Both the position numbers and the translations under genes were made by a program. Shown here in pieces: positions 1-64,000 of a stretch of 64,000 nt of DNA. The DNA comes from Minisyncoccota bacterium (GTDB lineage: Bacteria; Patescibacteriota; Minisyncoccia; Phycocordibacterales; SBAW01). Positions within the stretch are counted from its first letter, which is position 1, and the number at the start of each line of letters is the position of its first letter. The stretch covers positions 40,959 to 104,958 of the forward strand of contig DASZWM010000005.1 of NCBI GenBank assembly GCA_035546615.1, given 5' to 3'. Under the pieces are notes generated by a model. It saw only the letters and a program-made list of their open reading frames with translations, ran no database searches and was not told the origin of the DNA.

Positions 1-51
1 GCTCGAAGACGGGAGCGGGGACTATTTTTTTAAGCAGGCGTTTCATAGTAA

Positions 52-648
52 TTATTTCATTGAACCCAGATGTTTAAGCGCGGCGGCCAGGCGTTCGCGC
101 ACCGCGGCGGCCTCGGGCGCATCCTTCGCACTTTCTTTTACCGCTTTGCGGGATTCGGACGCGGAGTACCCGAGCGCCATAAGCGCTTCAATCACTTCGC
201 CGTCGCCTCCGGCACCCACGGCTTCGCCCCGCGCGGCCGCCTGGTCCGCCAGCTTATCGCGCAGTTCCACCACGATACGCTCCGCGCTCTTTTTGCCGAT
301 GCCAAACACTTTGGTGAGTATCGTGCTGTCGCCTTGCGCGATGGAGCGCTTAAGCGTTGAGGCTTCGGCGACATTGAGTATGCCGAGCGCCGATTTCGGG
401 CCGATGCCCGAGACGCTCGTGAGCTCCCGGAAGAAGGCGAGGTCGTCGCCGGTTGCAAAACCGTACAGGTCTATCGCGTCCTCGCGCACCGCCGTATGTA
501 TAAATAGAGAGATGTCGCCCGCGCGGCCGCTCATGGAAGATATAAGGAGCGCCGGTACGCGCACGCAGTAGCCTACGCCGCCTACCTCCACTATGAGCGT
601 CCCGTCTCCCGCCGTTCCCCCGTATCGTCCGGTCAGTTTGCCAATCAT
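52..648 (-). CDS. ruvA: Holliday junction DNA helicase RuvA
   Basis: 198-aa ORF; N-terminal OB-fold-like region, central helix-hairpin-helix GIGPKSA motif, C-terminal domain III; typical RuvA architecture. Confidence 0.85.
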   Translation of the reverse strand: MIGKLTGRYGGTAGDGTLIVEVGGVGYCVRVPALLISSMSGRAGDISLFIHTAVREDAIDLYGFATGDDLAFFRELTSVSGIGPKSALGILNVAEASTLKRSIAQGDSTILTKVFGIGKKSAERIVVELRDKLADQAAARGEAVGAGGDGEVIEALMALGYSASESRKAVKESAKDAPEAAAVRERLAAALKHLGSMK

Positions 649-672
649 GTAGTATTAGAGTACTATCTTCGC

Positions 673-915
673 ATGGCAATTACCAAATCCGCCAAGAAAG
701 CCCACCGCCAAAGCCTTCGCCGGAAGGTTATGAACGATGCGCGCAAGGACGCTTTGCGCGGGGCATTCAAGGGTATCCGCACGGCGGCCAAGGGTGACAC
801 CAAGGCTATCGCGGCGGCATACAAGGCTATCGATAAGGCGCTCAAGGGCGGCCTTATCAAGAAGAACACTGCCGCTCGCCGCAAATCAAAGGTTGCGCGG
901 GCGCTTAAGGCCTAA
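673..915 (+). CDS. rpsT: 30S ribosomal protein S20
   Basis: 80-aa highly basic Ala/Lys-rich ORF (AKKAHRQSLRRK..., NTAARRKSKVARALKA) matching bS20. Confidence 0.85.
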   Translation: MAITKSAKKAHRQSLRRKVMNDARKDALRGAFKGIRTAAKGDTKAIAAAYKAIDKALKGGLIKKNTAARRKSKVARALKA

Positions 916-930
916 CTCTTTAGGCCACCC

Positions 931-1002
931 CCTCTCGTCGTTCAATGGATAGGACGCCTCCCTCCGAAGGAGGCGATGCAGGTTCGATTCCTGCCGAGAG
1001 GA
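931..1002 (+). tRNA. tRNA-Arg (anticodon CCG)
   Basis: Manual cloverleaf: acceptor cctctcg/cgagagg, D-arm gttc-aatggata-ggac, anticodon stem cctcc/ggagg with loop ctCCGaa, T-arm gcagg-ttcgatt-cctgc; no encoded CCA. Confidence 0.8.
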
Positions 1003-1125
1003 CAAATTTCACGAAGTGAAATGTGCCTCTCGGAGCGCGCCAACTGCTTGGCGCGAGTAAGGAATCGAAAGGCTTTTCGTTGCTTCGTCTAATAAAGTCG
1101 AAAAGCACCCGCGACGGGAGTCGAG

Positions 1126-1147
1126 ATTCCTGCCGAGAGGACAAATT
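1126..1147 (+). repeat. Direct repeat of the tRNA-Arg 3' end (~23 nt, gattcctgccgagaggacaaatt), att-like
   Basis: Exact ~23-nt copy of tRNA-Arg T-arm 3' half, acceptor 3' strand and the following 6 nt (986-1007) recurring 140 bp downstream, immediately upstream of the first giant-protein gene. Confidence 0.7.
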
Positions 1148-1173
1148 GTGCATAAACAGCCTGGCGGAAAAAA

Positions 1174-3003
1174 ATGCGCTACTATGTATGCATGGTTCTA
1201 CACCGCTCTTTGTCCGGCCTGACGTTCATCATCAGCATATTTGTATTTCTCTTCGCGCTTGCGATATTTTTTCCGCCTTCGTTCGCCAGTGCCGGAGGAG
1301 GGGGTGGGGGAAGCGGCGGGGGAGGCGCATCCTGCCCGCCGTTCGCGACGGACCCCCCTGCGGTGGCAGCTGTGCCGGGATATAAGCCTGCAGGCCCCAC
1401 CCTCTACGAGATGCCGGGAAGCCTGGGATATTTCGACGCCGTCGTTCCCACCGTTGTAAAGCGGGCCTGGTACAACAAGATGCCGTCGGCCGGCGTATGT
1501 GGCGGGCAACAGATGGGCCTATGCATGACCGACAATTTTTCCGTTATCCAAGGAACGAAGATAGCGGCTCTCACCGCCTCTATGAATATCAAGCTCGGCA
1601 AGCCGGCGGCGTCGCAGGTGAGCATAGACGCTGTTACCAAGCCAATCAGCAATAACTGCGGACAAACTTCGACGCTCTGGTCGTACGTGCTTACCCCTTC
1701 GGCGGGGGACTTTACGATGAAGGTCCCCAAAGGCGTTTCGATAGACCTGACCTACAGCTGTCAGCCGAACCAGACCTATACCTGGGAGACGCACACCAGC
1801 TGCTTTTTGGGCATCGGCAACTGCAACGTCCGGCAGCATGCGCGCTCGTTCATGTTCGCGGACCGCGCGGTAAGCAACATTCCCTCGGGCTCTTCCGGCC
1901 TTTCAGGCACCAAGACCTTCGTGCCCCAGGAAGGCACGTCCTATTCGCTCGCCTGCGGCGGCTACCGTCCCGAGAACGGCAGCGCGACTCCTCCCACCTA
2001 CGGCTCAGCGAGCAGCGCCGGAGGCGTATGCTTCCTCGGCATCGACTGCGACAGCGGCGGCGACTTCTCCTCCTACAACGTCAAGGACTCCTCCTACCAG
2101 CAGCCCCCGCTGGCCATGTCTGTGGAGGCCTGCACCGGCGACGACGAGGTAGTCGTCAATAACGTTTGCACCCCATGCTCGCAGGTGCTCCCGGGGAGCT
2201 GGCGCATCGAGAACATATGCGTCACTTCCTTGCCCGTGGTTTCCATTGACGCGTTCGTGAACGGAAAGTCGGTGAGCACCACGACTCCCGGCATCCCGGT
2301 TACCATACGCGCCACGTACGTTTCCACCACGTCCGACCCGATAGCCGGCGCCGTCATCAATGGCGGGACCAAGGGCAAGGATACGCCGGCGTGCACCGGC
2401 TCGTGCATGCAGACTACCTATAGCCGCACCAAGGCCACCGCTACCACTACGTACACATTCACGCCGAGCGCTTCGGGCGTTTTCACCTTCTATCCCTCGG
2501 TGCAGACCAAGCTGCTTGCCGCCTGGAGCAATTATGGCGATGTGTCGAAGACGCTCATCGTGGGCAACGCGTGTCCGGCTAACGCCACGCCCTCGGGCTC
2601 GAGCTGCACGTGCAACGACAAGTACTCCGCCTATATCGGCAACGCGTGCGTGCTGACGTGCCCCGCGACCATGCATCCAAACATGAGCGGCAGCACCTGC
2701 ATCGCCAACCTTCCCACGAGCGCGATGCTGGACTTCACCGCCCTGCGCGTGCGCGAAGGCGCCAGGTCCACCCTGTCATGGACGATACGAGGCATGCAGA
2801 GCGGCATCGCCTGCGACATCGCGCCGCGCGAGCTGCTTGAGAGTCCCATGCCGGCCTACCCCGGAGGCTCCACGTGGAGCGGCGCTCTCGGGACCACCCC
2901 CATCAAGGATCCCACGCGCTATACCCTGAGCTGCACCAACGGGGAGGAGACGGTTAGCAAGACAACGACCGTGCAGCTTATCCCCGAGTACCAGGAAATC
3001 TAA
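1174..3003 (+). CDS. Secreted/membrane-anchored glycine-rich, Cys-rich surface protein (paralog 1), conserved C-terminal IPEYQEI domain
   Basis: 609-aa ORF; N-terminal hydrophobic signal/anchor, poly-Gly stretch, Cys-rich middle region homologous to the middle of the 4758-8594 protein (KVPK...SY.C.PNQ.Y.W ... CGGY.P..G ... C.PC), shared ~90-aa C-terminal domain. Confidence 0.7.
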   Translation: MRYYVCMVLHRSLSGLTFIISIFVFLFALAIFFPPSFASAGGGGGGSGGGGASCPPFATDPPAVAAVPGYKPAGPTLYEMPGSLGYFDAVVPTVVKRAWYNKMPSAGVCGGQQMGLCMTDNFSVIQGTKIAALTASMNIKLGKPAASQVSIDAVTKPISNNCGQTSTLWSYVLTPSAGDFTMKVPKGVSIDLTYSCQPNQTYTWETHTSCFLGIGNCNVRQHARSFMFADRAVSNIPSGSSGLSGTKTFVPQEGTSYSLACGGYRPENGSATPPTYGSASSAGGVCFLGIDCDSGGDFSSYNVKDSSYQQPPLAMSVEACTGDDEVVVNNVCTPCSQVLPGSWRIENICVTSLPVVSIDAFVNGKSVSTTTPGIPVTIRATYVSTTSDPIAGAVINGGTKGKDTPACTGSCMQTTYSRTKATATTTYTFTPSASGVFTFYPSVQTKLLAAWSNYGDVSKTLIVGNACPANATPSGSSCTCNDKYSAYIGNACVLTCPATMHPNMSGSTCIANLPTSAMLDFTALRVREGARSTLSWTIRGMQSGIACDIAPRELLESPMPAYPGGSTWSGALGTTPIKDPTRYTLSCTNGEETVSKTTTVQLIPEYQEI

Positions 3004-4540
3004 TGTTTTTCTTGCGCGCGTACGCGGCCAGGAAAAGCGCCGCAATGGCCGCGTAGAGCGGATAGCTTCCCGCGAGCGAGTACAGCGTCGCGCGTCGCGC
3101 TTCGGGGATCTCGAGCGTGCCCTGAAGCAGGCCCTGCTGTCTGAAGCCGAGCGACTTCACCACGGCGCCGCGTGCGTCTATGAGCGCCGACGGCCCTTCT
3201 ATAGAGGCCCGCACGGCGGGAATATTGTTCTCGGCGGCGCGGTAGCGGGCGGCCGTGAGGCTGTATGCCTCGCCGGCGTCTTCGGGCAGTATCCACTCGA
3301 ACCCCATATTAAGGAAGAAGCCGGCGCCCTTGGCGTCGCGGCGGGCAAGGCCCGCCAGGTGTATTTCCGAGCACTGGAGGCTTGCGGCGACAACGCCGCT
3401 TTCAAGCTCGACAACGCCGCTTCCGGTGCCGGCGCTCAGGGGAGCGGGCGTCGGCCCGAAGCCGAAAGAAGCGTACGCAGGCGCGTATTCTGTAAATGCG
3501 AATAAGTTGCGTTTATCGTAAGCGGCGGCCAGCGTCCCCGAATGCCAGAAGTGATATGTCTGGAAGTATTCGCCGCCCCGGTACGCGAGGTCCCAGGTAA
3601 CCACCGTGCTCGAGGCGGGCGCGTTCTCGCGCATCCAGTCATCGAGCGCCCGGCGCGGGAAGAACCGCAATTCTCCATAGCCGTCCGCGGGCGGCGCGCC
3701 CTCGTAGGCGACCTCGTTCGCCACTGCCGCCGGATAGACGACGAGTTCATTCCCTTGCGCTCCGGCTTCGCGCAGCGCCGCGGCGAGCGCCGGGAACGTG
3801 AGGCGGTCCTGGTATACGTTGGCGAACGGGAGCGCGTCGCGCGGTCCCGCCTGCACCACGGCGACGCGCATCTCCCGCGGCGCGGGAGCGCCCCCGAGGT
3901 ACCGCTCGTGCGCGAAGCACAGGAGCCATGCCGCCAGCGCGAGATATGCGGCCAGCGCGAGGGCCCGCCTGCGCTGGCCGCGCGGTGCGGCCAGCAGTTC
4001 TCCCGCGAGCGCTCCCGCGAGCGCAACCGTGAACGAGACGAGAGCCTCTCCTCCCAGCGCCGCTCCCGCGAAGGAGGCTGGCAGGAAGCCCGTCGTGTAC
4101 GCCAGCGCGCCGAGATAATAATGGCCGGTCACCCACTGGAGGGCGCTTTCAAGCGTGACATACGCTCCCGCGAACAGCGCCGCATTGAGGAGAATCGAAT
4201 CAAAGCGAAACGCGCGGTAGAGAACGATGCAGCCGCCCCCCACGCATCCGAACAGGAGCGCCCACAGGACGGGGCTGCAGTGTATGAGCTCCAGGACGAA
4301 CGGCGCGTCGGAGGGCCATGCGAAGCCCGTAAAGATAAAAGCGGAAAGCGATGCGCCGGGCAGGGCGCCGGCAATAAAACCCGCGACGAACAGGTGTTTT
4401 GCGGGGATGGGGGCCCTTCGCGCGGCGACAAAGACCACCGGCGCGAACGCCATAAGGGAGAAAAGGGGAGCGGAAAAAGGCGGCAGGGCCAGTGCAAGCA
4501 ATACTCCCGAGGCGGCCGCAAAAACAAGGCTCATGACCAT
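2978..4540 (-). CDS. lnt: Apolipoprotein N-acyltransferase (Lnt)
   Basis: Multi-TM N-terminal half plus C-terminal carbon-nitrogen hydrolase domain with Lnt motif YDKRNLFAFTEYAP and catalytic Cys (LQCSEI). The ORF as listed runs to 4846, but the likely start is MVMSLVF at ~4540. Confidence 0.75.
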   Translation of the reverse strand: MVMSLVFAAASGVLLALALPPFSAPLFSLMAFAPVVFVAARRAPIPAKHLFVAGFIAGALPGASLSAFIFTGFAWPSDAPFVLELIHCSPVLWALLFGCVGGGCIVLYRAFRFDSILLNAALFAGAYVTLESALQWVTGHYYLGALAYTTGFLPASFAGAALGGEALVSFTVALAGALAGELLAAPRGQRRRALALAAYLALAAWLLCFAHERYLGGAPAPREMRVAVVQAGPRDALPFANVYQDRLTFPALAAALREAGAQGNELVVYPAAVANEVAYEGAPPADGYGELRFFPRRALDDWMRENAPASSTVVTWDLAYRGGEYFQTYHFWHSGTLAAAYDKRNLFAFTEYAPAYASFGFGPTPAPLSAGTGSGVVELESGVVAASLQCSEIHLAGLARRDAKGAGFFLNMGFEWILPEDAGEAYSLTAARYRAAENNIPAVRASIEGPSALIDARGAVVKSLGFRQQGLLQGTLEIPEARRATLYSLAGSYPLYAAIAALFLAAYARKKNIRFPGTRG

Positions 4541-4688
4541 GACGCAAGTATACTGTCTCCGCGCTGACCCTGCTTGCGGCATCCTTGCTGCCGGCATTCG
4601 GGCAGGCGTTCGTCTATTTCTGCAAACAGTCCTCCCGCCTCGGGGGCCTGGGCCGCATCCAGCGACGGCGAGAGGAGAGCCGAAGGCG

Positions 4689-4702
4689 TTTCCTGCCGAG
4701 AG
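4689..4702 (+). repeat. Degenerate third copy of the tRNA-Arg 3'-end repeat (tttcctgccgagag ... gacaaaat)
   Basis: 13-14 nt identical to the tRNA-Arg 3' region, followed after an 8-nt insertion by gacaaaat; sits directly upstream of the second giant-protein gene. Confidence 0.45.
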
Positions 4703-4757
4703 AACGGATTTTGTGGACAAAATATTATGTAGCGAATTCTCGGGGTAGTATAGAAGA

Positions 4758-7700
4758 GTGAGCTTCAAGTGCTTGAAGAAATATTTTTTTCTCCTTCCGC
4801 TGCTTGTTTTTATAGGTCCTGCGCCCTTTGTCATGGCCGCCCCCACGTTTCAAGTGGGGCCGATTTACCTCACTACGACAAGCGCGTCAAACCAAACCTG
4901 GCCCGTGCCTTCTGACTGGAACAATGCGAGCAACATCGTGCAGGTTATTGCGGCTGGAGGAGGCGGGGGCGGAGTCGCCAGCAACACGACGGGGAGCGGC
5001 GGGGGCGGCGGGGGCGGCGGATATTCAAAATCGACAAATATTACCCTTTCCGGTTCATCGGTAACGTATCGTCTTGCGCCCGGCGGCGCCGGCGGAGGAT
5101 CGTCGGCTGCGGTTGCCGGAGGCGATGCATGGTTTAACGGCACCACATGCGCGGCTGCCTCCGTCTGCGCGAAAGGCGGAGGGGCAGGGGGCGCAGGCAC
5201 AGGCGGAGGGGGAGGCGCCGCGGGCGCAGGCGGGCCGGCTACAGGAGGAGTCGCGTCAGGCACCGGCTCAATAAAAAATAACGGCGGCGCAGGCGGGGCA
5301 GGCACAGGTGTTTCCGCCGGCGGCGGAGGGGGCGGCGCGGGCGGCCCAAACGCCGCCGGCGGGACTGGCAATCGCACCAATGGCGGGCAAGGGGACGGCA
5401 CTGCAGGCGGCGCCGGCGGGATGACAAGCCTCATCAGGGCCGCGTCTGCTGGAAGCCCAGGAACTGAATTTTCATCCTCGCCCGCGTACGGGTCCGGCGG
5501 CGGCGGCGGAGGTTCTAGATACGCAGCGGACGCGGCAGCGGGAGGCACGTACGGCGCGGGCGGCGGCGGAGCTTTTGCTGCCTCCTCCGGTACCCTCCGC
5601 CGCGGAGGAGCCGGCGCTCCCGGGCTTATTGTGATTAATTACAGCGCACCTCTTACCGTTTCCATTACCGCGCCGACCAACAGCGGCAACGCATGTATTG
5701 GCACGCCCGGTGCATTTACCATCAGCCGCAACGGGCCGGCAACTTGGCCTGCAGTGCCGGTTGATCTTATATACGGCGGAAGCGGGAGCACCGCGGCTGC
5801 GGGGATAGACTACTCCGCTGCTGCGACAACGGTCACCATACCGGCAAATACCATGTCTATAACGCTTCCCATTACCGCGCTTCAAAAAACATCGGGCGGC
5901 AGCACTACGCTCAAGGCGACCATAGCCGCATCCTCGGCCTATTCCGTCGGTACGCCAGCGAGCGCCACAATAGTTATTAACAATGGGACTCCGGCGATTG
6001 AGACAGTCGCCCCCTACACGATCGCTCCTTTTGCTGCTTACCCATTGCCCTACAATGGCTACATTTATCACCAAAATGGCGGTTCCGGCTACACTAATCC
6101 ATTTGCCACTCCCGCAAGCATTCTTAATACATGGATCAGCAATAGCCCTTCGCCCCAACTATGCGGCGCCAACGGCGGTACGGCCGGTATATCGCTTCCT
6201 AGTGACACGGCACAGGGCGTATGCATGGGTCCTAATTTCTCCGGCACTGTAGCAGGCACCCGGGTTGCGGTCCTGCAGGCGGTAGCGCAGACTGCAGGCA
6301 TTCCTCCGGTTAATGTCGGCCTCGATCTCACGAATGTCAAAAAAACAAATCCTTGCAACACTTCAACAACGCACTGGGCGTACGCTACTGCGCCGACACA
6401 AAATACGCCCGCCGCGACGCTTAAGGTCCCTAAATACACACCGGTCCAGTTCTCTTATCAATGTTTGCCGAACCAGAATTATGTTTGGTTTAACGCCGCA
6501 TGCCAAGGCGCTTACATTATTAGCTGCCTTAGCTGGACGCTTGTTACCGATGGCGACCTCAATGTCCAGACAGCGGATCGAGCGTGGTACAAGGGCACTG
6601 AAACGGCGAACCTTATCGACAGTTCTACGCAGACATTCAGCAATTCGCAGAGCGTTACGCTCCAATGCGGCGGCTATCAGCCTCAAGAAGGGATTCCCGC
6701 AAACGGCGGTTCTCCGCCAGCTGCATCCTCCGGCACTGCTCCTACTGGAGGCAGCTACACGGTATACGGTATGCAGAATCCTTCCTATCGGCAGCCGCAA
6801 ATACAAGTTGACGTACAGACATGCTCGGATCCTACCGCTATCGTACAGGGCGGTGCGTGCGTTCCGTGCAATACGGTAACTTCGGGCAGTTATCGTTCGG
6901 GTAATACCTGCGTCTTGTATCCGCCCCCGACGGCGACTATCCAAGCCAATAACGCCGGTTTTCAAGCGGCAGACAGCAGCGGCAACAAGAACGGAAAATT
7001 AGTTTCAGTTGGGGCGGGACAGCAAGTAACTGTAGCCGCCACGTATGCTGGCAGTACCAATCAAACTCAAAAAACCGTCTTTATTACTGCCGCAGGTTCT
7101 GGCGTATGGACCGTGCCAAGCGATTGGAACAGCGCCAATAACAGCATCGAGGTTATAGGCGGCGGCGGCACGGCGGCTTTTACGGGAGGCCGAGGCGGCG
7201 GGGGCGGCGGCGGCGCGTATTCAAAAAAGACTAATATTTCCCTCACGCCTGGCGCGCCTGTGACATATAGGGTGGGTCAAGGTGCGGCCCAAGGGAGTCC
7301 GGCCGCTCCGGGTGACGATACTTTTTTTAACCGGACCGCCGGTTCCTCAAATACCTGCGCCGATACGGTTTCGGTATGTGCCAAGGGCGGAAACAGCGGC
7401 AATGGCAACAATGGTGGAGCTGGAGGCGCTGCGAGTGGCGGCGTCGGCACTGTTAAATATTCGGGGGGCGCCGGCGCTTACGGCGATAATAACAATTCCG
7501 GCAACGGCGGCGGCGCAGGAGGTCCCAACGGGAATGGTCAAGCGGGAGACAGTGGCGGCGCAGGGGATGCGGGGCTTGGCGGCGCGGGCAGCGGTTGTGG
7601 CAACCCACCTGCGGCTGGGGGGAATGGTGCCGAGTGGATTGCTACCAATGTGTGGAGTGGCACTGCATACACGGGCGCAACGCCGACGGGCGGCTCCGGC

Positions 7701-8594
7701 GGGGGCGGCGGGTGCCGCTCATCCATTGCCGCTCCGGGCGGTAACGGCGGTTTGTATGGCGGCGGAGGCGGCTCCGGCGGAGGCAGCCAGAGCAATGAAG
7801 GAGTCGGGGCTCAGGGCATTATCGTAATCAAATATACCTCAACCGGCGACCCTCTTGAGGCTACCGCTATCAATTGCGACTCGGGATGCGATTCACAGGA
7901 CGGTGATACTGTTAACTGTAACCTTGTTGCTCCTCCCAATCCGCCGGCGGCTCCTGATCCAAACTGTTGGCGGAAACCCGATGCGACAAAGACGTATACC
8001 TTTACGCCGGCATCAGCAGACGCGGGAAAGACGTTTGTATTTTCCGCACAGGCAAAAACTTTTAACTACATCAACTATAACGGCTACGCTACCGTGCAGG
8101 TGCGGGTATGCCCGATCGGTCAGGGAACGGACGGCAACGGCGGATGTATTGCGGACGCATGCACCAACAATATCGTATTCCCAGGCAGCCAGACGACAGT
8201 ACCCGCAGGATGTACGGGTAATCCGGACAATACGTGCAGCGTGCCCACCGGCTATGCGTTCAACGGCGCGGCCTGCGTCCCTTCAGCTCCGTCGGTTCCG
8301 ACCCTTAGCCAAAACTCATTTACCGCCACCCGCGTACGTATGGGGGCGGCATCGACGCTTTCATGGAACATACCGGGTATGGCGAGCGGCATTACATGCG
8401 ATATCAGTCCTGCGGATAAATTGCAGAGCCCGATGCCTGCCTGGACAAGCGGCTCTACTTGGATCGGCTCGGTACAGACGACCAGCATATACGGGCCCAC
8501 CAAATATACGCTCACGTGCACTAACAGCACGACCGACCCGCCGGCCACCCGCAGCGTCATCGTCAACATCATCCCTGCGTATCAGGAGATATAG
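4758..8594 (+). CDS. Giant secreted glycine-rich surface protein (paralog 2) with two Gly-rich beta-solenoid-like modules, Cys-rich middle region and conserved C-terminal IPAYQEI domain
   Basis: 1278-aa ORF with GTG start; signal peptide MSFKCLKKYFFLLPLLVFIGPAPFVMA; Gly-rich module (TWPVPSDWN..NI.VI..GGGGG...GGGGGGYSK.TNI.L....VTYR...G...G.IVI.Y) duplicated at ~4896-5643 and ~7100-7840; middle and C-terminal regions homologous to the 1174-3003 protein. Confidence 0.75.
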   Translation: MSFKCLKKYFFLLPLLVFIGPAPFVMAAPTFQVGPIYLTTTSASNQTWPVPSDWNNASNIVQVIAAGGGGGGVASNTTGSGGGGGGGGYSKSTNITLSGSSVTYRLAPGGAGGGSSAAVAGGDAWFNGTTCAAASVCAKGGGAGGAGTGGGGGAAGAGGPATGGVASGTGSIKNNGGAGGAGTGVSAGGGGGGAGGPNAAGGTGNRTNGGQGDGTAGGAGGMTSLIRAASAGSPGTEFSSSPAYGSGGGGGGSRYAADAAAGGTYGAGGGGAFAASSGTLRRGGAGAPGLIVINYSAPLTVSITAPTNSGNACIGTPGAFTISRNGPATWPAVPVDLIYGGSGSTAAAGIDYSAAATTVTIPANTMSITLPITALQKTSGGSTTLKATIAASSAYSVGTPASATIVINNGTPAIETVAPYTIAPFAAYPLPYNGYIYHQNGGSGYTNPFATPASILNTWISNSPSPQLCGANGGTAGISLPSDTAQGVCMGPNFSGTVAGTRVAVLQAVAQTAGIPPVNVGLDLTNVKKTNPCNTSTTHWAYATAPTQNTPAATLKVPKYTPVQFSYQCLPNQNYVWFNAACQGAYIISCLSWTLVTDGDLNVQTADRAWYKGTETANLIDSSTQTFSNSQSVTLQCGGYQPQEGIPANGGSPPAASSGTAPTGGSYTVYGMQNPSYRQPQIQVDVQTCSDPTAIVQGGACVPCNTVTSGSYRSGNTCVLYPPPTATIQANNAGFQAADSSGNKNGKLVSVGAGQQVTVAATYAGSTNQTQKTVFITAAGSGVWTVPSDWNSANNSIEVIGGGGTAAFTGGRGGGGGGGAYSKKTNISLTPGAPVTYRVGQGAAQGSPAAPGDDTFFNRTAGSSNTCADTVSVCAKGGNSGNGNNGGAGGAASGGVGTVKYSGGAGAYGDNNNSGNGGGAGGPNGNGQAGDSGGAGDAGLGGAGSGCGNPPAAGGNGAEWIATNVWSGTAYTGATPTGGSGGGGGCRSSIAAPGGNGGLYGGGGGSGGGSQSNEGVGAQGIIVIKYTSTGDPLEATAINCDSGCDSQDGDTVNCNLVAPPNPPAAPDPNCWRKPDATKTYTFTPASADAGKTFVFSAQAKTFNYINYNGYATVQVRVCPIGQGTDGNGGCIADACTNNIVFPGSQTTVPAGCTGNPDNTCSVPTGYAFNGAACVPSAPSVPTLSQNSFTATRVRMGAASTLSWNIPGMASGITCDISPADKLQSPMPAWTSGSTWIGSVQTTSIYGPTKYTLTCTNSTTDPPATRSVIVNIIPAYQEI

Positions 8595-8634
8595 CGGGAG
8601 GAGGAATTTTGCTCCGCTTAGCACACAAGCGCAA

Positions 8635-8658
8635 AACCTGCCGCAGGGCAGGTTGTTG
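8635..8658. terminator. Bidirectional rho-independent terminator
   Basis: Hairpin cctgccgcagggcagg followed by ttgttg; lies between the 3' end of the giant-protein gene and the 3' end of the minus-strand tRNA-Arg. Confidence 0.55.
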
Positions 8659-8667
8659 CGTCTAGTG

Positions 8668-8739
8668 TGCTCCCGGTAGGAATCGAACCTACATCACGAA
8701 CTCCGCAAGCTCGTGTCCTATCCATTGAACGACGGGAGC
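8668..8739 (-). tRNA. tRNA-Arg (anticodon read as GCG)
   Basis: Reverse-complement cloverleaf: acceptor gctcccg/cgggagc, D-arm identical to the 931 tRNA (gttc-aatggata-ggac), anticodon stem cgagc/gttcg (one G-U) with loop ttGCGga, T-arm gtagg-ttcgatt-cctac. Confidence 0.7.
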
Positions 8740-8781
8740 GCTCAATAACTCCTTGAGCTTACAACGAAAATTAGCTTTTTT

Positions 8782-9252
8782 CTAGAGGCCGAAGATCTCG
8801 GCTACGTGCTCGCCCACGTGCGGGCCCTGCTCCTCTTCCTGCACCCGGGTTTTGAGATGCTCGCGCACGTCGGCGCCCTGCTGGGCGCTGTCGAGTATCA
8901 AAGAGAAGTGGGGAGCAAGAACTCCGCGCATTGTCATGAAAAGCCGGGGATTTTCCTGGTCATGCTCGACCCAGAACGTGTGTATGGCTGAATAGGGGTA
9001 GCGCGTGCCGTCTACCGACAGGCCGCGGTCGTCCATATGGACCGAGTGCTCGCGGGGGCCGCGCGCGGCGAGAAAGCCTATCGACAGCGCGCCTATTGCG
9101 ATAATAACGGCGAAAAGAAAGTTGCCGAAGAATACCGCAGCTACTCCGCCCGCGAGCGCGATAACGCCCAAGCCCCAGTACCAGTCGGTGCTGCGCTCGC
9201 GGTGCTCGTGCGTCGTAACGCTCCATTCCATGCGCTCCGTAGTGCCTGGCAT
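8782..9252 (-). CDS. Hypothetical small membrane protein (2 TM)
   Basis: 156-aa ORF with two adjacent hydrophobic helices (GLGVIALAGGVAAVFFGNFLFAVIIAIGALSIGFLAA); no recognisable family. Confidence 0.5.
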   Translation of the reverse strand: MPGTTERMEWSVTTHEHRERSTDWYWGLGVIALAGGVAAVFFGNFLFAVIIAIGALSIGFLAARGPREHSVHMDDRGLSVDGTRYPYSAIHTFWVEHDQENPRLFMTMRGVLAPHFSLILDSAQQGADVREHLKTRVQEEEQGPHVGEHVAEIFGL

Positions 9253-9296
9253 ATCGTCTTCAGTATACCATCACGCAACTGGTATACTTTTAAGAT

Positions 9297-10109
9297 ATGA
9301 AGACAATCAAACTAAACGAGGATGCGAATATCCCCGTGCTCGGCCTGGGCACGTGGCAGCTGACGGGGGATGCGTGCACGGAAGCCGTCCGCTACGCGCT
9401 TGAGCTCGGCTACACGCATATCGATACCGCCGATGTGTATGGTAATCATGCGGAAGTGGCGAGCGGCGCTAAAGCCTCCGGCGTCGCACGGGAGAAGTTC
9501 TTCCTTACCACCAAGGTGTGGCGCACCGACTTGGCGCACGACCCGCTTGTGGAGAGCGCGGACCGCTTTCTTGAAGAGCTCGCTACCGACTATATCGACC
9601 TCCTCCTTATTCACTGGCCTAACAGCGAGATTCCTGTCGAGGCCAGTCTTAGGGCGATGGAGGAGCTTAAGCGCGCCGGAAAGGTGCGCGCGATAGGCGT
9701 TTCTAACTTTACTGTTCATCACCTTAAGGACGCACTTGAAGCCGGGGTTGAAATAACCAACAACCAAGTAGAGATACGTCCCGCCTTCGCGCAAAAAGAA
9801 CTGCGTGATTTCTGTGCTTCCAAGGATATTTCCGTAACCGCGTACTCGAGCCTGCGCGGCGGTGCTAATGAATTGCCGCTTATCGTGGAATTGGCAGGGA
9901 AGTACGGCAAGACTGCTTCGCAGATAATCCTCAACTGGGTTGTGGCTCGCGGCATGATAGCGATACCTAAGAGCTCGCACCCGGAGCGCATTAAAGAGAA
10001 TTTCGAGTCAGTAGATTTCGAAATGGAAGAAGCGGACCTCGCGCGCATAGATGCGCTGCCGGAAGGGAAGCGGGTTAATACGCCGGCCTTCGGGGAATTC
10101 GATTATTGA
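9297..10109 (+). CDS. Aldo/keto reductase (2,5-diketo-D-gluconate reductase-like)
   Basis: 270-aa ORF; AKR signatures LGLGTWQ, IDTADVYGNH, LLLIHWP, IGVSNF. Confidence 0.85.
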   Translation: MKTIKLNEDANIPVLGLGTWQLTGDACTEAVRYALELGYTHIDTADVYGNHAEVASGAKASGVAREKFFLTTKVWRTDLAHDPLVESADRFLEELATDYIDLLLIHWPNSEIPVEASLRAMEELKRAGKVRAIGVSNFTVHHLKDALEAGVEITNNQVEIRPAFAQKELRDFCASKDISVTAYSSLRGGANELPLIVELAGKYGKTASQIILNWVVARGMIAIPKSSHPERIKENFESVDFEMEEADLARIDALPEGKRVNTPAFGEFDY

Positions 10110-10583
10110 GAAAAGTTTTTGCCGATGGCATTCCACGGCAGTTTCATGCCTGATTCCGGAAACTTGTCGAGAATCCATTGTACGTAAGTATTACTGTTGG
10201 GACCACGCAAGCCGTATTTCTCTTTAAAAGGATATTGATCTACAGAAGAAGTAATACAGTCAGCCATTCGCTCCGCAGTGGAACCATCTGCACCTTCGAC
10301 AGTATCTACTATTGCAGAATTCCAGTGGAAGTAATGAACAAAAGCGAATGTCTGTATCCCGTCGGTAGGGGAAAGTAAGTCTGCGTCGAGATGGCCCCAG
10401 CTTTTGTCGCGAATCTGTCGTCCGAATCCTATTTCCCAGCGTGATATAGCGCCTTTTTATTCACGACGAACCAAGGATGGATAGCAAAGTTAAAAGGGAT
10501 ACAGGCAGGACATGCAAAAAGAAATACCTGATATAAGTCTTTCTTTAAGAGTTTCTGGAACTCGGCTTCGGTCATATTTCCAA
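10104..10583 (-). pseudogene. Frameshifted hypothetical gene (two overlapping frames joined at an A5 run)
   Basis: Minus strand: frame a reads MTEAEFQKLLKKDLYQVFLFACPACIPFNFAIHPWFVVNKKALYHAGK* and frame b reads ...KGAISRWEIGFGRQIRDKSWGHLDADLL...NSNTYVQWILDKFPESGMKLPWNAIGKNFSQ*. The frames overlap by ~12 codons at the homopolymer aaaaa (plus ttttt 10454-10458), and a 1-nt shift there would give one ~160-aa protein. The region is AT-rich. Confidence 0.45.
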
Positions 10584-10587
10584 ACTT

Positions 10588-10675
10588 TGGCGGAGGGGGT
10601 GAGATTCGAACTCACGGTACCTTGCGGTACTCTTGTTTTCAAGACAAGTGCACTCGGCCTCTATGCGACCCCTCC
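10588..10675 (-). tRNA. tRNA-Ser (anticodon TGA), CCA encoded
   Basis: 88-nt class-II tRNA: acceptor ggagggg/cccctcc, anticodon stem cttgt/acaag with loop ctTGAaa, long variable arm taccgcaaggtacc, T-arm gtgag-ttcgaat-ctcac, 3' gCCA encoded. Confidence 0.8.
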
Positions 10676-11155
10676 CTGGCGATTTTGTATCTTACCACTG
10701 TACCAGTTATTTTCTAGGTAATGTTCCTCTGAGTGACAATTTGGACAAAGTAGTTCCAGGTTATCCAGCGTATTGTGTTGCCGGTTTCTGTCTTTGTGAT
10801 GTACGTTTAATATCTCATACCTTGCATATCCGCATCGTTCGCAAATGGGGCCTCGCAGTTTCAACAGACGAAGTTTCAAGCCTCGCTGGTATACAACTTT
10901 GTCCTTAGGCGCTCGACCTTTGTATTTTATTCCTGCACGGTTGGTATTGGCGCAGCCTCTGCTACATGTATTTTTGTTTGCACTAGAGAGAATAGGTTTA
11001 CCGCAGACAACACAAGGGTGTTCTTTTCGAGTAGCTAGTCCATAACAGGTTTGACTGCAAAATACTCGACCTTGTTTAATTTGACCCGGTCGTCTATAGA
11101 TTGGTTTGCCACAAACTGTGCATGCAGTATTGGGATTTCTTTTATACTCATCCAC
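10661..11155 (-). CDS. HNH endonuclease with Cys4 zinc-ribbon motifs
   Basis: 164-aa ORF; HNH motif NVHHKDRNRQHNTLDNLELLCPNCHSEEH plus three CxxC pairs. AT-rich; the 3' end overlaps the tRNA-Ser 5' end by ~15 nt. Confidence 0.75.
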   Translation of the reverse strand: MDEYKRNPNTACTVCGKPIYRRPGQIKQGRVFCSQTCYGLATRKEHPCVVCGKPILSSANKNTCSRGCANTNRAGIKYKGRAPKDKVVYQRGLKLRLLKLRGPICERCGYARYEILNVHHKDRNRQHNTLDNLELLCPNCHSEEHYLENNWYSGKIQNRQGGVA

Positions 11156-11214
11156 TAATCCAGTATACCAATTCTTAGTATGGCAGGCAATACACTTTTT
11201 CCTGTCCGTAGGCT

Positions 11215-11889
11215 ATGCTCGAAGGGAACATGGATATCCAGATTGAGCGGCTGAAGAAAAATATAGACAAATTACAGAAGACGCATGGCCACCCGGACTA
11301 TACAGCCTTGTACGGGACTGGCTGTATCGATCATCCGGACCTTTTTCTTATTCTTATGAATCCGACCGCACGCAATATATCCGTGCACAAGGATTGGAAG
11401 GGTCTTAAGGCTTCCTGGCTCGGGACAAAGAACTTTTGGAAGATACTCTATAAACTCGAACTGATCTCGGCCAAAACTTTTGCAGCTACCCAGGAACGCG
11501 CCCCGGCCGAATGGGACAATGATTTCTGCGTCGCGGTGTATACGGAGCTGGCGCGCAACAAGGTTTTTATCACCAACTTAGGCCGTTCAACCCAGCCTGA
11601 CGCTCGACCACTCCCTGACGCGGTATATAAAGCGTGCGTTGCGCTCACCCAGGAAGAGATAAACGCAGTGAAGCCTAAAGTGGTCGTTCTCTTCGGGAAT
11701 CAAGTAAGCTCAGCTTTGCTTGAAACACCGATCAAGGTTTCTGAAACCCGCAAGAAACGTTTTGATCTTGAGATAGGCGGTACGGTGTATCCCGTATATG
11801 CCACCTATTACCCGGTCGGCATGGGATTTATGAATGCCGATAAGACGATCGAAGATGTTCGCTGGATTCGCAAGGCGCATTCACGATAG
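11215..11889 (+). CDS. Uracil-DNA glycosylase superfamily protein (putative)
   Basis: 224-aa ORF; motif-1-like LILMNPTARN (xNP motif as in MUG/SMUG families) and C-terminal YYPVGMG at the position of the HPS-type motif 2; VVVLFGNQ core. Confidence 0.45.
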   Translation: MLEGNMDIQIERLKKNIDKLQKTHGHPDYTALYGTGCIDHPDLFLILMNPTARNISVHKDWKGLKASWLGTKNFWKILYKLELISAKTFAATQERAPAEWDNDFCVAVYTELARNKVFITNLGRSTQPDARPLPDAVYKACVALTQEEINAVKPKVVVLFGNQVSSALLETPIKVSETRKKRFDLEIGGTVYPVYATYYPVGMGFMNADKTIEDVRWIRKAHSR

Positions 11890-11900
11890 ACTTACTTAGC

Positions 11901-12323
11901 ATGAAATATCTCGGCATAGATTACGGGACCAAGCGCATCGGCGTAGCTGTCTCTGATGATGGGGGCGTGGTAGCATTTCCCCTCACGACCCTGAAGAGCG
12001 ATAGGGACGCGGCAGGGGAGGTTGCCGCGCTTGCCAAGAGCCGCGAGGTCGGAACAATCGTCATCGGCGAGTCTCGCAATTTTCAGAACGAGCCCAACCC
12101 TGTGATGGAGGATATTGAGCAGTTCAAAAAAGACATTGCCAACCTGACAGGTCTGCCTGTGGAATACGAACGGGAGTTTTTTACCAGCACGCAGGCGGCG
12201 CGGCAGTTTGCGCCCGACGGCTCGCGCAAAGACAATCCTTCGCAGGAAAAGCTGGATGCATCGGCTGCAGCCTTGATTTTACAGGGGTATTTAGACAGAA
12301 TAGGTGCTAAGAAGCCCATATAG
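11901..12323 (+). CDS. ruvX: Holliday junction resolvase-like YqgF/RuvX
   Basis: 140-aa ORF; N-terminal LGIDYGTKRIGVAVSD and IVIGES motifs typical of YqgF. Confidence 0.8.
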   Translation: MKYLGIDYGTKRIGVAVSDDGGVVAFPLTTLKSDRDAAGEVAALAKSREVGTIVIGESRNFQNEPNPVMEDIEQFKKDIANLTGLPVEYEREFFTSTQAARQFAPDGSRKDNPSQEKLDASAAALILQGYLDRIGAKKPI

Positions 12324-12325
12324 TC

Positions 12326-12375
12326 GTCGCTCGCTCGGAAATTAAAGTAAAACTTTATTTCTCTCACTCGCTAGA
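12326..12375 (+). repeat. Dispersed ~50-nt repeat copy R1 (tcggaaattaaagtaaaactttatttctctcactc core with internal hairpin)
   Basis: Near-identical to the reverse complement of 26521-26570 and related to 13302-13350; hairpin gaaattaaagt-aaa-actttatttc; lies ~15 nt upstream of the start of the 12388 ORF. Confidence 0.6.
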
Positions 12376-12387
12376 CTATTAAAAACA

Positions 12388-12717
12388 ATGGAACCAATTA
12401 GCATAGACGATTTCAAAAAGATAGAGATCCGCATCGGAGAGATAAAGAGCGCGGAGAAGATAGAAGGGAGCGACAAGCTCCTGAAGCTTAAGGTTATGTT
12501 CGGCGAAGAAGAGCGTCAGGTGCTTTCCGGCATCTCGGCGTATTTTCCCAACCCGGAGGACTTGGTGGGGAAGAAGTGCCCGTTCGTTACCAACCTGGCG
12601 CCGCGCACCATGATGGGGCTTGAGAGCCAGGCGATGATATTGGCAACCGGCGGCGACGGCGAAACGCCGTTCGCTCTGTTCGAAACCTCGGGCGCTTCCG
12701 GCGCGCGCGTCCGCTAA
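12388..12717 (+). CDS. tRNA-binding protein (CsaA/Trbp111-like; equivalent of the MetRS C-terminal domain)
   Basis: 109-aa ORF; OB-fold tRNA-binding signature (IRIGEIKSAEKIEGSDKLLKLKVMFGEEERQVLSG, CPFVTNLAPRTMMGLESQAMIL). Confidence 0.7.
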   Translation: MEPISIDDFKKIEIRIGEIKSAEKIEGSDKLLKLKVMFGEEERQVLSGISAYFPNPEDLVGKKCPFVTNLAPRTMMGLESQAMILATGGDGETPFALFETSGASGARVR

Positions 12718-12720
12718 TTC

Positions 12721-13311
12721 ATGCTTGAGCGACTGCATGAGTGGAAGGATTCTGCATGGCAGAAATTCATAGTGCTGGCGCAAGGCCCGCATGCGCTCTT
12801 CTGGCTCGGCGTATGCGCGCTGACCGATCCGATATTCTTTCCCATACCGCCGGAGGCATACCTTGCCGCGCTGATCTTGGCTCACCCCAAACGTTTTAAT
12901 CTATATTTGGGTATTGCCGCCGTCTTTTCGGTACTGGGTGCGGCACTCGGCTATTTTGTAGGAGCATTTGTATTCCACCAGTTCGGGATGCCGCTCCTCC
13001 ATTTCTATCACCTGGAGCCCGCATTCCTGCAGGCGCAGGAGCTTATAAAGGGCGGCGTGTTCGTCGGCATGATATTGGTGGCCTTCCAGCTGATTCCGGA
13101 GAAGGTATTCGTGCTCGCGGCGGGCTTCTTGGGAGCGCCGTTCTTTCCGTTTTTAGCGGGATTCCTGGTGGGCCGCGTGGCGCGTCTTGCCCTTATCGCA
13201 TATCTCACGAAACGGTTCGGCGCGGACGTAGTGCTGCTTATAAAGCGGTACTTCCTCGCCGCGACTGTTTTGTTCTTGCTCGCAATAGCGTATTATTTCC
13301 TAGTGAAGTGA
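12721..13311 (+). CDS. DedA/YqaA-family membrane protein
   Basis: 196-aa multi-TM ORF; DPIFFPIPPEAYLAALI motif of SNARE-associated/YqaA proteins. Confidence 0.6.
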   Translation: MLERLHEWKDSAWQKFIVLAQGPHALFWLGVCALTDPIFFPIPPEAYLAALILAHPKRFNLYLGIAAVFSVLGAALGYFVGAFVFHQFGMPLLHFYHLEPAFLQAQELIKGGVFVGMILVAFQLIPEKVFVLAAGFLGAPFFPFLAGFLVGRVARLALIAYLTKRFGADVVLLIKRYFLAATVLFLLAIAYYFLVK

Positions 13312-13350
13312 GTGAAGGAAAGCTCGCTTTATTTCCGAACGAAAGGACGG
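13302..13350 (+). repeat. Dispersed repeat copy R2 (agtgaagtgagtgaa...hairpin...ttccgaacgaaagga)
   Basis: Shares the 15-nt agtgaagtgagtgaa and ttccgaacgaa(a)gga blocks with 26521-26570, with a different central hairpin; overlaps the stop codon of the 12721-13311 gene. Confidence 0.55.
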
Positions 13351-13416
13351 AAATATGAATGTACTCGTTCATATGCTATTGTGCATTTCCGCCTGCTGCT
13401 TTTGTAGGGGGACAAT

Positions 13417-13488
13417 GCCTTCGTAGCTCAACGGATAGAGCCGCGCTCTTCTAAGGCGTTGATGTAGGTTCGATTCCTACCGAAGGCA
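13417..13488 (+). tRNA. tRNA-Arg (anticodon TCT)
   Basis: Acceptor gccttcg/cgaaggc, D-arm gctc-aacggata-gagc, anticodon loop ctTCTaa (stem with two G-U pairs), T-arm tagg-ttcgatt-ccta. Confidence 0.75.
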
Positions 13489-13605
13489 CAAATAGTGCGG
13501 GGCACTATTTGTGAGCCGCAGGCGCGACGGCGCCGAGGCGGGGTCGCGGAAATTTTCAGCAGAAAATTATCTGTGACCAAATAGCGGAGAATAAGATAAC
13601 AGCAC

Positions 13606-13678
13606 GGGCGATTAGCTCAGTTGGTAGAGCAACTCTTTTACACAGAGAAGGTCACAGGTTCGAGTCCTGTATCGCCCA
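13606..13678 (+). tRNA. tRNA-Val (anticodon TAC)
   Basis: Acceptor gggcgat/atcgccc, D-arm gctc-agttggta-gagc, anticodon loop ttTACac, T-arm acagg-ttcgagt-cctgt. Confidence 0.75.
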
Positions 13679-13682
13679 CACT

Positions 13683-14354
13683 ATGGAAGGTCCTGCCAAA
13701 CCCAGTAACAACACTAAGGAAAGCTCTCCTAAGCCTTCTGTTGAAGTTGAATCAGAGTTTGCCGAATTCGTGCCACAGGACTTCCTTAATGACCCTGTAG
13801 GATATTTTGAACGTGGAGGAAAGAATATAAAAACAGGAGAAGTTAAATATGATGAGGCTGGTGCGCTTCGTGAGGATCCAACTGCTGTAAAAGATTTACC
13901 AGTCTGGACGAATAGCAATGGAATAGAAATTCTTACGGTAGGAAGAAGGGTAAATACGATTAAGGGCGCTGTAGGAGAATCAGGAGATCCTTTCTACGAG
14001 TACAAAATCCTTGAGAAGCTTATGGAAATCGGGTTACCCGCTGCGAGGCCTATTGCGAAAGCAGAACAGGGCGGTACTCATATCATTGTCATGGAGCGTA
14101 TTCCGGGGGTTAGGTGGTCTGAAAGAGAAAGTCTGAATCTCAAAGAAAAAGGATACTCTGACGAAGACATTGCAACTCTAATAAGTGAAGCAGAACAGAA
14201 AATGGATGGCCTGAAAACTCGCTTTGACGAAGCGGGAGTTATTCGCAGTTGGAAACTGAAGGATATGGTATTTGAGATAGACATTGAGAATAAGAAAGTT
14301 ATTTCTATAGTCCCCACAGATTGGGAAAGGACGAAGATTATTGAAAAGCAATAG
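13683..14354 (+). CDS. Hypothetical protein, possible small atypical protein-kinase-like fold
   Basis: 223-aa ORF in an AT-rich stretch; motifs in kinase order (EYKILEKLMEIGLPAARPI, hinge-like HIIVMERIPG, then DMVFEIDIENKKVISIVPTDWE) resemble RIO/Kdo-type kinases; weak. Confidence 0.3.
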   Translation: MEGPAKPSNNTKESSPKPSVEVESEFAEFVPQDFLNDPVGYFERGGKNIKTGEVKYDEAGALREDPTAVKDLPVWTNSNGIEILTVGRRVNTIKGAVGESGDPFYEYKILEKLMEIGLPAARPIAKAEQGGTHIIVMERIPGVRWSERESLNLKEKGYSDEDIATLISEAEQKMDGLKTRFDEAGVIRSWKLKDMVFEIDIENKKVISIVPTDWERTKIIEKQ

Positions 14355-14405
14355 AGGTTCTAATATCGTGTACTTCTGACCACAGAAGACGTCTTTATTC
14401 AAGTC

Positions 14406-15140
14406 TTGTGCTATAACACTTCCATGGAGCCGACAGTTATATATGAAGACGATTCCGTTATCGTCGTTAACAAGCCATCGGGCCTGCCTGTGCATGCGGA
14501 CGGACGGCATGACCGCGCCACGCTTGTGGACTGGCTCGCCGTGCACTATCCGGAACTCAAAGGAGTGGGGGAGGAGCAGCGGCTCGCCGACGGCACGATA
14601 ATAGACCGGCCCGGCATCGTGCACCGCATCGACCGCGAGACGTCCGGCGTGCTTGTCGTGGCGCGCACGCAGGCGTCTTTTGAGCATTTAAAGGAGCAGT
14701 TCCAGAACAGGGAAGTGAGAAAGGTGTACCGCGCCTTCGTGTACGGCGCCCTTAAAGACGAGCGCGGCACGATAGACAGGCCGATAGGCTCCTCGCGCGG
14801 AGGCCACGGTCCGCGTTCGGCGACGCGCCCGCACGGTGTCATGCGCGAAGCGCAGACGCTCTACCGCGTCATACATAACGGCAAGGACGCCGCATATGTG
14901 GAGGCGTTTCCGAAAACCGGCCGCACGCACCAGATCCGCGTGCATTTCTCCGCCATTCAGCATCCGATAGTAAATGACACTTTGTATGCGCCCAGCCGCA
15001 AGCCGATACTGGGCTTCACCCGGCTCGCGCTCCACGCGTATTCCATCTCCTTTATCCATCCCGACGGGCGGGAGGTCCTTTTTGAGGCTCCGCTGCCGGC
15101 CGATTTTGCCGAAGCCGAGCGGCAATTGCGGGCTAATTAA
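14406..15140 (+). CDS. RluA-family pseudouridine synthase
   Basis: 244-aa ORF; catalytic motif HRIDRETSGVLVVART, PSGLPVH substrate-binding motif; no N-terminal S4 domain; the start may be the downstream Met (MEPTV). Confidence 0.8.
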   Translation: MCYNTSMEPTVIYEDDSVIVVNKPSGLPVHADGRHDRATLVDWLAVHYPELKGVGEEQRLADGTIIDRPGIVHRIDRETSGVLVVARTQASFEHLKEQFQNREVRKVYRAFVYGALKDERGTIDRPIGSSRGGHGPRSATRPHGVMREAQTLYRVIHNGKDAAYVEAFPKTGRTHQIRVHFSAIQHPIVNDTLYAPSRKPILGFTRLALHAYSISFIHPDGREVLFEAPLPADFAEAERQLRAN

Positions 15141-15172
15141 AGCCGTGTTAGAGTGTTCAGGCATTAAATCAT

Positions 15173-15676
15173 ATGAAATCCGCAGTTAAAATCTCTCCGG
15201 TCGACATGGAAGCCCGCGTAGCCCTTGGGGTGCGTCCGGGCGATACTGTCCGTGTCTGGCAGAAGATAGTCGAGCTCAAGAAGGGCAAGGCAGCCAATAA
15301 GAAGGAGGTGACGACGAAAAATGTCCGCCGCCAGGCCTTTGAGGGCCTCGTGCTCGCGGTTAAGCACGGCTCCGAGGCGGGAGGCATGTTCACGGTCCGC
15401 CGGGTCGCTTCCGGCGTAGGTGTCGAGAAGATTTTCCCGCTCTATTCTCCCAATATCGAATCTATCGAGGTACTGCGCCGCACCCGCACCCGCCGCGCAA
15501 AGCTCTACTTCATCCGCGACAAGGCCGCCCGCGACCAGAAGCGCGCGATGCGCAAGGCCCGCGAGTATGTCGCCCCCGCGGCAGCGGCAGCCGACGCCGA
15601 AGTTCCCGCGGAAGAGCCTGTTGTTGAGGCTCCGGCTGCAGAGGAGGCTGCCGCTCCGGAAGTCGCAGCGGAATAA
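15173..15676 (+). CDS. rplS: 50S ribosomal protein L19
   Basis: 167-aa ORF; bL19 core ([12 protein letters not shown]...[12 protein letters not shown]...FTVRRV...[18 protein letters not shown]) with Ala/Glu-rich C-terminal extension. Confidence 0.85.
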
Positions 15677-15734
15677 GAAAACGAGCTCACGCTCGTTTTT
15701 CGTTTTGGCGTTTTCGTTGTAGGTTTATAGACAT

Positions 15735-15818
15735 GCCCAGGTGGCGAAATTGGTAGACGCACTACCTTGAGGTGGTAGCTCCCGCAAGGGATTGGAGGTT
15801 CGAGTCCTCTCCTGGGCA
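15735..15818 (+). tRNA. tRNA-Leu (anticodon GAG)
   Basis: 84-nt class-II tRNA: acceptor gcccagg/cctgggc, anticodon stem ctacc/ggtag with loop ttGAGgt, long variable arm, T-arm ggagg-ttcgagt-cctct. Confidence 0.8.
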
Positions 15819-15827
15819 CAAAAAAGA

Positions 15828-15866
15828 CAGAATAATCTGCCCTGCGGCAGATTATCTGCTTTTTGT
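15828..15866 (+). terminator. Rho-independent terminator after tRNA-Leu
   Basis: 13-bp hairpin cagaataatctgcc-ctgc-ggcagattatctg followed by cttttt. Confidence 0.7.
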
Positions 15867-16020
15867 GAGCCGGAGCGATGTTTCGCGAGTACGCGAAACC
15901 GCGAGGCAGGGTCGTGCGGCCGCATTCGCGACGGCGAATGCGGAACGCCTGACCAAAAGGATTTGTAGATGTGACGCAGACCCTAGATTAAGGGTATTTC
16001 CGACGGTTCCCACGGAGGTC

Positions 16021-16049
16021 TTGACAAAGTACCCGAAAGGGTATACACT
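16021..16049 (+). promoter_or_regulatory. Sigma70-like promoter (TTGACA-17-TACACT)
   Basis: Consensus -35 TTGACA, 17-nt spacer and -10 tacact (a tatact follows); ~330 nt upstream of the TerC-family gene. Confidence 0.5.
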
Positions 16050-16382
16050 ATACTTAGTTGTGAGGGAGCCAGCCTACGGTGTGTCATCGTGCACCGAAGG
16101 TGGGACCGGAAAGTGGCAACCTCGCGCCGGGACGATCGCAAAAGTCCCTTCTGTTCTTTCAGCGCGGAACGCGCAACGTGGTCTACTGTTTAGATGGTCT
16201 TGGGTCGCGAGGAGGTCAAAAATAACCCGCGACACTGCAAAAGTGATTGGCAATCTCAATCATGAAGGACCGTCACACGTAAGAATGGAAAAACCAAGGT
16301 CCTCGGACCAGTGGCCCCCCAGCACAACTGCATTGACAGTTGAGTGGGGGCCTTTTTACATTCAATGTAGTATTCTGTAACA

Positions 16383-17384
16383 ATGAAACTTTTCATCGCC
16401 CCCATCGTCATTTCGTTCATAGCGCTTATCGCCGTATTCCTGTGGGGCGGTACGGCAGCCCTGCTTCTTGCCGCAACGCTGGCGGTGCTCGAAGTGACGC
16501 TTTCTTTCGACAACGCGGTCGTCAACGCGAAGGTGCTCGAGGAAATGGACGCGCGCTGGCAGCGCAGGTTCCTTACCTGGGGCATCATCCTTTCGGTATT
16601 CGGCACGCGCCTGGTGCTGCCGATACTTATCGTCAGCGCCGTGGCATTTACTTCGCCGTTCACCATTACGACGCTGGCCCTCTACGAGCCCGACCAGTAT
16701 TCTGCGCTTCTTACTTCGGCCGAGGCGGCTATCAAGGCGTTCGGCGGCGCATTCCTGCTCATGGTGTCGCTCAAGTATTTCTTCGACGTCGGCAAGAGCG
16801 TGCACTGGTTCGCGCCGCTTGAGCGCCGCTTGTCGCGGTGGGGAAGGGTGGAGGCGATTGAGATCGCTTTGGCGCTCGCCATGCTGCTCGGCATCTCCTA
16901 CGTGTCGCACGACTCGGTTGAGACGATACTCCATGCCGGCATTATCGGCATCATCCTCTTTACGCTGACGGAAGGCATCGCGCACGGCCTCGGGGTGGAA
17001 ACCAAAGGCGCGGTCCGCTCGGGCCTCATGCTCTTCGTCTATCTCAATATCCTCGACTCGGCCTTTTCTCTGGACGGCGTCATCGGCGCGTTCGCGCTCA
17101 CGACCTCGCTCCCGATAATCGTGGCGGGCCTTGGCATCGGCGCGTATTTCGTCCGCTCGCTCACGGTCTACCTGGTACGACAGAAGACGCTTGCGGCGTT
17201 GAAGTACCTGGAGCACGGCGCGCACTGGGCGATATTCGGCCTGGCGCTCTCGATGTTCGCCGGCCTGATAATCCGCGTGCCGGAAGTGGTGATAGCGGGC
17301 ATTGGGCTCGGCTTCATCACGCTTGCGTACATTTCGTCCCGCCGCGCCCTGCGCGCGGACGAAGTGGCCGAGTCGCTCGGCTAG
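16383..17384 (+). CDS. TerC/DUF475-family integral membrane protein
   Basis: 333-aa multi-TM ORF; LSFDNAVVNA motif (TerC-family LSxDNA), repeated internal halves. Confidence 0.7.
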   Translation: MKLFIAPIVISFIALIAVFLWGGTAALLLAATLAVLEVTLSFDNAVVNAKVLEEMDARWQRRFLTWGIILSVFGTRLVLPILIVSAVAFTSPFTITTLALYEPDQYSALLTSAEAAIKAFGGAFLLMVSLKYFFDVGKSVHWFAPLERRLSRWGRVEAIEIALALAMLLGISYVSHDSVETILHAGIIGIILFTLTEGIAHGLGVETKGAVRSGLMLFVYLNILDSAFSLDGVIGAFALTTSLPIIVAGLGIGAYFVRSLTVYLVRQKTLAALKYLEHGAHWAIFGLALSMFAGLIIRVPEVVIAGIGLGFITLAYISSRRALRADEVAESLG

Positions 17385-17428
17385 CCTCATCGCTTCTCCT
17401 TTGGTATATTGACTTCGTTGTTCGATAT

Positions 17429-17502
17429 GGTGGTCGTAGCTCAATCGGTAGAGCCCTGGTTTGTGGTACCAGTTGTTGTGGGTTCGAGTCCCATCGACCA
17501 CC
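17429..17502 (+). tRNA. tRNA-His (anticodon GTG) with genomically encoded G-1
   Basis: Acceptor gtggtcg/cgaccac, extra 5' G (17429) opposite discriminator C, anticodon stem ctggt/accag with loop ttGTGgt, T-arm gtggg-ttcgagt-cccat. Confidence 0.8.
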
Positions 17503-17506
17503 CAAG

Positions 17507-18040
17507 ATGGAGGAATTTAAAAAATCTAAGGAAGCCGCGACAAGGAGCCTCAACCTTGCCGGCACTTTGCAGAAGCTTTTTCGCCCTGTCCTGATTAAAG
17601 GCATGGAGGGCGAAAAAACAGAGGATCCGATAGCTCGAGTAATAGCGGAAGCAGGCCCTAAAAACCTAAGCGATATAGAATCGTATCTTACAGCGCAGAG
17701 CATTGATGCCCTTGCTCCTCTTGAGCACGGCTATGGCTTTAGTGCCGTAGTGCTTGACGCAGGCGATCGGGTGGTGCGCTTAAGCAGACTGAAGCCTACG
17801 CATAAACCCGGTATTCCCCTTGTCCTCCAGCCTCTTGCGGAGGAAATAGTGGGAAAAATTTCTGTGCAGATCTTCAAAAAGCTTCAGACGGCGGGAATTA
17901 CGGACGCCGATGTACAGAATGTTAAGGACCAATTGGGGATGGAAGGGTATAGGTGGGATGACGCCGGTACCGACAACCTTGGGCGGGACGAGAACGGCCA
18001 ACTTTTTATACTCGACGGTTCGGTGCATACACTCGCATGA
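17507..18040 (+). CDS. Hypothetical protein, possible small kinase-like fold
   Basis: 177-aa ORF starting 4 nt after tRNA-His; YGFSAVVLDAGDRVVRLSRL (Gly-loop and Lys-like) ... DAGTDNLGRDENGQLFILDGS (D..N catalytic-loop-like and DFG-like) in kinase order; weak. Confidence 0.3.
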   Translation: MEEFKKSKEAATRSLNLAGTLQKLFRPVLIKGMEGEKTEDPIARVIAEAGPKNLSDIESYLTAQSIDALAPLEHGYGFSAVVLDAGDRVVRLSRLKPTHKPGIPLVLQPLAEEIVGKISVQIFKKLQTAGITDADVQNVKDQLGMEGYRWDDAGTDNLGRDENGQLFILDGSVHTLA

Positions 18041-19236
18041 GCAATGCTCCCATAACCTTCGTTATCTTCGGCGCCACGGGCGATCTGGCTCAGCGCAAGA
18101 TAGTGCCCGCGCTCTGCGCGCTGTACGCAAGCGGGGCGCTTCCTGAAGGCTCAGATATAGTCGCTTTTTCGCGCCGGCCGTGGGGCGACGCGGAGTATCG
18201 CTCCTTCATACAGCCCTCCCTCAAGGCTTTTCCGGAAGAAAAGGCGGTTAAATTCCTGGAGCGTATCCGCTATGTGCAAGGTACGTTCGGCGATCCCGCA
18301 TCGTTCGCTGCATTGAAAGATGCATTACGCACGCAGAATATCTTCTTCCACCTCGCAGTCCAGCCTGAGTTTTACGAATCCATCGTGCATGGGCTGGGGG
18401 ATGCGGGCTTGCAGGGCTCGCTCCTTATCGAGAAGCCGTTCGGCCACAACTACGCCTCCGCCGCATCGCTTGAGCGAGGTCTTGAGAAGTACTTTTCGCC
18501 CGAGCATATTTTCCGCGTCGATCATTACTTGGGGAAGGAAGGACTCGAGGTGCTTCTGAATCGCCGCCGCACGGATGCCGATTTTGAAAAGTCACTAAGC
18601 AGCGAGCGCATCGCGTCCGTCGCGGTCCGCCTGCTTGAGACGTTCGACGTAGAGGGTAGGGGAGAGTTCTACGACGCGGCGGGCGCGCTTAAGGACGTGG
18701 GCCAAAATCATCTGCTTGAGATGCTCGCGACACTTCTTATGAATATTCCGGAAGATGCTCGCGGCATTCCGCAGGCGCGCGCTGAAGCGATAGCGGGACT
18801 GGCCCCGAAGATGTCCGTTCAGGGGGCGGTGGCTGCCGTGCGCGGCCAATACGAGGGGTACCATGCCGATCCGGAAATTCCGGACGGCTCGCAAACGGAA
18901 ACGTATTTTAAAGTCGAATTGCGCAGCGCAATTCCGCGCTGGCAGGATGTCCCGCTCGTGCTTGAAGCGGGGAAAGCCCTGCGCGAAAAGAAAAGCGATA
19001 TCGAGATCTCATATAAGGACGGCTCGAAGCAGGTATTCGACATGGATATCCCCGGCGCGCGCGACGCATACGAGCACATGATAGAAGCGGCACTGCGCGG
19101 CGACGCGACGCGCTTTGCCGGAAGCGAAGAAGTGTTCGCCGCGTGGAAGCTTATCGACCCGCTGCGGGAGCAGCTCCTGAAATTGCCGCTTCACAGGTAC
19201 GACCGCGGCGGCGACGGCGCGGGGCGGTTTTTGTAA
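18037..19236 (+). CDS. zwf: Glucose-6-phosphate 1-dehydrogenase (short form)
   Basis: 399-aa ORF; NADP-binding FVIFGATGDLAQRKIVPAL, substrate motifs EKPFGHNYASA and RVDHYLGKE. Confidence 0.8.
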   Translation: MSNAPITFVIFGATGDLAQRKIVPALCALYASGALPEGSDIVAFSRRPWGDAEYRSFIQPSLKAFPEEKAVKFLERIRYVQGTFGDPASFAALKDALRTQNIFFHLAVQPEFYESIVHGLGDAGLQGSLLIEKPFGHNYASAASLERGLEKYFSPEHIFRVDHYLGKEGLEVLLNRRRTDADFEKSLSSERIASVAVRLLETFDVEGRGEFYDAAGALKDVGQNHLLEMLATLLMNIPEDARGIPQARAEAIAGLAPKMSVQGAVAAVRGQYEGYHADPEIPDGSQTETYFKVELRSAIPRWQDVPLVLEAGKALREKKSDIEISYKDGSKQVFDMDIPGARDAYEHMIEAALRGDATRFAGSEEVFAAWKLIDPLREQLLKLPLHRYDRGGDGAGRFL

Positions 19237-19253
19237 AGTGATACAATTGCCGC

Positions 19254-19661
19254 ATGCCTATGCTGCCGAAGCCCAAAACCAAGCTTGAAGAGATAGCGCT
19301 CGGCTTTACCAGCTGGGTAGGGTCCATCCAGTCGGTCGCGGTGCATACCGTCGCCTTCGTCGCGAGCTTCCTGGCGGTGGCGTTCGACCTCATTACCTTC
19401 GACCGGATGCTCCTCGTGCTCACCACCGTAGTGTCGCTTGAAGCAATTTATCTCGCCATATTCATACAGATGAGCCTCAACCTGACGCGCGAAAGCCTGG
19501 CGGAGGTTGAGCAGGACATAGACGAGATCCAGGAGGACGTGGGCGAAATTCAGGAGGATGTCGACGAGATACAGCAGGACGTCGATGAGATCCAGGAAGA
19601 CGTTGACGAGATACAGGAGGAAATAGTAGAAGAGGAGGATGGAGAATCGGCGCATGCTTAA
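19254..19661 (+). CDS. Membrane protein (DUF1003-like) with acidic heptad-repeat tail
   Basis: 135-aa ORF; two TM helices, then five tandem 7-aa repeats D[IV][DG]EIQ[EQ]. Confidence 0.5.
   Translation: MPMLPKPKTKLEEIALGFTSWVGSIQSVAVHTVAFVASFLAVAFDLITFDRMLLVLTTVVSLEAIYLAIFIQMSLNLTRESLAEVEQDIDEIQEDVGEIQEDVDEIQQDVDEIQEDVDEIQEEIVEEEDGESAHA
19515..19619 (+). repeat. 5 x 21-nt tandem repeat (coding DIDEIQE heptads)
   Basis: gacatagacgagatccaggag / gacgtgggcgaaattcaggag / gatgtcgacgagatacagcag / gacgtcgatgagatccaggaa / gacgttgacgagatacaggag. Confidence 0.7.
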
Positions 19662-20079
19662 GGAAAAGGTCGGCGGCTTTTTTTCGGAGTTCAGGAACTT
19701 CGCCGTCAAAGGCAACGCCTTCGACCTCGCGGTCGCGGTCGTCATCGGCAACGCCTTTACCGCCATCGTGAACTCGCTCGTGGGCGACATCATCACCCCC
19801 TTCCTCGGGCTCGTGACCGGGAATGTTGACTTCAAGAGCCTCTCGTATGCGGTCCGGCCCGACCTCGTCATAAAATACGGCGCGTTCATCCAGGCGATAT
19901 TCAATTTCCTGCTCATTTCGCTGTCGATATTCGTCGTTTTCAAGCTGCTCTCGGTCGCGCGCAGAAAGGTCTTCCGCGAAGGGGAGAAGGCGGTGCCGGA
20001 GCACGAAAAGCCCGCTCAGGAGCGCCTCCTTGAGGAGATCCGCGACCTTTTGAAGGAAAAGAAGGAGGAAGTGGTATAG
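19639..20079 (+). CDS. mscL: Large-conductance mechanosensitive channel MscL
   Basis: 146-aa ORF; FREFAVKGNAFDLAVAVVIGNAF signature; the start is probably the downstream Met (MLKEK). Confidence 0.85.
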   Translation: MENRRMLKEKVGGFFSEFRNFAVKGNAFDLAVAVVIGNAFTAIVNSLVGDIITPFLGLVTGNVDFKSLSYAVRPDLVIKYGAFIQAIFNFLLISLSIFVVFKLLSVARRKVFREGEKAVPEHEKPAQERLLEEIRDLLKEKKEEVV

Positions 20080-20086
20080 TTAGCGC

Positions 20087-20776
20087 ATGCCTGACATAAA
20101 AAAGTTCGAGCTTTCTCCCTCGATAGCCATACTCGTGTGCGGCGTGCTCATCGCCGGCTCGATTATTTTCGTGAATCTCCATCCCGGCCAGCCCGCGGTT
20201 GCCGCAGACCCGAATCAGCTTCCGGCGAATGCCAACGTGCCGGCGCCGAACGCCAACGACCACATCCGCGGCTCATTGAGCGCGCCCATTGTGCTGGTCG
20301 AGTATTCGGACTTCCAATGTCCGTATTGCCAGATGGTGCATCCGACGCTCAAGCGCCTTGTGGACGAATCCAACGGCAAGATAGCGTGGGTATACCGCGA
20401 GTATCCGCTCACGAGTCTCCACCCGCAGGCCCGCCCCGCAGCGCTCGCCGCCGAATGCATCGAGGAGCAGCTCGGCAATGACGGGTTCTGGAAGTTCGCC
20501 GACACCATATTCGCCGACCAGACCAAAATGAGCCCCGAGTACTATGCCCAGCTTGCCGCGCAGTTCGGCGCGGACCCGGCGCAGTTCGCCTCGTGCGTCT
20601 CGAGCGAGAAATATGCGGGGAAGATAGCGTCGCAGTCGCTTGAGGCGCAAAGCAACGGCGGCAACGGCACGCCGTTCACGGTCATCGTGGGTGCAGGCGT
20701 GCAGGTGCCGGTGTCGGGCGCGCAGCCGTACGAGAACTTCAAGGCTGTAATAGACGCGATGCTCGCGCGTCAGTAA
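20087..20776 (+). CDS. DsbA-family thiol:disulfide oxidoreductase (membrane-anchored)
   Basis: 229-aa ORF; N-terminal TM; thioredoxin-fold CPYC active site in VEYSDFQCPYCQ. Confidence 0.8.
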   Translation: MPDIKKFELSPSIAILVCGVLIAGSIIFVNLHPGQPAVAADPNQLPANANVPAPNANDHIRGSLSAPIVLVEYSDFQCPYCQMVHPTLKRLVDESNGKIAWVYREYPLTSLHPQARPAALAAECIEEQLGNDGFWKFADTIFADQTKMSPEYYAQLAAQFGADPAQFASCVSSEKYAGKIASQSLEAQSNGGNGTPFTVIVGAGVQVPVSGAQPYENFKAVIDAMLARQ

Positions 20777-20819
20777 CAGGATAGCTATTAGTTATTAATG
20801 TTTTTTATAATCACTACGT

Positions 20820-21662
20820 ATGAACGGCTTGTTTGAGGGTTCTCAGGGCGTGTGGCTTAGGCGCGCCATTATCGCGTCGGTAGCATTGCTTGCTTTGTTC
20901 CTGGCGGTCCAGGTCATCGCCGGCGTTAAGGAATGGCGCTACATAGGCGCTGGGCTTTCCGCCACCAACACCATTACCGTATCCGGCCACGGCGAGGCGC
21001 TCGCGGTGCCCGACATTGCAACGTTCTCGTTCTCGGTCGTCTCCGACAAGGCGACGGTCGCCGCCGCGCAGGAAGACGCGACTGCAAAGATCAACGCAAT
21101 AACCGCGTATCTTAAGGATGCGGGCATCGACGAGAAGGATATCCAGACCAGCGACTACTCGGTCTATCCGCAGTACGAATACCAGAACGCGGTATGTCCC
21201 ACCGTCGCGCCGACCTATTCGGGAGCTTCGGCAAGCGCTATCTACTGCCCGTCCGGCAAGCAGGTGCTCAAGGGCTACGAGGTGCGCCAGACCACCGCTA
21301 TCAAGGTGCGCGATACCGAGAAGGCGGGCGATCTCCTCTCCGGCGTAGGAACCAAGGGCGCCACCGAGGTTTCGGGCCTGACATTCACGTTCGACAAGCC
21401 CGATATGGTTCAGGATGAGGCCCGCGATAAGGCTATCCAGAACGCGAAGGAGAAGGCGGATACGCTCGCGAAGTCCCTCGGCGTCCACCTGGTGCGCGTC
21501 GTCTCCTACAACGAGAACGGCAACTACTCGCCGATGTACGCCCGCGACGTGGCGTACGGCAGCGCAGGCCTCGCCAACGAAACCAAGGCTGCCGCTCCGG
21601 AGATCTCCATAGGCCAGAACAAGGTCACCTCGGATGTCGCGGTAACCTACGAGATTAGGTAA
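20820..21662 (+). CDS. SIMPL-domain protein (DUF541/BP26-like)
   Basis: 280-aa ORF; N-terminal TM; the rest fits the SIMPL/BP26 family (assignment from recall, not a motif match). Confidence 0.65.
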   Translation: MNGLFEGSQGVWLRRAIIASVALLALFLAVQVIAGVKEWRYIGAGLSATNTITVSGHGEALAVPDIATFSFSVVSDKATVAAAQEDATAKINAITAYLKDAGIDEKDIQTSDYSVYPQYEYQNAVCPTVAPTYSGASASAIYCPSGKQVLKGYEVRQTTAIKVRDTEKAGDLLSGVGTKGATEVSGLTFTFDKPDMVQDEARDKAIQNAKEKADTLAKSLGVHLVRVVSYNENGNYSPMYARDVAYGSAGLANETKAAAPEISIGQNKVTSDVAVTYEIR

Positions 21663-21807
21663 GCCTATGCAGAGCTAGGTAAGCCTAGGGTTGACTCCAG
21701 CCTTAAATAGGGTAGTATAAGAAAAAGCCCCGGGAGGGGTTTTTTCTTAGGCAACCGTCTTGCCTGTCGGCAGACAGGGAAGACGGAAAGTTAAATAGAA
21801 CTAAATT

Positions 21808-21978
21808 ATGCCCCAATACTTTAAAGACGTCCGCAGCGAGCTGAACCATGTAAGCTGGCCCACGCGCAGTCAGATAATCGCGTATACCGTCGTGGTCATT
21901 CTCGTGTCGCTCGGCACGTCCGTGTACCTCGGGCTTCTGGACTACGTCTTCTCCGCGATTATCCGCAGCGTTGTTTAG
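21808..21978 (+). CDS. secE: Preprotein translocase subunit SecE
   Basis: 56-aa ORF below the ORF-track cutoff: MPQYFKDVRSELNHVSWPTRSQIIAYTVVVILVSLGTSVYLGLLDYVFSAIIRSVV, single TM; immediately upstream of nusG in the conserved secE-nusG-rplK order. Confidence 0.8.
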   Translation: MPQYFKDVRSELNHVSWPTRSQIIAYTVVVILVSLGTSVYLGLLDYVFSAIIRSVV

Positions 21979-22039
21979 TAATTAGCTACTTGGGTGTAGC
22001 CACTAGTCGCTATACCCCAAACCCTAACACCTAACTAAT

Positions 22040-22591
22040 ATGGCAAAACAAGATGCAAGCGTCGGAAGGGCATGGTACGCGATACACACGTACGCGGGCT
22101 ACGAGAACGCGGTCGCGCGCAACCTGCGCCAGCGCATCGAGAGCCTCGGCCTCACCGATAAGATATTCCAGGTGGTCGTGCCGACCGAGCGCACGGTAAA
22201 GATAAAGGGCGGCAAGCGCGTGGAGGAAGAGGAGAAGGTGTATCCGGGCTACGTGCTCGTCGAGATGACCGTGGACGACCAGTCATGGTACGTGGTGCGC
22301 AATACGCCCCGCGTGACCGGCTTCGTGGGCTCCGGCGTCAATCCGGTCCCGCTCCAGCAGAAGGAAGTGGACGAGCTCTTGGGCCGCATGCAGGCGACCG
22401 AAGGCTCCATCAAGCACGCCATCGACCTTTCGGTGGGCGACTCGGTCGTCATCGTGGACGGTCCGTTCAAAGAGCTCGACGGCAAGGTGGGCGAGGTGGA
22501 CGAGGCCCGCGGCAAGGTGAAGGTTCTCGTGCCGATGTTCGGCCGCGAGACGCCGGTGGAACTCGACTTCCTTCAAATTAAGCGTATATAG
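22040..22591 (+). CDS. nusG: Transcription antitermination factor NusG
   Basis: 183-aa ORF; NGN domain (WYAIHTYAGYENAV) and C-terminal KOW (GDSVVIVDGPFKELDGKVGEVD). Confidence 0.9.
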   Translation: MAKQDASVGRAWYAIHTYAGYENAVARNLRQRIESLGLTDKIFQVVVPTERTVKIKGGKRVEEEEKVYPGYVLVEMTVDDQSWYVVRNTPRVTGFVGSGVNPVPLQQKEVDELLGRMQATEGSIKHAIDLSVGDSVVIVDGPFKELDGKVGEVDEARGKVKVLVPMFGRETPVELDFLQIKRI

Positions 22592-22631
22592 CCAAAAACA
22601 ATAAACTAAGGTATTCTCTTAATCTCGATAT

Positions 22632-23054
22632 ATGGCAAAGAAAATCGTTAAAAAGATAAAGATCATCGCGAACGGCGGCGCCGCGGCGATGACCCCTGCC
22701 ATGGGCCAGGTGCTCGGCCCGGCCGGCATCAACATCGGCGAATTCATCAAGAAGTTCAACGACGCATCCAAGGAGATGCGCGGCGACATGGTACCGGCAG
22801 AGATCTCCGTCTACGAGGACCGCTCATACGATTTCATCCTCAAAACCCCGCCGGTATCGAGCCTCATCCTTAAGGCCCTCGGCAAGGAGAAGGGGAGCGG
22901 CAAGCCCAATACCCAGAAGGTAGGCGCGCTCACGAAGGCCCAGGTAAAGGAAATCGCAGAGAAGAAGATGCCCGACCTCAATGCCCACGACCTCGACCAG
23001 GCAATGAAGACCGTCGCCGGCTCCGCCCGGAGCATGGGCGTTGATATGAAGTAA
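22632..23054 (+). CDS. rplK: 50S ribosomal protein L11
   Basis: 140-aa ORF; uL11 signatures PAMGQVLGPAGINIGEF, ISVYEDRSYDFILKTPP. Confidence 0.9.
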   Translation: MAKKIVKKIKIIANGGAAAMTPAMGQVLGPAGINIGEFIKKFNDASKEMRGDMVPAEISVYEDRSYDFILKTPPVSSLILKALGKEKGSGKPNTQKVGALTKAQVKEIAEKKMPDLNAHDLDQAMKTVAGSARSMGVDMK

Positions 23055-23081
23055 GATAATTGGTAACTTTCAACCCACCTT

Positions 23082-23111
23082 GCCTGTTTTCTTTAGGGAA
23101 CAGGCATTTTT
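23082..23111 (+). terminator. Rho-independent terminator directly after rplK
   Basis: Hairpin gcctgtt-ttctttagggaa-caggc followed by attttt; sits where rplA normally follows. Confidence 0.6.
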
Positions 23112-23135
23112 GGTTCTTCGACAAGGAGGCATATC

Positions 23136-23549
23136 ATGCTGGAAGAAGGGAAGACTTTTGTTACTTTTGCGCAGATCCATTTTTCTACTCAAGGAGGCGG
23201 TCAGCTCAATCTTGCGGAGATTGAGGAAAAATTCCGTGCCATCCTCGCAGAAGAACCCTCTCGTTGGGAAGTGGAGTGGTTAAGGGCAGAAGACGCTACC
23301 GCAGGCGGCCTGCGCATGTCTTTCGCGCTTACAGATGCGGCGATCCTCTACTTCGGTTGTCGTTCCGGTAGCGAGCGCGATATTTCCATCCAGGAAATAT
23401 CATGTCTCATGGATTGGGTTGGGAGTATAACTAAGAAATTCTCCGAAGCCGAGTTCAAGTTTGGACTGCCGGTATTCGTGAGCGGTGGAGTCCAACTCAA
23501 CAGCAGCACAGGCGCTTACGCAACTAAAGCTTTTTCTGCCACCATATAG
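23136..23549 (+). CDS. Hypothetical protein
   Basis: 137-aa ORF with an aaggagg RBS 7 nt upstream; no recognisable motifs; followed by a terminator hairpin at 23564-23596. Confidence 0.45.
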   Translation: MLEEGKTFVTFAQIHFSTQGGGQLNLAEIEEKFRAILAEEPSRWEVEWLRAEDATAGGLRMSFALTDAAILYFGCRSGSERDISIQEISCLMDWVGSITKKFSEAEFKFGLPVFVSGGVQLNSSTGAYATKAFSATI

Positions 23550-23658
23550 GGATCTAAGAAAAAGCCCGGCGCCAAAGGTGCCGGGTACTGCTTTTCATTT
23601 GGAACGGCAAGGAGTACTCTGGGCGTCAGAGATCCTTTCGGCTAGCACAGGAGTTCCC

Positions 23659-24363
23659 ATGAAGCCCAACGTCTCTCTTCCTACCTGGATTCAGGACTTG
23701 ATGGTGACGTGGGTCCGGCCCCAAGTCACTCTCCGCAAAGTGGTGCGGTGGAGCAAATACCGCAAGCGCGGCACGCGCCGCCAAGACACGCTCCAGCACA
23801 CGCTCTCGCTTCTCTTGTTCGCAACGTGGGCGTTCCCGCTTTTCAGGCCCCATGTGCGGTTCGACGAATCGCTGCTCTTCCGTACCCTTTTGCTCCACGA
23901 CTTCGGGGAGGGGGAAACGCAGAAGGGCGACACCCTTTACATCGACAAGACGCGCGGCGGCGACCTGGCGGAAACCGCGGCGTTCATGGAACGGTTCGGC
24001 ATCGTTATCGGCCAGGAAGGCACTAAGGCCTTTCTTCTCCAGTTCGCGAAAAACGCGAACCAGATGGGCGAATTCAGAAGCATTCTGCAGGGGATTAAGA
24101 AGAAATACCCCGTCGAATGCCTGCTGTTCGACGCCCTGGAGCGCTTCGACTACTTTCTCTACGCTCTCGAGCAGTATCGGGAACTTGGGAAGGCGAAGAT
24201 CCTGGTGCAGGTGTTGCGCCATCAGATACCGCACTTCGAGCGTCTGTCACGCGAGCTGCCCGGCTTCAAACAGGTGCTCTGGCGGCCCGACTTGGCCGGC
24301 TGGTGCTCGCTGTTCCTCAGCCGCTACGACGGTCAGTGGATCGAGCAGAAGGGCGAAAAGTGA
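23659..24363 (+). CDS. HD-domain phosphohydrolase (YfbR-like) (putative)
   Basis: The ORF track gives 23485-24363, but that start overlaps the upstream ORF and the terminator; the likely start is MKPNVSL at 23659 with an aggag RBS; HD motif in LLLHDFGEGETQKGD. Confidence 0.45.
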   Translation: MKPNVSLPTWIQDLMVTWVRPQVTLRKVVRWSKYRKRGTRRQDTLQHTLSLLLFATWAFPLFRPHVRFDESLLFRTLLLHDFGEGETQKGDTLYIDKTRGGDLAETAAFMERFGIVIGQEGTKAFLLQFAKNANQMGEFRSILQGIKKKYPVECLLFDALERFDYFLYALEQYRELGKAKILVQVLRHQIPHFERLSRELPGFKQVLWRPDLAGWCSLFLSRYDGQWIEQKGEK

Positions 24364-24366
24364 ACC

Positions 24367-24408
24367 AATATCGCCCGTCCCGGAACCCGGGACGGGCGAT
24401 ATTTTTTA
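24367..24408. terminator. Bidirectional terminator between convergent genes
   Basis: 16-bp perfect hairpin atatcgcccgtcccgg-aac-ccgggacgggcgatat followed by tttttt. Confidence 0.75.
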
Positions 24409-26520
24409 GACGGCTGCAACAGGATTTCTTTCGACGATATCCTGGGTGCCGCGCTTGTAGTTGAAGCGGTCTTCGCTTGAGTCTATGTGGAGTATTAATC
24501 CTTCGCTCTTCAATTCCCGAAGCATAAGCGCGCCGATGTTCTGGGAAATAACGCGGAGCGTTGGATGTACGGAAATGCCCGAACGCAGCTCGACGACAAA
24601 GGCTAGCGCGGGCAGGTCGCCGGTAATGCGGCAGGCAACCTGGTATCCCATCGGGACATAATACTGGGCTAGGGTAGGGGACAGATTCAGCCTCTCGAGG
24701 CCTGCAACGTAGCGGGCGAGAAAAGCTTTCGCCTCGTCCGCGAGCTGTTGCGGTACCTGGCTGAAGTACCATTCGCCGAACCCGTGCTTCGTCGTCAGAA
24801 GCGGCATCCGCTGGGTGATGGAACGATGCCGGTGCAGGTCGCGGAACGAGCCGAAGTCGAGCGGAAACGAGAACTGCATCCCTCCGGCTTCCGCAAGGAA
24901 TTTCGGCAGCTCCGCTTTTGCGGGGCGGCTGTCCAGGATATGGCGATGCTTCTGGAGCAGTCGCGGTTCCACGGTATTCCGCAGCAGAAGAACATTTCCG
25001 TATCCGGCCTTCGAGCCATTAAGGGTCGGTTCTGCTTCAGCGGAATAGTAGTACGCATTCTGCATCCACTCTTCGACGTATTCTTCCTGTGCAGAGTAGC
25101 GCTTAGCGAAGCCGGAATTCGGATACTTCTCCATTAGCGCTTCGCCCACCGCATTTGCGATATCGCGCACTTCTGCAAGCGGATGATGGCGCAGGCGCAG
25201 GAGATGGTCGGAAGCGTGCCGCAGCTCGGTATGCCACGCGAGGTTCGTTGCGGCGCCGGCAGGCAGGAATCCCCGCATGATATCGAACGCGCGGGCATTG
25301 ATGGCCTTCTGCCAAACCTTCTCGTCCTCATCAGTTTGGCGCGGATGGCGCTTGGCGAGCTCTTCCTTCATGGTTTCGAGCCCATTCAGATGGAATGCGC
25401 GCAGCGATTCAAGGAGCTCTGCGCCCTCTGGGGAGTTGTGCGGATTGCCGAACGCCTGTTTGGAGAAGTCGATGTAACGAGTCGAGGATTCCTGCCCATT
25501 GTAGAGCTGGGAGTCTTGTACCGCTTTCGCCGCGAGCATCGACACTCCTTCTATAAAGATGGTCGCCGTGCCGTCATCGCCGATGGATTTGTCGCCGTAA
25601 CCGACATAGTAGGTCTGCATGAAATCTTGGGCGCCCCGCTTGGCAAGCCTGATCAGGTGCGCATCTATGCCGCCCAGGGAGCGCGAATGAAGTGCTTGAA
25701 GCATTGCATCTTCCTCAGCATTGATGATAGCGCCGGTGTCGAGTACGACTACCTGCCCGTTTCCTGGGAGCGGCTTGCGTACGTGTTTCAGGTCTTCGTA
25801 TTTTGTAGCAGTTCCTTTTTGTACTTGTTCCTGCGCGGGTGCGGCGCGTTGTCCGATGTCGCGATCAAGGTAGAGGCGGGGGAGCATCTGCTCAGGGGTC
25901 CAGCTGCTTTTTACCTCTTCAAGGTTCGTGCTGACCTGATATTTGCCGCTCTTGGTGTAATCGGACTGTAGAATAGGCCCGGTCTCGAAGAAGATGATCT
26001 GCGCGATGCGGCGGCCGACCACAAGCGGAATGATGTAATTCTTGGAGTTGTTGGTTATCTCCATCGTCCAGCGGTTGACGTATCCGACGTCGCCCCAGCC
26101 GGCACATTTGCACACTTCTATGAAGTTGCGGCCCATGCTTGAGCGCGCCTTCATCATCGTCGTGATATGGTCGCGCCCGCCGATGAACTCGTTCGTATGC
26201 GCGAGGATGGTTTCGCCGGGCCGCAGGATGATGACCTTGTCCTCCGGGCTGATGCCGTCCCACTCAAAGTTATATTTTTCGAACGCTTCCTTCGCGGGTA
26301 CCGCCCGCTCCACCTTAGAGGCGCCCCACACATGCTCCATGTGCGCGCGGCTCCAGATGTTGTAGAGGCTGTGATTGTACTTGGTCGGCTGCTCGCGGAA
26401 GAAATGCTCCCCGAGCGTCACGTCGTAGGAAGAAGTGGCAAGATTTTCCCGCTTGAACGGCTCTATAATGACGGAGCCTTCCTGCATCGCTTCGAGGATT
26501 TTCTTGTCCGATAGTGCCAT
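24406..26520 (-). CDS. Fusion protein: dCTP deaminase-like domain + two tandem ThyX (flavin-dependent thymidylate synthase) domains
   Basis: 704-aa ORF. Residues 1-190 are Dcd/dUTPase-fold (LSDKKILEAMQEGSVIIEP; KARSSMGRNFIEV...GWGDVGYVNRWTMEITNNS). Residues ~230-480 are ThyX-like and keep the S.RY motif (ESSTRYIDF) but have QDSQ in place of RHR. Residues ~480-704 are ThyX-like with the RHR motif (FRDLHRHRSITQ) but no S.RY. Both halves keep the ThyX C-terminal helix pattern (AR..LP....T..W..N.R.L.HFL.LR). Confidence 0.6.
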   Translation of the reverse strand: MALSDKKILEAMQEGSVIIEPFKRENLATSSYDVTLGEHFFREQPTKYNHSLYNIWSRAHMEHVWGASKVERAVPAKEAFEKYNFEWDGISPEDKVIILRPGETILAHTNEFIGGRDHITTMMKARSSMGRNFIEVCKCAGWGDVGYVNRWTMEITNNSKNYIIPLVVGRRIAQIIFFETGPILQSDYTKSGKYQVSTNLEEVKSSWTPEQMLPRLYLDRDIGQRAAPAQEQVQKGTATKYEDLKHVRKPLPGNGQVVVLDTGAIINAEEDAMLQALHSRSLGGIDAHLIRLAKRGAQDFMQTYYVGYGDKSIGDDGTATIFIEGVSMLAAKAVQDSQLYNGQESSTRYIDFSKQAFGNPHNSPEGAELLESLRAFHLNGLETMKEELAKRHPRQTDEDEKVWQKAINARAFDIMRGFLPAGAATNLAWHTELRHASDHLLRLRHHPLAEVRDIANAVGEALMEKYPNSGFAKRYSAQEEYVEEWMQNAYYYSAEAEPTLNGSKAGYGNVLLLRNTVEPRLLQKHRHILDSRPAKAELPKFLAEAGGMQFSFPLDFGSFRDLHRHRSITQRMPLLTTKHGFGEWYFSQVPQQLADEAKAFLARYVAGLERLNLSPTLAQYYVPMGYQVACRITGDLPALAFVVELRSGISVHPTLRVISQNIGALMLRELKSEGLILHIDSSEDRFNYKRGTQDIVERNPVAAV

Positions 26521-26570
26521 AATCGAGTGAAGTGAGTGAAATAAAGTTTACTTTAATTCCGAACGAAGGA
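26521..26570 (-). repeat. Dispersed repeat copy R3 in the leader between the divergent dcd-thyX and tmk genes
   Basis: aatcgagtgaagtgagtgaaataaagtttactttaattccgaacgaagga. Its reverse complement matches 12326-12375 over ~35 nt, in the same orientation relative to the downstream start codon. Confidence 0.6.
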
Positions 26571-26650
26571 TGATTATATAATTGCGAAGCAATTCTATAC
26601 GGTATAGTGTGTTTCGGGAGTACTATACCACTGTGGAGAGGGGAACAAGT

Positions 26651-27289
26651 ATGGACAAACGCGGAAAATTTATCGTAATTGACGGCATGGACGGCTCCGG
26701 CAAGGGGACGCAGATAAAACTGCTCCAGGAGCGGCTTGCGGACAAGGGCGTGCTCTTCACTCGGGAGCCGGGCGGCTCGCCGCTTGGAGAGGAGATCCGG
26801 GAGATATTATTGAGGACCGAAGGAAATTCGCGCGGCCCGTTAGCGGACCTCTTTCTCTTCTTCGCGTCGCGGGCGTCGCATGTGGAGGATACCGTTACGC
26901 CGGCGCGCGAGCGCGGTACGCACGTCATAAGCGACCGGTACGCTTCCTCTACCTACGCCTTCCAGGCCTACGGGGAAGAGAAGCGCGAATTGCTGCCGCT
27001 TTTTGATGCGGTCATGCATTCGCTCGACCGGGCGAAGTACTGGCCGGACCTCTATCTCATCCTCGACCTTCCCGGCGAAATGGCCTACGAGCGCAGAAGG
27101 AAGGATGCCGCGCAGGCGAAAAGCGGTTTTGATCTCAAGCCGCTCGCATACCATGAGCGCACGCGAGAAGGCTTTAAGGCGTTCGCCAAAAGCTACGGTC
27201 CGGTCGAATTTGTCGACGCGAGCCGTAGCCCTCAGGAAATCCATGCCGATATCTGGAACATTGTCGCTCCCATGGTAGGATTTAAATAA
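26651..27289 (+). CDS. tmk: Thymidylate kinase
   Basis: P-loop FIVIDGMDGSGKGTQ, DRY-like SDRYASSTYAFQ; the start is chosen at MDKRGKF inside the longer listed ORF. Confidence 0.85.
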   Translation: MDKRGKFIVIDGMDGSGKGTQIKLLQERLADKGVLFTREPGGSPLGEEIREILLRTEGNSRGPLADLFLFFASRASHVEDTVTPARERGTHVISDRYASSTYAFQAYGEEKRELLPLFDAVMHSLDRAKYWPDLYLILDLPGEMAYERRRKDAAQAKSGFDLKPLAYHERTREGFKAFAKSYGPVEFVDASRSPQEIHADIWNIVAPMVGFK

Positions 27290-27339
27290 TATGATCTAGC
27301 GCGCTCAGAGACCGACTTACTTAGCTAACCGATATACCA

Positions 27340-28608
27340 ATGGATCTCTACGACGCTATACAAAAACAGGATAAGGACGTCTTCGCCACGCTTGAGGGCG
27401 AGGAAACGCGCGAGCGGGAAGGGCTTGAGCTCATTCCTTCCGAGAATTACGTTTCAAAAGCGGTGCGCCAGGCGCAGGGCTCGATATTCACCAACAAATA
27501 TTCCGAAGGATATCCCGGAAAGCGCTACTACGGCGGACAGACGTACACCGACCAGGTTGAGACGATAGCTATCGAGCGCGCCAAGCAATTGTTCGGCGCC
27601 AAATTCGCCAACGTGCAGACGCACTCGGGCGCCAACGCCAACATCGCGATGTACATGGCCTTGCTGCAGCCGGGGGACACGGTACTGGGTATGGATCTCA
27701 GCCACGGCGGGCATCTGACCCATGGCCACCCGGTTACCTATATCACCAAGTTCTTCAACTTTGTGCGCTATAAGATGAAGGACCCGGAAACCGGTGAGAT
27801 AGATTACGACGACATGCGGCGGGTGGCGCTTGAGGCCAAACCCAAGATAGTGCTGGCCGGATACTCGGCGTACTCCCGCGAGCTCGACTACGAAAAGATT
27901 TCTGCAATAGCAAAAGAGGTCGGCGCGTACGCGGTCATGGATGCGGCGCATATCGCGGGCCTTATTGCCGGCGGCGTTGCGAAAAATCCGTTCGACTACG
28001 GCTTCGATATCATTACTTCAACTACGCATAAGACTTTGCGCGGCCCTCGCGGCGGGCTCATCCTGACGCGCGAGTCCGAAGACATTGCCAAAAAAGTGGA
28101 CAAGGCGGTGTTTCCGGGTCTCCAAGGCGGCCCCTTGATGCACGTGATAGCGGGAAAGGCGGTCGCCTTCGGCGAGGCGCTTTCTCCGAAGTTCAAAGTG
28201 TATGCGGCGCAGATACTCAAGAACGCCAAAGCGATGGAAGAAGTATTTCGTGCTGCCAATGTGCGCATGCTCGGCGGCGGCACATCTAACCACCTTATTC
28301 TCGCCGATGTGTTCGGCAGCCTCGGCATCCCCGGGAAAGAAGCGGAAGTTTTGCTCGACCGCGTGGGCATCACGCTTAACAAGAATGTCATCGCAGATGA
28401 CACGAGGAACCCCATGGACCCGTCCGGCATTCGCTTCGGCACACCGGCCATAACGACGCGCGGGTTCAAGGAAGGGGAGTCCGCCCGCGTAGCCGAGCTT
28501 ATGCTTGAGGCTATGAAGAATCGCACTGATGAAGCGAAGCTCGACGCTATCCGCGAGGAGATAAAGGACCTCTGCGCGAAATTCCCGATTCCGGACTCGT
28601 TCGTATAA
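27340..28608 (+). CDS. glyA: Serine hydroxymethyltransferase
   Basis: 422-aa ORF; SHMT motifs LELIPSENY, YSEGYPGKRYYGG, PLP-Lys region TTHKTLRGPRGG. Confidence 0.9.
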   Translation: MDLYDAIQKQDKDVFATLEGEETREREGLELIPSENYVSKAVRQAQGSIFTNKYSEGYPGKRYYGGQTYTDQVETIAIERAKQLFGAKFANVQTHSGANANIAMYMALLQPGDTVLGMDLSHGGHLTHGHPVTYITKFFNFVRYKMKDPETGEIDYDDMRRVALEAKPKIVLAGYSAYSRELDYEKISAIAKEVGAYAVMDAAHIAGLIAGGVAKNPFDYGFDIITSTTHKTLRGPRGGLILTRESEDIAKKVDKAVFPGLQGGPLMHVIAGKAVAFGEALSPKFKVYAAQILKNAKAMEEVFRAANVRMLGGGTSNHLILADVFGSLGIPGKEAEVLLDRVGITLNKNVIADDTRNPMDPSGIRFGTPAITTRGFKEGESARVAELMLEAMKNRTDEAKLDAIREEIKDLCAKFPIPDSFV

Positions 28609-28880
28609 AATCGTGCTACAGTAGCAATCGGACGCTCTTCGAGTCACTTCTTCCAGACTAGCCTTAGGCCATCTTGGCCTCATCGATATGGCTTGGGAGC
28701 GTCCGCTTTCCGCAACAGCAAGGGAGTATGTGACATGAAAGGTCACGTCCGTCACCTCGTGATCTAGGCGGCGCTTAGCGCACTCTGCGGCCTTGGGCCG
28801 CGATCACACCCGCCGTCGGTTTATGTCTGAACCGGCAAAACCCTTCTAGACTAAGAAAGGTCTCCGCTTCAGTCGTTATC

Positions 28881-28916
28881 GGCCCGCTCCTCCCCGGAGC
28901 GGGCCGGCGTTTTTTA
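28881..28916 (+). terminator. Strong rho-independent terminator ~270 nt downstream of glyA
   Basis: Hairpin ggcccgctcc-tcccc-ggagcgggcc followed by ggcgtttttt. Confidence 0.7.
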
Positions 28917-28932
28917 TCTGTACAATAGAGGA

Positions 28933-30054
28933 ATGGTCATCCGCTCCGGATTTCATCGCCTCATCGAACTATGGGAGCGCTATGAGCGGCCGCTCGCGGC
29001 CGGTTCGCTCATCATTGGCTTCATATTCGACCTGTTCATCGCGCGCAGGCCGGACAACGTGTTCAACAACATCCTCCTGCTCACGTACCTCTTCATTGCG
29101 GCGGCGCTCATACTCATCCTCAATATCCGCACGTACCGCCGCAAGAGCGAGGAGCCTGAAGCAACGCCGCTCTTCCTCCTGCTTGTGCTCCAGTTCTGCT
29201 TCGGAGGCCTGGCCTCCAACATGCTGGTGCTGTACGGCAAAAGCGGCACCTTCGCGGGCTCCGCGCTTTTTCTCCTGCTCCTGCTCGGCATGCTCATAGG
29301 CAACGAGTTTTTGAAGTCCCGCTACGCGCAGCTGCGCTTCAATATCGTCATCTACTACACCCTGCTCCTGACCTACTGCATCATCGCGGTGCCGACGTTC
29401 CTGCTGCACTCGGTCGGCACGCTCGTGTTCCTCGCAAGCGGCGTCCTAAGTCTCATTCTCATTGCGGGCTTCCTGTCGCTTGTGTACGTCATTATCTTCC
29501 GCGGCCGCGACCGCATCGCGCACCTGTACGAAGTGTCGATCCTGGTCGGGCTCGTGTTCCTTTTCTACAACCTCCTCTACTTTATGAACATCATCCCGCC
29601 CGTGCCGCTCTCGCTTCGCGACATCGGCGTGTACCACTCCATTACTCGCCTGCCCACTTCCGCGGGCAGCGAGCAGGGGATATATTCCGCCACGTACGAA
29701 AAGGCGCCGTGGTACGAGTTCTGGCGCAGCACAAGCCCGACCTACACCGTATTCTCCTCCGGAGAGGCCGCATGCTTCTCGTCCGTCTTCGCGCCCACCA
29801 ACCTGTCCGCTCCCATTTACCACCGCTGGGAAAAGCATAACGACGAGAAGAACACCTGGGCCACGGCGGCGCGCATCTCGTTCGACATAAGCGGCGGACG
29901 CGACGCCGGGTATCGCGGATTCACGACAAGCGCCGTCAGCCCCGGCCGCTGGCGCTGCGACGTGGAAACCGAAGGCGGCGCGCTCATCGGCAGGACCTCC
30001 TTCACCGTCGAGTCGGCCTCGACGACCCCCGCGCTTTCGACAAAAACCCTCTAG
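28933..30054 (+). CDS. Membrane protein with C-terminal soluble domain (DUF2914-like)
   Basis: 373-aa ORF; 5-6 TM helices, then a C-terminal ~130-aa domain (YHRWEKHNDEKNTWATAARISFDISGG...RWRCDVETEGG). Confidence 0.5.
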   Translation: MVIRSGFHRLIELWERYERPLAAGSLIIGFIFDLFIARRPDNVFNNILLLTYLFIAAALILILNIRTYRRKSEEPEATPLFLLLVLQFCFGGLASNMLVLYGKSGTFAGSALFLLLLLGMLIGNEFLKSRYAQLRFNIVIYYTLLLTYCIIAVPTFLLHSVGTLVFLASGVLSLILIAGFLSLVYVIIFRGRDRIAHLYEVSILVGLVFLFYNLLYFMNIIPPVPLSLRDIGVYHSITRLPTSAGSEQGIYSATYEKAPWYEFWRSTSPTYTVFSSGEAACFSSVFAPTNLSAPIYHRWEKHNDEKNTWATAARISFDISGGRDAGYRGFTTSAVSPGRWRCDVETEGGALIGRTSFTVESASTTPALSTKTL

Positions 30055-30073
30055 ACGCGGCTTCTGTAGTCTA

Positions 30074-30102
30074 TTGACTTTTAATATATTTGGGTGTATA
30101 AT
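30074..30102 (+). promoter_or_regulatory. Consensus sigma70 promoter (TTGACT-17-TATAAT)
   Basis: -35 ttgact 30074-30079, 17-nt AT-rich spacer, perfect -10 tataat 30097-30102; ~50 nt upstream of the 30155 ORF. Confidence 0.6.
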
Positions 30103-30154
30103 AATAGAGGTACTAAATCGCCCAGTTTTTTGGGCTTGAACAGGGAACCTTCTC

Positions 30155-30736
30155 ATGCAGACAAACGTAATACACACGTCCCGGGGTCCCAAGACTCCGG
30201 GCGAAGCGCGGCTGCTCTTCGTGGGGGGTGCGCTGAACAACGGCGACTTGCTGGGGATCATCAGCGGTCTTGCTGCCATCAAGAACACGGGCGGCGAAGC
30301 GTACGAGGTCGCCCGGTACGTTCTTACGCGCAAGGACCAGTACCGCGACAACATCGTCGCCAAGGCTCGCGAGATTCTCGGTCTGTCCGAAGCCGCGCCG
30401 GCGGCCAAGACTGGGCCACAGCGCGTCGAGGGCCAGAAGCACCTGGAGCAACTGGTCCAGGACGTCAAGCCGGGCATGCAGTTGCGTATGCGCTTCAAGC
30501 AGAACGGCTTCGCCGGCCTCACCTACCTCAGCGGCATGGAGATGGGGGGTGTCATTGAAATCTCCAACGACAAACGGATTCTGATGCAGGTAGCCAATCA
30601 AACCCGCGACTGGGGCAACTCTGATCAGAACCGTACCCTGACGGTCAGGGTCGCTCACAGTTTCAAGCCGACCTGGTTCAGCCAGCGCCTCTACCGTGAG
30701 ATCGAGACCATCGAAATCCTGCCGGCGGTCGGCTAG
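30155..30736 (+). CDS. Hypothetical protein (orphan, own promoter and terminator)
   Basis: 193-aa soluble ORF; no recognisable motifs; flanked by the consensus promoter and the 30758-30792 terminator. Confidence 0.5.
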   Translation: MQTNVIHTSRGPKTPGEARLLFVGGALNNGDLLGIISGLAAIKNTGGEAYEVARYVLTRKDQYRDNIVAKAREILGLSEAAPAAKTGPQRVEGQKHLEQLVQDVKPGMQLRMRFKQNGFAGLTYLSGMEMGGVIEISNDKRILMQVANQTRDWGNSDQNRTLTVRVAHSFKPTWFSQRLYREIETIEILPAVG

Positions 30737-30757
30737 GTTCGTTCGCGCAGTTCGACT

Positions 30758-30792
30758 CAACTGGCTCCAGCAATGGAGCCAGTCTTCTTTTT
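30758..30792 (+). terminator. Rho-independent terminator
   Basis: Hairpin ctggctcca-gcaa-tggagccag followed by tcttcttttt. Confidence 0.7.
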
Positions 30793-30816
30793 ATATATAC
30801 GGTATTCTGCTACTCT

Positions 30817-32463
30817 TTGTGCATGATCCGTGAGGCATTAGAGAAGGCTATCGCCGCGGCGCTGGGAGAACTCGGCGCCGGCAGTGTTTCGTTTACCGTA
30901 GAGCGCCCGGGCTCCATGGACCATGGCGACTACGCCACCAACGCGGCGCTTGCCGCGGCAAAAGCGCTCAAGAAGAACCCGAAAGAAGTGGCGCAGATGC
31001 TGCTGACCATGCTCAGCAGCATCGAGGGCATAAAAAAAACAGAAATCGCGGGCGCGGGATTCATAAACTTTTTTATTTCGCGCGAAGCGGTTGCAAAAGA
31101 AATCTCGCGCGCCGCGCAGGACGCGGAGTGGGGAAGCAACAGTTTGTATAAAGGAAAGACGGTGATGGTGGAATATACCGACCCGAATCCGTTCAAGGAG
31201 TTCCATATTGGGCATCTGATGAGCAACGCGATAGGCGAGAGCGTTGCGCGAGTACTTGAAATCTCCGGCGCAAAAGTTATCCGCGCTAACTACCAGGGCG
31301 ATGTAGGGCCGCATGTGGCAAAGGCTATCTGGGGAAAGATGCAGAAGCCGGAATTAAGCTGGGGCGAAACGTATGTGCTCGGCAACGCCGAATATGAAGC
31401 GCATAAGGCGGATATCGATATGATCAACAAGCAGGTCTACGAGAAAAGCGACGACAAGGTCGCTGAGCTATATGCCGCGGGACGCAAGCTTTCGCTGGAG
31501 CACTTTGAAGAGCTGTATACAGCGCTCGGCACGAAATTCGACCGTTACTTTTTTGAAAGCGAGACGACGCCCCTAGGCACGGCTCTTGTAAAAAAGCATC
31601 CCGAGCTGTTCGTGGAAAGCGAGGGGGCAAGGGTATTTCGCGGCGAGGAAGAGGGGTTGCATACCCGCGTTTTTATCACTTCGCAGGGCTTGCCGACGTA
31701 TGAAGCGAAGGACCTCGGACTTCTGGACGTAAAGAGCAAAGAGAAGCTCGACGTGTCCATCACCGTTACCGCGAACGAGCAGAACGAGTACTTTAAGGTA
31801 GTTCTTGCGGCTGCCGCGCATATCGCGGAACTTGCGGAGATAGCCGGAAAGACGAAGCACGTCTCGCACGGCATGATGCGCTTCGCCGAGGGCAAAATGT
31901 CCTCGCGCAAGGGGAACGTGATCACCGGCGAGTCGCTCTTGGAAGACCTTAAGGACGCCGCGAAAGAAAAGATGGAGGGCAGGGAACTGGCGGATGCCGA
32001 AAAGACTGCCGAGGCGGTTGCGGTGGGAGCGATAAAGTATTCGGTGCTCAAGCAGGGAAGCGGTCGCGACATTATATTCGACCCGGAGAAGTCGCTGAGC
32101 CTCGAAGGCGACTCGGGACCGTATATACAGTACGCGCACACCCGCGCGCTGTCGCTGCTTAAGAACGCCGGCCGCGAAGGCGTTGAACCAGGAACGGATG
32201 ACAAGCCTGCTGCAGCAAATGCGCTCGAGCGGCTTATTCTGCATTTTCCAGACGTGCTTTCCCGCGCAGCGCAAGAGTTGGAGCCGCATCACATAACGAC
32301 GTACGTTACGGAACTCGCTTCAACGTTCAACAGCTGGTACGCGAGCGAGCGGATTATCGGCGGCACCAATCCGCAGTACGGAATTCTCATCGCGCAGGCG
32401 GTGGAAGCGACGCTCAAAAAAGGCCTGCATGCGCTTGGCATCCCAGCGCCCGAGGAGATGTAA
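30817..32463 (+). CDS. argS: Arginyl-tRNA synthetase
   Basis: 548-aa ORF; class I HIGH (FHIGHLMSNAIGES), KMSK-like GKMSSRKG, ArgRS N-terminal add-1 domain pattern. Confidence 0.9.
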   Translation: MCMIREALEKAIAAALGELGAGSVSFTVERPGSMDHGDYATNAALAAAKALKKNPKEVAQMLLTMLSSIEGIKKTEIAGAGFINFFISREAVAKEISRAAQDAEWGSNSLYKGKTVMVEYTDPNPFKEFHIGHLMSNAIGESVARVLEISGAKVIRANYQGDVGPHVAKAIWGKMQKPELSWGETYVLGNAEYEAHKADIDMINKQVYEKSDDKVAELYAAGRKLSLEHFEELYTALGTKFDRYFFESETTPLGTALVKKHPELFVESEGARVFRGEEEGLHTRVFITSQGLPTYEAKDLGLLDVKSKEKLDVSITVTANEQNEYFKVVLAAAAHIAELAEIAGKTKHVSHGMMRFAEGKMSSRKGNVITGESLLEDLKDAAKEKMEGRELADAEKTAEAVAVGAIKYSVLKQGSGRDIIFDPEKSLSLEGDSGPYIQYAHTRALSLLKNAGREGVEPGTDDKPAAANALERLILHFPDVLSRAAQELEPHHITTYVTELASTFNSWYASERIIGGTNPQYGILIAQAVEATLKKGLHALGIPAPEEM

Positions 32464-32465
32464 CT

Positions 32466-33068
32466 ATGAAAATACTTGGCCGAGGCTGGCAATATACTAC
32501 CTACGATATAGGAAATGGTCGCGTGCTTAAAAAGTATAATTCGTTCCTAGTAGCTTATGCGGTAATGCTCAATGCCTGTGTCAAATCAGATAGGCTTTCG
32601 ATTTTTAAAATTCCGCAATACCACAGAGGCTGTAAAGAATTTGCACGAAGCTCTCTAAAGAAAGCGACCAGTGGCCTGCTTGATAGTTGGATGGTTGGCA
32701 ATCCAAAGCCGCTAAATGAATTGGATTACGAACAAGACAAGCTCATTCCGCTCCATGAACGCATCAACGGAATTAGTTTAGAAAAGGCAAAAGGGTATAT
32801 TGACCGTTTTGTTGATTTCAATAAAACTCTTTTGGAGAGAGGTCTCATCGACAAAAGTTTTAATATTACTAAGAACTTCGGCATAGATTCCGAAGGAAGG
32901 ATTGTTTTGATGGATCTTGGTGAATTGCACTCAGAAAAGCTAGCTATAGAAAAACAACGACGTAAACGGATGTGGACGTACCCATATGTAGTAAATTGCA
33001 TCTTAGATGAGGAAGTACGTGCCTACTATGTTCAGCGGATGGACGAAAGCTTTGGATTAGCCGCATAG
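32466..33068 (+). CDS. Hypothetical protein, small atypical protein-kinase-like (AT-rich islet)
   Basis: 200-aa ORF, markedly AT-richer than neighbours; Gly-loop-like LGRGWQYTTYDIGNGRVLKK, catalytic-loop-like LIDKSFNITKNFGID, DFG-like RIVLMDLGE. Confidence 0.35.
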   Translation: MKILGRGWQYTTYDIGNGRVLKKYNSFLVAYAVMLNACVKSDRLSIFKIPQYHRGCKEFARSSLKKATSGLLDSWMVGNPKPLNELDYEQDKLIPLHERINGISLEKAKGYIDRFVDFNKTLLERGLIDKSFNITKNFGIDSEGRIVLMDLGELHSEKLAIEKQRRKRMWTYPYVVNCILDEEVRAYYVQRMDESFGLAA

Positions 33069-33100
33069 CCTTTGTTTTTAAGGCTTAAGTGCTATAGTTT

Positions 33101-36100
33101 TTGGATATGTCCGAAGTGGGGAAGTCAGAAGTGGCCAAGCGCGAGGAGAAAGTACTCGCTTTTTGGAAAGAACAGCAGATATTCGAGCGCAGCGTTGGGA
33201 AGCGCGCGCCGCGCGGCGAATTCACCTTTTATGACGGCCCGCCGTTCGCAACCGGCCTGCCGCACCACGGCAGCCTCCTGTCCTCGATAATTAAGGACGT
33301 CGTTCCGCGCTATAAGACCATGCGCGGCTACCGCGTCCCGCGCCGCTGGGGCTGGGACTGCCACGGGCTTCCCATCGAGAACCTGGTCGAAAAGAAGCTC
33401 GGCCTCAAGACAAAGAAAGACATTCTTTCCATCGGCATCGATACGTTTAACGAGGAGGCGCGCTCGACCGTGCTCCAATACGTGCACGACTGGGAGCAGT
33501 ACGTGGACCGCGTGGGCCGCTGGGTGGATTTCAGGAACTCGTACAAGACGATGGACAACTCGTATATCGAGACCGTCTGGTGGGCGCTCAAGGAAATGCA
33601 GGACAAGAAGCTTTTGTACGAGGGCCGGAAGGTGCTCATGTACTGCCCGCACTGCGAAACGCCGCTTGCCAAGGCCGAAATTGCCGCCGACAATACCTAC
33701 AAGGATATTACCGAGGAGGCCGTTACCATCAAGTTCAAGCTTAAGTATCCGCAGAAGTTCGGCCTTCCCGAAAATACGTATCTGCTTGCGTGGACGACGA
33801 CCCCGTGGACGCTTCCGGGCAACGTGGGGCTCGCGGTCGGGCCTGACATCCCATACGTGCTTGTGGAGCAAAACGGCGAGTACCTCGTGCTTGCGCGCGA
33901 CCTGAAAGGGCAGGCGTCCGGCACGGTCGCGGGAGAACTGCTCGGCCGGCAGATGGTCGGCGCGGACTACGAGCCGCTCTATCGCATCAATGCGGTAGAG
34001 GCGCACAAAGGAAGGAAGCATCAGGTGCTTGCGGCGGACTTCGTCACTACGACCGAAGGCACGGGCATCGTGCACACCGCCGTCATGTACGGCGAGGACG
34101 ACTTCGCGCTCGGGCAAAAAGAGGGCTTGCCGATGGTGCAGCTCCTCAGCCAGAACGGCACGTACAACGACAACGCGCCGGAGTTCGTGCGCGGCGAGTA
34201 TATAAAGAAGGCGGAGAAGCTCATCAAGGAAGACCTCGAGGAAAAGGGCCTGCTCTTTTCCCGCGCGAACCACACGCACTCCTACCCGCACTGCTGGCGC
34301 TGCGGCACCGCGCTCATCTACAACGCCGTCGCGTCCTGGTTCATCAATATTCAGAAGGTGAAGGCGAAGATGCTTTCGGAGAACCAGAAGATAAACTGGG
34401 TGCCCGCGTACCTGCGCGACGGGCGGTTCAGGAACATCCTTGAGAACGCGCCGGATTGGACGATATCGCGCAACCGCTTCTGGGCCTCTCCCTTGCCGAT
34501 ATGGAAGGAGAAGGGCGGCAAGAACCTGATGGTCGTGGGTTCTGTCGAGGAATTGCTGAAAAAGACGAAGCGCTCCGGCAACAAGTACTTCGTGATGCGC
34601 CACGGAGAGGCGCGTCACAATGTGGAAGATGCCATGGACGGCGCCGGAAGGCCGGACAACCACCTGACCGACGCGGGGAGAGAATATGTGCGCGCGGCGG
34701 CGCAGGAGTTTAAAAAAAGGCAGGAGATAGACCTTATCGTTATGTCTCCGTTCGTGCGCACCCGCGAAACTGCCGCTATCGTCCAGGAAGTATTCGGTCT
34801 TCCCGATTCTGCCGTGGCCGTCGATAACCGCCTCCATGAAATAGGGTTCGGCGAGTTCGAAGGCAGGCCGCTCAGGGAGTGGGCGGAATTCTTCGGTTCG
34901 CTTGAGAACAGGTTCTTAAAGACTCCCGAAGGGGGAGAGCCGTTTAGCGACGTGCGCCGGCGCGTGGGGGATTTCCTGTTCGAGATAGAGCGCCGGTATG
35001 TGGGCAAGAATATCCTCATCGTGACCCACAAGGGGCCGGGCTGGCTGCTTAATGCGGTGGCAAAGCGCTACTCCGCCGCGCAGATAGCCAATGAAGAGGA
35101 ATATTCGCCCTTCATGCGCAACGACAAGGCTCAGCGCATATACGAGCTTCCGTTCACGCCCTTCCCGCACAATAAGGACTACGAGATGGACCTGCACCGC
35201 CCGTATATCGACGCGATAACGCTTGTGGACGCTCAAGGCCGCGGCTACGAGCGCATTCCGGAGGTCATCGACTGCTGGGTCGAGTCCGGCGCCATGCCGT
35301 ACGCGAGCAATCACTACCCCTTTAAGAACAAGAACCGCTTCAATCCGGCGCGCTTCTTCGGCTTGTGGCCGAAAGGTTTCCCGGCGCAGTTCATCGCCGA
35401 GTACATCGGGCAGACGCGCACCTGGTTCTACTACATGCTTGCGGTCAGCACCGTTCTCTCGGGACGGGCCTCATTCCAGAACGTGGTATCCACCGGCAAC
35501 CTGCTTGCGGCGGACGGCGCGAAACTTTCCAAATCCAAGGGCAACTACACCGACCCGCTCAACATCATGAACCAGTTCGGCGCCGACGCGTACCGCTTCT
35601 ACCTCATGGGCTCGGTCGTGATGAACAGCGAGGACCTCCAGTTCCGCGACGAGGACGTGCGCGAGGCCAACAACCGCGTGCTCGGCATACTTTGGAACTG
35701 CTACAAGTTCTTCGAGCTCTACAAAGACGAGCGCGACCCCGCGATACGCGCTCAGGATAGCTCGCACCCGCTTGATCGCTGGGTACTGTCGCTTCTTAAC
35801 AAAACCACTGCCGCAGTAACGGCAGCGATGGAAGCGTACGACACGCCGGGGGCATGCAAGGCCCTGCGCGCGTTCGTCGACGACTACTCCACCTGGTATG
35901 TGCGCCGCTCGCGCGACCGCGTGAAGGGCGAGGATGAGGCTGACAAGCAGTTCGCGCTCGCGACCCAGTACGAGGTGCTTTTAACGCTTTCGCAATTGTT
36001 CGCGCCCATCACGCCGTATATTTCCGAAAGCATCTACCGCTCAGCCGGCGGCGAAGAAGACAGTGTGCACCTGAGCGAGTGGCCGGAAGCCGGAGCCGTG

Positions 36101-36532
36101 GACGAGAAATTGCTTGCCGACATGGAGGTCGTGCGCAAGACCGCGTCGATGGCGCTGGAGGCGCGCGAGCGCGCCGGCATCAAGATACGCCAGCCGCTCG
36201 GGAAGCTCTCCGCAAAGTCCCTGCCCGCCGACTTGGGGCTTCGCCAGCTTATCGCCGAAGAAGTGAATGTGAAGGAGATCATTGAAGATGTCGTGATGGA
36301 AGATGACATATCGCTCGACACCACGATGACGCCGGAGTTGCGCGATGAGGGCATTATGCGCACGCTCATGCGCCGCGTGCAGGAATGGCGCAAGGACGAG
36401 CAGCTCACCATTGCCGACAGGCCGGACTACACGCTCGTCGTTACCGCCGAAGAAAATCCCGTGGCGCAGAAGTACCGCGAAGAGATACGGAAAGCGACCG
36501 GCCTCAATAGCCTCGAAATAACGGTAGAATAG
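33101..36532 (+). CDS. ileS: Isoleucyl-tRNA synthetase (type 2) with an inserted histidine-phosphatase (PGM-family) domain
   Basis: 1143-aa ORF; IleS type-2 motifs FYDGPPFATGLPHHG, WDCHGLPIE, WTISRNRFWASPLPIW, KMSKS as KLSKSKGN. An internal ~200-aa segment (nt ~34580-35170) carries the exact PGM signature VMRHGEARHN and a second catalytic His in IVTHKGPG. Confidence 0.8.
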   Translation: MDMSEVGKSEVAKREEKVLAFWKEQQIFERSVGKRAPRGEFTFYDGPPFATGLPHHGSLLSSIIKDVVPRYKTMRGYRVPRRWGWDCHGLPIENLVEKKLGLKTKKDILSIGIDTFNEEARSTVLQYVHDWEQYVDRVGRWVDFRNSYKTMDNSYIETVWWALKEMQDKKLLYEGRKVLMYCPHCETPLAKAEIAADNTYKDITEEAVTIKFKLKYPQKFGLPENTYLLAWTTTPWTLPGNVGLAVGPDIPYVLVEQNGEYLVLARDLKGQASGTVAGELLGRQMVGADYEPLYRINAVEAHKGRKHQVLAADFVTTTEGTGIVHTAVMYGEDDFALGQKEGLPMVQLLSQNGTYNDNAPEFVRGEYIKKAEKLIKEDLEEKGLLFSRANHTHSYPHCWRCGTALIYNAVASWFINIQKVKAKMLSENQKINWVPAYLRDGRFRNILENAPDWTISRNRFWASPLPIWKEKGGKNLMVVGSVEELLKKTKRSGNKYFVMRHGEARHNVEDAMDGAGRPDNHLTDAGREYVRAAAQEFKKRQEIDLIVMSPFVRTRETAAIVQEVFGLPDSAVAVDNRLHEIGFGEFEGRPLREWAEFFGSLENRFLKTPEGGEPFSDVRRRVGDFLFEIERRYVGKNILIVTHKGPGWLLNAVAKRYSAAQIANEEEYSPFMRNDKAQRIYELPFTPFPHNKDYEMDLHRPYIDAITLVDAQGRGYERIPEVIDCWVESGAMPYASNHYPFKNKNRFNPARFFGLWPKGFPAQFIAEYIGQTRTWFYYMLAVSTVLSGRASFQNVVSTGNLLAADGAKLSKSKGNYTDPLNIMNQFGADAYRFYLMGSVVMNSEDLQFRDEDVREANNRVLGILWNCYKFFELYKDERDPAIRAQDSSHPLDRWVLSLLNKTTAAVTAAMEAYDTPGACKALRAFVDDYSTWYVRRSRDRVKGEDEADKQFALATQYEVLLTLSQLFAPITPYISESIYRSAGGEEDSVHLSEWPEAGAVDEKLLADMEVVRKTASMALEARERAGIKIRQPLGKLSAKSLPADLGLRQLIAEEVNVKEIIEDVVMEDDISLDTTMTPELRDEGIMRTLMRRVQEWRKDEQLTIADRPDYTLVVTAEENPVAQKYREEIRKATGLNSLEITVE

Positions 36533-36536
36533 GAGG

Positions 36537-37130
36537 ATGCATAAGCTGTTCGTAAGCGAAGGACTGGTGCTCGGCAAGCGCGGAGTGGGGGAGGCGAATA
36601 CGCTTCTGGCTATTTTGACCCGCGACATGGGGCTTGTGAAGGCGGTCGCGCGTTCCGCCCGCCGCGAGAACTCGAAGCTGCGCTACGGGCTTGAACCGCT
36701 GACCCTCGCCACGTACTCGTTCATCCGCGGCAAGCACGAGTGGAAGCTTGTCGGCGCCGAGCGCGCATCAAAAGAATTGCAGGACCCGGCGCTGCCGCTG
36801 CCTGCGCGCCAAGCCATGGGCCGCTCCATCCGGCTGCTGCTCAGGCTCATACACGGCGAGGAACACAGCGAAGCACTCTATACGACCGTGATGGAAGGAT
36901 TCAAGGCGCTTGCTTCTTCTGCTCGGCAAACGCCGCAGGAGATGCAGCATGTAGAGACCGTGCTCGTCCTGCGTATCCTCTCGCACCTGGGCTACTTGCC
37001 GCAGACTCCGGAGCTCAAGCCTTTCATTGAGGCCGATTTCTTCGCGATAGAGCTGGCCGCCGAGGTCGCGGCCTCCAAAGCCCTGCTCACGAAAGCCATA
37101 AATGAATCTCTCAACGCTACCGGCTTGTAG
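36537..37130 (+). CDS. recO: DNA repair protein RecO (short form)
   Basis: 197-aa ORF; N-terminal OB-fold pattern (SEGLVLGKRGVGEANTLLAILTRDMGLVKAVARSARR...LEPLTL) typical of RecO. Confidence 0.55.
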   Translation: MHKLFVSEGLVLGKRGVGEANTLLAILTRDMGLVKAVARSARRENSKLRYGLEPLTLATYSFIRGKHEWKLVGAERASKELQDPALPLPARQAMGRSIRLLLRLIHGEEHSEALYTTVMEGFKALASSARQTPQEMQHVETVLVLRILSHLGYLPQTPELKPFIEADFFAIELAAEVAASKALLTKAINESLNATGL

Positions 37131-37153
37131 CGGAGTGATATACTTCTCCCTAT

Positions 37154-39130
37154 ATGGCACGGGAGGAAAAGGGAGGGGTCGAGGGTCTTAAGCGGCGCCT
37201 TTACACGCGCAAGCCCGCTCCGAAAACCGGCGACGCACGAACGCCGCTGTCGCCCTCGGAAACGCACATTCCGACCTCGTGGAGCGAGATACATGCGCCG
37301 GGAGAGGGAGCGGAACCCGCAATGCCCGAGGAGCCCGCGGCTCCGGCCGCGCCCATTACGTCCATAGCCCCGGCGGGCCTTGAAATGTCCAGAAAACGCA
37401 TGACATTCGCCACAAAGTTCTTTTTAGGCTCCATCGCCTTTTTTGTGGTGGCCGCGGGCATTGCGGCCGCGCTCTTCCTCGGAGGCGTCAACACTACTTC
37501 GCCGCAGAATATTTCCATATCGATAGACGCGCCGTCCTTAATAGACGGCGGCAAGGAGGCGCAGTTCAACATCACCATTACCAACCGCAACACCACGTCG
37601 CTCAACGAAGCGGACCTGGTCATCGATTACCCGGACGGCGCGCGCGCGGTGAACGACCCGACGCAGGCACTGACCCACGAGCGCATTTCGATAGGCACTA
37701 TCAAATCAGGCGAGCAGATAAAGCGCACGGCTTCGGCGCTCTTGTACGGGCAGGAAGGCGCGCAGCAGAAATTAGTCGCGCGGCTCGAATATAATCTTTC
37801 GGGCTCCAACGCCGTGTTCGAGAAATCCGCGGAGACGTCGTTCACCATCGGCTCGGCACCGGTATCGCTCACCGTGGACGCTCCGGAGCGGGTTATCGCG
37901 GGCGACCAGTTCGCGATGGACATAACCGTGCGCTCAAACGCAGCCGCTCCCGTCAACAATGTCACCGTGGAGGCGCAGTACCCGTTCGGATATTCCGTCG
38001 CGGCAGCAACGCCCTCAGCCGCAGCAGGCGGTTCGCTCTGGCGCCTGGGCACGTTGGCGCCCGGCGCTTCAAAAAAGATACACATCACCGGCGCCATAAC
38101 CGCCTCCGACGGAGACGACCGCGTATTCAAGTTCCTGATAGGCTCCAACGCCGACCAGACCGACGTGCATGTGCGCGTGCCGTTCCTAACGCTGCCGCAG
38201 ACCATAAGCGTCGAGCGGCCGTTCATTAGCGGCTCGGTTTCCGTGGAAGGCAAAACGGGCCAGAGCATTTCCGTCGCGGCGGGAAAGACATTGCGCGGCA
38301 CGGTGGAGTGGGAGAACAATCTCGACGACTCCATCTCCGACCTTGAGCTCAGTCTTTCCTTCAGCGGCCCCGCGCTCGATAAAAGCTCCGTGAACGCGCA
38401 GAACGGCTTCTACCAGTCGGGGAACTCCACCATAATCTGGACGAAGGACCGCAGCGGGGAGCTCGAGTCGGTAGCGCCCGGCGCCACGGGCTCCTACCAA
38501 TTCTCCTTCGGTACGCTTCCGCCGGGCTCGTCCGGCACGCTCATCACTAATCCGACCGTAACGCTCAACCTCACTGTGCGCGCGGTGCGCCAGGGCTCAA
38601 GCGGCTCGCCTGAGACAATCACTTCAGCGGCGACCGCCAAGGTAACGCTCGCATCCCAGCTTTCAATAGGCGCGGAATCGTCGCACTCGGGCGGGCCGTT
38701 CCAGAACGGCGGGCCGGTGCCGCCGCGCGCCGAAACGCCGACCTCCTACACGATTACCTGGACGGTAAAGAACTCCGCCAATGCAGTTGCCAATGCTGTG
38801 GCTTCCGCCGTGCTGCCGCCGTACGTCACCTTCGTCACCGCGCAGTCGGGAAGCGGCATCACGTACGACTCCGGCAGCCGCACCGTGCGCTGGAACCTGG
38901 GCGACGTGAAGGCGGGCGTGGGCTATACCACCGCCGCGCGCCAGGCCGCTTTCCAGGTGACGCTCACGCCAAGCGCCTCGCAGGTAGACTCCGTGCCTGC
39001 CCTTACGGGCCCGGCCAGCATTACCGGCCAGGACCGCTTCGCGCAGGTTACGGTGGAGGGCCAGGCGGAGTCTGTCAGTACCCATACCAGCGACGGCGGC
39101 AGCGGCAATGACGTTGTACAGCCGAAGTAA
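37154..39130 (+). CDS. Large membrane-anchored surface protein with repeated beta-sandwich (DUF11/CARDB-like) modules
   Basis: 658-aa ORF; Pro/Ala-rich N-terminus, single TM (FFLGSIAFFVVAAGIAAALFL), then repeated ~100-aa Ser/Thr/Val-rich modules (NITITNRNTTSL..., VTVEAQYPFGY..., NLTVRAV...). Confidence 0.5.
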   Translation: MAREEKGGVEGLKRRLYTRKPAPKTGDARTPLSPSETHIPTSWSEIHAPGEGAEPAMPEEPAAPAAPITSIAPAGLEMSRKRMTFATKFFLGSIAFFVVAAGIAAALFLGGVNTTSPQNISISIDAPSLIDGGKEAQFNITITNRNTTSLNEADLVIDYPDGARAVNDPTQALTHERISIGTIKSGEQIKRTASALLYGQEGAQQKLVARLEYNLSGSNAVFEKSAETSFTIGSAPVSLTVDAPERVIAGDQFAMDITVRSNAAAPVNNVTVEAQYPFGYSVAAATPSAAAGGSLWRLGTLAPGASKKIHITGAITASDGDDRVFKFLIGSNADQTDVHVRVPFLTLPQTISVERPFISGSVSVEGKTGQSISVAAGKTLRGTVEWENNLDDSISDLELSLSFSGPALDKSSVNAQNGFYQSGNSTIIWTKDRSGELESVAPGATGSYQFSFGTLPPGSSGTLITNPTVTLNLTVRAVRQGSSGSPETITSAATAKVTLASQLSIGAESSHSGGPFQNGGPVPPRAETPTSYTITWTVKNSANAVANAVASAVLPPYVTFVTAQSGSGITYDSGSRTVRWNLGDVKAGVGYTTAARQAAFQVTLTPSASQVDSVPALTGPASITGQDRFAQVTVEGQAESVSTHTSDGGSGNDVVQPK

Positions 39131-39168
39131 TTGTTTCGTTTTCCGGACTATAGTACAAACATAAGGAT

Positions 39169-40560
39169 ATGGCTGAAATGGACTTGATGGAGAAGATAGT
39201 GTCGCTGTGCAAGCGGCGCGGCTTCGTATTCCAGGGCTCCGAAATATACGGGGGGCTCGCCGGCACCTGGGACTACGGGCCTCTGGGCGCTGAGCTCAAT
39301 AACAACATCAAGCAGTACTGGTGGAAGACGTTCGTATATGACCGCGACGACGTGTACGGCGTGAACGCCTCTATCCTGATGCATCCGCGCGTATGGGAGG
39401 CTTCCGGCCATACGGAAGGATTTACCGATCCGCTGGTGGAAGACAAAGTGACGCACAAGCGCTACCGCGCGGACCATATCCTTGAAGACGCGGGCGTGGA
39501 CGTGAAGAACCTCTCCGTCGCCCAGATGGGGGAGAAGCTCGCCGAATTGAAACTCAAGAGCCCGGATGGCAACGCGCTTACCGAGCCGAAAGTGTTCAAC
39601 CTGCTCGTAGAGGCCGGCATCGGCGCCGTCGAGGGCGCGAAGGAAAAGGTATTCCTGCGCGGGGAGATAACGCAGGGCGTGCACGTGAACTTCAAGAACG
39701 TGCTCGACGCGATGCACCCGAAGATCCCGTTCGGCATCGCCCAGATAGGGAAGGCATTCCGCAACGAGATAGTGCCCGGCAACTTCCTCTTCCGTGTCCG
39801 CGAGTTCGAGCAGATGGAGCTCCAGTATTACGTGAAGCCGGAGGATGAGGAAAGCAAGAAGCAATACGAGGCTTGGAAGGAGCGCAGCATGGAATGGTAC
39901 AAGGGCCTCGGCATCAAGCCCGAGAACCTGCGCTTCCGCCAGCACGAAACGGACGAGCGAGCGCACTACGCGCGCGATGCGTGGGACATAGAGTACCAGA
40001 CGCCGTTCGGCTGGAAGGAAGCGTGGGGCATACACCACCGCGGCGACTGGGACCTCAGGCGCCATCAGGAGTATTCAGGCCAGTCGATGGAATACGTCGA
40101 TGACGAAGGAAAAAAGTTCTTGCCGTGGATAATCGAAACTTCGGGAGGCGTCGGCCGCGCCTTTCTTTTTACGCTTCTCGATGCCTACCGCGAAGACGAA
40201 GTCGGGGGAGAGAAGCGGGTTTACCTTGCGCTGTCTCCGCGCGTAGCGCCGGTCAAGGCCGCCGTGTTCCCTTTGCTCAAGAACAAGCCGGAGCTTGTGG
40301 CCAAAGCGCGCGAGATATACGCCGCGCTCAAGAAAGAGATTCCGCAGGTCGTGTTCGACGACAACGGCAACGTCGGCAAGCGGTACCGCCGGCAGGACGA
40401 GATAGGCACGCCGTGGTGCATCACGATAGATTTCGACACGCTCGGCGAGAATCCGGAGCTTACAGATACTGTCACGCTGCGCGACCGCGACACGGGCGAG
40501 CAAAAGCGCGTCGCAGTGAGCGAATTGGCTTCGCTTCTGCTTCCGCTGGCGAAGGTGTAG
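39169..40560 (+). CDS. glyS: Glycyl-tRNA synthetase (alpha2, eukaryote/archaeal type)
   Basis: 463-aa ORF; FQGSEIYGGLAGTWDYGPLG, class II motifs, C-terminal anticodon-binding domain. Confidence 0.9.
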   Translation: MAEMDLMEKIVSLCKRRGFVFQGSEIYGGLAGTWDYGPLGAELNNNIKQYWWKTFVYDRDDVYGVNASILMHPRVWEASGHTEGFTDPLVEDKVTHKRYRADHILEDAGVDVKNLSVAQMGEKLAELKLKSPDGNALTEPKVFNLLVEAGIGAVEGAKEKVFLRGEITQGVHVNFKNVLDAMHPKIPFGIAQIGKAFRNEIVPGNFLFRVREFEQMELQYYVKPEDEESKKQYEAWKERSMEWYKGLGIKPENLRFRQHETDERAHYARDAWDIEYQTPFGWKEAWGIHHRGDWDLRRHQEYSGQSMEYVDDEGKKFLPWIIETSGGVGRAFLFTLLDAYREDEVGGEKRVYLALSPRVAPVKAAVFPLLKNKPELVAKAREIYAALKKEIPQVVFDDNGNVGKRYRRQDEIGTPWCITIDFDTLGENPELTDTVTLRDRDTGEQKRVAVSELASLLLPLAKV

Positions 40561-40570
40561 TATAGGGGAG

Positions 40571-41641
40571 ATGCCGAAGAATCTCTCCGTCACCATCAGC
40601 CCGTCGACCATATTCACCACCATCCTCATCCTCGCGGGGGCGGCGCTTTTGTACTACCTGCGCGACCTGGCGCTCATGGTGCTTACCGCCGTGATTATCG
40701 CGTCGGCCATGGAGCCGGGCGTTCACGCCTTCGTGCGCCGCGGCGTGCCGCGGGTGCTCGGCGTCATTATCATGTACCTTACCGTCGCCTCGGTCTTCTT
40801 CGGCGTGCTGTTCCTCTTCATCCCGCCGGTCTTGAGCGACTTGGCCACGTTTTTGGCAACGCTCCCGCAGACGCTCGTATCGCTCAACATTTCCGACGTA
40901 ACGCACGGGCTCCTTCCGTGGGGGAGCGTGGCGGATACTGTTTCCTCGGCCCAGCTTCTGCAGAATGTATCCTCGGCGCTTGGCGACTCGGCCGGAGGCG
41001 CGTTCTCCACGCTTTCCTCCATCTTCGGCGGCCTTACGTCATTCGTCCTCATTGTCGTGTTCTCTTTCTACTTCTCCGTGCAGGAAACCGGCGTGGATGA
41101 CTTCCTGCGCGTCGTGACGCCGGTCAGCGAGCAGGCGTACGTGCTCCATCTCTGGAAGCGCAGCCAGGAGAAGATAGGCAAGTGGATGCAGGGCCAGCTC
41201 ATACTCGCGCTTATCGTGGGCGTACTGCTCTATCTTGGTCTCACTATACTTGGCGTGCCGCACGCGCTTTTGCTTGCGATACTGGCGGGCATGTTCGAGC
41301 TCATACCGGTCTTCGGCCAGTTCCTGGCGGCCGTTCCGGCTATCGCCATCGGCTTCAGCGTGGGAGGCGTCACCGAGTCGCTTCTTATCGTCGGCCTCTA
41401 TATGCTGGTGCAGCAGTTCGAGGCGCATCTCATCTACCCGGTCGTGGTGAAGAAGGTCGTGGGCGTACCGCCGCTCATGGTCATCCTCGCGCTTCTCATC
41501 GGCTTCAAGCTCTTCGGGTTCCTCGGCGTGCTGTTGTCCGTACCCATCGCCGCAGCCATACAGGAGTTCCTGTCCGATGTGGACCGCGAGAAGACGCGCG
41601 CGCTCGCGCGGCAGCTTGCGGCTGAGCACGCGAAAGAGTAG
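40571..41641 (+). CDS. AI-2E family transporter (UPF0118/PerM-like)
   Basis: 356-aa ORF; 7-8 TM helices with the AI-2E arrangement (central large loop, C-terminal IPVFGQFLAAVPAIAIG block). Confidence 0.65.
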   Translation: MPKNLSVTISPSTIFTTILILAGAALLYYLRDLALMVLTAVIIASAMEPGVHAFVRRGVPRVLGVIIMYLTVASVFFGVLFLFIPPVLSDLATFLATLPQTLVSLNISDVTHGLLPWGSVADTVSSAQLLQNVSSALGDSAGGAFSTLSSIFGGLTSFVLIVVFSFYFSVQETGVDDFLRVVTPVSEQAYVLHLWKRSQEKIGKWMQGQLILALIVGVLLYLGLTILGVPHALLLAILAGMFELIPVFGQFLAAVPAIAIGFSVGGVTESLLIVGLYMLVQQFEAHLIYPVVVKKVVGVPPLMVILALLIGFKLFGFLGVLLSVPIAAAIQEFLSDVDREKTRALARQLAAEHAKE

Positions 41642-41650
41642 TTTTCTGAT

Positions 41651-43081
41651 ATGGCCGACAAGAAAACGTTTTACCTCACGACGCCGATTTTCTATCCCAA
41701 CGCGAATCTGCATTTGGGCCACGCGTACGTAACAACCTTGTGCGACGTTCTTGCCCGCTACCATCGTTTGGCGGGGGACAAGACGTACTTTTTGACCGGT
41801 TCGGACGAGAACGCGCAAACCGTATTACAGGGAGCAAAGAAGGCCGGCAAAGACCCGGAAGTATTTCTGGAGGAGATTGTCACTAATTTCAAAAAGCTGT
41901 TCGCGAGCCTGAATATTTCTCAGGACCAGTTCATCCGAACATCCGACAGGCAAGTGCACTGGCCCGGCGCCATCGCTCTCTGGAAAAAACTGGATGTCGC
42001 GGGTGACATATACAAAAAAGAGTACGAGGGCCTGTACTGCGTCGGTCATGAGGCATTCATAACCGAAAAGGAATTGGTGGATGGCAAATGCCCCGACCAC
42101 GGTACTGTGCCGGAACTAGTCAAAGAGGAAAATTACTTCTTCCGCCTTTCCAAATACACGGATGCTATAAGAAAAAAGATAGAGTCAGACGAACTCAGTA
42201 TCGTTCCTACCACCCGAAAAAAGGAAATCCTCTCTTTTCTGGAGGAAGGGCTGCAGGATGTAAGTTTTTCTCGTCCTAAGACTTCTAACGCGGTGGGCAT
42301 TCCCGTTCCCGGGGACGACTCACAGGTGATGTATGTGTGGTGTGATGCGCTTTCAAACTACATAACAGCGCTTGGGTACGGTAAGGATGATGAATCGCTC
42401 TACAAGGAGTTTTGGCCCGGTATACATGTTGTGGGAAAGGACATCCTGCGCTTCCATGCCGCAATCTGGCCGGGCATGCTCATGTCCGCCGGTATTCCGC
42501 TTCCGCAGAAAATATTCGTGCACGGAATGATAATTTCCGGCGGTAAAAAGATGTCCAAGACTCGCGGGAATGTCATTGATCCGGTTGAACTGTTGAGCGA
42601 ATACGGAACTGACGCGGTACGCTACTTCCTTTCGCGCCACGTCTCGCCTATGGAGGACAGCGAGCTTACCTTAGAAGGGCTTAAGGATATCTATAATGCC
42701 GATTTGGCGAATGGTCTTGGCAACCTAGCTGCGCGCATCATGCAGCTCGCACAAACACACCTTGCTGAGCCCGTGGTCGTAGAATTTACCGGGTATCCAG
42801 AAGAATATACGAATGCCCTTGAACGCATGGAAATCAATAAAGCCGCTGATTTCGTCTGGAGCCGCATCAAGAGCCTAGACCAGCAAATAACGGACACGAA
42901 GCCCTTTACGGTAGTGAAAGAGAATCCCGAAGAAGGAAGGAAGCTTATCGCCGCGCTGGTGCGCGAGCTTGCGGCTGTAGACCTTCTTATCGAGCCGTTT
43001 ATGCCCGAAACCAGCAAGAAGATAATCGACGCCATCATGGCGAACAAAAAGCCCGAGAATCTTTTCCCTCGCAAAGACTAA
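41651..43081 (+). CDS. metG: Methionyl-tRNA synthetase (catalytic core, no C-terminal tRNA-binding domain)
   Basis: 476-aa ORF; HLGH (PNANLHLGHAY), KMSKS (KMSKTRGNV); ends after the anticodon-binding domain. Confidence 0.9.
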   Translation: MADKKTFYLTTPIFYPNANLHLGHAYVTTLCDVLARYHRLAGDKTYFLTGSDENAQTVLQGAKKAGKDPEVFLEEIVTNFKKLFASLNISQDQFIRTSDRQVHWPGAIALWKKLDVAGDIYKKEYEGLYCVGHEAFITEKELVDGKCPDHGTVPELVKEENYFFRLSKYTDAIRKKIESDELSIVPTTRKKEILSFLEEGLQDVSFSRPKTSNAVGIPVPGDDSQVMYVWCDALSNYITALGYGKDDESLYKEFWPGIHVVGKDILRFHAAIWPGMLMSAGIPLPQKIFVHGMIISGGKKMSKTRGNVIDPVELLSEYGTDAVRYFLSRHVSPMEDSELTLEGLKDIYNADLANGLGNLAARIMQLAQTHLAEPVVVEFTGYPEEYTNALERMEINKAADFVWSRIKSLDQQITDTKPFTVVKENPEEGRKLIAALVRELAAVDLLIEPFMPETSKKIIDAIMANKKPENLFPRKD

Positions 43082-43083
43082 GT

Positions 43084-43641
43084 ATGAGAATTTGTATTTT
43101 CGGCGATAGTATCACTTGGGGAGAGGGAGATAAGGAAATCGGCGGATGGGCTGATCGTCTAAAGGTCCATTTAATGGAACGGGATTTTAGCGTTTACAAT
43201 CTTGGAATTAGAGGGGACACAAGCGCTGGCGTTTTAGATCGGTTCAAACAAGAAATTGCTGCACGCAGCCGAAAGCTGGGAGGTATCTTGTTCGCGATAG
43301 GAATTAACGATTGCCTTCAGGGAGTTTCCGTAGAAGAGTTCCAGAATAATATGCGAACCCTTATGGAGCTATCTCCGGAGTTTGCGGACACAACTATAAT
43401 GATAGGCCTAACAAGAACCACGGATACCTCGGCCAATGAAAAGATAGAGCAATTTAATAAGGAGCTGGAGGTCCTCTGCAGAGAAAGAAAAGTTTTGTTT
43501 ATTCCCATGTTCGACCTTTTCGCAACAGATGATTTAACGAAAGACGGTCTCCATCCGAGTCCGACTGGCTACAAGAAGATGTTCGAGCGTATCAAACTTG
43601 TTCTAGAACCGCTTCTGCCTGTAATGACTGTCGACCAATGA
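43084..43641 (+). CDS. SGNH/GDSL-family hydrolase
   Basis: 185-aa ORF, AT-rich; block I GDSIT, block III GINDCL, block V DGLHPS. Confidence 0.7.
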   Translation: MRICIFGDSITWGEGDKEIGGWADRLKVHLMERDFSVYNLGIRGDTSAGVLDRFKQEIAARSRKLGGILFAIGINDCLQGVSVEEFQNNMRTLMELSPEFADTTIMIGLTRTTDTSANEKIEQFNKELEVLCRERKVLFIPMFDLFATDDLTKDGLHPSPTGYKKMFERIKLVLEPLLPVMTVDQ

Positions 43642-44414
43642 AGCTATTCGACGCCCATTGCCACTTGCAGCTTTCGCAATTCGACGCGGACCAGGCGGAG
43701 GTGCTTTCGCGCATGCGCGATAAGGAGATGGGCGCCATTGTTATCGGCGTAGACCTGGCAACGAGCAGGGAAGCGGTCGCGCTGGCTGAAGCTCACGACT
43801 TCTTGTGGGCTGCGGTAGGGCTGCACCCGAACGATAATCCGAAGGAGGAGTTCGACACGACGGCTTTTGAAGAGTTGGCGAAGCATCCCAAGGTCGTCGC
43901 AGTAGGGGAATGCGGGCTCGATTATTTCCGAAGCGGCGGCACTCCTGAGGAAAAGCTGGCCCAGAAAGAGCGGTTTGAAAAGCAGATAGCGCTGGCCATT
44001 AAGGTAGGAAAGCCTCTGATAATCCATTGCCGCAACGCGCACGACGACATGCTTGAGATCTTATCCTTATATTCTGCAGAATTAGAGAGTAAGGAGTTGC
44101 GGGCGGTTATTCATTTTTGCACCGTCGATGGGGCGCTTGCCCAGAAATATATCGACCTGGCCTGCTATCTTTCGTTCCCCGGGCCCATTACCTATACCGA
44201 CATGTACGACGATTCGATCAAAGTCGCGCCGATGGATAGGATTCTTGTCGAAACCGACTCACCATTTGCCGCCCCGGTGCCGTATCGCGGCCAGCGCAAC
44301 GAGCCCGCATACGTAGAGGACGTGGTAAAGAAAATCGCAGCTCTTAAGGGCGTCTTGGTCGAAGAAATGGCGGCCCAGATAGTCAAAAACAGTCAGGAAG
44401 TCTTCAAACTGTAG
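43638..44414 (+). CDS. tatD: TatD-family metal-dependent DNase
   Basis: 258-aa ORF; DAHCHL, GLHPND, GECGLDY, IHCRNA, ETDSPF motifs. Confidence 0.85.
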   Translation: MKLFDAHCHLQLSQFDADQAEVLSRMRDKEMGAIVIGVDLATSREAVALAEAHDFLWAAVGLHPNDNPKEEFDTTAFEELAKHPKVVAVGECGLDYFRSGGTPEEKLAQKERFEKQIALAIKVGKPLIIHCRNAHDDMLEILSLYSAELESKELRAVIHFCTVDGALAQKYIDLACYLSFPGPITYTDMYDDSIKVAPMDRILVETDSPFAAPVPYRGQRNEPAYVEDVVKKIAALKGVLVEEMAAQIVKNSQEVFKL

Positions 44415-44454
44415 GGTTATTGCGGGGGCTAAACCCTTGTGCTATAGTGCCCGC

Positions 44455-44991
44455 ATGGCAGAAACGTCGCAGGTCTCGGCTGAGACCTCATCCCAAGCGA
44501 ATGCCCCTAAGGACACCCGTCTCATCTACGAGATCGGGTTTCATGTCGTGCCGACCGTTGAGGAGGCGAAAGTGGGGGATGTCGTAGAGACCATCCGTAC
44601 CGCGCTTTCCAGCATCAAGGCCGACATAATCGGCGAGCAGTTCCCGAACAAGATAACCCTCGCTTACGAGGTGGAGCGCTCGACGACCGGCAAGCGCGAA
44701 AAGTACACGCAGGCCTACTTCGGCTGGATAAAGTTCGCGGTCGAGGAGCGCGACGGCATATCGTCGGTTGAGGCGATGCTCCGCTCGTCCAAGGACATCC
44801 TGCGCTACCTCCTTGTCGCTTCTTCTCTCGTAGAGGCGATCCAGCCTCGCCGCGCGGTCTTCTCCTCCAACCGTCTCGAAGGCGAGACGATAAAGAAGCC
44901 CACCGCCGCTCCCGAGGAGGCGGGCGTCGTATCCGAGGCCGAGCTCGACAAGAGCATCGAGGCGCTCGTGAGCGACGAGAAGGCGGTATAA
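44455..44991 (+). CDS. rpsF: 30S ribosomal protein S6 (with acidic/Ala-rich C-terminal extension)
   Basis: bS6 pattern YEI.F.V.P...E ... I..LAYE ... in RLIYEIGFHVVPTVEE...KITLAYEVE; first gene of the conserved rpsF-ssb-rpsR trio; the start is chosen at MAETSQ. Confidence 0.7.
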   Translation: MAETSQVSAETSSQANAPKDTRLIYEIGFHVVPTVEEAKVGDVVETIRTALSSIKADIIGEQFPNKITLAYEVERSTTGKREKYTQAYFGWIKFAVEERDGISSVEAMLRSSKDILRYLLVASSLVEAIQPRRAVFSSNRLEGETIKKPTAAPEEAGVVSEAELDKSIEALVSDEKAV

Positions 44992-44998
44992 TCAGCGT

Positions 44999-45448
44999 AT
45001 GAACAAAGTCATCCTGTACGGCAATCTCACCCGCGACCCGGAGCTCAAGGCGCTCCCGTCAGGGGCGCAAGTAGCTTCTTTCGGCCTCGCGACCAACCGT
45101 GTGTGGCGCGACAAGGAGGGCAACAAGCAGGAGCAGGTGGAGTTCCACAACATAGTCGTGTTTGGCCGCCAGGCGGAAACCACAGCACAGTATCTTAAGA
45201 AGGGGAACTCAGCCATTATCGAGGGCCGCATCCAGACGCGCAGCTGGGACAGCCCGGAGAAGGGCAAGCAGTACCGCACCGAGATAATCGCGGACCGCGT
45301 AGAGTTCGGCTCGCGCTCCTCAGGCGGCGCAGGCTCAAACTCGGCCCCGGCAGCCATGAGCGACGCGGAGGCGCCGCAGAAGGCGGTCAAGGAGGACGCG
45401 ATAGACTACCCGCAAGAAGACATTAATCCTGACGACATCCCCTTCTAG
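44999..45448 (+). CDS. ssb: Single-stranded DNA-binding protein
   Basis: 149-aa ORF; OB fold (LTRDPEL...FHNIVVFGRQAE), Gly-rich linker, C-terminal acidic tail DDIPF. Confidence 0.9.
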   Translation: MNKVILYGNLTRDPELKALPSGAQVASFGLATNRVWRDKEGNKQEQVEFHNIVVFGRQAETTAQYLKKGNSAIIEGRIQTRSWDSPEKGKQYRTEIIADRVEFGSRSSGGAGSNSAPAAMSDAEAPQKAVKEDAIDYPQEDINPDDIPF

Positions 45449-45484
45449 AAGGGGATAGTATAAAAGACGTTCGTAATAATTTTT

Positions 45485-45694
45485 ATGGCAGCACGCACAG
45501 AAACTCAATTGCTCGGAGCCCAGATCCAGACCCTGGATTATAAGGACGTGGAAACGCTGAAGAAGTTCCTTAATCCGCACGGCAAGATAATGTCGCATCG
45601 CCGCACGGGCCTTTCCGCGGCCAACCAGCGCGCGCTCGCGCAGTCGGTCAAGCGCGCCCGCTTCATGGCGCTTCTTCCATTTATCGTAAGATAA
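45485..45694 (+). CDS. rpsR: 30S ribosomal protein S18
   Basis: 69-aa ORF; bS18 motif [48 protein letters not shown]. Confidence 0.9.
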
Positions 45695-45720
45695 ATAAAT
45701 TAAATAGATCGTCCGCTAAC

Positions 45721-45746
45721 AAAACCCCGCCTTTGGGCGGGGTTTT
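45721..45746. terminator. Bidirectional rho-independent terminator (rpsR / efp convergent)
   Basis: aaaaccccgcc-tttg-ggcggggtttt. Confidence 0.75.
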
Positions 45747-45890
45747 CAGTTGGAAGAATCAGGGTCGTGAGCCGGCCGAGAGGAGCTATACGCCTTATCT
45801 TCTGAGGCTTGCGATGTGCTATGGGAGATTAAGCTCCTTCTGCCTGTCGATTGCCCTCAGGCCGCAATCGTCCCAATAGTAGATCGAGCC

Positions 45891-46460
45891 TTATTTTTTG
45901 TCGACGCGCTCCACGTACTGGCCGAGCTCGGTGTTGACGCGGACAATATCACCCTCGTTTATAAAGAGGGGGGCCTGCACCGTGGCGCCGGTCTCAAGTG
46001 TTATCTCTTTCGTGCCGCCTTGGGAGGTGTTGCCGCGCACTGCCGGCGGGGCGTCCTTCACGACGAGTTCCACCTTGATCGGCACGCGCACCGCGATAAT
46101 ATTGTCGTCGAATACGAGGGCCTCGAGTACGGAGTTGGGCTTCAAAAACTGCCCGGCCGGTCCGATGGTTTCCTCCGGAAGCTTGAACCGGTCGGCGGGA
46201 TTCTTCACGTCGCTGAACCACCATTCGCCGCGGTTGGTATAGAGGTATTTCACATCGCGGGTGGAAAGGTCGGCTTCCTCTGCTTTTTCAGACACGTGGA
46301 AGGCCTGTTCGGTCACCTTGCCGGTGATAAGGTGGCGCAGCTTCGTCTGGTTCACCGGCTTGCGCTGCTGCTTGCGGAAGACGTGCGCATCCAGGACTTC
46401 GTACGGCTGGCCATCCATTAGGATGACCTTTTTGGGCAAAATCTCGTTATATTCAAGCAT
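45891..46460 (-). CDS. efp: Elongation factor P
   Basis: 189-aa ORF; KOW-like N-domain and two OB domains; matches EF-P throughout (e.g., GQFLKPNSVLEALVFDDNIIAVRVP). Confidence 0.9.
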   Translation of the reverse strand: MLEYNEILPKKVILMDGQPYEVLDAHVFRKQQRKPVNQTKLRHLITGKVTEQAFHVSEKAEEADLSTRDVKYLYTNRGEWWFSDVKNPADRFKLPEETIGPAGQFLKPNSVLEALVFDDNIIAVRVPIKVELVVKDAPPAVRGNTSQGGTKEITLETGATVQAPLFINEGDIVRVNTELGQYVERVDKK

Positions 46461-46505
46461 TGAAACATTTTACACAAAGATACGGTTATATCAATCGAAG
46501 CCGCC

Positions 46506-47117
46506 ATGATATATGCTGTGACCATGGGAAAGGGATATCTCTCGCTTGAAGAAGAAGCCAGGGAGCAGACCGACGAGGAAGTGCTCGCGGCTTCGGTGTC
46601 GCATCCGGCGCTGTTCGCGATTCTGGTTCGCAAGTACGAGGCCCCGTTCATGCGAAAGGCCAGAAGCATCGTGCGCGAAGAGACGGAGGCCGAGGACGTG
46701 GTGCAGGAAGCCTTCACCAAGATTTATCTCAACGCGGCGAAGTTCAAGACGGTCGAAGGCGCGACGTTCTCTTCCTGGGGCTACCGCATCCTCATCAATA
46801 CCGCGCTGACGCATTACGCGCGGCAGAAGCGCGAGCGCGGCAGGACGGCGGAACTCGACGACGAGATTTGGGCGCTCATTCCGGACAAGAATTTGAAGCA
46901 GTTCGAAAAGAAGGAATTCATGGACGAGGTCGCATCGGTGCTCTCGCGGATGCCGCCGATATTCGCACAAGCCTTGTCCGGGTTCTTTCTGGAAGGGAAG
47001 TCCCAGGAGGAGATGGCGCAGGCTGAAGGCGTGTCGGTCGGGGCGATAAAGACCCGGGTGCACCGCGCCAAGAAGGAGTTTAAAAAGGTGTTCGAGGCGA
47101 TTAGCACTAATATTTAA
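46506..47117 (+). CDS. RNA polymerase sigma factor (sigma-70 family, ECF-like)
   Basis: 203-aa ORF; region 2 (EDVVQEAFTKIYLNAAKF...FSSWGYRILINTALTHYAR) and region 4 HTH (SQEEMAQAEGVSVGAIKTRVHRAKKEF). Confidence 0.8.
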   Translation: MIYAVTMGKGYLSLEEEAREQTDEEVLAASVSHPALFAILVRKYEAPFMRKARSIVREETEAEDVVQEAFTKIYLNAAKFKTVEGATFSSWGYRILINTALTHYARQKRERGRTAELDDEIWALIPDKNLKQFEKKEFMDEVASVLSRMPPIFAQALSGFFLEGKSQEEMAQAEGVSVGAIKTRVHRAKKEFKKVFEAISTNI

Positions 47118-47120
47118 TAT

Positions 47121-47447
47121 ATGAGCAAGATAGAAACACAGGTGATGGCGAGCGTCGGCGTTATATACGCCGCCCGCGCCTTGATGAGCGCAACGGCCAT
47201 AAAGCTCTACGCGCTTGTCGCGTCTTTCGCCGGCATCGTGTTCTTCGCTTCGGTGCCGCACGTGGCTGCCAACTTCTTCTCGGTTGCCCATAGCGGTCCT
47301 ACGAGTGTTGTATTCTTCGTCGTCTACGCCGTATTAAGCACAACGGTAGTCGTGCAATTCGCGCTTGCGGTAGGAGCCGCAGCTGCCGTGTCGCTGTTTG
47401 TTTCCGGAGTCCATTCGTTTCTCTCCGGCAAAGCAGTGACAGCCTAA
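47121..47447 (+). CDS. Small 3-TM membrane protein immediately downstream of the sigma factor (possible anti-sigma partner)
   Basis: 108-aa hydrophobic ORF starting 4 nt after the sigma gene stop. Confidence 0.4.
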   Translation: MSKIETQVMASVGVIYAARALMSATAIKLYALVASFAGIVFFASVPHVAANFFSVAHSGPTSVVFFVVYAVLSTTVVVQFALAVGAAAAVSLFVSGVHSFLSGKAVTA

Positions 47448-47505
47448 ACATATTTTGGACTTCGTAAGTCCAGAATATCGGCAAAAAGCCTTATTTGCAG
47501 GCGTT

Positions 47506-48603
47506 TTATTCTTCTTCCGAGCCGTCGGAATCTTCGGAGCCGCCTTTTTTGCTCGGGACTGCCGACGCGTTCTCGGCCAAGCCCTTCCTGATAGCTTTCA
47601 GAAGGTCGCTCGACACTTTCTTATTCTCGCGCAGGTACGTGCGCGATGCGTCGTATCCGCGGCCGAGCTTTTCCTCGCCGAAGGCGTAGGAGCTGCCGCT
47701 CTTCTGTACGACGCCGAGCTTCTCGCCGAGCGCCAACAGTTCGCCTTCGGTCGAGATGCCTTCGCTGTACATAATGTCGAACTCGGTCGTGCGGAAGGGG
47801 GCCGCGACCTTGTTCTTGACCACCTTCACGCGATGGCGGCCGCCCACGACCTCTTCTCCTTTCTTGATTTGCGCGATGCGCCGGATGTCGAGGCGGATGG
47901 AAGTGTAGAACTTAAGCGCCTTGCCGCCGGTCGTGGTTTCCGGATTGCCGAACATCACGCCTATCTGCATGCGGATCTGGTTGATGAATATGATGATGGT
48001 CTTCGATTTGGAAACGATCGCGGTGAGCTTGCGCAGCGCCTGGCTCATGAGCCGGGCTTGCTTGCCGACCTGGTAGGAACCCATGTCGCCCTCGATTTCG
48101 TCTTTCGGAGTGAGCGCGGCCACGGAGTCCACCACGATGATGTCCACCTTGCCGGAGCGCACGAGACCCTCGACTATCTCAAGCGCCTGCTCGCCGTTGT
48201 CCGGCTGGGAGACAAGCAGCTCGTTTATCTTTACGCCGAGCTTCTTTGCGTACTCCGGGTCAAGCGCGTGCTCCGCGTCGATGAACGCGCACACGCCGCC
48301 TTTTTTCTGCGCCTCGGCGATGGCGTGGAGGCTGAGGGTCGTCTTGCCGGAAGATTCGGGACCGAATACTTCCAAAATGCGGCCGCGAGGATAGCCGCCG
48401 ATGCCGAGCGCCCAGTCGAGGCCTACGGAGCCGGACGGGATGACGTCGACGTCCACCTTGGGGGAGTCGCCGAGCTTCATGATAGCCTCGTCGCCGAACT
48501 TCGTTTTTATATCGCGTATGGCCGCGTCTATCGCGCTATTGTCCTTCTCTTTGCCCGAACCCATCGTCTTCTCCGGCTTCTTGTCCTTTCCTTTTAGTGC
48601 CAT
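47506..48603 (-). CDS. recA: Recombinase RecA
   Basis: 365-aa ORF; Walker [11 protein letters not shown], RecA core ([11 protein letters not shown]2 loop region), acidic C-terminus. Confidence 0.95.
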
Positions 48604-48624
48604 ATGTTTTTTAAATAGCGCCCG

Positions 48625-48972
48625 TTATACGATGCTCGTTGAGCAGTAGTTTAAGACAGTAATGTGAACTTGAGCGGAAGCGCGCCTGCCGAAGCGGTCG
48701 GTGGCCGCGACGGTGAATATAGCATACCCGGGCGGGGGAGTGAGCCGCAAGGAGAACCGTCCGGCCTCGTCAGTATAGGCCGGCGCGTCGTTGATGGTCA
48801 AAAACGAGATGTTCCGGGCCACGCCCGATACGGTAACGGCCGGACTCGAGGTGGCGCTGCCGTCCTGCGGCGCGTATATGGTTATTTCCGGACCGCCCAA
48901 AAGCCGCCGCGATTCGAACAGCCCGTAGGCGAGGATGCCGAGCGCAAGCAGCACTATAAGGGCCCGCTTCAT
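48625..48972 (-). CDS. Hypothetical secreted protein
   Basis: 115-aa ORF; N-terminal signal peptide MKRALIVLLALGILAYG; lies between ftsK and recA on the same strand. Confidence 0.45.
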   Translation of the reverse strand: MKRALIVLLALGILAYGLFESRRLLGGPEITIYAPQDGSATSSPAVTVSGVARNISFLTINDAPAYTDEAGRFSLRLTPPPGYAIFTVAATDRFGRRASAQVHITVLNYCSTSIV

Positions 48973-51200
48973 ACCTCCTCCGGCGGAGGCGGCGCTTCTG
49001 CGGGCTTCATGCCCAGTATCTCGCGCGGCTTGGCGCCGTCGCCGGGGCCTATGACGCCGCGCTCCTCAAGTATGTCGATAAGCCTGGCCGCGCGCGCGTA
49101 GCCCACGCGCAGCTTGCGCTGGAGGTACGAGGTCGAAGCCTTGCCGGCCTCAAGCACCGCGGCGCGCGCCGCCTCGTACATGTCGTCGTCTATCTCTTCG
49201 TCGTCTCCGCCGAACCCGCCGCCCGAGGAGCCTGCGCCGTCCAGGCTCAGGCTCGTCGTGCCCGGGGCGGGCGCGCCGATGTCTACCGGTATCTCCGCCT
49301 CGTTGTTCTTGGCGATGAAGTCAACGACCTTCTTCACCTCGCCTTCGCTGATGAACGCGCTCTGGAGGCGCACCGGCTTTCCCATGTCGCCCGAAAGATA
49401 CAGCATATCGCCCGCGCCCAGGAGCTTTTCCGCGCCGCCCTGGTCGAGGATGGTCCGCGAGTCTATCTGGGAGGCTACCTGGAGCGCCAGGCGGGCGGGA
49501 ATGTTGGCCTTAATAAGGCCCGTGATGACGTTAACGGAAGGCCGCTGGGTGGAAAGAAGCAGGTGGATGCCGACCGCGCGCGACATCTGTGCCAGGCGCA
49601 CGATGGCGCCTTCAAGCTCGCGCGGGTAGCTCTGCATGATGTCGGCGAGCTCGTCGATGACGATGACGATGTACGGCATGCCCTCGGGCACCTTTTCGCC
49701 CTCGTCCGGCGCGCCGCCTTTCTTGCGCAGGGCTTCAAGCGCGGGAGCGAGCACGTTCTCGTGGTACGAGTCTATGTCGCGCACGCGGTGCTCTTCGAGG
49801 ATGTTGTAGCGCCTTTCCATCTCCTTGCCCGCCCAGCGCAGGGCGGTTATGGCGCGTTTCGCGTCGGTAATGACAGGGGAGAGCAGGTGGGGAATCGGGT
49901 TATACAGCGTAAGCTCCACGCGTTTCGGGTCTATCATCAGGAATCTGAGCCGCGAGGGGCCCATACGGAAGAGAAGCGAGGCGATGATCGCGTGTATGGT
50001 GACCGACTTGCCCGAGCCGGTCGCGCCAGCAATGAGCGCGTGCGGCATTTTGGCGACATTGGCGAAGTGGGACGAGCCGGCGATGTCGCGGCCAAGCGCC
50101 ACCAGAAGCGGCTTGCGCGAGGAGGCGAACTCGGGGGACTCCAGCAGGGTGCCGAGGCCGACCGTTACCTTAGCGGAGTTGGGGACTTCGATGCCCACCA
50201 GCGACTTGCCGGGGATAGGCGCCTCGATGCGCACCGGGTGCGCCGCGAGCGCGAGCTCAAGGTTGGTCTGGAGCGACAGTATCTTCTGCAGGCGCACGCC
50301 TTCGGCGGGCTTTATCGCATAGCGCGTTACCGACGGGCCGATTGATATTTCGTCCAATTCAACTGTAATCCCGAAGTTCTGGAGCGTGCGCTTGATGATA
50401 TTGGCGTTGCCCTTTATGTCGCCGACGCCCGGCCGGCCCTTGTCGCGCTCAAGCAGGGACAGGGGAGGCGGCTGATACTCGCCTAGAAGAGTTTGGAGCG
50501 CTGCGGCGTTCGCGATGCGCGCGTCGTGGGCGGCGGCCCGGGCAGGCGCTTTGGCGATGACCGGTTCCTCGTCGTAGTCTTGCGCCGGCGGCTCTTCATG
50601 CGCCGAAGCGCGCGCCGGAGTTTCATCGCCGCCCATGTCCGCGCCGGTGATGAGGGCATCTTTTGCGGCGTCATCACTCCCCTTTTTGAACAGGCGCATA
50701 AGCAGGCTCCAAAGCGCTCGGAGAGGCGCGAGCGAGATATTCCCTTCAACCAATATAAGGAGCGAAATGAGGGAGAGGCCGCCCAGCACGCTTACCGCGG
50801 CGTAAACGTCGAACAAGCCCACCAGGGGGTCGGCGATATGGGCTCCGACGAACCCCCCTTTGCCGCTTACTATTGTGACGAAGCCCAGACCCGCCACGAA
50901 AAATATCGCGCTCGCCAGTACCTTAAGCAGGGGGACGCCGCTCCCCTCCTGTTCGCGCAAGGCCGCCGCGGCAAGGACAAAGGAAAGGAGCGGCAGCAGG
51001 AAGTAGCCGATGCCGAGCAGATATGCAAAAAGATTGTAGGCGCTTGTGCCGGCCTCTCCCGCGCCGTCGAACGCGGCAAGGGTCAGGAACACGCCCACTA
51101 TGGCAAACACGACCGCGACTATCGCGCGCAGTGTAGCCGGCGGAAGGGCGGTAAGGGGATTCAGCGAGGGCTTATTTTGCCTGTTGTGCTTGCGTGCCAT
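48969..51200 (-). CDS. ftsK: DNA translocase FtsK/SpoIIIE
   Basis: 743-aa ORF; 4-5 N-terminal TM helices, Pro/Ala-rich linker, motor domain with Walker A GATGSGKS, C-terminal gamma winged helix. Confidence 0.9.
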   Translation of the reverse strand: MARKHNRQNKPSLNPLTALPPATLRAIVAVVFAIVGVFLTLAAFDGAGEAGTSAYNLFAYLLGIGYFLLPLLSFVLAAAALREQEGSGVPLLKVLASAIFFVAGLGFVTIVSGKGGFVGAHIADPLVGLFDVYAAVSVLGGLSLISLLILVEGNISLAPLRALWSLLMRLFKKGSDDAAKDALITGADMGGDETPARASAHEEPPAQDYDEEPVIAKAPARAAAHDARIANAAALQTLLGEYQPPPLSLLERDKGRPGVGDIKGNANIIKRTLQNFGITVELDEISIGPSVTRYAIKPAEGVRLQKILSLQTNLELALAAHPVRIEAPIPGKSLVGIEVPNSAKVTVGLGTLLESPEFASSRKPLLVALGRDIAGSSHFANVAKMPHALIAGATGSGKSVTIHAIIASLLFRMGPSRLRFLMIDPKRVELTLYNPIPHLLSPVITDAKRAITALRWAGKEMERRYNILEEHRVRDIDSYHENVLAPALEALRKKGGAPDEGEKVPEGMPYIVIVIDELADIMQSYPRELEGAIVRLAQMSRAVGIHLLLSTQRPSVNVITGLIKANIPARLALQVASQIDSRTILDQGGAEKLLGAGDMLYLSGDMGKPVRLQSAFISEGEVKKVVDFIAKNNEAEIPVDIGAPAPGTTSLSLDGAGSSGGGFGGDDEEIDDDMYEAARAAVLEAGKASTSYLQRKLRVGYARAARLIDILEERGVIGPGDGAKPREILGMKPAEAPPPPEEV

Positions 51201-51362
51201 GGGGAAATAGTAGCACGCCGGAGCCTAACTTTTTTGCGCCCGGATTCGTGTGGATAGGAGCTTGCGTTTGGTTCGAAGTGCGCTACTCTAAACGACAAGG
51301 AAGTGTCCCTTTGCCGGATTGGAAATCATAAAAGACTAAAAGAGACATAATAAAAGACATAC

Positions 51363-52106
51363 ATGGATGGGGCTGGTAAAAATTTTCACGAAATAGCTTT
51401 AAAATCAATCCTTTTTAAAGGACGCGGCGACTGGTATTTCTGCTATTTGAAGTCGGAAAAGATAGCCCATGTGCTCACGCTTCTGCTCCAGGGCTCGCCT
51501 GCGAAAGACAAGGAATTATTGCAGGAACTTGTCGCTTCGGCGGGGCGGCTGCCGCATATGATAACGCATTTCGTAGCCGGCGAAGTAGAAGCGGCGCTCG
51601 TGCTTGCTGATATTTTCTCCGTCCTTTCCCTTGTCAGGCTGAGCGCGACGCAGGGCTATATCCGTCCCGAAAATACCCGCATTTTGGCAGCAGAATATGA
51701 GGATATGGTGCGCCGGATAGCGGCGGAAAACCACCCCTCGCCGTTCATCACGGCGCAGGATTTTACCGTTGAGGAGGCGGTCGGGCGTATTCAGCTGGGA
51801 GGGCCCGTGTCGCCGTTTTCTGAGCCTGCCTCTGCCACACGCCACCAAGCTCCCATAAAGGACAAATCTAAAGGACATATAAAAGGCAATGCCGGCGAAT
51901 CTAAAGGACAACAGGAACGGGCCGCTCAAATATACGATTTTGTGAAGTCTCACAAGGGGGTGTCTATTAAAGAGATAGCGGCGGTAGTGCGCGGCTGTAG
52001 CGAAAAGACTATCCAGCGCGAGCTTGCCGGCCTTATCCGCCAGGGTCTTATACAAAGGAAGGGGGAAAAGCGTTGGAGCATATACGTTCCAATCCCTTCT
52101 TTCTAG
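51363..52106 (+). CDS. Hypothetical protein with C-terminal winged-helix DNA-binding domain
   Basis: 247-aa ORF; the C-terminal ~60 aa (IYDFVKSHKGVSIKEIAAVVRGCSEKTIQRELAGLIRQGLIQRKGEKRWSIY) is DeoR/wHTH-like. Confidence 0.5.
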   Translation: MDGAGKNFHEIALKSILFKGRGDWYFCYLKSEKIAHVLTLLLQGSPAKDKELLQELVASAGRLPHMITHFVAGEVEAALVLADIFSVLSLVRLSATQGYIRPENTRILAAEYEDMVRRIAAENHPSPFITAQDFTVEEAVGRIQLGGPVSPFSEPASATRHQAPIKDKSKGHIKGNAGESKGQQERAAQIYDFVKSHKGVSIKEIAAVVRGCSEKTIQRELAGLIRQGLIQRKGEKRWSIYVPIPSF

Positions 52107-52241
52107 GGGCAAAGGCTGTTGACCTTTTACCTCCCTTGGTATACCTTCATGGGTGTGGAGCAAACAGAAAAAGAGGCCCAGACGGGGCTTTTTACCTGTT
52201 TGCGTAAGACGGGCATAAAGCCGCTTATCCACAGCATTTTT

Positions 52242-52271
52242 TTGCAGTGCTCTCGCGTATAGCCCTATAAT
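52242..52271 (+). promoter_or_regulatory. Putative promoter (TTGCAG-18-TATAAT)
   Basis: Perfect -10 tataat 52266-52271 with a ttgcag -35 at 18 nt; would give a ~330-nt leader to the 52608 gene. Confidence 0.35.
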
Positions 52272-52607
52272 GGTGTGAGCGACTGAAATCGGGATTCTTG
52301 CACTACGCAGACAGACCAGGCGCTACGCAACGTTCATTGACAACTCAATAGACGGCACAAACGTCACAGCGGCGCTGTAAGCAATATAGGCTTAGAGCGT
52401 CATTAGCAGTGTTCCCCACTGATATTCCTTGTCCCTTCATGGTTGCTTAAGGTTGCGTGTCAGACTATCCCACTTGCTACCAAGACGCGCCTTTCCGAGG
52501 TGCCCGTTTCTTTAACAGGAGCGGGAGCACGGCAAGGTAGTCGGTAGAATCGTTCGGTTCCCTTTATTCGTAGATTACAAGTAAGAAATTATTAGTTCGC
52601 ACTTATT

Positions 52608-54659
52608 ATGACTATTACCCAAACCAATCGGTTTGTCGCAATCGCAGCAGGCGTTGCAGTCGCACTTTCTCTCATGGTGGGAGCATTCGCGGCTGTTACT
52701 CCGGCTCAGGCGGCATCCCTCACTTCTTCGCAGATCAGCGCGATCATCTCGCTGCTCCAGTCGTTCGGCGCCGATGCGGCGACGATCGCAAACGTTCAGG
52801 CATCCTTGACCGGCGGCACCCCGTCCGGCTCAACTGGCGGTTCCGTTTCGTCCAGCTGCATGTTCTCACGCAGCCTTACGATCGGTTCTTCCGGCGCTGA
52901 TGTGACCTGCCTTCAGCAGGCGCTCATAGCGGCAGGCTACTCGATCCCGGCAGGCGCAACTGGCTACTTCGGTGTCCAGACGCAGACCGCGGTCGCTTCA
53001 TGGCAGGCGGCTAAGAACATCGCTCCGGCAGCCGGCTACTTCGGTCCTATCTCGATTGCCGCATGGGCATCCTCGATGGGCTCGACCGGCGGCTCCACTG
53101 GTGGCAGCACCGGCGGTTCCACTGGCGGTTCGACCGGCAGCCTTTCAGGCGGCGAGGCAGACCTCCGCAACTTCGACCTTATCTCGGGCGACGACCTCAT
53201 GGAGGGCGACTCCAACACGGAGATCGCAGTCGCTGAGTTCGATGTCGAGGGCGGCGATGTTCGCGTTCAGCGCGTGACTGTCGACTTCCAGCCGACTGTT
53301 GCAAGCACACTTGCTAACCAGCACCCTTGGGAGTACGTTGACACCCTTTCTGTCTACAACGGCAGCAAGAAGGTCGGCGAAGTAGATGCAGGCTCCAAGG
53401 ATGACTGGGACCAGAATGACTGGGACTCGGCTCACAATGCTTCCGGCAACTACGACTACTACAGCATCGACATCCCTGTTGATACCATTATCAACGAGGG
53501 CGACACCGCGGAGCTCTCTATCCGCGCCGACGCGCAGAGCTCTATCGATGAGGATGATCAGGACCAGACCTTCGAGGTCCAGGTTCCGGACGACGGCATC
53601 CGCGCAGTCGACTCTGTTGGCATTCAGCAGTACACGGGCGAGGATGGCAATACCGTCGACCTCGGCTTCAATGCCGCGGAGAACGGCGACATCACCATCC
53701 GCGAGACTTCGGACAACCCTAACGCAGGCGTCCTCGTTGCAGACGACTCCGATACCTCCGGTCCGTTCGATGTTCTCGCAGGCGAGTTCCGCAACCGCGA
53801 CAGCGCGGATGCGACCATCAACAGCCTGACCTTCCACGTTGCGACTTCTTCGCTCGTTGGCTACTACCAGCAGGCTGCTAACATCAGCACCATAATCCGC
53901 CGCGCGACCCTCACGATCGACGGCAAGGATTACCGTGGCGATGTTAACTCGAACAACACCATCGACTTCGATGATATCAATGCTGATATCAGCGGCGATG
54001 ACACGACGAACTTCGTCCTCTCGGTCGAGCTCTTCGGTTCGGACAACCACTTCTCGACCACGTCTGAGTCGCTCACCTTCTCTATTAACTCGAACACTTC
54101 GGGTGATGTAGATATCGAGGGCGCAGACACCGGCGACGCGTCGGATGTATCCGGCTCGGTCAACGGCAACAAGCAGACCATCGCGGTCAATGCGGGCGTC
54201 AACGTAGAAGGCGTCAGCATGAGCGGTTCTGCGGTGCAGGCAAATACCGCATCGGAAAGCTACGGCACCTTCACGCTCAAGTTCGACGTGACGGCTAACG
54301 GCGATGATGTGTACGTTCCGAAGACGGTACAGGCGCTTGCGTCTACTACTTCTCCGGGCGCTTCGACCGGTGTCGTGGTCATCACTGACCTCAACGCTTC
54401 AACCACTTCGAGCGGCGTCACCACCTCGATGACTACGACCGCTGATTCCGACAATGCTTCCTTCTACGTCGTTCGCGACGGAGACACGGAGACCTTTACG
54501 GTCAGCGTTCGCATCGATCCGACGGCAGCCGGCTTCTATCAGGTTGGTCTTGATAGGATCCGCTTCTCGACGACTGACAATGGCCTTGGTATCCAGACCC
54601 TCGACATTGACCAGAACGATGACGAGTTCCAGACTGACCCGGTCAGCATCAGTAACTAA
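52608..54659 (+). CDS. Secreted surface protein with peptidoglycan-binding-like domain and large beta-rich C-terminal region
   Basis: 683-aa ORF; signal peptide; conserved N-terminal motif AASLTSSQISAIISLLQSFGADAATIANVQASLTG shared with the 54823 protein; PG_binding_1-like GSSGADVTCLQQALIAAGYSIPAGATGYFGVQTQTAVASWQ; (STGG)n linker; Asp/Thr/Ser-rich beta region. Confidence 0.6.
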   Translation: MTITQTNRFVAIAAGVAVALSLMVGAFAAVTPAQAASLTSSQISAIISLLQSFGADAATIANVQASLTGGTPSGSTGGSVSSSCMFSRSLTIGSSGADVTCLQQALIAAGYSIPAGATGYFGVQTQTAVASWQAAKNIAPAAGYFGPISIAAWASSMGSTGGSTGGSTGGSTGGSTGSLSGGEADLRNFDLISGDDLMEGDSNTEIAVAEFDVEGGDVRVQRVTVDFQPTVASTLANQHPWEYVDTLSVYNGSKKVGEVDAGSKDDWDQNDWDSAHNASGNYDYYSIDIPVDTIINEGDTAELSIRADAQSSIDEDDQDQTFEVQVPDDGIRAVDSVGIQQYTGEDGNTVDLGFNAAENGDITIRETSDNPNAGVLVADDSDTSGPFDVLAGEFRNRDSADATINSLTFHVATSSLVGYYQQAANISTIIRRATLTIDGKDYRGDVNSNNTIDFDDINADISGDDTTNFVLSVELFGSDNHFSTTSESLTFSINSNTSGDVDIEGADTGDASDVSGSVNGNKQTIAVNAGVNVEGVSMSGSAVQANTASESYGTFTLKFDVTANGDDVYVPKTVQALASTTSPGASTGVVVITDLNASTTSSGVTTSMTTTADSDNASFYVVRDGDTETFTVSVRIDPTAAGFYQVGLDRIRFSTTDNGLGIQTLDIDQNDDEFQTDPVSISN

Positions 54660-54702
54660 TAGCCGAGGATTTCTCAGCTAAAGGTTCTGACGGAACGTTA
54701 GC

Positions 54703-54728
54703 AAAAACCACCCTTTCGGGTGGTTTTT
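54703..54728 (+). terminator. Rho-independent terminator
   Basis: aaaaaccaccc-tttc-gggtggttttt. Confidence 0.75.
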
Positions 54729-54750
54729 GCGTTCTCCCCATAGTTTTCAC

Positions 54751-54786
54751 AAAGGACCGTCCTCTGCATACAGAGGACGGTCCTTT
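54751..54786. promoter_or_regulatory. 16-bp perfect palindrome (aaaggaccgtcctctg-cata-cagaggacggtccttt); candidate operator or RNA hairpin
   Basis: Perfect inverted repeat between the terminator and the next gene start; the half-site aaggaccgtcct recurs at 54873-54887 inside the 5' coding region of the downstream gene. Confidence 0.5.
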
Positions 54787-54822
54787 GCTATAAGCCCTTG
54801 CCAGGCTGTTTTGGATGATAGA

Positions 54823-55518
54823 ATGTATACACCAATGAACTTTCTTAAGATATCCGCTTCAAACCGATATCAAGGACCGTCCTTTCTTGGCTTCTTTTTT
54901 GCCTGTATGCTCGTTTTTGGCGCTTTTGGAGCGGCCACTCCGGCTCACGCCGCCCTTACCTCCTCGCAAGTTAGTGCCATACTCGCACTCCTTGTATCCT
55001 TCAACGCGGACCAGGCGACAATCGCCAAAGTACAGGCCTCGCTTATGGGCCCGGTCACGCCCTCCGCCCCTGCGGGAACTCTTTCCTTTATGGCTGGTAC
55101 GCAGGCAACCAACGCCCGCATCGCCCCGGGAGCGAAGAATGTCCCTTTCACAACCTTCGCGCTTACCAACAATACCGGCGGCGCGGTAACCGTGTATGGC
55201 ATTACGGTCAATCGCATCGGTTCCGGCACGGACGCGTACCTATCGAGCGTAGCGCTCCTGGACAGCTCCGGCAATACCGTAGGCGACTCGGAGGCGCTCG
55301 ACCAAAGCCATCAGGCGACGCTTGGCGGCACGTTCACGCTTAAGGCGGGGGAGACAAAGACGCTTACCGTCGCGGGCTCCATCGCGTCAAAGAACCGTGT
55401 GCAGACCGGCAAGAATCTTTCGCTTGAGGTCGTGTCCATCAATGCTTCCGCATCGCTCCACGGCTCGCTCCCTGTTTCGGGGACGTCGTATACTGTAGAC
55501 AGGACGCTCAAGCCCTAG
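54823..55518 (+). CDS. Secreted hypothetical protein (paralogous N-terminal domain to the 52608 protein)
   Basis: Start chosen at MYTPMNF within the listed 54727 ORF; signal/TM FLGFFFACMLVFGAFGAATPAHA, then ALTSSQVSAILALLVSFNADQATIAKVQASLMG; beta-rich remainder. Confidence 0.55.
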   Translation: MYTPMNFLKISASNRYQGPSFLGFFFACMLVFGAFGAATPAHAALTSSQVSAILALLVSFNADQATIAKVQASLMGPVTPSAPAGTLSFMAGTQATNARIAPGAKNVPFTTFALTNNTGGAVTVYGITVNRIGSGTDAYLSSVALLDSSGNTVGDSEALDQSHQATLGGTFTLKAGETKTLTVAGSIASKNRVQTGKNLSLEVVSINASASLHGSLPVSGTSYTVDRTLKP

Positions 55519-55520
55519 GC

Positions 55521-55664
55521 ATGGACCAGTATTTTACAAAGACGTTCTTCCGGTTCTTCTTCAGCTTTATGGTCATCATAGGCGTAGCCTTCGGCGTGAT
55601 AGTGCTGGCTTCCTCAATAACGCCGCCCCCGGCCCAGGTAGCCTACCCGCCCGACCAGTCGTAG
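55521..55664 (+). CDS. Small hydrophobic protein (47 aa), possibly translationally coupled
   Basis: ATG 2 nt after the upstream stop; MDQYFTKTFFRFFFSFMVIIGVAFGVIVLASSITPPPAQVAYPPDQS; below the ORF-track cutoff. Confidence 0.3.
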   Translation: MDQYFTKTFFRFFFSFMVIIGVAFGVIVLASSITPPPAQVAYPPDQS

Positions 55665-55682
55665 ATTGTACTATTAAATCAA

Positions 55683-56021
55683 ATGCTGTCTTCTTTCATT
55701 TGGTTTTTAGTTCCAACTGGGATTGCTTATATTATTGCCTATTGGATTTGTCAGAAAGTCGGAATCTTCCTTTATCGTCATTTACATAAATTTTCCTTGG
55801 CAGCACTTGGTACTATATTTTTATTCCTCATCACATTTCCTATTTTAATGGTAAATGGATGGTCCGTATCGGAAGCCATTATAGAAACGCGAGAGGGTAA
55901 CGATGCAGTGATTATCAGTTTGCTTGTTGGAGGGACTCCCACCCTTCTTGTTGCATGTGTCCTATTGATAACCGGCATAATCCTTTTATTGCGGATGCTA
56001 TATAAAATCCGTATAATCTAG
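55683..56021 (+). CDS. Hypothetical small membrane protein (AT-rich islet)
   Basis: 112-aa ORF with 3-4 TM helices; AT-rich. Confidence 0.4.
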   Translation: MLSSFIWFLVPTGIAYIIAYWICQKVGIFLYRHLHKFSLAALGTIFLFLITFPILMVNGWSVSEAIIETREGNDAVIISLLVGGTPTLLVACVLLITGIILLLRMLYKIRII

Positions 56022-56079
56022 CATCGCGCTTTAAGTTTTTTGACAATCAGTAAAGATTAGCGTAAAAAGCAGTATTAAC

Positions 56080-56685
56080 ATGAAGACATTTTTAATAAAA
56101 GTGGGGAAGATAGCTGCTTGGACGTTCGGCGTCCTGGTTGTCTTATTTATCGCCCTGGTCATATATCGCATTCCAGCGGTAGGCCAGAAAGAAAAGGCAG
56201 CGGAGGCCGTAACGCGCATCCATGCGGCGGAACTCACACTCGATACGGTAATGGGGAATCGTTTGCCGCTCCCGCCCAATGAGGAGGAAAATAACGCGAC
56301 GGTCGCGGGGATAGATAACAACGGAAACGGAATCCGCGACGACGTGGAGCTCGCAATATTCGCCAAGTACCCGAACTCCGCTAAGATTCGCGCAGCGGAA
56401 CTGCAATATGCCCTAGCCCTCCAGCTAATGATTACGGAAGTTTTTGACAAAGAGACTTGGATTGCAGCTGCTGAGATGCTTTCTCGTGGAGATGCATGTA
56501 TTGGACTTACAGTTCCTAATACTGACTTAACTACATACCTAAAAAGGTCAAAAGAAGTTGAGGATACCGTGCTTAATATTAGTATTCGTAAGAATGCAGA
56601 AGATGAGGCCTATAATTTTATAACAAGCTACGGTCTTCCGAATACTGATTTGTGCGATGTTGACTTAAATACACTTTCAGGTTAA
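56080..56685 (+). CDS. Hypothetical membrane-anchored protein
   Basis: 201-aa ORF; N-terminal TM anchor; AT-rich; no family motif. Confidence 0.45.
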   Translation: MKTFLIKVGKIAAWTFGVLVVLFIALVIYRIPAVGQKEKAAEAVTRIHAAELTLDTVMGNRLPLPPNEEENNATVAGIDNNGNGIRDDVELAIFAKYPNSAKIRAAELQYALALQLMITEVFDKETWIAAAEMLSRGDACIGLTVPNTDLTTYLKRSKEVEDTVLNISIRKNAEDEAYNFITSYGLPNTDLCDVDLNTLSG

Positions 56686-56699
56686 ATTCACCCCGTTTT

Positions 56700-58508
56700 A
56701 TGAAACGGGGTATTTTTGTTTTAGGGATCCTTTTTGCACTTCTGCCCAACCTGGCCTTTGCACAGGTTTCTTCCTGCTCCCAAACTGGTTATACAGTCAT
56801 TTTTGTAAACGGTATCTTTAATACCCTCCCAGAAGCTCGAAAGAACTCCGACATTCTTCAATACAAACTTGGTCGCTCTTACAATTCTCAACCAGTAACT
56901 GTTCAGCTCGGCTACAATCAATCTCATATTGGTGGAGCGGGGGATTTGTTCGAGTCCTACTTCCCTTCTTGGGACAGCTATGATTTGAATACTATTCTTT
57001 TAGATATATATCCCAAAGTAACGACCCGCAAACTCCTCGTAGTTGGCCATTCGCAGGGAGGAATGTACGCCAACAAGCTGTATGAATATCTTATCGGACA
57101 CGGCGAGCCGAAAACGGCGCTGGGGGTGTATGCGGTCGGAACGGCGGATTCGTATGTGGCCGGAGGCGGCAAGTATCTAACCTACAATCTTGACCCGGTC
57201 ATTAACAAGGTTAGGTATCTAACAGACCTTAATCCGCTTCCCGGGAACATTGATCTCGTAGACTTATCACCGGACGTTCCGGTTGAAGGACATTCTTTTA
57301 TTGATCAGTATCTTGCCGGAGCCGGAGATAGGATAGTTTCCGACATACAGGGCGAGCTTTCGGCGCTGAAGCCGGACGCCGGGACTTCGGCCGAGGGTTG
57401 TTTTACGCCGCCCACCATAGATGGGGCATATAAAGTAGAACAGGCGATATTGGCGGTTGCCGATCCGACTGCAAGTACGATACGCGATGGTGCTGTTGCA
57501 GGCTATCAAGGTACAAAGACTGTAGCTATTGCCGTTGGCACTTCGATGCAAAAAAGCTACTCTTCCGTTGCTTCCGCTATTGGTTCTATAAAGAATCTTT
57601 TTTCCGTCAACCTCGGCACAAAGGAGCAGGATGAGGCGACGTTCCAAGTAGCAAAAGCGCTTTACGGCTCAAGCCTCGATACTGCCGACATCCAGGCGAT
57701 AATCGATGGCAAGGACTTGGGCAGCGCGGTTATGCTTGCTACCAAGCCTGTACTAAAAAAGGAAGAAAAAGCTCCTGGCCTGGTACTTGGTGCACACACC
57801 GACACCGCCTCCTCTTCTTTGCCAAGTCCCATCAAAACTAAAAAGAAGGGAACGGCCTTTCACGGCGGAACGCTTATTGCCTCTGAATCCCTTTCTGTTT
57901 CAGAGGAGCCAGCTCCCGAAGAAGAGATTCCCCCGATGCCTCAAGAGACGGCTTCTTCTACAGAAGCAACCTCGACCCCGCCTGCAGAGGAAGCAACTTC
58001 TACCGAGCCGGTCTTCTATGTGATGGCTTCTCAGTCGGACGAATCTAATCTTTGCGCTCCCAACTGGCGCGCGTGTTACACAGGTAGCGATGCTCCTGCC
58101 CAGACCAGAATAGACTTGGGCCAGGGTTCCGGTTTAGGCGGCGGGAAAATAATAAGCCTCACTATTGCTAAAGATGAGAACTCGCTCTTCAAATATCCCT
58201 GGGTCATTACTATCGAATGCTGGGTTGATATTGCACACACTCAGCCATGCCCAGACTGGACTGCTCCGAGTTCTTGGAACGGCCAGCAGACCAGCGTCTT
58301 GGCCGAATTCGCAATGCCGACACCAAGCGATAGATACTGGACCGCTTACTTTACCGACTCTGTTCACGATAGGGCTTTTGACGGTTCTTCTCCTGCGACC
58401 TTTAATCCTAATTATTACTACACGCTTCTTATAAATGACGACGGCTGGCACTTTGGCGCATACGGCTCGGCCACTGAGCCGTACTGGGTGCTGACGGGCC
58501 AGAAGTAA
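56700..58508 (+). CDS. Secreted alpha/beta-hydrolase (lipase/esterase-like, GHSQG nucleophile elbow) with C-terminal domain
   Basis: 602-aa ORF; signal peptide; VVGHSQGGMYANKLYEY nucleophile elbow; Ser/Thr/Pro/Glu-rich linker (ASSSLPSPIKTKKK...PAPEEEIPP), then a Trp-rich C-terminal domain; AT-rich. Confidence 0.6.
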   Translation: MKRGIFVLGILFALLPNLAFAQVSSCSQTGYTVIFVNGIFNTLPEARKNSDILQYKLGRSYNSQPVTVQLGYNQSHIGGAGDLFESYFPSWDSYDLNTILLDIYPKVTTRKLLVVGHSQGGMYANKLYEYLIGHGEPKTALGVYAVGTADSYVAGGGKYLTYNLDPVINKVRYLTDLNPLPGNIDLVDLSPDVPVEGHSFIDQYLAGAGDRIVSDIQGELSALKPDAGTSAEGCFTPPTIDGAYKVEQAILAVADPTASTIRDGAVAGYQGTKTVAIAVGTSMQKSYSSVASAIGSIKNLFSVNLGTKEQDEATFQVAKALYGSSLDTADIQAIIDGKDLGSAVMLATKPVLKKEEKAPGLVLGAHTDTASSSLPSPIKTKKKGTAFHGGTLIASESLSVSEEPAPEEEIPPMPQETASSTEATSTPPAEEATSTEPVFYVMASQSDESNLCAPNWRACYTGSDAPAQTRIDLGQGSGLGGGKIISLTIAKDENSLFKYPWVITIECWVDIAHTQPCPDWTAPSSWNGQQTSVLAEFAMPTPSDRYWTAYFTDSVHDRAFDGSSPATFNPNYYYTLLINDDGWHFGAYGSATEPYWVLTGQK

Positions 58509-58539
58509 TTGACAGAATTAGTTTCCTAAAGTATCTTAT

Positions 58540-58640
58540 TCCTTAAGGGCCAGAGACAGAGGGTAGGCGAAAGCCGTTAATGCCGAGAGGCGCCTTCCGA
58601 GGTCGAACTACGCCCTTACCTGGGGCTTTTTTAATGCCTC
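58540..58640 (+). promoter_or_regulatory. Putative rplJ (L10) autoregulatory leader / attenuator
   Basis: Structured GC-rich segment (gggccagagacagagggtaggcgaaagccgttaatgccgagaggcgcc...cctggggctttttt) directly upstream of rplJ, ending in a hairpin plus U-run. Confidence 0.35.
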
Positions 58641-58658
58641 AGTAAACCATCTACAAAA

Positions 58659-59147
58659 ATGGCAATTACAAAACAGAAGAAAGTGGAGATAGTCGCGAAG
58701 GTGAGCGACATCGCGAAGAAGGCGAAGACCCTGGTTTTTGCCAACTTTAAGGGTCTCACCGTGGCGGAACAGAACGAGATGCGCAAGGCGCTCCGCGCTA
58801 AGAGCGTCGGCTACACCGTAGCCAAGAAGTCGCTCCTCGCAATCGGCCTTAAGGACGGAAAGTTCGAAGGCGAAATGCCCGCGCTTGAAGGCGAGGTAGC
58901 CTTTGCCTATGGCGAAGACGAGCTCGCGCCCGCGCGCGAGATAGCGGTGTTCGTGAAGAAATTCGGCGAGCACCTGGCGTTCGCAGGCGGCATGTTTGCG
59001 GGCAAGTTCGTCGGCAAGGACGAGATTACGTCCATTGCGGCTATTCCCGGCATGGAGACGCTTCGCGCTCAGTTCGTACAGCTTATCAACTCACCTCTCC
59101 AGCGCTTTGCGGTTGTCCTCAACGCAAAAGCTGAGAAACAAGGATAA
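58659..59147 (+). CDS. rplJ: 50S ribosomal protein L10
   Basis: 162-aa ORF; uL10 pattern (KKVEIV..., LVFANFKGLTVAEQNEMRKALR, FAGGMFAGKF). Confidence 0.85.
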   Translation: MAITKQKKVEIVAKVSDIAKKAKTLVFANFKGLTVAEQNEMRKALRAKSVGYTVAKKSLLAIGLKDGKFEGEMPALEGEVAFAYGEDELAPAREIAVFVKKFGEHLAFAGGMFAGKFVGKDEITSIAAIPGMETLRAQFVQLINSPLQRFAVVLNAKAEKQG

Positions 59148-59214
59148 GCAACATCCTTACAAACTTGAGAATGTGAGAATGTTCTTAAATCTTAATTCAT
59201 AAATCTTACTTAAT

Positions 59215-59658
59215 ATGGCAGATGAAACGACAGTAGAGGCTCCGGCAGCGGCAGCTCCGGCGGCGGAAGAGAAGAAGGAAGGCGCGGCGATGCCCGCGAA
59301 GTTCAAGGACCTCGTCAGCTCGGTAGAGAAGATGTCGGTGCTTGAGCTCCACGAGCTCGTGAAGGCGCTCGAGGCCCACTGGGGCGTCTCGGCGGCGGCA
59401 GTAGCCGTGGCAGGTCCGGCTGCAGGCGTGGCAGCGGGCGAGGAGAAGACCTCGTTCAACGTGCAGCTTGCCGACGCGGGCGCACAGAAGGTGCAGGTCA
59501 TCAAGGCGGTCAAGGACGCTTTGGGCCTGGGCCTCAAGGAGGCGAAGGACCTCGTTGACGCGGCTCCGACCATGCTTAAGGAGGGCCTTAAGAAGGAGGA
59601 GGCAGACAAGCTTAAGGCGGCCGTTGAGGCAGCCGGCGGCAAGGTTGAGCTCAAATAA
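59215..59658 (+). CDS. rplL: 50S ribosomal protein L7/L12 (N-terminally extended)
   Basis: 147-aa ORF; dimerisation helix [21 protein letters not shown], flexible Ala/Gly hinge, C-terminal domain [24 protein letters not shown]...GGKVELK. Confidence 0.85.
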
Positions 59659-59676
59659 TCAAGTTTATTTTTCAAA

Positions 59677-59706
59677 CAAAAACTCCGGCTATAGCCGGAG
59701 TTTTTG
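59677..59706 (+). terminator. Rho-independent terminator after rplL
   Basis: aaaaactccggct-ata-gccggagttttt. Confidence 0.8.
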
Positions 59707-59806
59707 TTTTGTTGTATCGTGCGGCATGGACATAGTGTCCGAACGCCCAAGGGCGTATTCCTACGGGAAGGTGGAACCCAAGGGTTCCTTGAAAAGGAGA
59801 TAAGTC

Positions 59807-60439
59807 ATGAAAAAGTCCGCGATAGCGGGGGTGATGCCTCCGCGTCACGACTTAGCCGAGCAGGCGTGCCAGAGCCTCATCTTCCTCTTCGGCGCAGGCC
59901 TGGAAGAATTCCGGAGCGACGAGGAGATGCTGCAGATCCTCAATCTGATATACCAAGAGGCAGATCGGGCGGCGATGCCGCGCTCCGCAGCAGCTCCGGC
60001 ATCCGGCAAGGCGAAGAAGGATGAGGTGAGCCGGGGCGAGATCAGTCTAAGCCTATACCGCTCTGCCCGGTCCACTCGTGCCAACGGCTCGCTGTGCCGG
60101 GCAATCCCTCTAACCCTCGCCACTCTTATGGAAACAATAGTCCGGGAGTGGCGACGTACGAGTGATCTTGAGCACGAAAGAGACCTGGCAAGAGCTATCC
60201 TGGAAGTTGAAAGCTTTTTGGAGGTTCAACCCGAAGAGAGAGCCGCGCTCCAGGGTGCAGTACGAAACGGATTCGGAGGGAACACCATCCCTTTGGATCG
60301 GATTTGCCGCCTGATTCGGTGCGCCGAGGATGTAGGGTTGAAAGGGAAAAGACAGTCCCTGATCAACGCACTCCATGCCGCAGTCCGCGACATGAGCGTT
60401 GAGACCGCGGTGAAGGTCTTCGGTTCTCATACGACATGA
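59807..60439 (+). CDS. Hypothetical protein
   Basis: 210-aa soluble ORF; no recognisable motifs. Confidence 0.4.
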   Translation: MKKSAIAGVMPPRHDLAEQACQSLIFLFGAGLEEFRSDEEMLQILNLIYQEADRAAMPRSAAAPASGKAKKDEVSRGEISLSLYRSARSTRANGSLCRAIPLTLATLMETIVREWRRTSDLEHERDLARAILEVESFLEVQPEERAALQGAVRNGFGGNTIPLDRICRLIRCAEDVGLKGKRQSLINALHAAVRDMSVETAVKVFGSHTT

Positions 60440-60565
60440 CCGCCCGCCAGCTTGCCGCCGGCGCCCCCAGAAGGGCGCCGGCGTTCTGTTTTATCCACTT
60501 TTGCGCTTGACCCTCCTTTTGCGTAGAATGCTCATGTCTGACCGCGTGTTTTTCTGACAGACCGT

Positions 60566-61144
60566 ATGACCGACACACTCTCGAAACTCTTCGGCTCCGC
60601 CGCGCGCGTAAAGCTCCTGCGCCTTTTCCTGTTCAACAACGAGCAAACGTTCACGGTCGCCGAGGCCGCGGCGCGCATACGCGTCAATACCAAGGAAACG
60701 AGCCGCGAGATGCTGCTTTTGCGCAAGCTCGGCGCCATAGTCCGGGACGGTCGCGGCACGGTGCCGCGCTACCGGCTCAACGGCGACTTTTCGTACTTGC
60801 GCGCGCTCCAGGCGCTGCTCCTCAACGCTCCCGAGCGGGCGAACGATATTTATGCCCGCATTAAAAAGTCCGGTACGCTGAAGCTCGTGGTCGTGGCGGG
60901 CGTATTCGTGGGCGACTGGGAGGGCAGGGTGGACCTGCTCGTTGTGGGCGACCGCGTGGATGAGCCGACGCTTCGCCGCGCGATACGGCTCTTGGAATCC
61001 GAAGTGGGGAAGGAGATACGCTACACGCTCCTGACGACCCAGGAGTTCTATTACCGCCTCAACATGAACGACCATCTCGTGCGCGACGTGCTCGATTTCA
61101 CCCACCGGATAGTGTTCGACCGCTTGGACATCGGGCTTGAGTAG
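60566..61144 (+). CDS. Hypothetical protein with N-terminal winged-helix-like region
   Basis: 192-aa ORF; N-terminal LFGSAARVKLLRLFLFNNEQTFTVAEAAARIRVNTKETSREMLLLRKLGAI resembles a wHTH. Confidence 0.4.
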   Translation: MTDTLSKLFGSAARVKLLRLFLFNNEQTFTVAEAAARIRVNTKETSREMLLLRKLGAIVRDGRGTVPRYRLNGDFSYLRALQALLLNAPERANDIYARIKKSGTLKLVVVAGVFVGDWEGRVDLLVVGDRVDEPTLRRAIRLLESEVGKEIRYTLLTTQEFYYRLNMNDHLVRDVLDFTHRIVFDRLDIGLE

Positions 61145-61273
61145 CGGACTTTGCCCGGGCTAAAACCTCATGGTTAAGCCGTATTAGGCTATCCACAGAG
61201 GGCTGGTTGCGAAGCCTCCATATTGCTACAATTAAGGAGGAATTATTAAATTATTAGTTACTGGTTTTCGTAT

Positions 61274-61969
61274 ATGATCGTACAATCATGGGTTGATGTG
61301 CTGCAGCAGTCATTTTCGATGATGCTTGCAAACACCGTCAATTTTATTCCGTCCCTCGTGTTCGCAGTCGTTATCTTCGTGGTCGGCTGGTTCATCGGCG
61401 CGTTCCTCGGCCGCGTAGTCGCGCAGGCTGTCGGCGCCATCAAGGTTGACCAGGCGCTCCGCTCCGCAGGAGTGGGCGAGGTCGTATCGCGCGCGGGCTA
61501 CACCCTTAACTCGGGCGTATTCCTCGGCGAGCTCGTGAAGTGGTTCGTTATCATCGTGTTCCTCATGTGGGCGCTCCAGGTGCTCATGCTCACGCCGGTA
61601 ACGCTCTTCCTTCAGCAGGTGGTCCTCGGATTCCTTCCGCAGGTCATCGTCGCGGTGCTCATTGTGCTCATCGGCGCGGTTCTTGCCGAGCTGATGCAGA
61701 ACGTCGTCACCGGTTCGGCGCGCGCGGCGGGCATCCGCTCCGCGGGCTTCGCCGGCGCGCTTGCGCGCTGGTCTATCTGGATCTTCGCCATCGCTATCGC
61801 GCTCTCGCAGCTCGGTATCGGCGCGCAGTACTTCCAGACGCTCTTCATGGGCATCGTCGTCGCGCTTGCCATCGCATTCGGCCTTGCATTCGGCCTCGGC
61901 GGCCAGGACGCCGCGTCGCGCTTCATCGAGAAGACGCGCGAGCAGATGAACCATCACAATCATTCCTAA
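61274..61969 (+). CDS. Membrane protein with conserved-TM-helix repeats (MscS N-terminal-like)
   Basis: 231-aa ORF; 5-6 TM helices with repeated GxxVxxA and (A/G)-rich helices; C-terminal His-rich tail HHNHS. Confidence 0.45.
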   Translation: MIVQSWVDVLQQSFSMMLANTVNFIPSLVFAVVIFVVGWFIGAFLGRVVAQAVGAIKVDQALRSAGVGEVVSRAGYTLNSGVFLGELVKWFVIIVFLMWALQVLMLTPVTLFLQQVVLGFLPQVIVAVLIVLIGAVLAELMQNVVTGSARAAGIRSAGFAGALARWSIWIFAIAIALSQLGIGAQYFQTLFMGIVVALAIAFGLAFGLGGQDAASRFIEKTREQMNHHNHS

Positions 61970-62026
61970 AGCGGGCGCTTCTCGCTCAAGCAAAACGCCG
62001 CGCGGGAAACCGCGCGGCGTTTTGCT

Positions 62027-62425
62027 TTGTTGCAGAAAGCGGAGTCCGGGGATATGCTCGGATATAGAAATAGTCATCCGCCAGGAGTACCTCGCATGCT
62101 GTATCGCCTCACGCGCTTCGACTTCGCCGTCTTTGCGGTTCTGCTTGCCTCGGTCTGCATGGAGTGGGGTGCCGCGCCTTCATGGGTCGTCAACTTTGAC
62201 ATCTACGTCCTCGTGGCGCTGTTCTTCTCTCGCTATGTAGAGAGAGCTCTCCATCGGATGCGGTTTGACGAGCACGCGGAGATGAGCAACGACATGGACC
62301 GGTTCGTGACCTACTGCTCGTTCGTGCTTTCGCTCACGTGGCCCATACTTCTAGTACTTTCTCCCCTCATCATCCTGTTCGGCTCTCCCGTTATGCGGCG
62401 GCCCGACCCCCAGCTGAGCTGGTAA
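62027..62425 (+). CDS. Hypothetical small membrane protein
   Basis: 132-aa ORF with 3 predicted TM helices; the start is uncertain (an internal Met at MLYRL is possible). Confidence 0.35.
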   Translation: MLQKAESGDMLGYRNSHPPGVPRMLYRLTRFDFAVFAVLLASVCMEWGAAPSWVVNFDIYVLVALFFSRYVERALHRMRFDEHAEMSNDMDRFVTYCSFVLSLTWPILLVLSPLIILFGSPVMRRPDPQLSW

Positions 62426-62518
62426 CCTGACCCCGGCGCTCTACCTAGGAGCGACCGGGGCGGTTTTCTATATGGCACAAGGCTTTTTTGACCCTCTACC
62501 CCCTGGAAAGCCATATAT

Positions 62519-62547
62519 TTGACACCATATATAGAGTCGTATATACT
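62519..62547 (+). promoter_or_regulatory. Strong sigma70-like promoter (TTGACA-17-TATACT) upstream of the 23S rRNA
   Basis: ttgaca 62519-62524, 17-nt spacer, tatact 62542-62547. Confidence 0.55.
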
Positions 62548-62621
62548 CATAAGCGCAAATATGTTTACCACTAACCAATCCACAAGGCGGCGATAGCACG
62601 CAACTTTAGTGTTGCCTGTTG

Positions 62622-62644
62622 TCCCGCGAAGGCGGGATTTTTTA
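62622..62644 (+). terminator. Hairpin plus U-run ~75 nt downstream of the promoter
   Basis: tcccgc-gaag-gcggga followed by tttttt. Confidence 0.55.
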
Positions 62645-62842
62645 GTCTAAAAATTTGCACGAAGCGGCCTTTGACAAGTGAATTCCATTACGCAGCCACT
62701 TCCAATGTGGGTCTTTTTGTGGATGCGGAAATGGGCAGGTAAAAACAAAAAATTAAATTACAAACATGTATAGACATGTGTTTGTAAGCAACAACAGATT
62801 ATTGCGGTTCTCAAGCTTCTTTTCTCTGTAAAGAGAGGGGAA

Positions 62843-64000
<1,158 letters not shown>

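Follow-up and report, generated by a model that had tools for sequence, protein, structure and literature searches.

Two exported proteins encoded close together in this stretch of DNA end in closely related sequences, and the question raised by the locus is whether this shared end is a trace of gene duplication, a structural element, or a domain that sorts proteins to the cell surface. The window (the whole stretch of 64,000 nucleotides that was analysed) is a segment of bacterial chromosome that carries seven tRNAs and the first part of a 23S rRNA in addition to housekeeping genes. The two genes, here called pA and pB, are listed with their features in Table 1. The initial annotation had drawn attention to the last ~90 amino acids of both products and had described the proteins as giant, which at 609 and 1278 aa they are not. 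In NCBI, pA corresponds with a 100% match to VHD55_02355, a 603-aa hypothetical protein starting at position 1192 in a Candidatus Paceibacterota MAG. The AxA site after which the signal peptide of pA would be cleaved has equivalents in the pA orthologs.

Table 1. Positions in the window of pA, pB, their C-terminal domains and the gene between them.
Feature	Position	Strand	Basis or remark
pA, 609-aa secreted protein, shorter paralog	1174..3003	+	ORF list, translation
pA signal peptide	1174..1293	+	hydrophobic core, A-S-A|G site of signal-peptidase-I type, then Gly-rich linker; cleavage site inferred from sequence
pA C-terminal Ig-like domain, last 100 aa from the LPT boundary	2701..3000	+	translation, HMM match reaching the last residue
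pA domain, conserved Cys codons	2812-2814 and 2932-2934	+	
pA tail P-E-Y-Q-E-I and TAA stop	2983..3003	+	translation
Lnt-like gene (LNT_N and CN_hydrolase), between pA and pB	2978..4846	-	Pfam, NCBIfam
pB, 1278-aa secreted protein, pA-like core and two glycine-rich (PF21722) segments	4758..8594	+	ORF list, BLASTP, Pfam
pB signal peptide (…PFVMA|APTF)	4758..4838	+	cleavage site inferred from sequence; conserved in the L001 ortholog
pB glycine-rich domain 1, Gly_rich_2, aa 42-295	4881..5642	+	Pfam
pB second Gly_rich_2 copy	~7104-7835	+	placed by the repeated WxVPSDWN...GIIVIKY frame
pB C-terminal Ig-like domain, last 100 aa, encloses 8307-8594	8292..8591	+	translation, HMM
pB domain, conserved Cys codons	8397-8399 and 8517-8519	+	
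pB tail P-A-Y-Q-E-I and TAG stop	8574..8594	+	translation

Alignment of the ends of pA and pB over 95 residues gave 54 invariant columns and an identity of 56%, which bears out the shared C-terminal domain, and in both genes the stop codon directly follows the terminal motif first read as IP[EA]YQEI (IPEYQEI in pA and IPAYQEI in pB). The interval originally assigned to the domain lies inside the true domain, the start of which has to be moved about five residues further upstream to a conserved LP[TS] (2701 in pA and 8292 in pB). When the domain HMM was run against the six-frame translation of the window, pA and pB were the only matches (E = 3e-53 and 2e-50), with the next best at 0.13. The same ending recurs in orthologs: those of pA, at 48-59% identity, every one end in [LI][IV]P.[YF]QEI, and an ortholog of pB with 88% identity, from the GTDB Paceibacterota genome DASZWN01 (L001), ends in IPNYQEI.

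The likeness between pA and pB is not confined to their C-termini, as had been supposed, since the two are paralogous along their whole length. In BLASTP comparisons, residues 77-388 of pA aligned with 436-769 of pB at 28% identity and residues 420-609 of pA with 1073-1278 of pB at 38%, while the full proteins matched with E = 2e-30 over the C-terminal 209 residues. Given such whole-length paralogy between two genes separated by 1.7 kb, simple duplication would be sufficient to explain the shared end on the window alone. However, over 100 clusters whose architectures are unrelated carry the same domain and tail, and the size of this family, its terminal position and its unrelated passengers refute mere paralogy of two ORFs, an explanation that we regard as extremely improbable. 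Recent gene conversion between the two domain copies was also considered and rejected because their DNA is well diverged; mean DNA column identity was 74% in a three-way alignment of both window copies and the L001 ortholog.

The extent of the family was seen in an exhaustive HMMER search of 1.84 billion protein representatives with a three-sequence profile, which returned 200 cluster representatives at E<=1e-3, of which 39 reached E<=1e-10. The listed matches together with the pA orthologs (n=155) were re-scored, and in 113 of them the domain is flush with the C-terminus (<=3 residues) of proteins 84-3098 aa long; the remaining 42 are tandem Ig-like repeats in other proteins, without the tail. 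The domain is thus not restricted to the two paralogs of the window; such a restriction had been named in the initial annotation as fatal to its proposal. Searches of a word-indexed protein collection with short profiles gave one match each, a number that reflects the word index and not the size of the family; a scan of a genome collection gave one locus and a scan of metagenome loci with six close sequences gave six. Both pA and pB score E ~1e-33 on an HMM built from 97 sequences and carry all marks of the family, namely W25, C36, C76, P95, E99, an end one residue past the Glu and an N-terminal export signal. All members that carry source names, which are few, come from Patescibacteria or Paceibacterota, and the contigs, at 0.45-0.75 Mb, are of a size that suits this group. 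No Pfam family matched either window terminus at E<=1, and ten family termini gave just three single-member Pfam matches with E-values of 0.05-0.5. Likewise, NCBIfam had no family at E<=1 for the window termini and no C-terminal-domain model in 60 full-length carriers, PDB sequences held no match to the domain, and a literature search on the domain or the tail motif found no description. On these sequence comparisons, the last ~95-100 residues of both proteins belong to a Patescibacteria-restricted C-terminal domain family that appears undescribed.

Among the 113 terminal members, the last ten residues follow the consensus V-x-[LIV]-[VIL]-P-x-[FYV]-[QK]-E-[ILF]-COOH, with Pro at position -5 in 109/113, Glu at position -1 in 106/113 and Ile, Leu or Phe as the last residue (position 0) in 100/113; about 12% of tails finish in K, R, Q or N. 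In the 97-sequence alignment, C36, C76 and P95 are present in 97/97, E99 in 96/97 and W25 in 95/97, so that the two conserved cysteines noticed in pA and pB extend to all 97 aligned members and P95 and E99 are conserved on a par with them. When the tail, written as a regular expression, was looked for in all ORFs of 80 aa or longer from the window and thirteen fetched loci, the carriers alone were returned, apart from one chance match in an aldo-keto reductase. Mutual information between the tail and the domain columns of the 97 sequences gave weak signals only, to the gappy loop 42-51, and is given no weight here.

The fold was predicted with AlphaFold2, which returned an Ig-like sandwich, in line with the beta-sandwich suspected earlier. 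A 10-sequence alignment gave a mean pLDDT of 83 and a pTM of 0.74 (mean pLDDT of the last ten residues, 71), and the 97-sequence alignment gave 93.6 and 0.81, respectively (last ten residues, 86). In the latter model six strands are placed at residues 10-12, 20-28, 34-39, 56-65, 70-78 and 85-91, and the arrangement agrees with two sheets of about seven strands like those of solved Ig-like domains; the structural neighbours of the domain were generic Ig domains only. Beyond residue 93 the chain is not a strand yet is confidently placed, with no residue under pLDDT 70. Judging from the model, the fold is that of an ordinary Ig-like sandwich, and the unusual features are the conserved tail and the terminal position. 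The domain is also the fastest-diverging part of the protein between orthologs (60% identity, as against 91% elsewhere). A module whose partner is a conserved component of its own cell does not usually change so fast, and this counts against the reading that we prefer below.

The domain is carried by a wide range of proteins. In 60 full-length carriers, Pfam identified EPTP (11), Gly_rich_2 (7), Laminin_G_3 (6) and Calx-beta (5) as passengers, in addition to Kelch, NPCBM_assoc, Reprolysin, PKD, pentaxin, FG-GAP, RCC1, CARDB and F5/8 type C domains and the M10 and M11 peptidases, and NCBIfam added M6 and serralysin-type metalloproteases. By their family assignments these passengers are unrelated to one another. 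Of the carriers whose N-terminus looks complete, most start with a signal peptide or a signal anchor. A genome can hold several carriers: there are two in the window, two side by side in another locus (L009), and one 651-kb contig holds both a pB-like protein (P0011) and an EPTP/Calx-beta protein (P0023), the passengers of which are unrelated.

The domain is locked to the terminus, rides on unrelated exported passengers, occurs several times per genome and in one lineage, and keeps a signature conserved as strongly as its disulfide. These are traits of known C-terminal modules for sorting and anchoring, and we infer that it may sort or anchor its carriers. The reading that we prefer, with a probability of roughly 45%, is that it is a lineage-specific C-terminal domain for surface retention or sorting with a constant partner in the envelope, the tail and its carboxylate lying in the interface. 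The domain runs from the conserved LP[TS] boundary through a predicted Ig-like sandwich with one conserved Cys pair to the tail P-x-[FYV]-[QK]-E-[ILF], which would have to end the polypeptide. The carriers would be exported by Sec through their ordinary N-terminal signals, and the C-terminal domain would then hold or position them at the surface of the cell through a component of the envelope to which all of them bind; this might be a receptor protein, the S-layer or a polymer of the wall. The surface that is recognised would include the invariant Pro and Glu and the free terminal carboxylate.

Related Ig-like copies within the carriers show where the tail belongs. As many as 51 of 111 carriers hold such internal copies, 91 in all, and P-x-Phi-x-E is found in 0/91; the tail belongs to the chain end and not to the Ig fold. 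It had been considered that the domain might turn out to be an ordinary Ig-like spacer with its tail buried. The predicted fold is indeed ordinary, but since no internal copy has the tail, the tail-bearing copy is always the last and never a spacer. The presence of tail-less relatives upstream in nearly half of the carriers is also the basis of the argument that the domain derives from stalk repeats. This favours a rival reading, in which the domain would be a structural cap, the terminal member of an Ig stalk with its tail folded back on its own domain and no role in sorting or anchoring. The Glu and the carboxylate would perhaps pair with the R-V-R of the first strands and stabilise the end or block carboxypeptidases. 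Consistent with this, every residue of the tail is predicted to be ordered, R14 (80/97) and R16 (78/97) are conserved, and the gene neighbourhoods of the carriers, described below, offer no partner. However, a cap has no obvious need for a Pro and a Glu that are kept as strictly as the disulfide in over 100 clusters (<=50% identity), it leaves unexplained both the unrelated passengers that lack an Ig stalk and the restriction to a single lineage, and the Arg-Glu contact is conjecture. We consider the cap doubtful, though well worth weighing. An ordered tail fits docking on its own domain equally well as its being offered to a partner, an observation that counts against surface retention through the tail.

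Recognition of the tail by an enzyme was considered in the light of the genes that surround the carriers. The tail, with its free carboxylate, might be a peptide read by a protease or transpeptidase that binds C-termini, of the PDZ type or another, and this enzyme might process, covalently attach or monitor the proteins. The exact placement of the motif one residue from the C-terminus in 106/113 argues for such an enzyme, as does the hydrophobic last residue in 100/113, which is seen in carboxylate-dependent ligands such as the YxF of outer membrane proteins read by DegS and the substrates of Prc/Ctp. In the nine neighbourhoods that were read, however, no PDZ or Ctp gene is adjacent to a carrier; one Trypsin-family gene lies ~4 kb upstream just in L002 and L003. 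Moreover, the tail is predicted to be ordered, and the tails that finish in K, R, Q or N do not fit. Taken together, a recognition peptide for an enzyme seems quite unlikely. Carriers outside the window sit amid ribosomal, repair and glycolytic genes. The initial annotation had suggested an HMM search for a wider family and for its co-occurrence with a dedicated protease or transporter; the wide family was found, but no protease, transporter or receptor gene recurs beside the carriers in the nine neighbourhoods. This lack of a recurrent partner gene likewise counts against the surface-retention reading.

The export signals and the variable loop of the domain bear on a further alternative, that the domain is the far end of a fibre and binds a ligand on a host cell or in the environment through a hypervariable loop beside the invariant tail. 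About 25 carriers share a conserved N-terminal signal-anchor motif, as expected of fibres held in the membrane by their other end, and loop 37-70, of which there are at least two types, is the most divergent part between orthologs that are 91% identical. A binding tip would also suit the life of cultivated Patescibacteria, which are attached to host cells according to an excerpt of a published account (PMC11623550). The signal peptides of pA and pB, however, look cleavable and are not anchors, so that, unless tethered in some other way, these proteins would be released from the cell. In addition, it is hard to rationalise a single tip common to proteases, lectins and propellers, and an invariant tail and framework point to a constant partner. 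On balance a ligand-binding tip appears unlikely. The ~25 carriers with a signal anchor may already be bound to the membrane, and the domain would then be their distal end and not an anchor; this too counts against surface retention by the domain.

[quoted passage not shown] The T9SS CTD, however, has neither a conserved Cys pair nor the P-x-Phi-x-E-Phi terminal motif, both of which the new domain has, and its HMMs had no match at the window termini or in 60 carriers, where the sole T9SS-named match was to the model of an M6-like protease that is a passenger. No T9SS gene is among the annotated ORFs of the 64-kb window. Patescibacteria have no outer membrane, as published cryo-EM has shown.

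The sorting signals LPXTG/sortase, PEP-CTERM/exosortase, GlyGly-CTERM/rhombosortase and MYXO-CTERM/myxosortase share with the domain a position-locked C-terminal signature on diverse secreted proteins, a restriction to lineages and several carriers per genome. These signals are tripartite, with a short motif, a TM helix and a basic cluster, whereas here there is a folded domain of ~95 residues with no hydrophobic segment. Tripartite sortase-type signals were excluded because a TM segment is lacking, and 113/113 terminal members stop in the same way. The view that neither a terminal TM helix nor LPXTG is present, and that sortase, PEP-CTERM and T9SS signals do not account for these termini, therefore holds: both chains stop one residue past the Glu, with no TM segment and no match to a CTD HMM. 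Sortase cleavage at the LP[TS] boundary was rejected as well, since the residue at position 4 is other than Thr and is not followed by Gly.

The best functional analogy is offered by the modules that retain proteins non-covalently on the surface of single-membrane bacteria (SLH, CWB2, WxL, LysM and GW) and by the dockerin-cohesin pair, which are folded and often C-terminal, occur on varied enzymes and adhesins and hold these on the wall, S-layer or scaffold without a membrane anchor. They have another fold than the Ig-like domain described here, and none requires a motif at the extreme C-terminus; no SLH, WxL, CWB2, LysM or GW Pfam family was found on pA or pB, or within the top 25, by frequency, of the 37 families in the 60 carriers. 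Stalk repeats of the PKD, Big and Ig_7 type share the fold class, and tail-less relatives stand in tandem in the same and in other proteins, but no Pfam Ig-like family scores on the new domain and only the terminal copy has the tail. By analogy, the domain would be closest in form to the T9SS CTD and closest in likely mechanism to retention modules of the SLH, WxL and dockerin type, and in single-membrane bacteria it would do the job that SLH/WxL modules, dockerins and the T9SS CTD do elsewhere.

Much of bacterial diversity belongs to the Patescibacteria (CPR), which are mostly uncultivated and live attached to other cells, and to our knowledge almost nothing has been established about how their surface is built and organised. 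Exported lectins, propellers, proteases and glycine-rich proteins of more than 100 families are marked by the domain, for which neither Pfam nor NCBIfam has a model; one HMM would list candidate surface proteins in any Patescibacteria genome. The same HMM would serve as a phylogenetic profile for finding the binding partner or processing enzyme, the approach that linked sortases to the PEP-CTERM, GlyGly-CTERM and MYXO-CTERM signals. Should the tail be recognised by way of its free carboxylate, it would represent a type of bacterial sorting signal not described before. A more specific proposal, which is tentative and on the doubtful side, is that the tail on its Ig-like carrier is an address label for a Patescibacteria-specific pathway of surface sorting or attachment, in which a receptor or enzyme reads the free C-terminus. 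If true, the label would add to the sorting signals of prokaryotes a new class without a membrane-spanning segment, in bacteria without an outer membrane, and a large part of the surface proteome of the episymbionts would be defined by it.

The Lnt-like gene between pA and pB scored 78.6 bits against TIGR00546, under the cutoff of 132.9; its true start is probably internal, giving ~510-525 aa as in the orthologs. It appears from the sequence to be a neighbour, with nothing that would tie it to the C-terminal domain. That pA might be a lipoprotein substrate of the adjacent Lnt was considered and rejected, since its conserved Cys lies 15-25 residues past the AxA site and has no lipobox. The order RuvA-S20-pA-Lnt-pB is kept in three other assemblies (L002, L003 and L004), in which pB-like proteins of 1579 and 1824 aa end in VPQVQEI and VPVYQEI, and the pA-Lnt pair is absent from L001 and L013, both of which retain the pB-like gene.

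Among orthologs of pB, the larger of the two paralogous secreted proteins of the window, the C-terminal domain has diverged far more than the remainder of the protein. The ortholog from L001 (a locus of GTDB genome DASZWN01) is 88% identical to pB of the window overall, and identity between the orthologs is 60% within the domain as compared to 91% over the rest of the protein. At least two types of the loop connecting strands 3 and 4 were found: pB of the window, as well as its paralog pA, carries the type L.S.MPAW, and the pB orthologs of L001 and L002 carry the type GDIT.LW.G..NPFTG. This difference in conservation suggests module swapping or diversifying selection.

At the other end of the protein, about 25 carriers, i.e., proteins ending in the C-terminal domain, share an N-terminal leader, roughly LSxxELxxLAxxCGGxAxLxLxAVxLSG, whose first part is short and cytoplasmic and leads into a TM segment. 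The leader matched no model in Pfam or NCBIfam, and pA and pB of the window do not have it. Much as YSIRK signal peptides are paired with LPXTG, this leader may mark the protein class defined by the C-terminal domain with a further signature, at the N-terminus.

Three proteins, P0064, P0071, and P0081, carry the Ig-like repeat in tail-less copies and have C-terminal ~50 residues of another kind, a Cys-rich module of ~45 residues closing with [WY]-[RI]-E-V and two further residues. It may represent a further C-terminal module whose ending follows the pattern aromatic-x-Glu-hydrophobic. In addition, two envelope proteins of the window, a DUF11 protein and a protein with a PG_binding_1 domain, lack the C-terminal domain; therefore, the source genome has additional ways of holding proteins at the surface.

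Features of the C-terminal domain carriers and of the window (nucleotide positions in the window unless stated)
Feature	Position	Strand	Remarks
Strand 3 to strand 4 loop, domain residues 37-70	8397-8500		L001 counterpart ~10100-10215
Conserved N-terminal leader	first ~45 residues		P0023, P0025, P0034, P0036, P0043, P0062, P0100, P0119, P0150 and others
DUF11 protein	37154-39130	+	N-terminal TM anchor ~aa 85-110
683-aa protein, PG_binding_1 domain	52608-54659	+	
Isoleucyl-tRNA synthetase, 1143 aa	33101-36532	+	His_Phos_1 at aa 497-659, E 3e-32
704-aa fusion ORF	24406-26520	-	dCTP deaminase-like (aa 3-179) and ThyX-type thymidylate synthase (aa 301-468)
Small HNH endonuclease ORF	10661-11155	-	overlaps tRNA-Ser 10588-10675

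The genes for pA and the Lnt-like protein are present together in the window (1174-4846), in L002/L003 and in L004; both are missing from L001 and L013, where the pB-like gene is kept. The Lnt-like protein scored 78.6 bits against TIGR00546, under the 132.9-bit cutoff. An Lnt-like N-acyltransferase is unexpected in a presumed single-membrane bacterium.

Elsewhere in the window, the catalytic domain of the isoleucyl-tRNA synthetase is interrupted mid-way by a complete histidine-phosphatase domain. The HNH endonuclease ORF, which may be a mobile-element remnant, lies in low-GC surroundings (47% vs ~57%) with adjoining tRNA genes.

Follow-up and report, generated by a model that had tools for sequence, protein, structure and literature searches.

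The locus lies in a 64-kb window (the whole stretch of 64,000 nucleotides from a Minisyncoccota genome that was analysed) and occupies the interval from the 3′ end of an AKR gene to the start of RuvX. This segment, 10110..11900, contains a DUF3750 pseudogene, tRNA-Ser(UGA), an HNH endonuclease gene with its own promoter and a UDG gene. It is lower in GC and variable along its whole length relative to L239, the nearest genome found. An AT-richer islet of about 1.1 kb had been described here in the original prediction and is borne out by base composition: GC of 10104-11155 is 0.444 against a mean of 0.567 for the whole window, which ranks it in the lowest 1 % of 1052-bp windows (sd 0.048). A profile computed in 200-bp windows accompanies these values, and the reduced GC extends on to ~11900, through the UDG-family gene (GC 0.47-0.55).

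The HNH gene and its product

The HNH ORF (10661..11155, minus strand) starts with GTG, encodes 164 amino acids and has its stop codon within tRNA-Ser(UGA) (10588..10675, minus strand), the constant 3′ neighbour of the gene, which is itself continuous. The overlap that had been predicted amounts to the final 15 nt of the ORF, stop codon included, falling within the 5′ end of the tRNA, and the C-terminal residues GGVA of the protein are the translated 5′ end of tRNA-Ser. The ORF reaches into the tRNA in about 35 of 78 loci.

The product is the Zn-ribbon HNH nuclease that had been proposed. Two N-terminal CxxC...CxxxC Zn-ribbon modules are followed in the alignment by a C-terminal CxxC/CxxC zinc-bound HNH core, residues 105-145 match the Pfam HNH family PF01844 (E 6.6e-7, 29.8 bits against a cut-off of 21.4) and the protein matches the phage HNH family phrog_1271 (4e-20). 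Forty columns are invariant in a family alignment of 30 sequences, including the Cys/His positions of the N-terminal modules (C12/C15/C33/C37 and C48/C51/C64/C68) and the HNH-core residues C105/C108, H119 H120, N132, C137/C140, H141 and H145. A structure model (pLDDT 78.6) places strands at 117-120 and 133-136 ahead of a helix at 138-149. With a profile score above threshold, the catalytic and metal residues and the beta-beta-alpha fold, the protein belongs to the HNH/His-Me finger nucleases.

Structure was also tried as a route to function and was abandoned, as Foldseek and a PDB profile search gave generic HNH cores only and were silent on the twin Zn ribbons and on the target. HNH-domain structures head the Foldseek PDB list, all of them weak (best EcoKMcrA, 6ghc, E 0.012) and none at E ≤ 0.001, and neither search returned a solved counterpart of the two N-terminal modules. 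The PADLOC models ZorE and HEase HNH match the same stretch as PF01844; these are generic HNH or homing-endonuclease matches alone, and PADLOC made no defence-system assignment for the protein. Some family members are annotated ‘McrA’ by JGI.

The base composition of the gene departs from that of its surroundings, with a GC3 of 0.35 in the window against 0.70 in the flanks. Of 64 loci, 57 have a lower GC3 in HNH than in the flanks (regression slope 0.46), and HNH GC3 is correlated with host GC3 (r 0.72). Because low GC3 is family-wide, the low GC of the islet is a sign of foreignness only in part and a trait of the whole HNH family.

A fixed position 5′ of tRNA-Ser(UGA)

The HNH family is tight, with about 60-80 % identity, and occurs in at least 267 species genomes, all of them Patescibacteria. 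A same-strand tRNA-Ser(UGA) lies directly 3′ of HNH in each of the 85 loci that could be judged, the fixed site expected of a free-standing homing endonuclease gene. These comprise 78 of 78 species-representative loci, where the tRNA starts from 93 nt before to 100 nt after the HNH stop, and 7 of 7 HNH-positive metagenome loci from the RuvX-anchored set. The linkage persists whichever of two opposite orientations the locus takes relative to RuvX and TM157, and about 16 unrelated contexts share it.

In IMG/VR contigs, 38 of the 42 loci with relatives of 25-53 % identity are situated in tRNA regions. A co-oriented tRNA begins within -120..+150 nt of the stop in fifteen of these loci, where 4.2 would be expected, and the closest relatives are placed 5′ of tRNA-Ser(GGA) or tRNA-Ser(CGA). 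Sister subfamilies in tRNA arrays on contigs of this viral collection appear to be tuned to other tRNAs, their neighbours also including tRNA-Thr(UGU), tRNA-Arg(UCU) and tRNA-Met. The isolated phages of INPHARED hold distant relatives only, none exceeding 34 % identity across 64 % or more of the protein; one of them is in Vibrio phage nt-1, whose inspected stretch has no RNA features listed and is uninformative on this point.

Occupied and empty sites among relatives

A conserved, housekeeping-like gene rather than an insertion was the reading first favoured, as three long contigs and 80 species loci displayed the same HNH/tRNA-Ser/RuvX synteny and HNH identity tracked that of the flanks. That sample, however, had been drawn through HNH itself and was biased by construction, and relatives were instead sampled through RuvX. 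The tRNA-Ser(UGA) site could be judged in 55 of the RuvX-anchored relatives; only seven of these carry HNH while 48 are cleanly empty, and with these counts, and then with L239, the housekeeping-like reading was dropped as the main one. The original prediction of a small mobile, homing-like insertion beside the tRNA stands, since a gene order conserved across relatives, which had been named as the observation that would speak against it, is not what they display. Pairs of HNH-positive and HNH-negative genomes were found in seven separate lineages at RuvX identities of 76-96 %, and six such pairs were aligned, of which three (L009/L126, L033/L098 and L017/L097) clearly have flanks whose homology ends just before HNH and picks up at or after the tRNA.

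L239 provides the closest comparison, its flank proteins being 96 % (RuvX), 96 % (tRNA_bind), 98.7 % (TM157) and 91.5 % (AKR) identical to those of the window. HNH is absent from this genome, and 41 bp lead from RuvX to the tRNA where the window has UDG and HNH, the junction reading ...AAAAAGTGTATTGTCTTCTATGA|GGAGAGGTGGCAG..., so the empty site that goes with a homing endonuclease gene is present in a near relative. By blastn the flanks match at 85-88 % and DUF3750 together with the tRNA at 69 %, with HNH and UDG unmatched. The equivalent interval of L239 holds tRNA-Ser, DUF3750, a 115-aa gene, HhH-GPD, a 66-aa gene and endonuclease V, and the alignment shows about 1.8 kb (10110-11900) to differ by replacement, not by insertion alone.

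The tRNA-Ser itself is identical at 70 of 88 positions between the two genomes (79.5 %), with 17 differing positions and one length difference, against 100 % identity for Arg-GCG, Val and Leu-GAG and 73 of 73 aligned positions for Arg-UCU. Taken with the 69 % nucleotide identity of DUF3750, this divergence would be compatible with co-conversion of both genes. Odd D-arm alleles of tRNA-Ser are enriched beside HNH (48/86 versus 2/50), also when counted within one sampling frame (4/7 HNH-positive loci versus 3/49, p 0.003), the sole hint that an occupied allele might resist cleavage.

Bordered by the old intergenic DNA on one side and by the start of RuvX on the other, the UDG-superfamily gene (11230..11889, plus strand; Pfam UDG, 9.5e-8) represents an insertion of its own that is specific to the window: it is absent from 80 HNH-positive species loci, 80 RuvX-anchored loci and L239. 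Its true start is likely to be the ATG at 11230, as 11215-11229 is homologous to intergenic DNA of L239.

Predicted expression signals of the cassette and the tRNA

A promoter scan of the window identified TTGCCT-17-TATACT with an upstream TG, in which the -35-like TTGCCT is at 11185-11190 and the extended -10 box, TGGTATACT, is at 11162..11170 on the minus strand. Because this box ends 6 nt before the GTG start, a leaderless or near-leaderless HNH mRNA is predicted. The arrangement TGnTAnnnT-N6-start codon is present in 82 of 88 HNH-positive loci, exactly as TGGTATACT in 61, with GTG as the start codon in 69 of the promoter-bearing loci and ATG in 13, and the signal is kept in hosts of 30-60 % GC.

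Upstream of HNH the window retains ancestral RuvX/tRNA-Ser intergenic DNA (11178..11229, minus strand), as identified by comparison with L239, L086, L087, L090-L092 and L080. It contains a promoter-like motif, AAAAAGTGTATTG, at 11188-11200 (minus strand), within the interval 11181-11200 to which the comparison assigned it. In HNH-less relatives this motif lies 9-13 nt before the tRNA-Ser 5′ end, and the pre-tRNA motif of L239 is recovered upstream of HNH both in the window and in L080, which places the HNH insertion point in the window between the old promoter-like motif and the tRNA 5′ end. We considered whether HNH is driven solely by a captured tRNA promoter; the old motif does lie upstream, yet an invariant -10 box belongs to the cassette itself, and the idea was kept only in part. 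An extended -10-like box, TGGTAAGAT, at 10689..10697 (minus strand) falls within the final HNH codons, which encode the tail SGKI, at a distance of 14 nt from the tRNA, and is a candidate proximal tRNA promoter brought by the cassette. Of 86 HNH-positive loci, 26 have a comparable box 14-40 nt 5′ of the tRNA, whereas control windows within the ORF contain one in 1-5 of the 86.

A frameshifted DUF3750 gene 3′ of the tRNA

The gene that had been predicted to be split by a single-nucleotide frameshift at an A5 run is a DUF3750 gene (10103..10575, minus strand). The minus-strand fragments 10429..10575 and about 10455..10103 join to give a 157-aa protein that belongs to DUF3750, matching PF12570 over profile positions 17-128 of 128 (5.5e-21, 76.1 bits against a cut-off of 25). 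Its alignment with nine intact homologues of 155-165 aa is free of gaps, with ...HPWFVVNKKGAISRWE... spanning the junction, from which it follows that the lesion is a single A missing from what was an A6 run (now A5; T5 on the plus strand, 10454-10458) in an otherwise intact gene. Confirmation came from a Logan contig retrieved through the neighbouring AKR gene: this contig, which comes from run SRR12170516 (L242), shows 100 % identity to the window across 9176-10616, A5 run included, and the frameshift is therefore not the artefact of a single assembler. Exact-product look-ups of the two fragments gave no match.

Continued expression of DUF3750 by -1 ribosomal slippage is improbable. The zero frame reads AAT AAA AAG GCG, so that a -1 slip of the AAG-decoding tRNA onto AAA would yield the homologue-like ...VVNKKGAISRWE..., and the residues invariant among homologues are all intact downstream of the frameshift. 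AAA-AAG is a known slippery pair of the dnaX and IS911 type. The first position of the heptamer is T rather than A, however, and none of the 253 DUF3750 homologues found is split, each being one ORF of about 155-165 aa, so that in spite of the slippery pair the shift is no feature of the family.

An intact DUF3750 occupies the same place in HNH-less L239, just 3′ of tRNA-Ser, and the gene is therefore older than the cassette and independent of it. Insertion was moreover on the other side of the tRNA, and the suggestion that the frameshifted neighbour is the inactivated cargo or target is supported on neither count: it is a recent pseudogene and a passenger of the hot spot, neither target nor machinery. 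The alleles of the window and L239 share 61 % of amino acids and 69 % of nucleotides as compared with 85-88 % of nucleotides in the flanks, and flank replacement may have brought in the window allele as a passenger on the same segment.

Inheritance of HNH and exchange at the locus

Among close pairs HNH identity follows flank identity (0.91/0.98, 0.76/0.77), which indicates long vertical residence, and it levels off at 0.61 for all deeper pairs. The nearest neighbour chosen by HNH is also the one chosen by the flanks in 14 of 50 loci, where about one would be expected by chance, and in 8 of the 16 loci in which a close flank neighbour exists, L043, L056 and L077 being examples of discordance. 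Near-identical HNH copies in distant hosts were not seen, the best cross-lineage case combining 0.80 HNH with 0.50 flank identity, and recent horizontal transfer is for this reason not proven. Only one of 88 copies looks degenerate, the apparently frameshifted HNH of L123, in a search whose detection needed intact motifs; such scarcity counts against a classic cycle of invasion, decay and loss, which predicts more.

Similarity of tRNA-Ser and of HNH was uncorrelated (partial Mantel p 0.52) and the idea of their co-phylogeny was dropped. As tRNA-Ser alleles also differ strongly between some HNH-negative pairs, allele swapping at the locus is not strictly HNH-dependent.

A proposed homing-type cassette and alternative explanations

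We favour, with a probability of roughly 0.65, a free-standing HNH cassette of homing type that targets the 5′ flank of tRNA-Ser(UGA) in Patescibacteria (Paceibacteria and relatives), whose movement is accompanied by flank replacement. The cassette would measure ~500 bp (roughly 11177..10676, minus strand) and consist of the extended -10 promoter, a leaderless-type GTG start and a twin-Zn-ribbon HNH protein of 160 aa. The nuclease would recognise and then nick or cut HNH-less tRNA-Ser(UGA) loci, and part of the tRNA gene is probably included in the recognition site as it is the sole sequence common to all contexts. Recombinational repair off the HNH-bearing allele would then copy the cassette into the cut site and co-convert neighbouring DNA, which would encompass the tRNA allele and, in the window, the DUF3750 allele. 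The tRNA should stay functional throughout because the insert is in its 5′ leader, any leader is trimmed by RNase P and the last HNH codons often provide a new -10 box. Counted against homing are its need for donor and recipient alleles in one cell, for these bacteria, and the fact that a patchy distribution can equally come from repeated precise loss.

A more speculative and somewhat doubtful extension is that cassette and tRNA together form a natural ‘cleave-and-rescue’ drive, in which HNH would cut ordinary tRNA-Ser(UGA) while the linked allele resists and rescues. The target would presumably be the sole gene for an essential isoacceptor and the linked allele would be re-written in its D-arm, acceptor or variable arm, such that a genome meeting the element would be either converted or lose its tRNA. 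If true, such a drive would explain why linkage stays strict across inversions, why odd D-arm alleles are enriched beside HNH, why tRNA-Ser is so exceptionally variable among close relatives and why the cassette supplies a tRNA promoter. Nothing supports a more exotic variant in which the adjacent tRNA transcript acts as cofactor or guide for the nuclease.

Alternatively HNH could be an old lineage-specific resident gene coupled to tRNA-Ser(UGA), for example by co-transcription, and with a possible role in tRNA or leader processing, regulation or defence, its patchiness being due to repeated loss in reduced genomes. The very strong conservation of the protein with its 40 invariant columns, neighbour concordance well above chance, HNH identity following the flanks in close pairs and the near absence of pseudogenes would all fit such a gene, as would the correlation of HNH and host GC3 (a mark of long residence), the tRNA linkage kept through inversions and an ORF that, by running into the tRNA, would couple expression to tRNA processing. 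We nevertheless consider it unlikely, since the gene is dispensable, as 48 of 55 related loci, a near-identical genome among them, do without it, and the losses would have to occur with base-pair precision in many lineages, each restoring a compact promoter-tRNA junction. HNH in addition brings an invariant promoter with it and is richer in AT at synonymous sites than its hosts are, its relatives are dispersed beside different tRNAs in phage-like contigs and its neighbours are discordant in half of the loci having a close flank neighbour.

tRNA genes are classic integration sites, and the islet could be the leftover of an integrase-mediated island or prophage attached at tRNA-Ser with HNH as a residual phage gene, which would agree with the match to phage families and with content 3′ of the tRNA that varies by genome (DUF3750, AKR, EndoV, HhH-GPD). 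This is very improbable: by ORFs and Pfam no integrase or other phage gene is present in the segment and no direct repeat of the tRNA 3′ end was found, and HNH is on the 5′ side of the tRNA, spans only about 500 bp and abuts the tRNA in the identical arrangement at no fewer than 85 loci. A group I intron-encoded endonuclease was rejected, as Rfam (E-value mode, 9900-12000) finds the tRNA alone and the tRNA is uninterrupted.

Comparison with known systems

The proposed homing cassette most closely recalls T4 SegB, a free-standing nuclease gene in a tRNA gene cluster whose product recognises a motif of tRNA genes and drives both its own inheritance and that of the tRNA genes nearby (PMC2330249). 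Recognition of a site that includes a conserved tRNA-gene motif, together with co-conversion of tRNA neighbours, matches the site specificity, empty sites and swapped tRNA-Ser seen here. SegB, however, is a GIY-YIG enzyme of a phage genome, located between the tRNAs of an array, whereas the window protein is an HNH nuclease with twin Zn ribbons from a family that resides in cellular chromosomes and always abuts the 5′ end of one isoacceptor. SegB activity is experimental while that of the HNH cassette we infer.

HNH genes are also present in the tRNA region of phage T5. The window gene resembles free-standing HNH homing endonucleases of phages, such as T4 MobE (PMC2790892) and I-HmuI (PDB 1u3e), in its HNH core, small size, intergenic position, own expression signals, patchy distribution and PHROG HNH match, although outside the HNH core sequence similarity is nil and I-HmuI is a weak Foldseek match (E 0.68). 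EcoKMcrA and McrA-like HNH proteins (PDB 6ghc) give the best sequence and structure match to the C-terminal zinc-bound HNH domain. That match is weak (E 0.006-0.012) and restricted to the HNH core, the N-terminal modified-cytosine reader domain is lacking from the window protein, and the fixed tRNA site and insertion polymorphism are unlike a restriction enzyme.

Within the same phylum, tRNA-Asn genes are home to selfish HNH elements, namely group I introns encoding HNH homing endonucleases, which are reported to be rare and patchy (PMC13011429). These are intron-encoded at anticodon-loop position 35/36, in contrast to the intron-free HNH in the 5′ flank of tRNA-Ser(UGA), an arrangement not mentioned in that report. 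No description of HNH beside tRNA-Ser(UGA) was found in the literature covered, to which most subscription journals do not belong.

If the homing reading is correct, Patescibacteria chromosomes contain a large homing endonuclease family, undescribed in the literature searched, beyond phages and introns and with an unusually well-defined natural target in the tRNA-Ser(UGA) 5′ region. It would supply a set of compact nucleases (about 160 aa) whose specificities may be readable from hundreds of natural pairs of occupied and empty sites. The locus would also be a testable case of reshuffling in reduced genomes, with insertions, inversions and allele swaps round one tRNA. The conserved promoter and GTG-start module bears on transcription and leaderless translation start in uncultured CPR bacteria and, for annotation, low GC and HNH beside a tRNA at this locus would denote a recombination hot spot, not a prophage.

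An HNH nuclease gene directly upstream of tRNA-Ser(UGA)

The interval 10104-11155 has a GC content of 0.444 (window as a whole, 0.567), within the lowest 1 % of equal-sized windows, which bears out the AT-rich islet of the original prediction, although the low-GC segment runs on to ~11900. On its minus strand lies a GTG-initiated ORF of 164 amino acids (10661..11155) that overlaps, as had been noted, a tRNA-Ser gene: its last 15 nt fall within tRNA-Ser(UGA) (10588..10675, minus strand). Its product matches Pfam PF01844 above threshold and phrog_1271 (4e-20), has two CxxC...CxxxC modules at the N-terminus and an intact catalytic site, and is a bona fide HNH nuclease. Protein searches with the HNH sequence retrieved >500 relatives of ~160 amino acids at 60-80 % identity, and 267 genomes encoded a relative when a single genome per species was scanned. 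All returned loci came from Patescibacteria/CPR, the host groups being Paceibacterota and Kaiser-, Nomura-, Adler-, Taylor-, Azam-, Uhr-, Moran- and Daviesbacteria, which places the organism of the window in this radiation too.

A same-strand tRNA-Ser(UGA) followed the HNH gene in 78/78 judgeable loci, starting -93 to +100 nt from the HNH stop, and the ORF enters the tRNA in ~35 loci including that of the window. In most loci the HNH-tRNA pair is flanked on one side by PilM/tRNA_bind/RuvX and on the opposite side by a 157-aa membrane protein, tRNA-Arg, rpsT and RuvA. The pair may point either way between them, and it is kept intact across ~16 unrelated contexts. With or without HNH, tRNA-Ser(UGA) is found in either orientation between RuvX and the membrane-protein gene (RuvX-anchored loci L086-L165 and HNH-positive loci L006-L085), pointing to repeated local inversion, and in some HNH-less loci (L092, L127) it ends just 1-2 nt ahead of the RuvX start. 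Two HNH-positive loci (L010, ~7998-9308; L045, ~7998-8981) lack an HNH stop before the tRNA and the frame stays open for 500-800 nt past it, so that excision of the tRNA from the same transcript would leave the HNH mRNA without a stop codon. L049, a Nomurabacteria contig, has two more distant HNH-like matches (886-1724, 27-32 % identity) ~6 kb upstream of its tRNA-linked HNH gene.

Occupied and empty sites in related genomes

The first set of loci was biased toward occupied sites, each having been picked for its HNH gene, and the reading of a conserved resident gene, which that set alone suggests and which would count against an insertion, was set aside as the main one when relatives were sampled through the neighbouring RuvX gene. 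Where tRNA-Ser(UGA) lay near RuvX in this sample, HNH was present at 7 loci and absent from 48 evaluable ones (L094, with just 137 nt upstream of its tRNA, is outside the count); gene order is not conserved in relatives, in keeping with the predicted insertion. The closest RuvX relatives of the window in the sample are without HNH (L086 at 77 %, then L087 and L089-L092), and L093 carries an HNH at 78 % identity. Close HNH-positive/HNH-negative pairs occur in seven separate lineages with RuvX identities of 76-96 %. In several of six aligned pairs flank homology breaks just ahead of HNH and returns at or past the tRNA, the cleanest being L009/L126, where L126 has 21 bp in place of the ~500-bp insert of L009. 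The HNH copy of L123 (152-606) matches as two overlapping pieces in different frames and is apparently frameshifted, the sole decayed copy among 88.

The nearest DUF3750 homologue led to a near-identical HNH-less genome, L239 (GCA_037975565.1), whose proteins share 96 % (RuvX), 96 % (tRNA_bind), 94 % (VTT), 98.7 % (157-aa membrane protein) and 91.5 % (AKR) identity with those of the window, with flank DNA at 85-88 %. Here 41 bp separate RuvX from tRNA-Ser(UGA), with neither an HNH nor a UDG gene between them, and the intergenic DNA ends in ...AAAAAGTGTATTGTCTTCTATGA immediately before the tRNA. This motif is retained in the window upstream of the HNH start (minus strand, 11188-11200), an arrangement shared by the HNH-positive locus L080; the cassette (~11177..10676) therefore lies between the former promoter-like element of the tRNA and its 5′ end. 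The two tRNA-Ser genes are identical at only 70/88 positions with stem changes compensated, whereas identity is 100 % for the tRNA-Arg(GCG), Val and Leu(GAG) genes and 73/73 aligned positions for Arg(UCU). DUF3750 is at 61 % protein and 69 % DNA identity, and L239 carries four further genes between DUF3750 and AKR (a 115-aa gene, HhH-GPD, a 66-aa gene and endonuclease V). The two genomes thus differ by more than an insertion, one lineage or the other having had all of 10110-11900 exchanged.

A UDG-superfamily gene (11230-11889, plus strand) separates the RuvX start from the older RuvX/tRNA-Ser intergenic DNA, and among >160 related loci only the window has it. Its start is likelier ATG 11230, since the annotated ATG 11215 falls in DNA homologous to the L239 intergenic sequence. 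The HhH-GPD and endonuclease V genes of L239 are likewise DNA-repair genes at the same hot spot. Two Logan contigs of one sample, L238 and L242, both stop inside tRNA-Ser (10603-10616) with an overlap of merely 14 nt, which could reflect k-mers repeated among tRNAs or strain heterogeneity at the hot spot. The tRNA-His(GUG) genes of the window (17430-17503) and L239 (1389-1464) are unrelated in sequence (~66 % identity) and may mark a second tRNA locus with allele replacement.

Predicted promoters of the cassette and the tRNA

In 82/88 HNH-positive loci the motif TGnTAnnnT is followed by exactly 6 nt and the start codon (GTG in 69 loci, ATG in 13); the box is exactly TGGTATACT in 61 loci and conservation upstream of it ends at once. 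In the window it lies at 11162-11170 (minus strand) and is also picked by a generic promoter scan. From its spacing the HNH transcript is predicted to begin on the start codon itself or right beside it. An extended -10-like box is present 14-40 nt before the tRNA in 26/86 loci, compared with 1-5/86 in control windows inside the ORF; that of the window, TGGTAAGAT (10689-10697, minus strand), falls within the last HNH codons. This suggests that the cassette often gives the displaced tRNA a candidate replacement promoter.

A probable homing-type endonuclease gene and its alternatives

The best-supported reading, to which we assign a probability of about 0.65, is a free-standing homing-type endonuclease gene at home in the 5′ flank of tRNA-Ser(UGA). 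In its favour are the specificity for one site, empty sites that are clean in close relatives, a promoter of its own, flanks that have been replaced and an intact catalytic site. The fixed site across genomes and the empty sites in relatives are as expected of a homing endonuclease gene and uphold the small homing-like insertion beside a tRNA that was originally proposed, while the evidence for co-conversion and horizontal spread is no more than suggestive. The enzyme would recognise tRNA-Ser loci that lack HNH, its target probably taking in part of the tRNA gene, and cut there, and recombinational repair would copy in the cassette along with neighbouring DNA. An experimentally studied analogue is SegB of phage T4, encoded in a cluster of tRNA genes; the enzyme recognises a tRNA-gene motif and drives the inheritance of its own gene as well as of neighbouring tRNA genes (PMC2330249).

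Unusual D-arm alleles of tRNA-Ser (CCGAAT or CGGATA types; …GCGCCGAATGGTAAGG… or …TCGGATAATGGTTATTC…) accompany 48/86 HNH-linked but 2/50 HNH-less genes across L006-L165. Within the single RuvX-anchored sample they occur at 4/7 loci with HNH and 3/49 without (p 0.003); neither comparison corrects for ancestry shared among the loci. The enrichment is a hint of an immunity polymorphism; the allele of the window is of a type found both with and without HNH, and tRNA-Ser(UGA) in general varies much more among close relatives than other tRNAs do.

HNH identity follows flank identity in close pairs and reaches a plateau of 0.61 ± 0.035 for all deeper pairs. The nearest neighbour of a locus is the same for HNH as for the flanks at 14/50 loci (~1 by chance), but at only 8/16 loci having a close flank neighbour. 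This indicates that the gene has long been inherited vertically and has in some cases been replaced horizontally; among the compared loci there was no instance of a recent jump over a long range. The GC3 of HNH is below that of flanking genes in 57/64 loci (regression slope 0.46, r 0.72), the window being the extreme case (0.35 against 0.70), and the gene tracks host composition only halfway. A resident nuclease with a function coupled to the tRNA, lost on many occasions, would account for the vertical signal and for how strongly the protein is conserved; we consider it unlikely, as it leaves the dispensability, own promoter, AT-rich synonymous sites and phage-borne relatives of the gene unexplained. 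An integrase-mediated island is very improbable: neither an integrase nor an att-like repeat is present, and the insert is on the 5′ side of the tRNA, opposite to where an island would be expected. A group I intron around HNH was excluded.

Distant relatives and novelty

IMG/VR relatives at 25-53 % identity lie in tRNA regions at 38/42 non-redundant loci, and a co-oriented tRNA starts -120 to +150 nt from the stop in 15, against 4.2 expected. The closest precede tRNA-Ser(GGA) or tRNA-Ser(CGA) and others Arg(UCU), Thr(UGU), Met and Ala tRNAs, which suggests HNH subfamilies tuned to different tRNAs. Distant twin-Zn-ribbon HNH members (L166-L237) are found in the tRNA arrays of large IMG/VR contigs, often directly 5′ of a tRNA, Ser-GCU included. 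Among 1.84 billion cluster representatives a profile search recovered 54 clusters with E ≤ 1e-30 and 914 with E ≤ 1e-10, and isolated phages have distant HNH relatives only. The arrangement was not described in the literature searched, which included a recent survey of Patescibacteria tRNA introns and covered few subscription journals. What appears to be new is the architecture of the protein, its strict confinement to the 5′ flank of tRNA-Ser(UGA), the promoter/GTG module, which is invariant, and the location of the gene in CPR chromosomes, while the behaviour is that of a classic free-standing homing endonuclease.

The split DUF3750 gene

The DUF3750 gene is broken into two frames, and its joined protein aligns gap-free with intact homologues across ...VVNKKGAISRWE..., which identifies the defect as one A gone from an A6 run (T5 on the plus strand, 10454-10458). 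The single-nucleotide frameshift at an A5 run recognised earlier is thus genuine, a Logan contig from run SRR12170516 being 100 % identical across the site; its suggested role as cargo or target of the insertion found no support. Although the window contains 168 A/T runs of at least 5 nt, its greedy ORF coverage is 0.89, and broken genes are not widespread. AAA-AAG is a classical -1 slippery pair, and the frameshift leaves an in-frame AAT-AAA-AAG (minus strand, 10450-10465) at which a -1 slip would restore a homologue-like protein. Such slippage is not a feature of the family and is doubtful here, a very recent pseudogene being more likely.

Elsewhere in the window, low-GC 1-kb bins occur at 32001-33000 (0.485), 42001-44000 (0.50) and 56001-57000 (0.439), the last as low as the islet. 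The tRNA-Arg(GCG) (8667-8739) and tRNA-Arg(CCG) (931-1003) genes, neighbours in relatives (e.g. 7215 and 7498 in the compared locus L001), are on opposite strands in the window, parted by the gene for a 1278-aa Gly-rich repetitive protein (4758-8594, plus strand) and by others.

Follow-up and report, generated by a model that had tools for sequence, protein, structure and literature searches.

The window, a stretch of DNA analysed over its full length of 64,000 nucleotides, comes from a MAG of Candidatus Paceibacterota, an ultra-small bacterium of the Patescibacteria, and carries three copies of a short dispersed repeat. R1 occupies the spacer between ruvX and a tRNA_bind (CsaA-like) gene; R2, found upstream of a tRNA-Arg, overlaps a VTT/YqaA-like gene at its stop codon; and R3 separates the divergent genes dcd-thyX and tmk, sitting on the start codon of dcd-thyX (ATG at 26520-26518). 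The initial annotation had placed three repeats of about 50 nt at these positions and in this gene context, which our analysis bears out; the complete units are longer, spanning 13297-13371 (R2), 26522-26596 (R3) and approximately 12302-12376 (R1). Their parts are the following (CM, covariance model):

13297..13371, + strand: R2, complete 75-nt insert (hairpin A with the conserved core, then hairpin B); empty/filled comparison, CM 46.9 bits
13307..13316, + strand: R2 left core block AGTGAGTGAA; read from the sequence, 15-mer scan
13333..13342, + strand: R2 right core block TTCCGAACGA; read from the sequence, block scan
13353..13374, + strand: R2 hairpin B, ATATGAA-tgtactcg-TTCATAT; sequence reading, appears in DNA and RNA folds
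13294..13296, unstranded: R2 target-site duplication, copy 1, TAT, also the outer 3 nt of stem P1; empty/filled comparison
13372..13374, unstranded: R2 target-site duplication, copy 2, TAT, also the end of the hairpin B stem; empty/filled comparison
26522..26596, + strand: R3, complete 75-nt insert, hairpin A to 26577; empty/filled comparison, CM 55.9 bits
26531..26540, + strand: R3 left core block AGTGAGTGAA; 15-mer scan
26557..26566, + strand: R3 right core block TTCCGAACGA; block scan
26580-26594, + strand: R3 hairpin B, AATTGC-GAA-GCAATT; sequence
26519..26521, unstranded: R3 target-site duplication, gene-side copy, TAT on the minus strand; comparison with L130
26597..26599, unstranded: R3 target-site duplication, distal copy, ATA on the plus and TAT on the minus strand; comparison with L130
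12302..12376, - strand: R1, older diverged copy, approximate limits; spacer comparison, CM 45.0 bits
12320-12379, - strand: R1 hairpin A including the outer stem; sequence
12300-12321, - strand: R1 hairpin B remnant, now coding for the last residues of RuvX and its stop codon; sequence
12359-12368, - strand: R1 core block AGTGAGAGAA; sequence
12331-12340, - strand: R1 core block TTCCGAGCGA; sequence

All units, 75 bp long in the window genome and 69-83 bp in other genomes, follow the same order: a variable outer stem P1, two conserved 10-nt blocks around a variable inner hairpin P2, and then hairpin B. P1 (6-7 bp) and P2 (~10 bp) belong to hairpin A and are both of free sequence, as is the second hairpin, B, which lies 3' of it. 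The blocks AGTGAGTGAA and TTCCGAACGA form an asymmetric, purine-rich internal region of hairpin A that is nearly invariant; on the same strand they can pair through G-C and U-A interleaved with tandem G.A, making a regular helix possible. Each copy in the window is bracketed by a 6-7 bp inverted repeat that differs among the copies (ATAGTC/GACTAT, TATTTCC/GGAAATA, ATAATC/GATTAT); these copy-specific repeats and the second hairpin had escaped the initial annotation.

Covariation is strong in both stems. Over 13 consensus pairs, comprising P2 and the core pairs since P1 is absent from the stored consensus, 93% of cells pair compared to 78% in shuffles, and 225 double-sided changes are found compared to 57, with 0 of 500 shuffles reaching the observed value. 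In variant copies, the core pair G21-C50 is swapped for U-A or A-U. P1 reaches at least six of seven Watson-Crick pairs in 68% of copies, compared to 10% when an arm is paired to the flank of another copy. G-T pairs are no commoner than A-C mismatches in either stem (16 versus 17 in P1, 6 versus 3 in P2), also after the copies are split by transcription direction; the stems carry no strand-specific RNA signal.

The likeness of the three copies is uneven. R2 and R3 share the exact 15-mer AGTGAAGTGAGTGAA and are 86% identical across 42 ungapped nt; with up to three mismatches, the 15-mer has five matches in the window compared to 0.79 expected, a number reached by none of 100 shuffles. R1 is an opposite-strand copy with the diverged blocks AGCGA-GTGAGAGAA and TTCCGAGCGAGCGA, so that the blocks described earlier as common to all three copies are shared by R2 and R3 and only approximately by R1, while the near-identity noted between R1 and R3 over the central ~35 nt is real. 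The right block TTCCGAACGA taken alone is not significantly enriched in the window (three matches with up to three mismatches, 2.3 expected). A covariance model built mostly from copies in other genomes scores R3 at 55.9, R2 at 46.9 and R1 at 45.0 bits, with 10 bits for the next best site in the 64 kb; the scores of the three copies are partly by construction, because all three are also in the seed alignment.

The repeat belongs to a much larger family. An exact-pattern scan of a one-genome-per-species collection with AGTGAGTGAA-N18-24-TTCCGAACGA gave at least 120 loci, compared to ~8 expected by chance by our own calculation, mostly in Patescibacteria and some in rumen Prevotella/Bacteroidaceae. 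The initial annotation would have taken a lack of further copies and of conservation as a sign of coincidence; these loci speak clearly against coincidence. The 20-nt core is almost unchanging across many phylum-level lineages of Patescibacteria, although choosing the sample by the exact core inflates this apparent invariance. The distance from block to block ranges from 18 to >40 bp, and the sequence between is always palindromic, with compensatory changes. Neighbour genes are diverse, none recurring beside the element among the loci listed, and their orientations among the at least 120 loci are mixed (38 opposite/opposite, 27 same/same, 24 opposite/same, 12 same/opposite). Some copies form tandem arrays with a period of 72-86 nt and truncated tail copies. 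When 80 rplX loci were sampled without bias, the element turned up in just three of the rplN-rplX spacers and was absent from closer relatives; four further copies precede other ribosomal-protein genes. IMG/VR gave no match, Rfam 15 gave nothing at gathering thresholds across the whole window or 32 loci and no relevant match at the three window sites even when E was raised to 10, and we found no published description of a matching element in the searchable literature. Neither a transposase-like neighbour or autonomous parent (in ~1.2 Mb examined, with 956 ORFs across 120 loci) nor a long element bounded by two cores was seen in the sequence examined.

Close relatives keep the gene order but have none of the three copies at the orthologous positions; the covariance model found no copy in 92 kb of the relatives' DNA. 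The R2 site is unbroken in L127, L128 and L129 (GCGTAT TAT GCTATTGTGC), compared to which the window holds 78 extra nt, that is, 75 plus TAT. R2 interrupts the YqaA/VTT-like gene within its 3' end; the ORF has 196 aa compared to 202 aa in the relatives, and its stop codon is now the first TGA (13309-13311) of the left block of R2. R3 separates the start codon of dcd-thyX from the sequence upstream of it. At this site, L130, which is the closest relative at 77% aa identity and has the same dcd-thyX fusion, shows CTATACCG TAT GGCGCTATCGG, and the reverse strand of the window reads CTATACCG TAT [75 nt] TAT GGCACTATCGG; L122, L123 and L125 likewise have an empty site. These two clean cases, R2 and R3, show that integration duplicates a 3-bp TAT. 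At R1, the ruvX-csaA spacer measures 64 nt in the window compared to 9-13 nt in L127 and L129, the C-terminus of RuvX departs from its relatives straight after ...LDR, and the duplication, as read from the sequence, is no longer exact (AAT/TAT or ATA/ATT). A survey of 3-mer repeats at the expected distance in other loci gave noisy enrichment only.

The landing sites are among the few that a compact genome can tolerate: start codons of the form T-ATG, positions just before tRNA 5' ends, which the element abuts at 0 or 4 nt, and the final codons of genes. In start-codon copies the sense strand is always the same and the ATG lies exactly 10 nt past the core, as at the starts of infB, rplX, rpmJ, rpmA, frr, tpiA, rpsN, rplE and dcd-thyX, where there is no Shine-Dalgarno sequence; all seven copies in the unbiased ribosomal-operon loci share this sense strand. 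The two similarly oriented leaders pointed out earlier in the window are thus part of a real regularity. Such fixed orientation and spacing at gene starts suggests either targeting or selection for a usable leader, and the geometry, including its occurrence in essential ribosomal-protein operons, is as compatible with a host-used RNA function as with a selection filter.

We consider it likely that each of the three repeats is a copy of the same non-autonomous, hairpin-forming insertion element, whose family extends across the Patescibacteria (CPR), with kin in rumen Prevotella/Bacteroidaceae. We prefer this to a conserved regulatory leader because syntenic relatives are without the copies and because two 75-nt inserts with TAT can be read cleanly against empty sites. 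A leader of that kind, as the initial annotation also proposed, is not supported as the primary explanation: the copies are not kept in relatives, occur in both orientations and in one case truncate a coding region. The stems vary freely while still pairing, fixity is confined to the unpaired core, and terminal inverted repeats are lacking; the unit is therefore probably read as a folded single strand, most likely of DNA, by a trans-acting enzyme that recognizes the core; the single-stranded-DNA step is our inference. Copies at gene starts may survive only if the strand that is transcribed finishes with pyrimidine-rich ...UUCACUCACU followed by 10 nt and AUG, an orientation in which the insert would be a tolerable 5' leader or would bring its own -10-like box in a P1 arm.

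How does such an element compare with known ones? In Correia (NEMIS) elements and other MITEs, the terminal inverted repeats are conserved and inherited from a transposase-encoding IS, the duplicated target is TA, and the distribution is limited to one genus. With MITEs and the Neisseria Correia elements the present unit shares its small size, non-coding and dispersed nature, hairpin formation and short AT-type target duplication; like Correia elements, it also lies beside gene starts and ends, is co-transcribed with its neighbours, is polymorphic in presence and absence, and could in principle supply promoter-like boxes or RNase sites. MITE-like are its 75-nt non-coding units, three of which lie in the 64 kb, with at least 120 loci elsewhere, and the TAT duplicated at R2 and R3, whose sites are empty in three and four relatives, respectively. 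Unlike these elements, it duplicates TAT, spans many phylum-level lineages of Patescibacteria, has two free stems and no terminal inverted repeats, and its conserved part is an internal, asymmetric 10+10 nt. The precisely delimited R2 and R3 inserts start with TTCCTAG... and ATCGAG... and finish with ...CGTTCA and ...CAATTCT; a MITE with shared, conserved terminal inverted repeats was rejected, as these termini are neither mutually inverted nor common to the copies.

REPs are single GC-rich palindromes of 20-40 nt with a GTAG or CGTC head, uniform within a genome and mobilised by RAYT transposases (IS200/IS605-like, Y1/HUH), whose gene REPs usually flank. Palindrome-associated elements derived from IS200/IS605 have subterminal hairpins and insert 3' of a fixed short target, and IS200/IS605 relatives make no target duplication. 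With REP/BIME/REPIN-RAYT and the palindrome-associated elements derived from IS200/IS605, to which Di Nocera et al. 2013 reportedly relates, the present element shares the expectation that a folded single strand, not inverted termini, is the recognized form; as in REPs and REPINs, hairpin shape prevails over sequence, copies are dispersed between genes or clustered in tandem, and there is no internal transposase. Unlike in REPs and REPINs, the stems differ among copies of one genome and TAT flanks both ends. Of the earlier description as a small mobile or REP-like element, mobility stands, supported by the relatives' empty sites, the 75-nt inserts and TAT, and strict REP identity does not: the unit has no GTAG/CGTC tag (CGTC occurs in R1 and R2 by chance position only) and is no single 20-40-nt palindrome, and its AT-rich stems vary by copy. 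No RAYT or Y1 gene was seen in the window or in 8-kb pieces of other genomes, and no TnpA in the sequence examined. As for IS200/IS605-type features, there are two hairpins, which are not alike, and the TAT at both junctions can be read as a duplication or as a target plus an element-terminal TAT.

Selfish palindromic inserts, such as Rickettsia palindromic elements, the GC clusters of yeast mitochondria and the double-hairpin elements of Allomyces mtDNA, are lineage-restricted, and short duplicated target triplets have been reported for some yeast GC clusters. Like the present element, they are very small, consist of one hairpin or two, have no known enzyme and occupy spacers and coding-region ends of compact genomes, but they are unrelated to it in sequence, and we know of none with a cross-phylum core or a fixed start-codon geometry. 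RNase III signals of the phage T7 type are irregular hairpins of ~60 nt, fixed in position and strand-specific; the present element resembles them in its irregular hairpin, conserved internal loop and location between cistrons, but is insertionally polymorphic and has no strand-specific wobble signal. Further candidates were rejected: integron attC, whose RYYYAAC ... GTTRRRY motifs are absent at the R2 and R3 ends, and an intrinsic (Rho-independent) terminator, with no terminator-like site at any copy, AT-rich stems and no T run after them. In TIGR-Tas arrays, edge and loop repeats of 8-12 nt alternate, with spacers of 9 nt, and the arrays are long and located beside a Nop-domain Tas gene (PMC12045711). 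In the present family, what varies is the sequence of self-complementary stems, most copies stand alone and no neighbour gene recurs; this identity was likewise rejected.

That three AT-rich, low-complexity intergenic regions merely resemble each other by chance can be dismissed with near certainty. Intergenic DNA in the window is AT-rich and the right block alone occurs about as often as expected, but the exact 15-mer shared by R2 and R3, their 86% match, the at least 120 structured matches in other genomes and covariance scores of 45-56 bits compared to 10 for the best other site do not agree with chance, which the pattern scan, the scores and the covariation test together refute. It is also improbable that the repeat is a cassette acting as double-stranded DNA, a portable promoter or protein-binding site in which the core blocks are half-sites joined by cruciform extrusion or the AT-rich P1 arms are paired, inward-facing -10 boxes. 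Of 130 copies, 35 do have a TAnnnT hexamer that ends 6-7 nt ahead of the forward core and 56 have one that ends 3-6 nt ahead of the reverse core (~3 at each other offset), the hexamer 6 nt before the reverse core is TATAGT in R1 and TATAAT in R3, host -10 boxes sit 6 nt before the start codon in 10 of 46 ORFs, and the stems are without strand asymmetry. However, a duplex-binding protein would not need the compensated palindrome that always fills the 18 to >40 bp between the blocks, many P1 arms are not -10-like (GC-rich arms from tRNA sequence, others TTACC/GGTAA), copies lie within operons and within one coding region, and no sigma-70 consensus promoter is found at R1, R2 or R3.

A more serious competitor, if still an unlikely one, is a structured RNA module used by the host, with spread being secondary: an intercistronic processing or stability signal (an RNase III-type site or small ribozyme) or a Shine-Dalgarno-independent leader, in which the 'rc' strand folds once transcribed, the conserved internal loop is read by an RNase or the ribosome, and the AUG 10 nt past the core is exposed or generated by processing. 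The fixed distance and orientation at the nine genes named above, the common strand of the seven ribosomal-operon copies, a core able to form a regular helix with tandem G.A pairs and kept across phyla, and the abutment on tRNA 5' ends all favour it. Yet the same genes are without the element in close relatives, so that it is not needed for their expression; orientation to neighbours is mixed overall, neither stem has an excess of G-U over A-C, even by transcription direction, the G.A-rich fold lies on the antisense strand of start-codon copies, and no Rfam family matches even at E = 10. Against the insertion element, the reading we prefer, stands the near-invariance of the 20-nt core across very distant phyla, which exceeds what is usual for a selfish repeat and suggests some constraint. 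More speculatively, and as a combined proposal that we hold with little confidence, the element could be moved by a structure-reading mover not yet described: an enzyme conserved across Patescibacteria would read the purine-rich, G.A-paired loop of the folded strand and integrate the unit at TAT, and the insert may double as a portable Shine-Dalgarno-independent leader or processing signal (...UUCACUCACU-N10-AUG), so colonising even essential ribosomal-protein operons.

The tiny, gene-dense genomes of Patescibacteria are considered poor in mobile DNA. A hairpin insert recurring across the radiation indicates that CPR genomes are colonised by small structured elements. Its landing on start codons, before tRNA genes and in gene ends has consequences for annotation, as ORFs are shortened or lengthened, long spacers arise in ribosomal-protein operons and conserved regulatory motifs are mimicked. 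The invariant core with its free stems offers a clear starting point in the search for the enzyme or RNA-binding factor by which it is read, the start-codon geometry a direct test of how genes without a Shine-Dalgarno sequence are expressed in CPR organisms, and the presence/absence polymorphism a possible strain marker in metagenomes. If the combined proposal of a structure-reading mover and a portable leader were true, the element would be mobile DNA of a new kind and, at the same time, a factor in CPR gene expression that is widespread but has gone unrecognised.

Read directly, the sites of R1, R2 and R3, the three window copies of one hairpin-forming element of about 75 nt, show a single shared anatomy on the element's forward strand (+ for R2 and R3, - for R1), and the three copies reported by the initial annotation are indeed present. 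Hairpin A consists of the following parts, in order:

Part 1, P1 left arm: outer stem of 6-7 bp, its sequence differing from copy to copy
Part 2: short junction
Part 3, left core block: AGTGAGTGAA
Part 4, P2: AT-rich inner hairpin of about 10 bp
Part 5, right core block: TTCCGAACGA
Part 6: second junction, then the other P1 arm

The copies themselves are:

R1, about 12302-12376 (-): P1 arms ATAGTC/GACTAT; gene order ruvX - R1 - tRNA_bind (CsaA-like) gene - VTT/YqaA-like gene - R2 - tRNA-Arg, tRNA-Val
R2, 13297-13371 (+): P1 arms TATTTCC/GGAAATA; hairpin B, ATATGAA...TTCATAT, 3' of hairpin A; gene order as for R1
R3, 26522-26596 (+): P1 arms ATAATC/GATTAT; hairpin B, AATTGC-GAA-GCAATT, 3' of hairpin A; gene order dcd-thyX (minus strand) - R3 - tmk

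R2 and R3 have the exact 15-mer AGTGAAGTGAGTGAA in common and, over 42 ungapped nt, match at 86% identity; allowing up to three mismatches, this 15-mer has 5 matches in the window against 0.79 expected, a number reached by 0 of 100 shuffles. In R1 the element lies on the opposite strand. The claim that all three copies share the blocks therefore stands for R2 and R3 and is only roughly right for R1, whose blocks carry two substitutions, while the reported near-identity of R1 and R3 is borne out by their almost identical P2. The gene context first described likewise agrees with the gene order given above.

The decisive result is that R1-R3 are insertions. Synteny (glyA-tmk / dcd-thyX and ruvX-csaA-yqaA) is preserved in relatives, and a covariance model of the element run over their fetched syntenic loci returned zero copies; at these genes the copies are not conserved in relatives. 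The closest relative at the R3 site (L130, 77% amino acid identity, with the dcd-thyX fusion too) and three relatives at the R2 site (L127, L128 and L129) show the uninterrupted sequence:

R3 site, L130, empty: ...CTATACCG TAT GGCGCTATCGG...
R3 site, window, filled: ...CTATACCG TAT (75 nt) TAT GGCACTATCGG...
R2 site, L127-L129, uninterrupted within the YqaA-like ORF: GCGTAT TAT GCTATTGTGC
R2 site, window, filled: GCGTAT TAT (75 nt) TAT GCTATTGTGC

The R3 site is also empty in L122, L123 and L125, and two start-codon bases, A and T, fall within its duplicated TAT. At R2, the YqaA-like ORF now stops at a TGA in the left core block, leaving a product of 196 aa where most homologues have 202 aa. 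Both inserts measure exactly 75 nt, with hairpin B following hairpin A in each; a comparison of their termini revealed neither inverted repeats nor any likeness between the two. At the R1 site, the ruvX-csaA spacer is 64 nt long in the window as opposed to 9-13 nt in L127 and L129, and the window's RuvX C-terminus diverges immediately after ...LDR. With its substituted core and a duplication that is no longer exact, R1 is an older copy. The TAT duplication is cleanly proven in two copies only, R2 and R3, and a survey of 3-bp duplications over all loci gave noisy enrichment only. Junction repeats (GCG..GCG, ATG..ATG) were considered as target duplications and rejected: partial pairing accounts for them more readily, the true duplication being outside P1. 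The mobile part of the initial annotation's small mobile element is supported, R2 and R3 being exact inserts with a duplicated TAT at sites that are empty in relatives.

A 16-nt stretch just upstream of tRNA-Arg (13400-13415, TTTTGTAGGGGGACAA) is missing in L127-L129, and the R2 locus therefore holds a second small indel. In the tmk / dcd-thyX intergenic region, a 7-nt inverted repeat, GGTATAG ... CTATACC with 15 nt between its arms (26601-26629), is retained in the empty R3 sites of L130 and L123; it is a possible, NrdR-box-like operator for the dTTP-synthesis genes tmk and dcd-thyX. The R3 insert has parted it from the dcd-thyX start codon. The fusion itself is one 704-aa ORF (24406-26520), shared with L130; in more distant relatives dcd and thyX are separate adjacent genes.

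Could the element instead be a conserved regulatory leader, as was also proposed? Copies in two different genomes (L030 and L047) both lie between rplN and rplX, and rplX loci were therefore sampled without bias: 80 loci from metagenomes, picked by protein similarity alone, were searched with the covariance model. Only three of the 80 carry the element in the rplN-rplX spacer (L132, the same genome as L030; L142; and L152, a degenerate copy), and closer relatives (66-73% identity) have the spacer without it, which speaks against a conserved leader. Four more copies in this sample lie immediately upstream of other ribosomal-protein genes; the sense strand is the same in all seven, and an ATG follows the core by exactly 10 nt in the six full-scoring ones. 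Unrelated palindromic inserts occupy the rplN-rplX spacer of other genomes (L133, L135, L138 and L140, just upstream of 1501, or 477 in L135, with GTCATTGCGAGG..., GTCATTCCC...GGGAATGAC and GAACTGCGAAC repeats), and a different palindrome sits in the ruvX-csaA spacer of L128 (2590-2660, GACGAAACTTCC...GGAAGTTTCGTC). Several families of hairpin inserts thus colonise the same few permissive spots in these compact genomes.

The element is far from confined to the window. A scan for AGTGAGTGAA-N18-24-TTCCGAACGA in one genome per species (185,579 species) found at least 120 loci against about 8 expected by chance on our own calculation (596 Gb x 2 strands x 7 spacings / 4^20); choosing these loci by exact cores overstates core conservation. 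By record title, the matches listed are mostly Patescibacteria (Paceibacterota, Moraniibacteriota, Magasanikbacteria, Saccharibacteria, Uhr-, Sung-, Taylor- and Peribacteria, Minisyncoccia), with about 25 rumen Prevotella/Bacteroidaceae genomes among them and some MAGs titled Bdellovibrionales or Gammaproteobacteria that hold the same element subtypes. In nearly all matches the 18-24 nt between the blocks form a hairpin of differing sequence and the flanks a P1 of differing sequence; some of the matches listed belong to tandem arrays, whose periods are 72-86 nt.

The covariance model, built from 74 copies, finds only R1-R3 in the window (55.9, 46.9 and 45.0 bits, all three being in the seed alignment), the next match scoring 10 bits. 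Two weak matches (9-10 bits, E 1-2), at 28588-28659 (-) and 52558-52614 (-), may reflect chance or much-decayed relatives; the former, located at the 3' end of glyA, reads AAGTGA...CGAACGAG and is bounded by TCTGGA/TCCGGA arms. In other loci the model added about 16 non-exact copies, which include a compensatory change within the core, G21-C50 to U-A or A-U. Across 13 consensus pairs (P2 and core pairs) in 131 distinct sequences, 93% of cells pair, compared with 78% after shuffling, and double-sided changes number 225 against 57, values attained in 0 of 500 shuffles. Among the copies, 68% show Watson-Crick pairing at 6 or more of 7 P1 positions, as opposed to 10% when the left flank of one copy is set against the right flank of another. 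RNAalifold pairs block with block as G-C, U-A, (G.A, A.G), G-C, bulged U, G-C, A-U, A-U, so that the core may contain tandem G.A pairs. A K-turn or box C/D-like fold was rejected: the U16/G15-to-right-junction register gives no improvement over a continuous helix, and junctions are heterogeneous among copies.

Some flanks carry motifs of their own. Moraniibacteriota-type loci (L055, L058, L097, L060, L107, L002) share a conserved multi-hairpin region downstream of the element, AAAGTTTAATACC - CGCGG-CTTG-CCGCG - CCAGGG-TTTG-CCCTGG - GGTATTAATACTTT, which has no Rfam match and may be an RNA or a further structured repeat. One copy (in L052) is immediately followed by a perfect parS-like palindrome, TGTTTCACGTGAAACA, at about 5120-5140, and DnaA-box-like TTATCCACA occurs near copies in L117 and L020; some copies may therefore be origin-proximal.

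Is the element recognised as RNA or as DNA? Structure selected on one RNA strand normally leaves a clear G-U excess. At internal stem positions, G-T pairs and A-C mismatches number 16 and 17 in P1 and 6 and 3 in P2, with no bias, even when copies are split by the transcription direction they require. Orientation relative to neighbouring genes is mixed among the matches listed (38 opposite/opposite, 27 same/same, 24 opposite/same, 12 same/opposite; crude longest-ORF calls over the at least 120 loci). Because of these two observations, the insertion signature and the lack of inverted termini, we consider it more likely that a folded single strand of DNA is what is recognised. Among 956 ORFs of these loci no neighbouring gene recurs, the only clusters being housekeeping (translation GTPases, ABC ATPases); no autonomous parent or long element bounded by two cores was found in the roughly 1.2 Mb of sequence covered, solo cores being truncated tail copies of arrays, and an IMG/VR search for phage association gave zero matches.

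In function, the element has parallels in bacterial MITEs (Correia elements, for example), in REP/REPIN elements and in palindromic inserts found in Rickettsia and in mitochondria. It lacks the terminal inverted repeats that define MITEs, and it is not a GTAG/CGTC-tagged GC-rich palindrome, so the label REP-like does not hold in the strict sense. Nor does its architecture fit that described for TIGR-Tas arrays (PMC12045711). Rfam has no family for it, either with gathering thresholds or with matches admitted up to E = 10, and literature searches by sequence and topic found no description. What distinguishes it are free-sequence stems round an invariant asymmetric core, the TAT duplication, the double-hairpin unit, a radiation-wide distribution and a precise start-codon geometry.

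The window holds other features:

4749-8594: very large ORF of 1281 codons with many low-complexity repeats, GGC-rich and coding for glycine (families D2, D5, D6, D10, D18)
10661-11155 (-): free-standing HNH endonuclease ORF (Pfam HNH, E = 6.6e-7), its 3' end overlapping tRNA-Ser 10588-10675 (-) by 15 nt
19503-19642: five to six tandem 21-nt repeats (family D1) encoding an acidic EIQEDV-like heptad, within the span of a 424-codon ORF (17962-19236, continuing)
62835-64000: 5' part of a 23S rRNA gene, running off the window end

Three contexts recur among the matches listed: start codons, tRNA 5' ends and gene 3' ends. In a subtype with junctions cgaaatg/atga, whose geometry R3 shares, a real gene starts exactly 10 nt past the reverse core, within P1; such genes include infB, rplX, rpmJ, rpmA, frr, tpiA, mnmA and ftsA, and they lack a Shine-Dalgarno sequence. 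Where a tRNA gene is the neighbour, the distance from its 5' end to the reverse core is 0 or 4 nt, and the far P1 arm repeats the opening nucleotides of the tRNA in inverted form. Several ORFs terminate at the forward-core TGA, like that of R2. A mini-ORF running through the element and coupled to the downstream start is not general, as several copies have stop codons within P2.

In the window, a TAnnnT box ends exactly 6 nt before the start codon of 10 of 46 ORFs, which suggests that leaderless or near-leaderless mRNAs are widespread in this organism. The boxes often have a preceding GG (ggTATACT, ggTATAGT, ggTATAAT; for example upstream of ORFs 9294, 20084, 36528 and 44972), and few window genes have a clear Shine-Dalgarno sequence. 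Scans of the R1-R3 sites found no sigma-70 consensus promoter with a -35 and no terminator. P1 arms are often -10-like, 3-7 nt before a core block (TATAGT in R1, TATAAT in R3), and for this reason the element may supply its own transcription start site. Copies at start codons were seen in one orientation only, in which the transcript ends in pyrimidine-rich UUCACUCACU, 10 nt and AUG; insertion at the start codon of a leaderless-type gene would provide that gene with a leader of about 55-80 nt.
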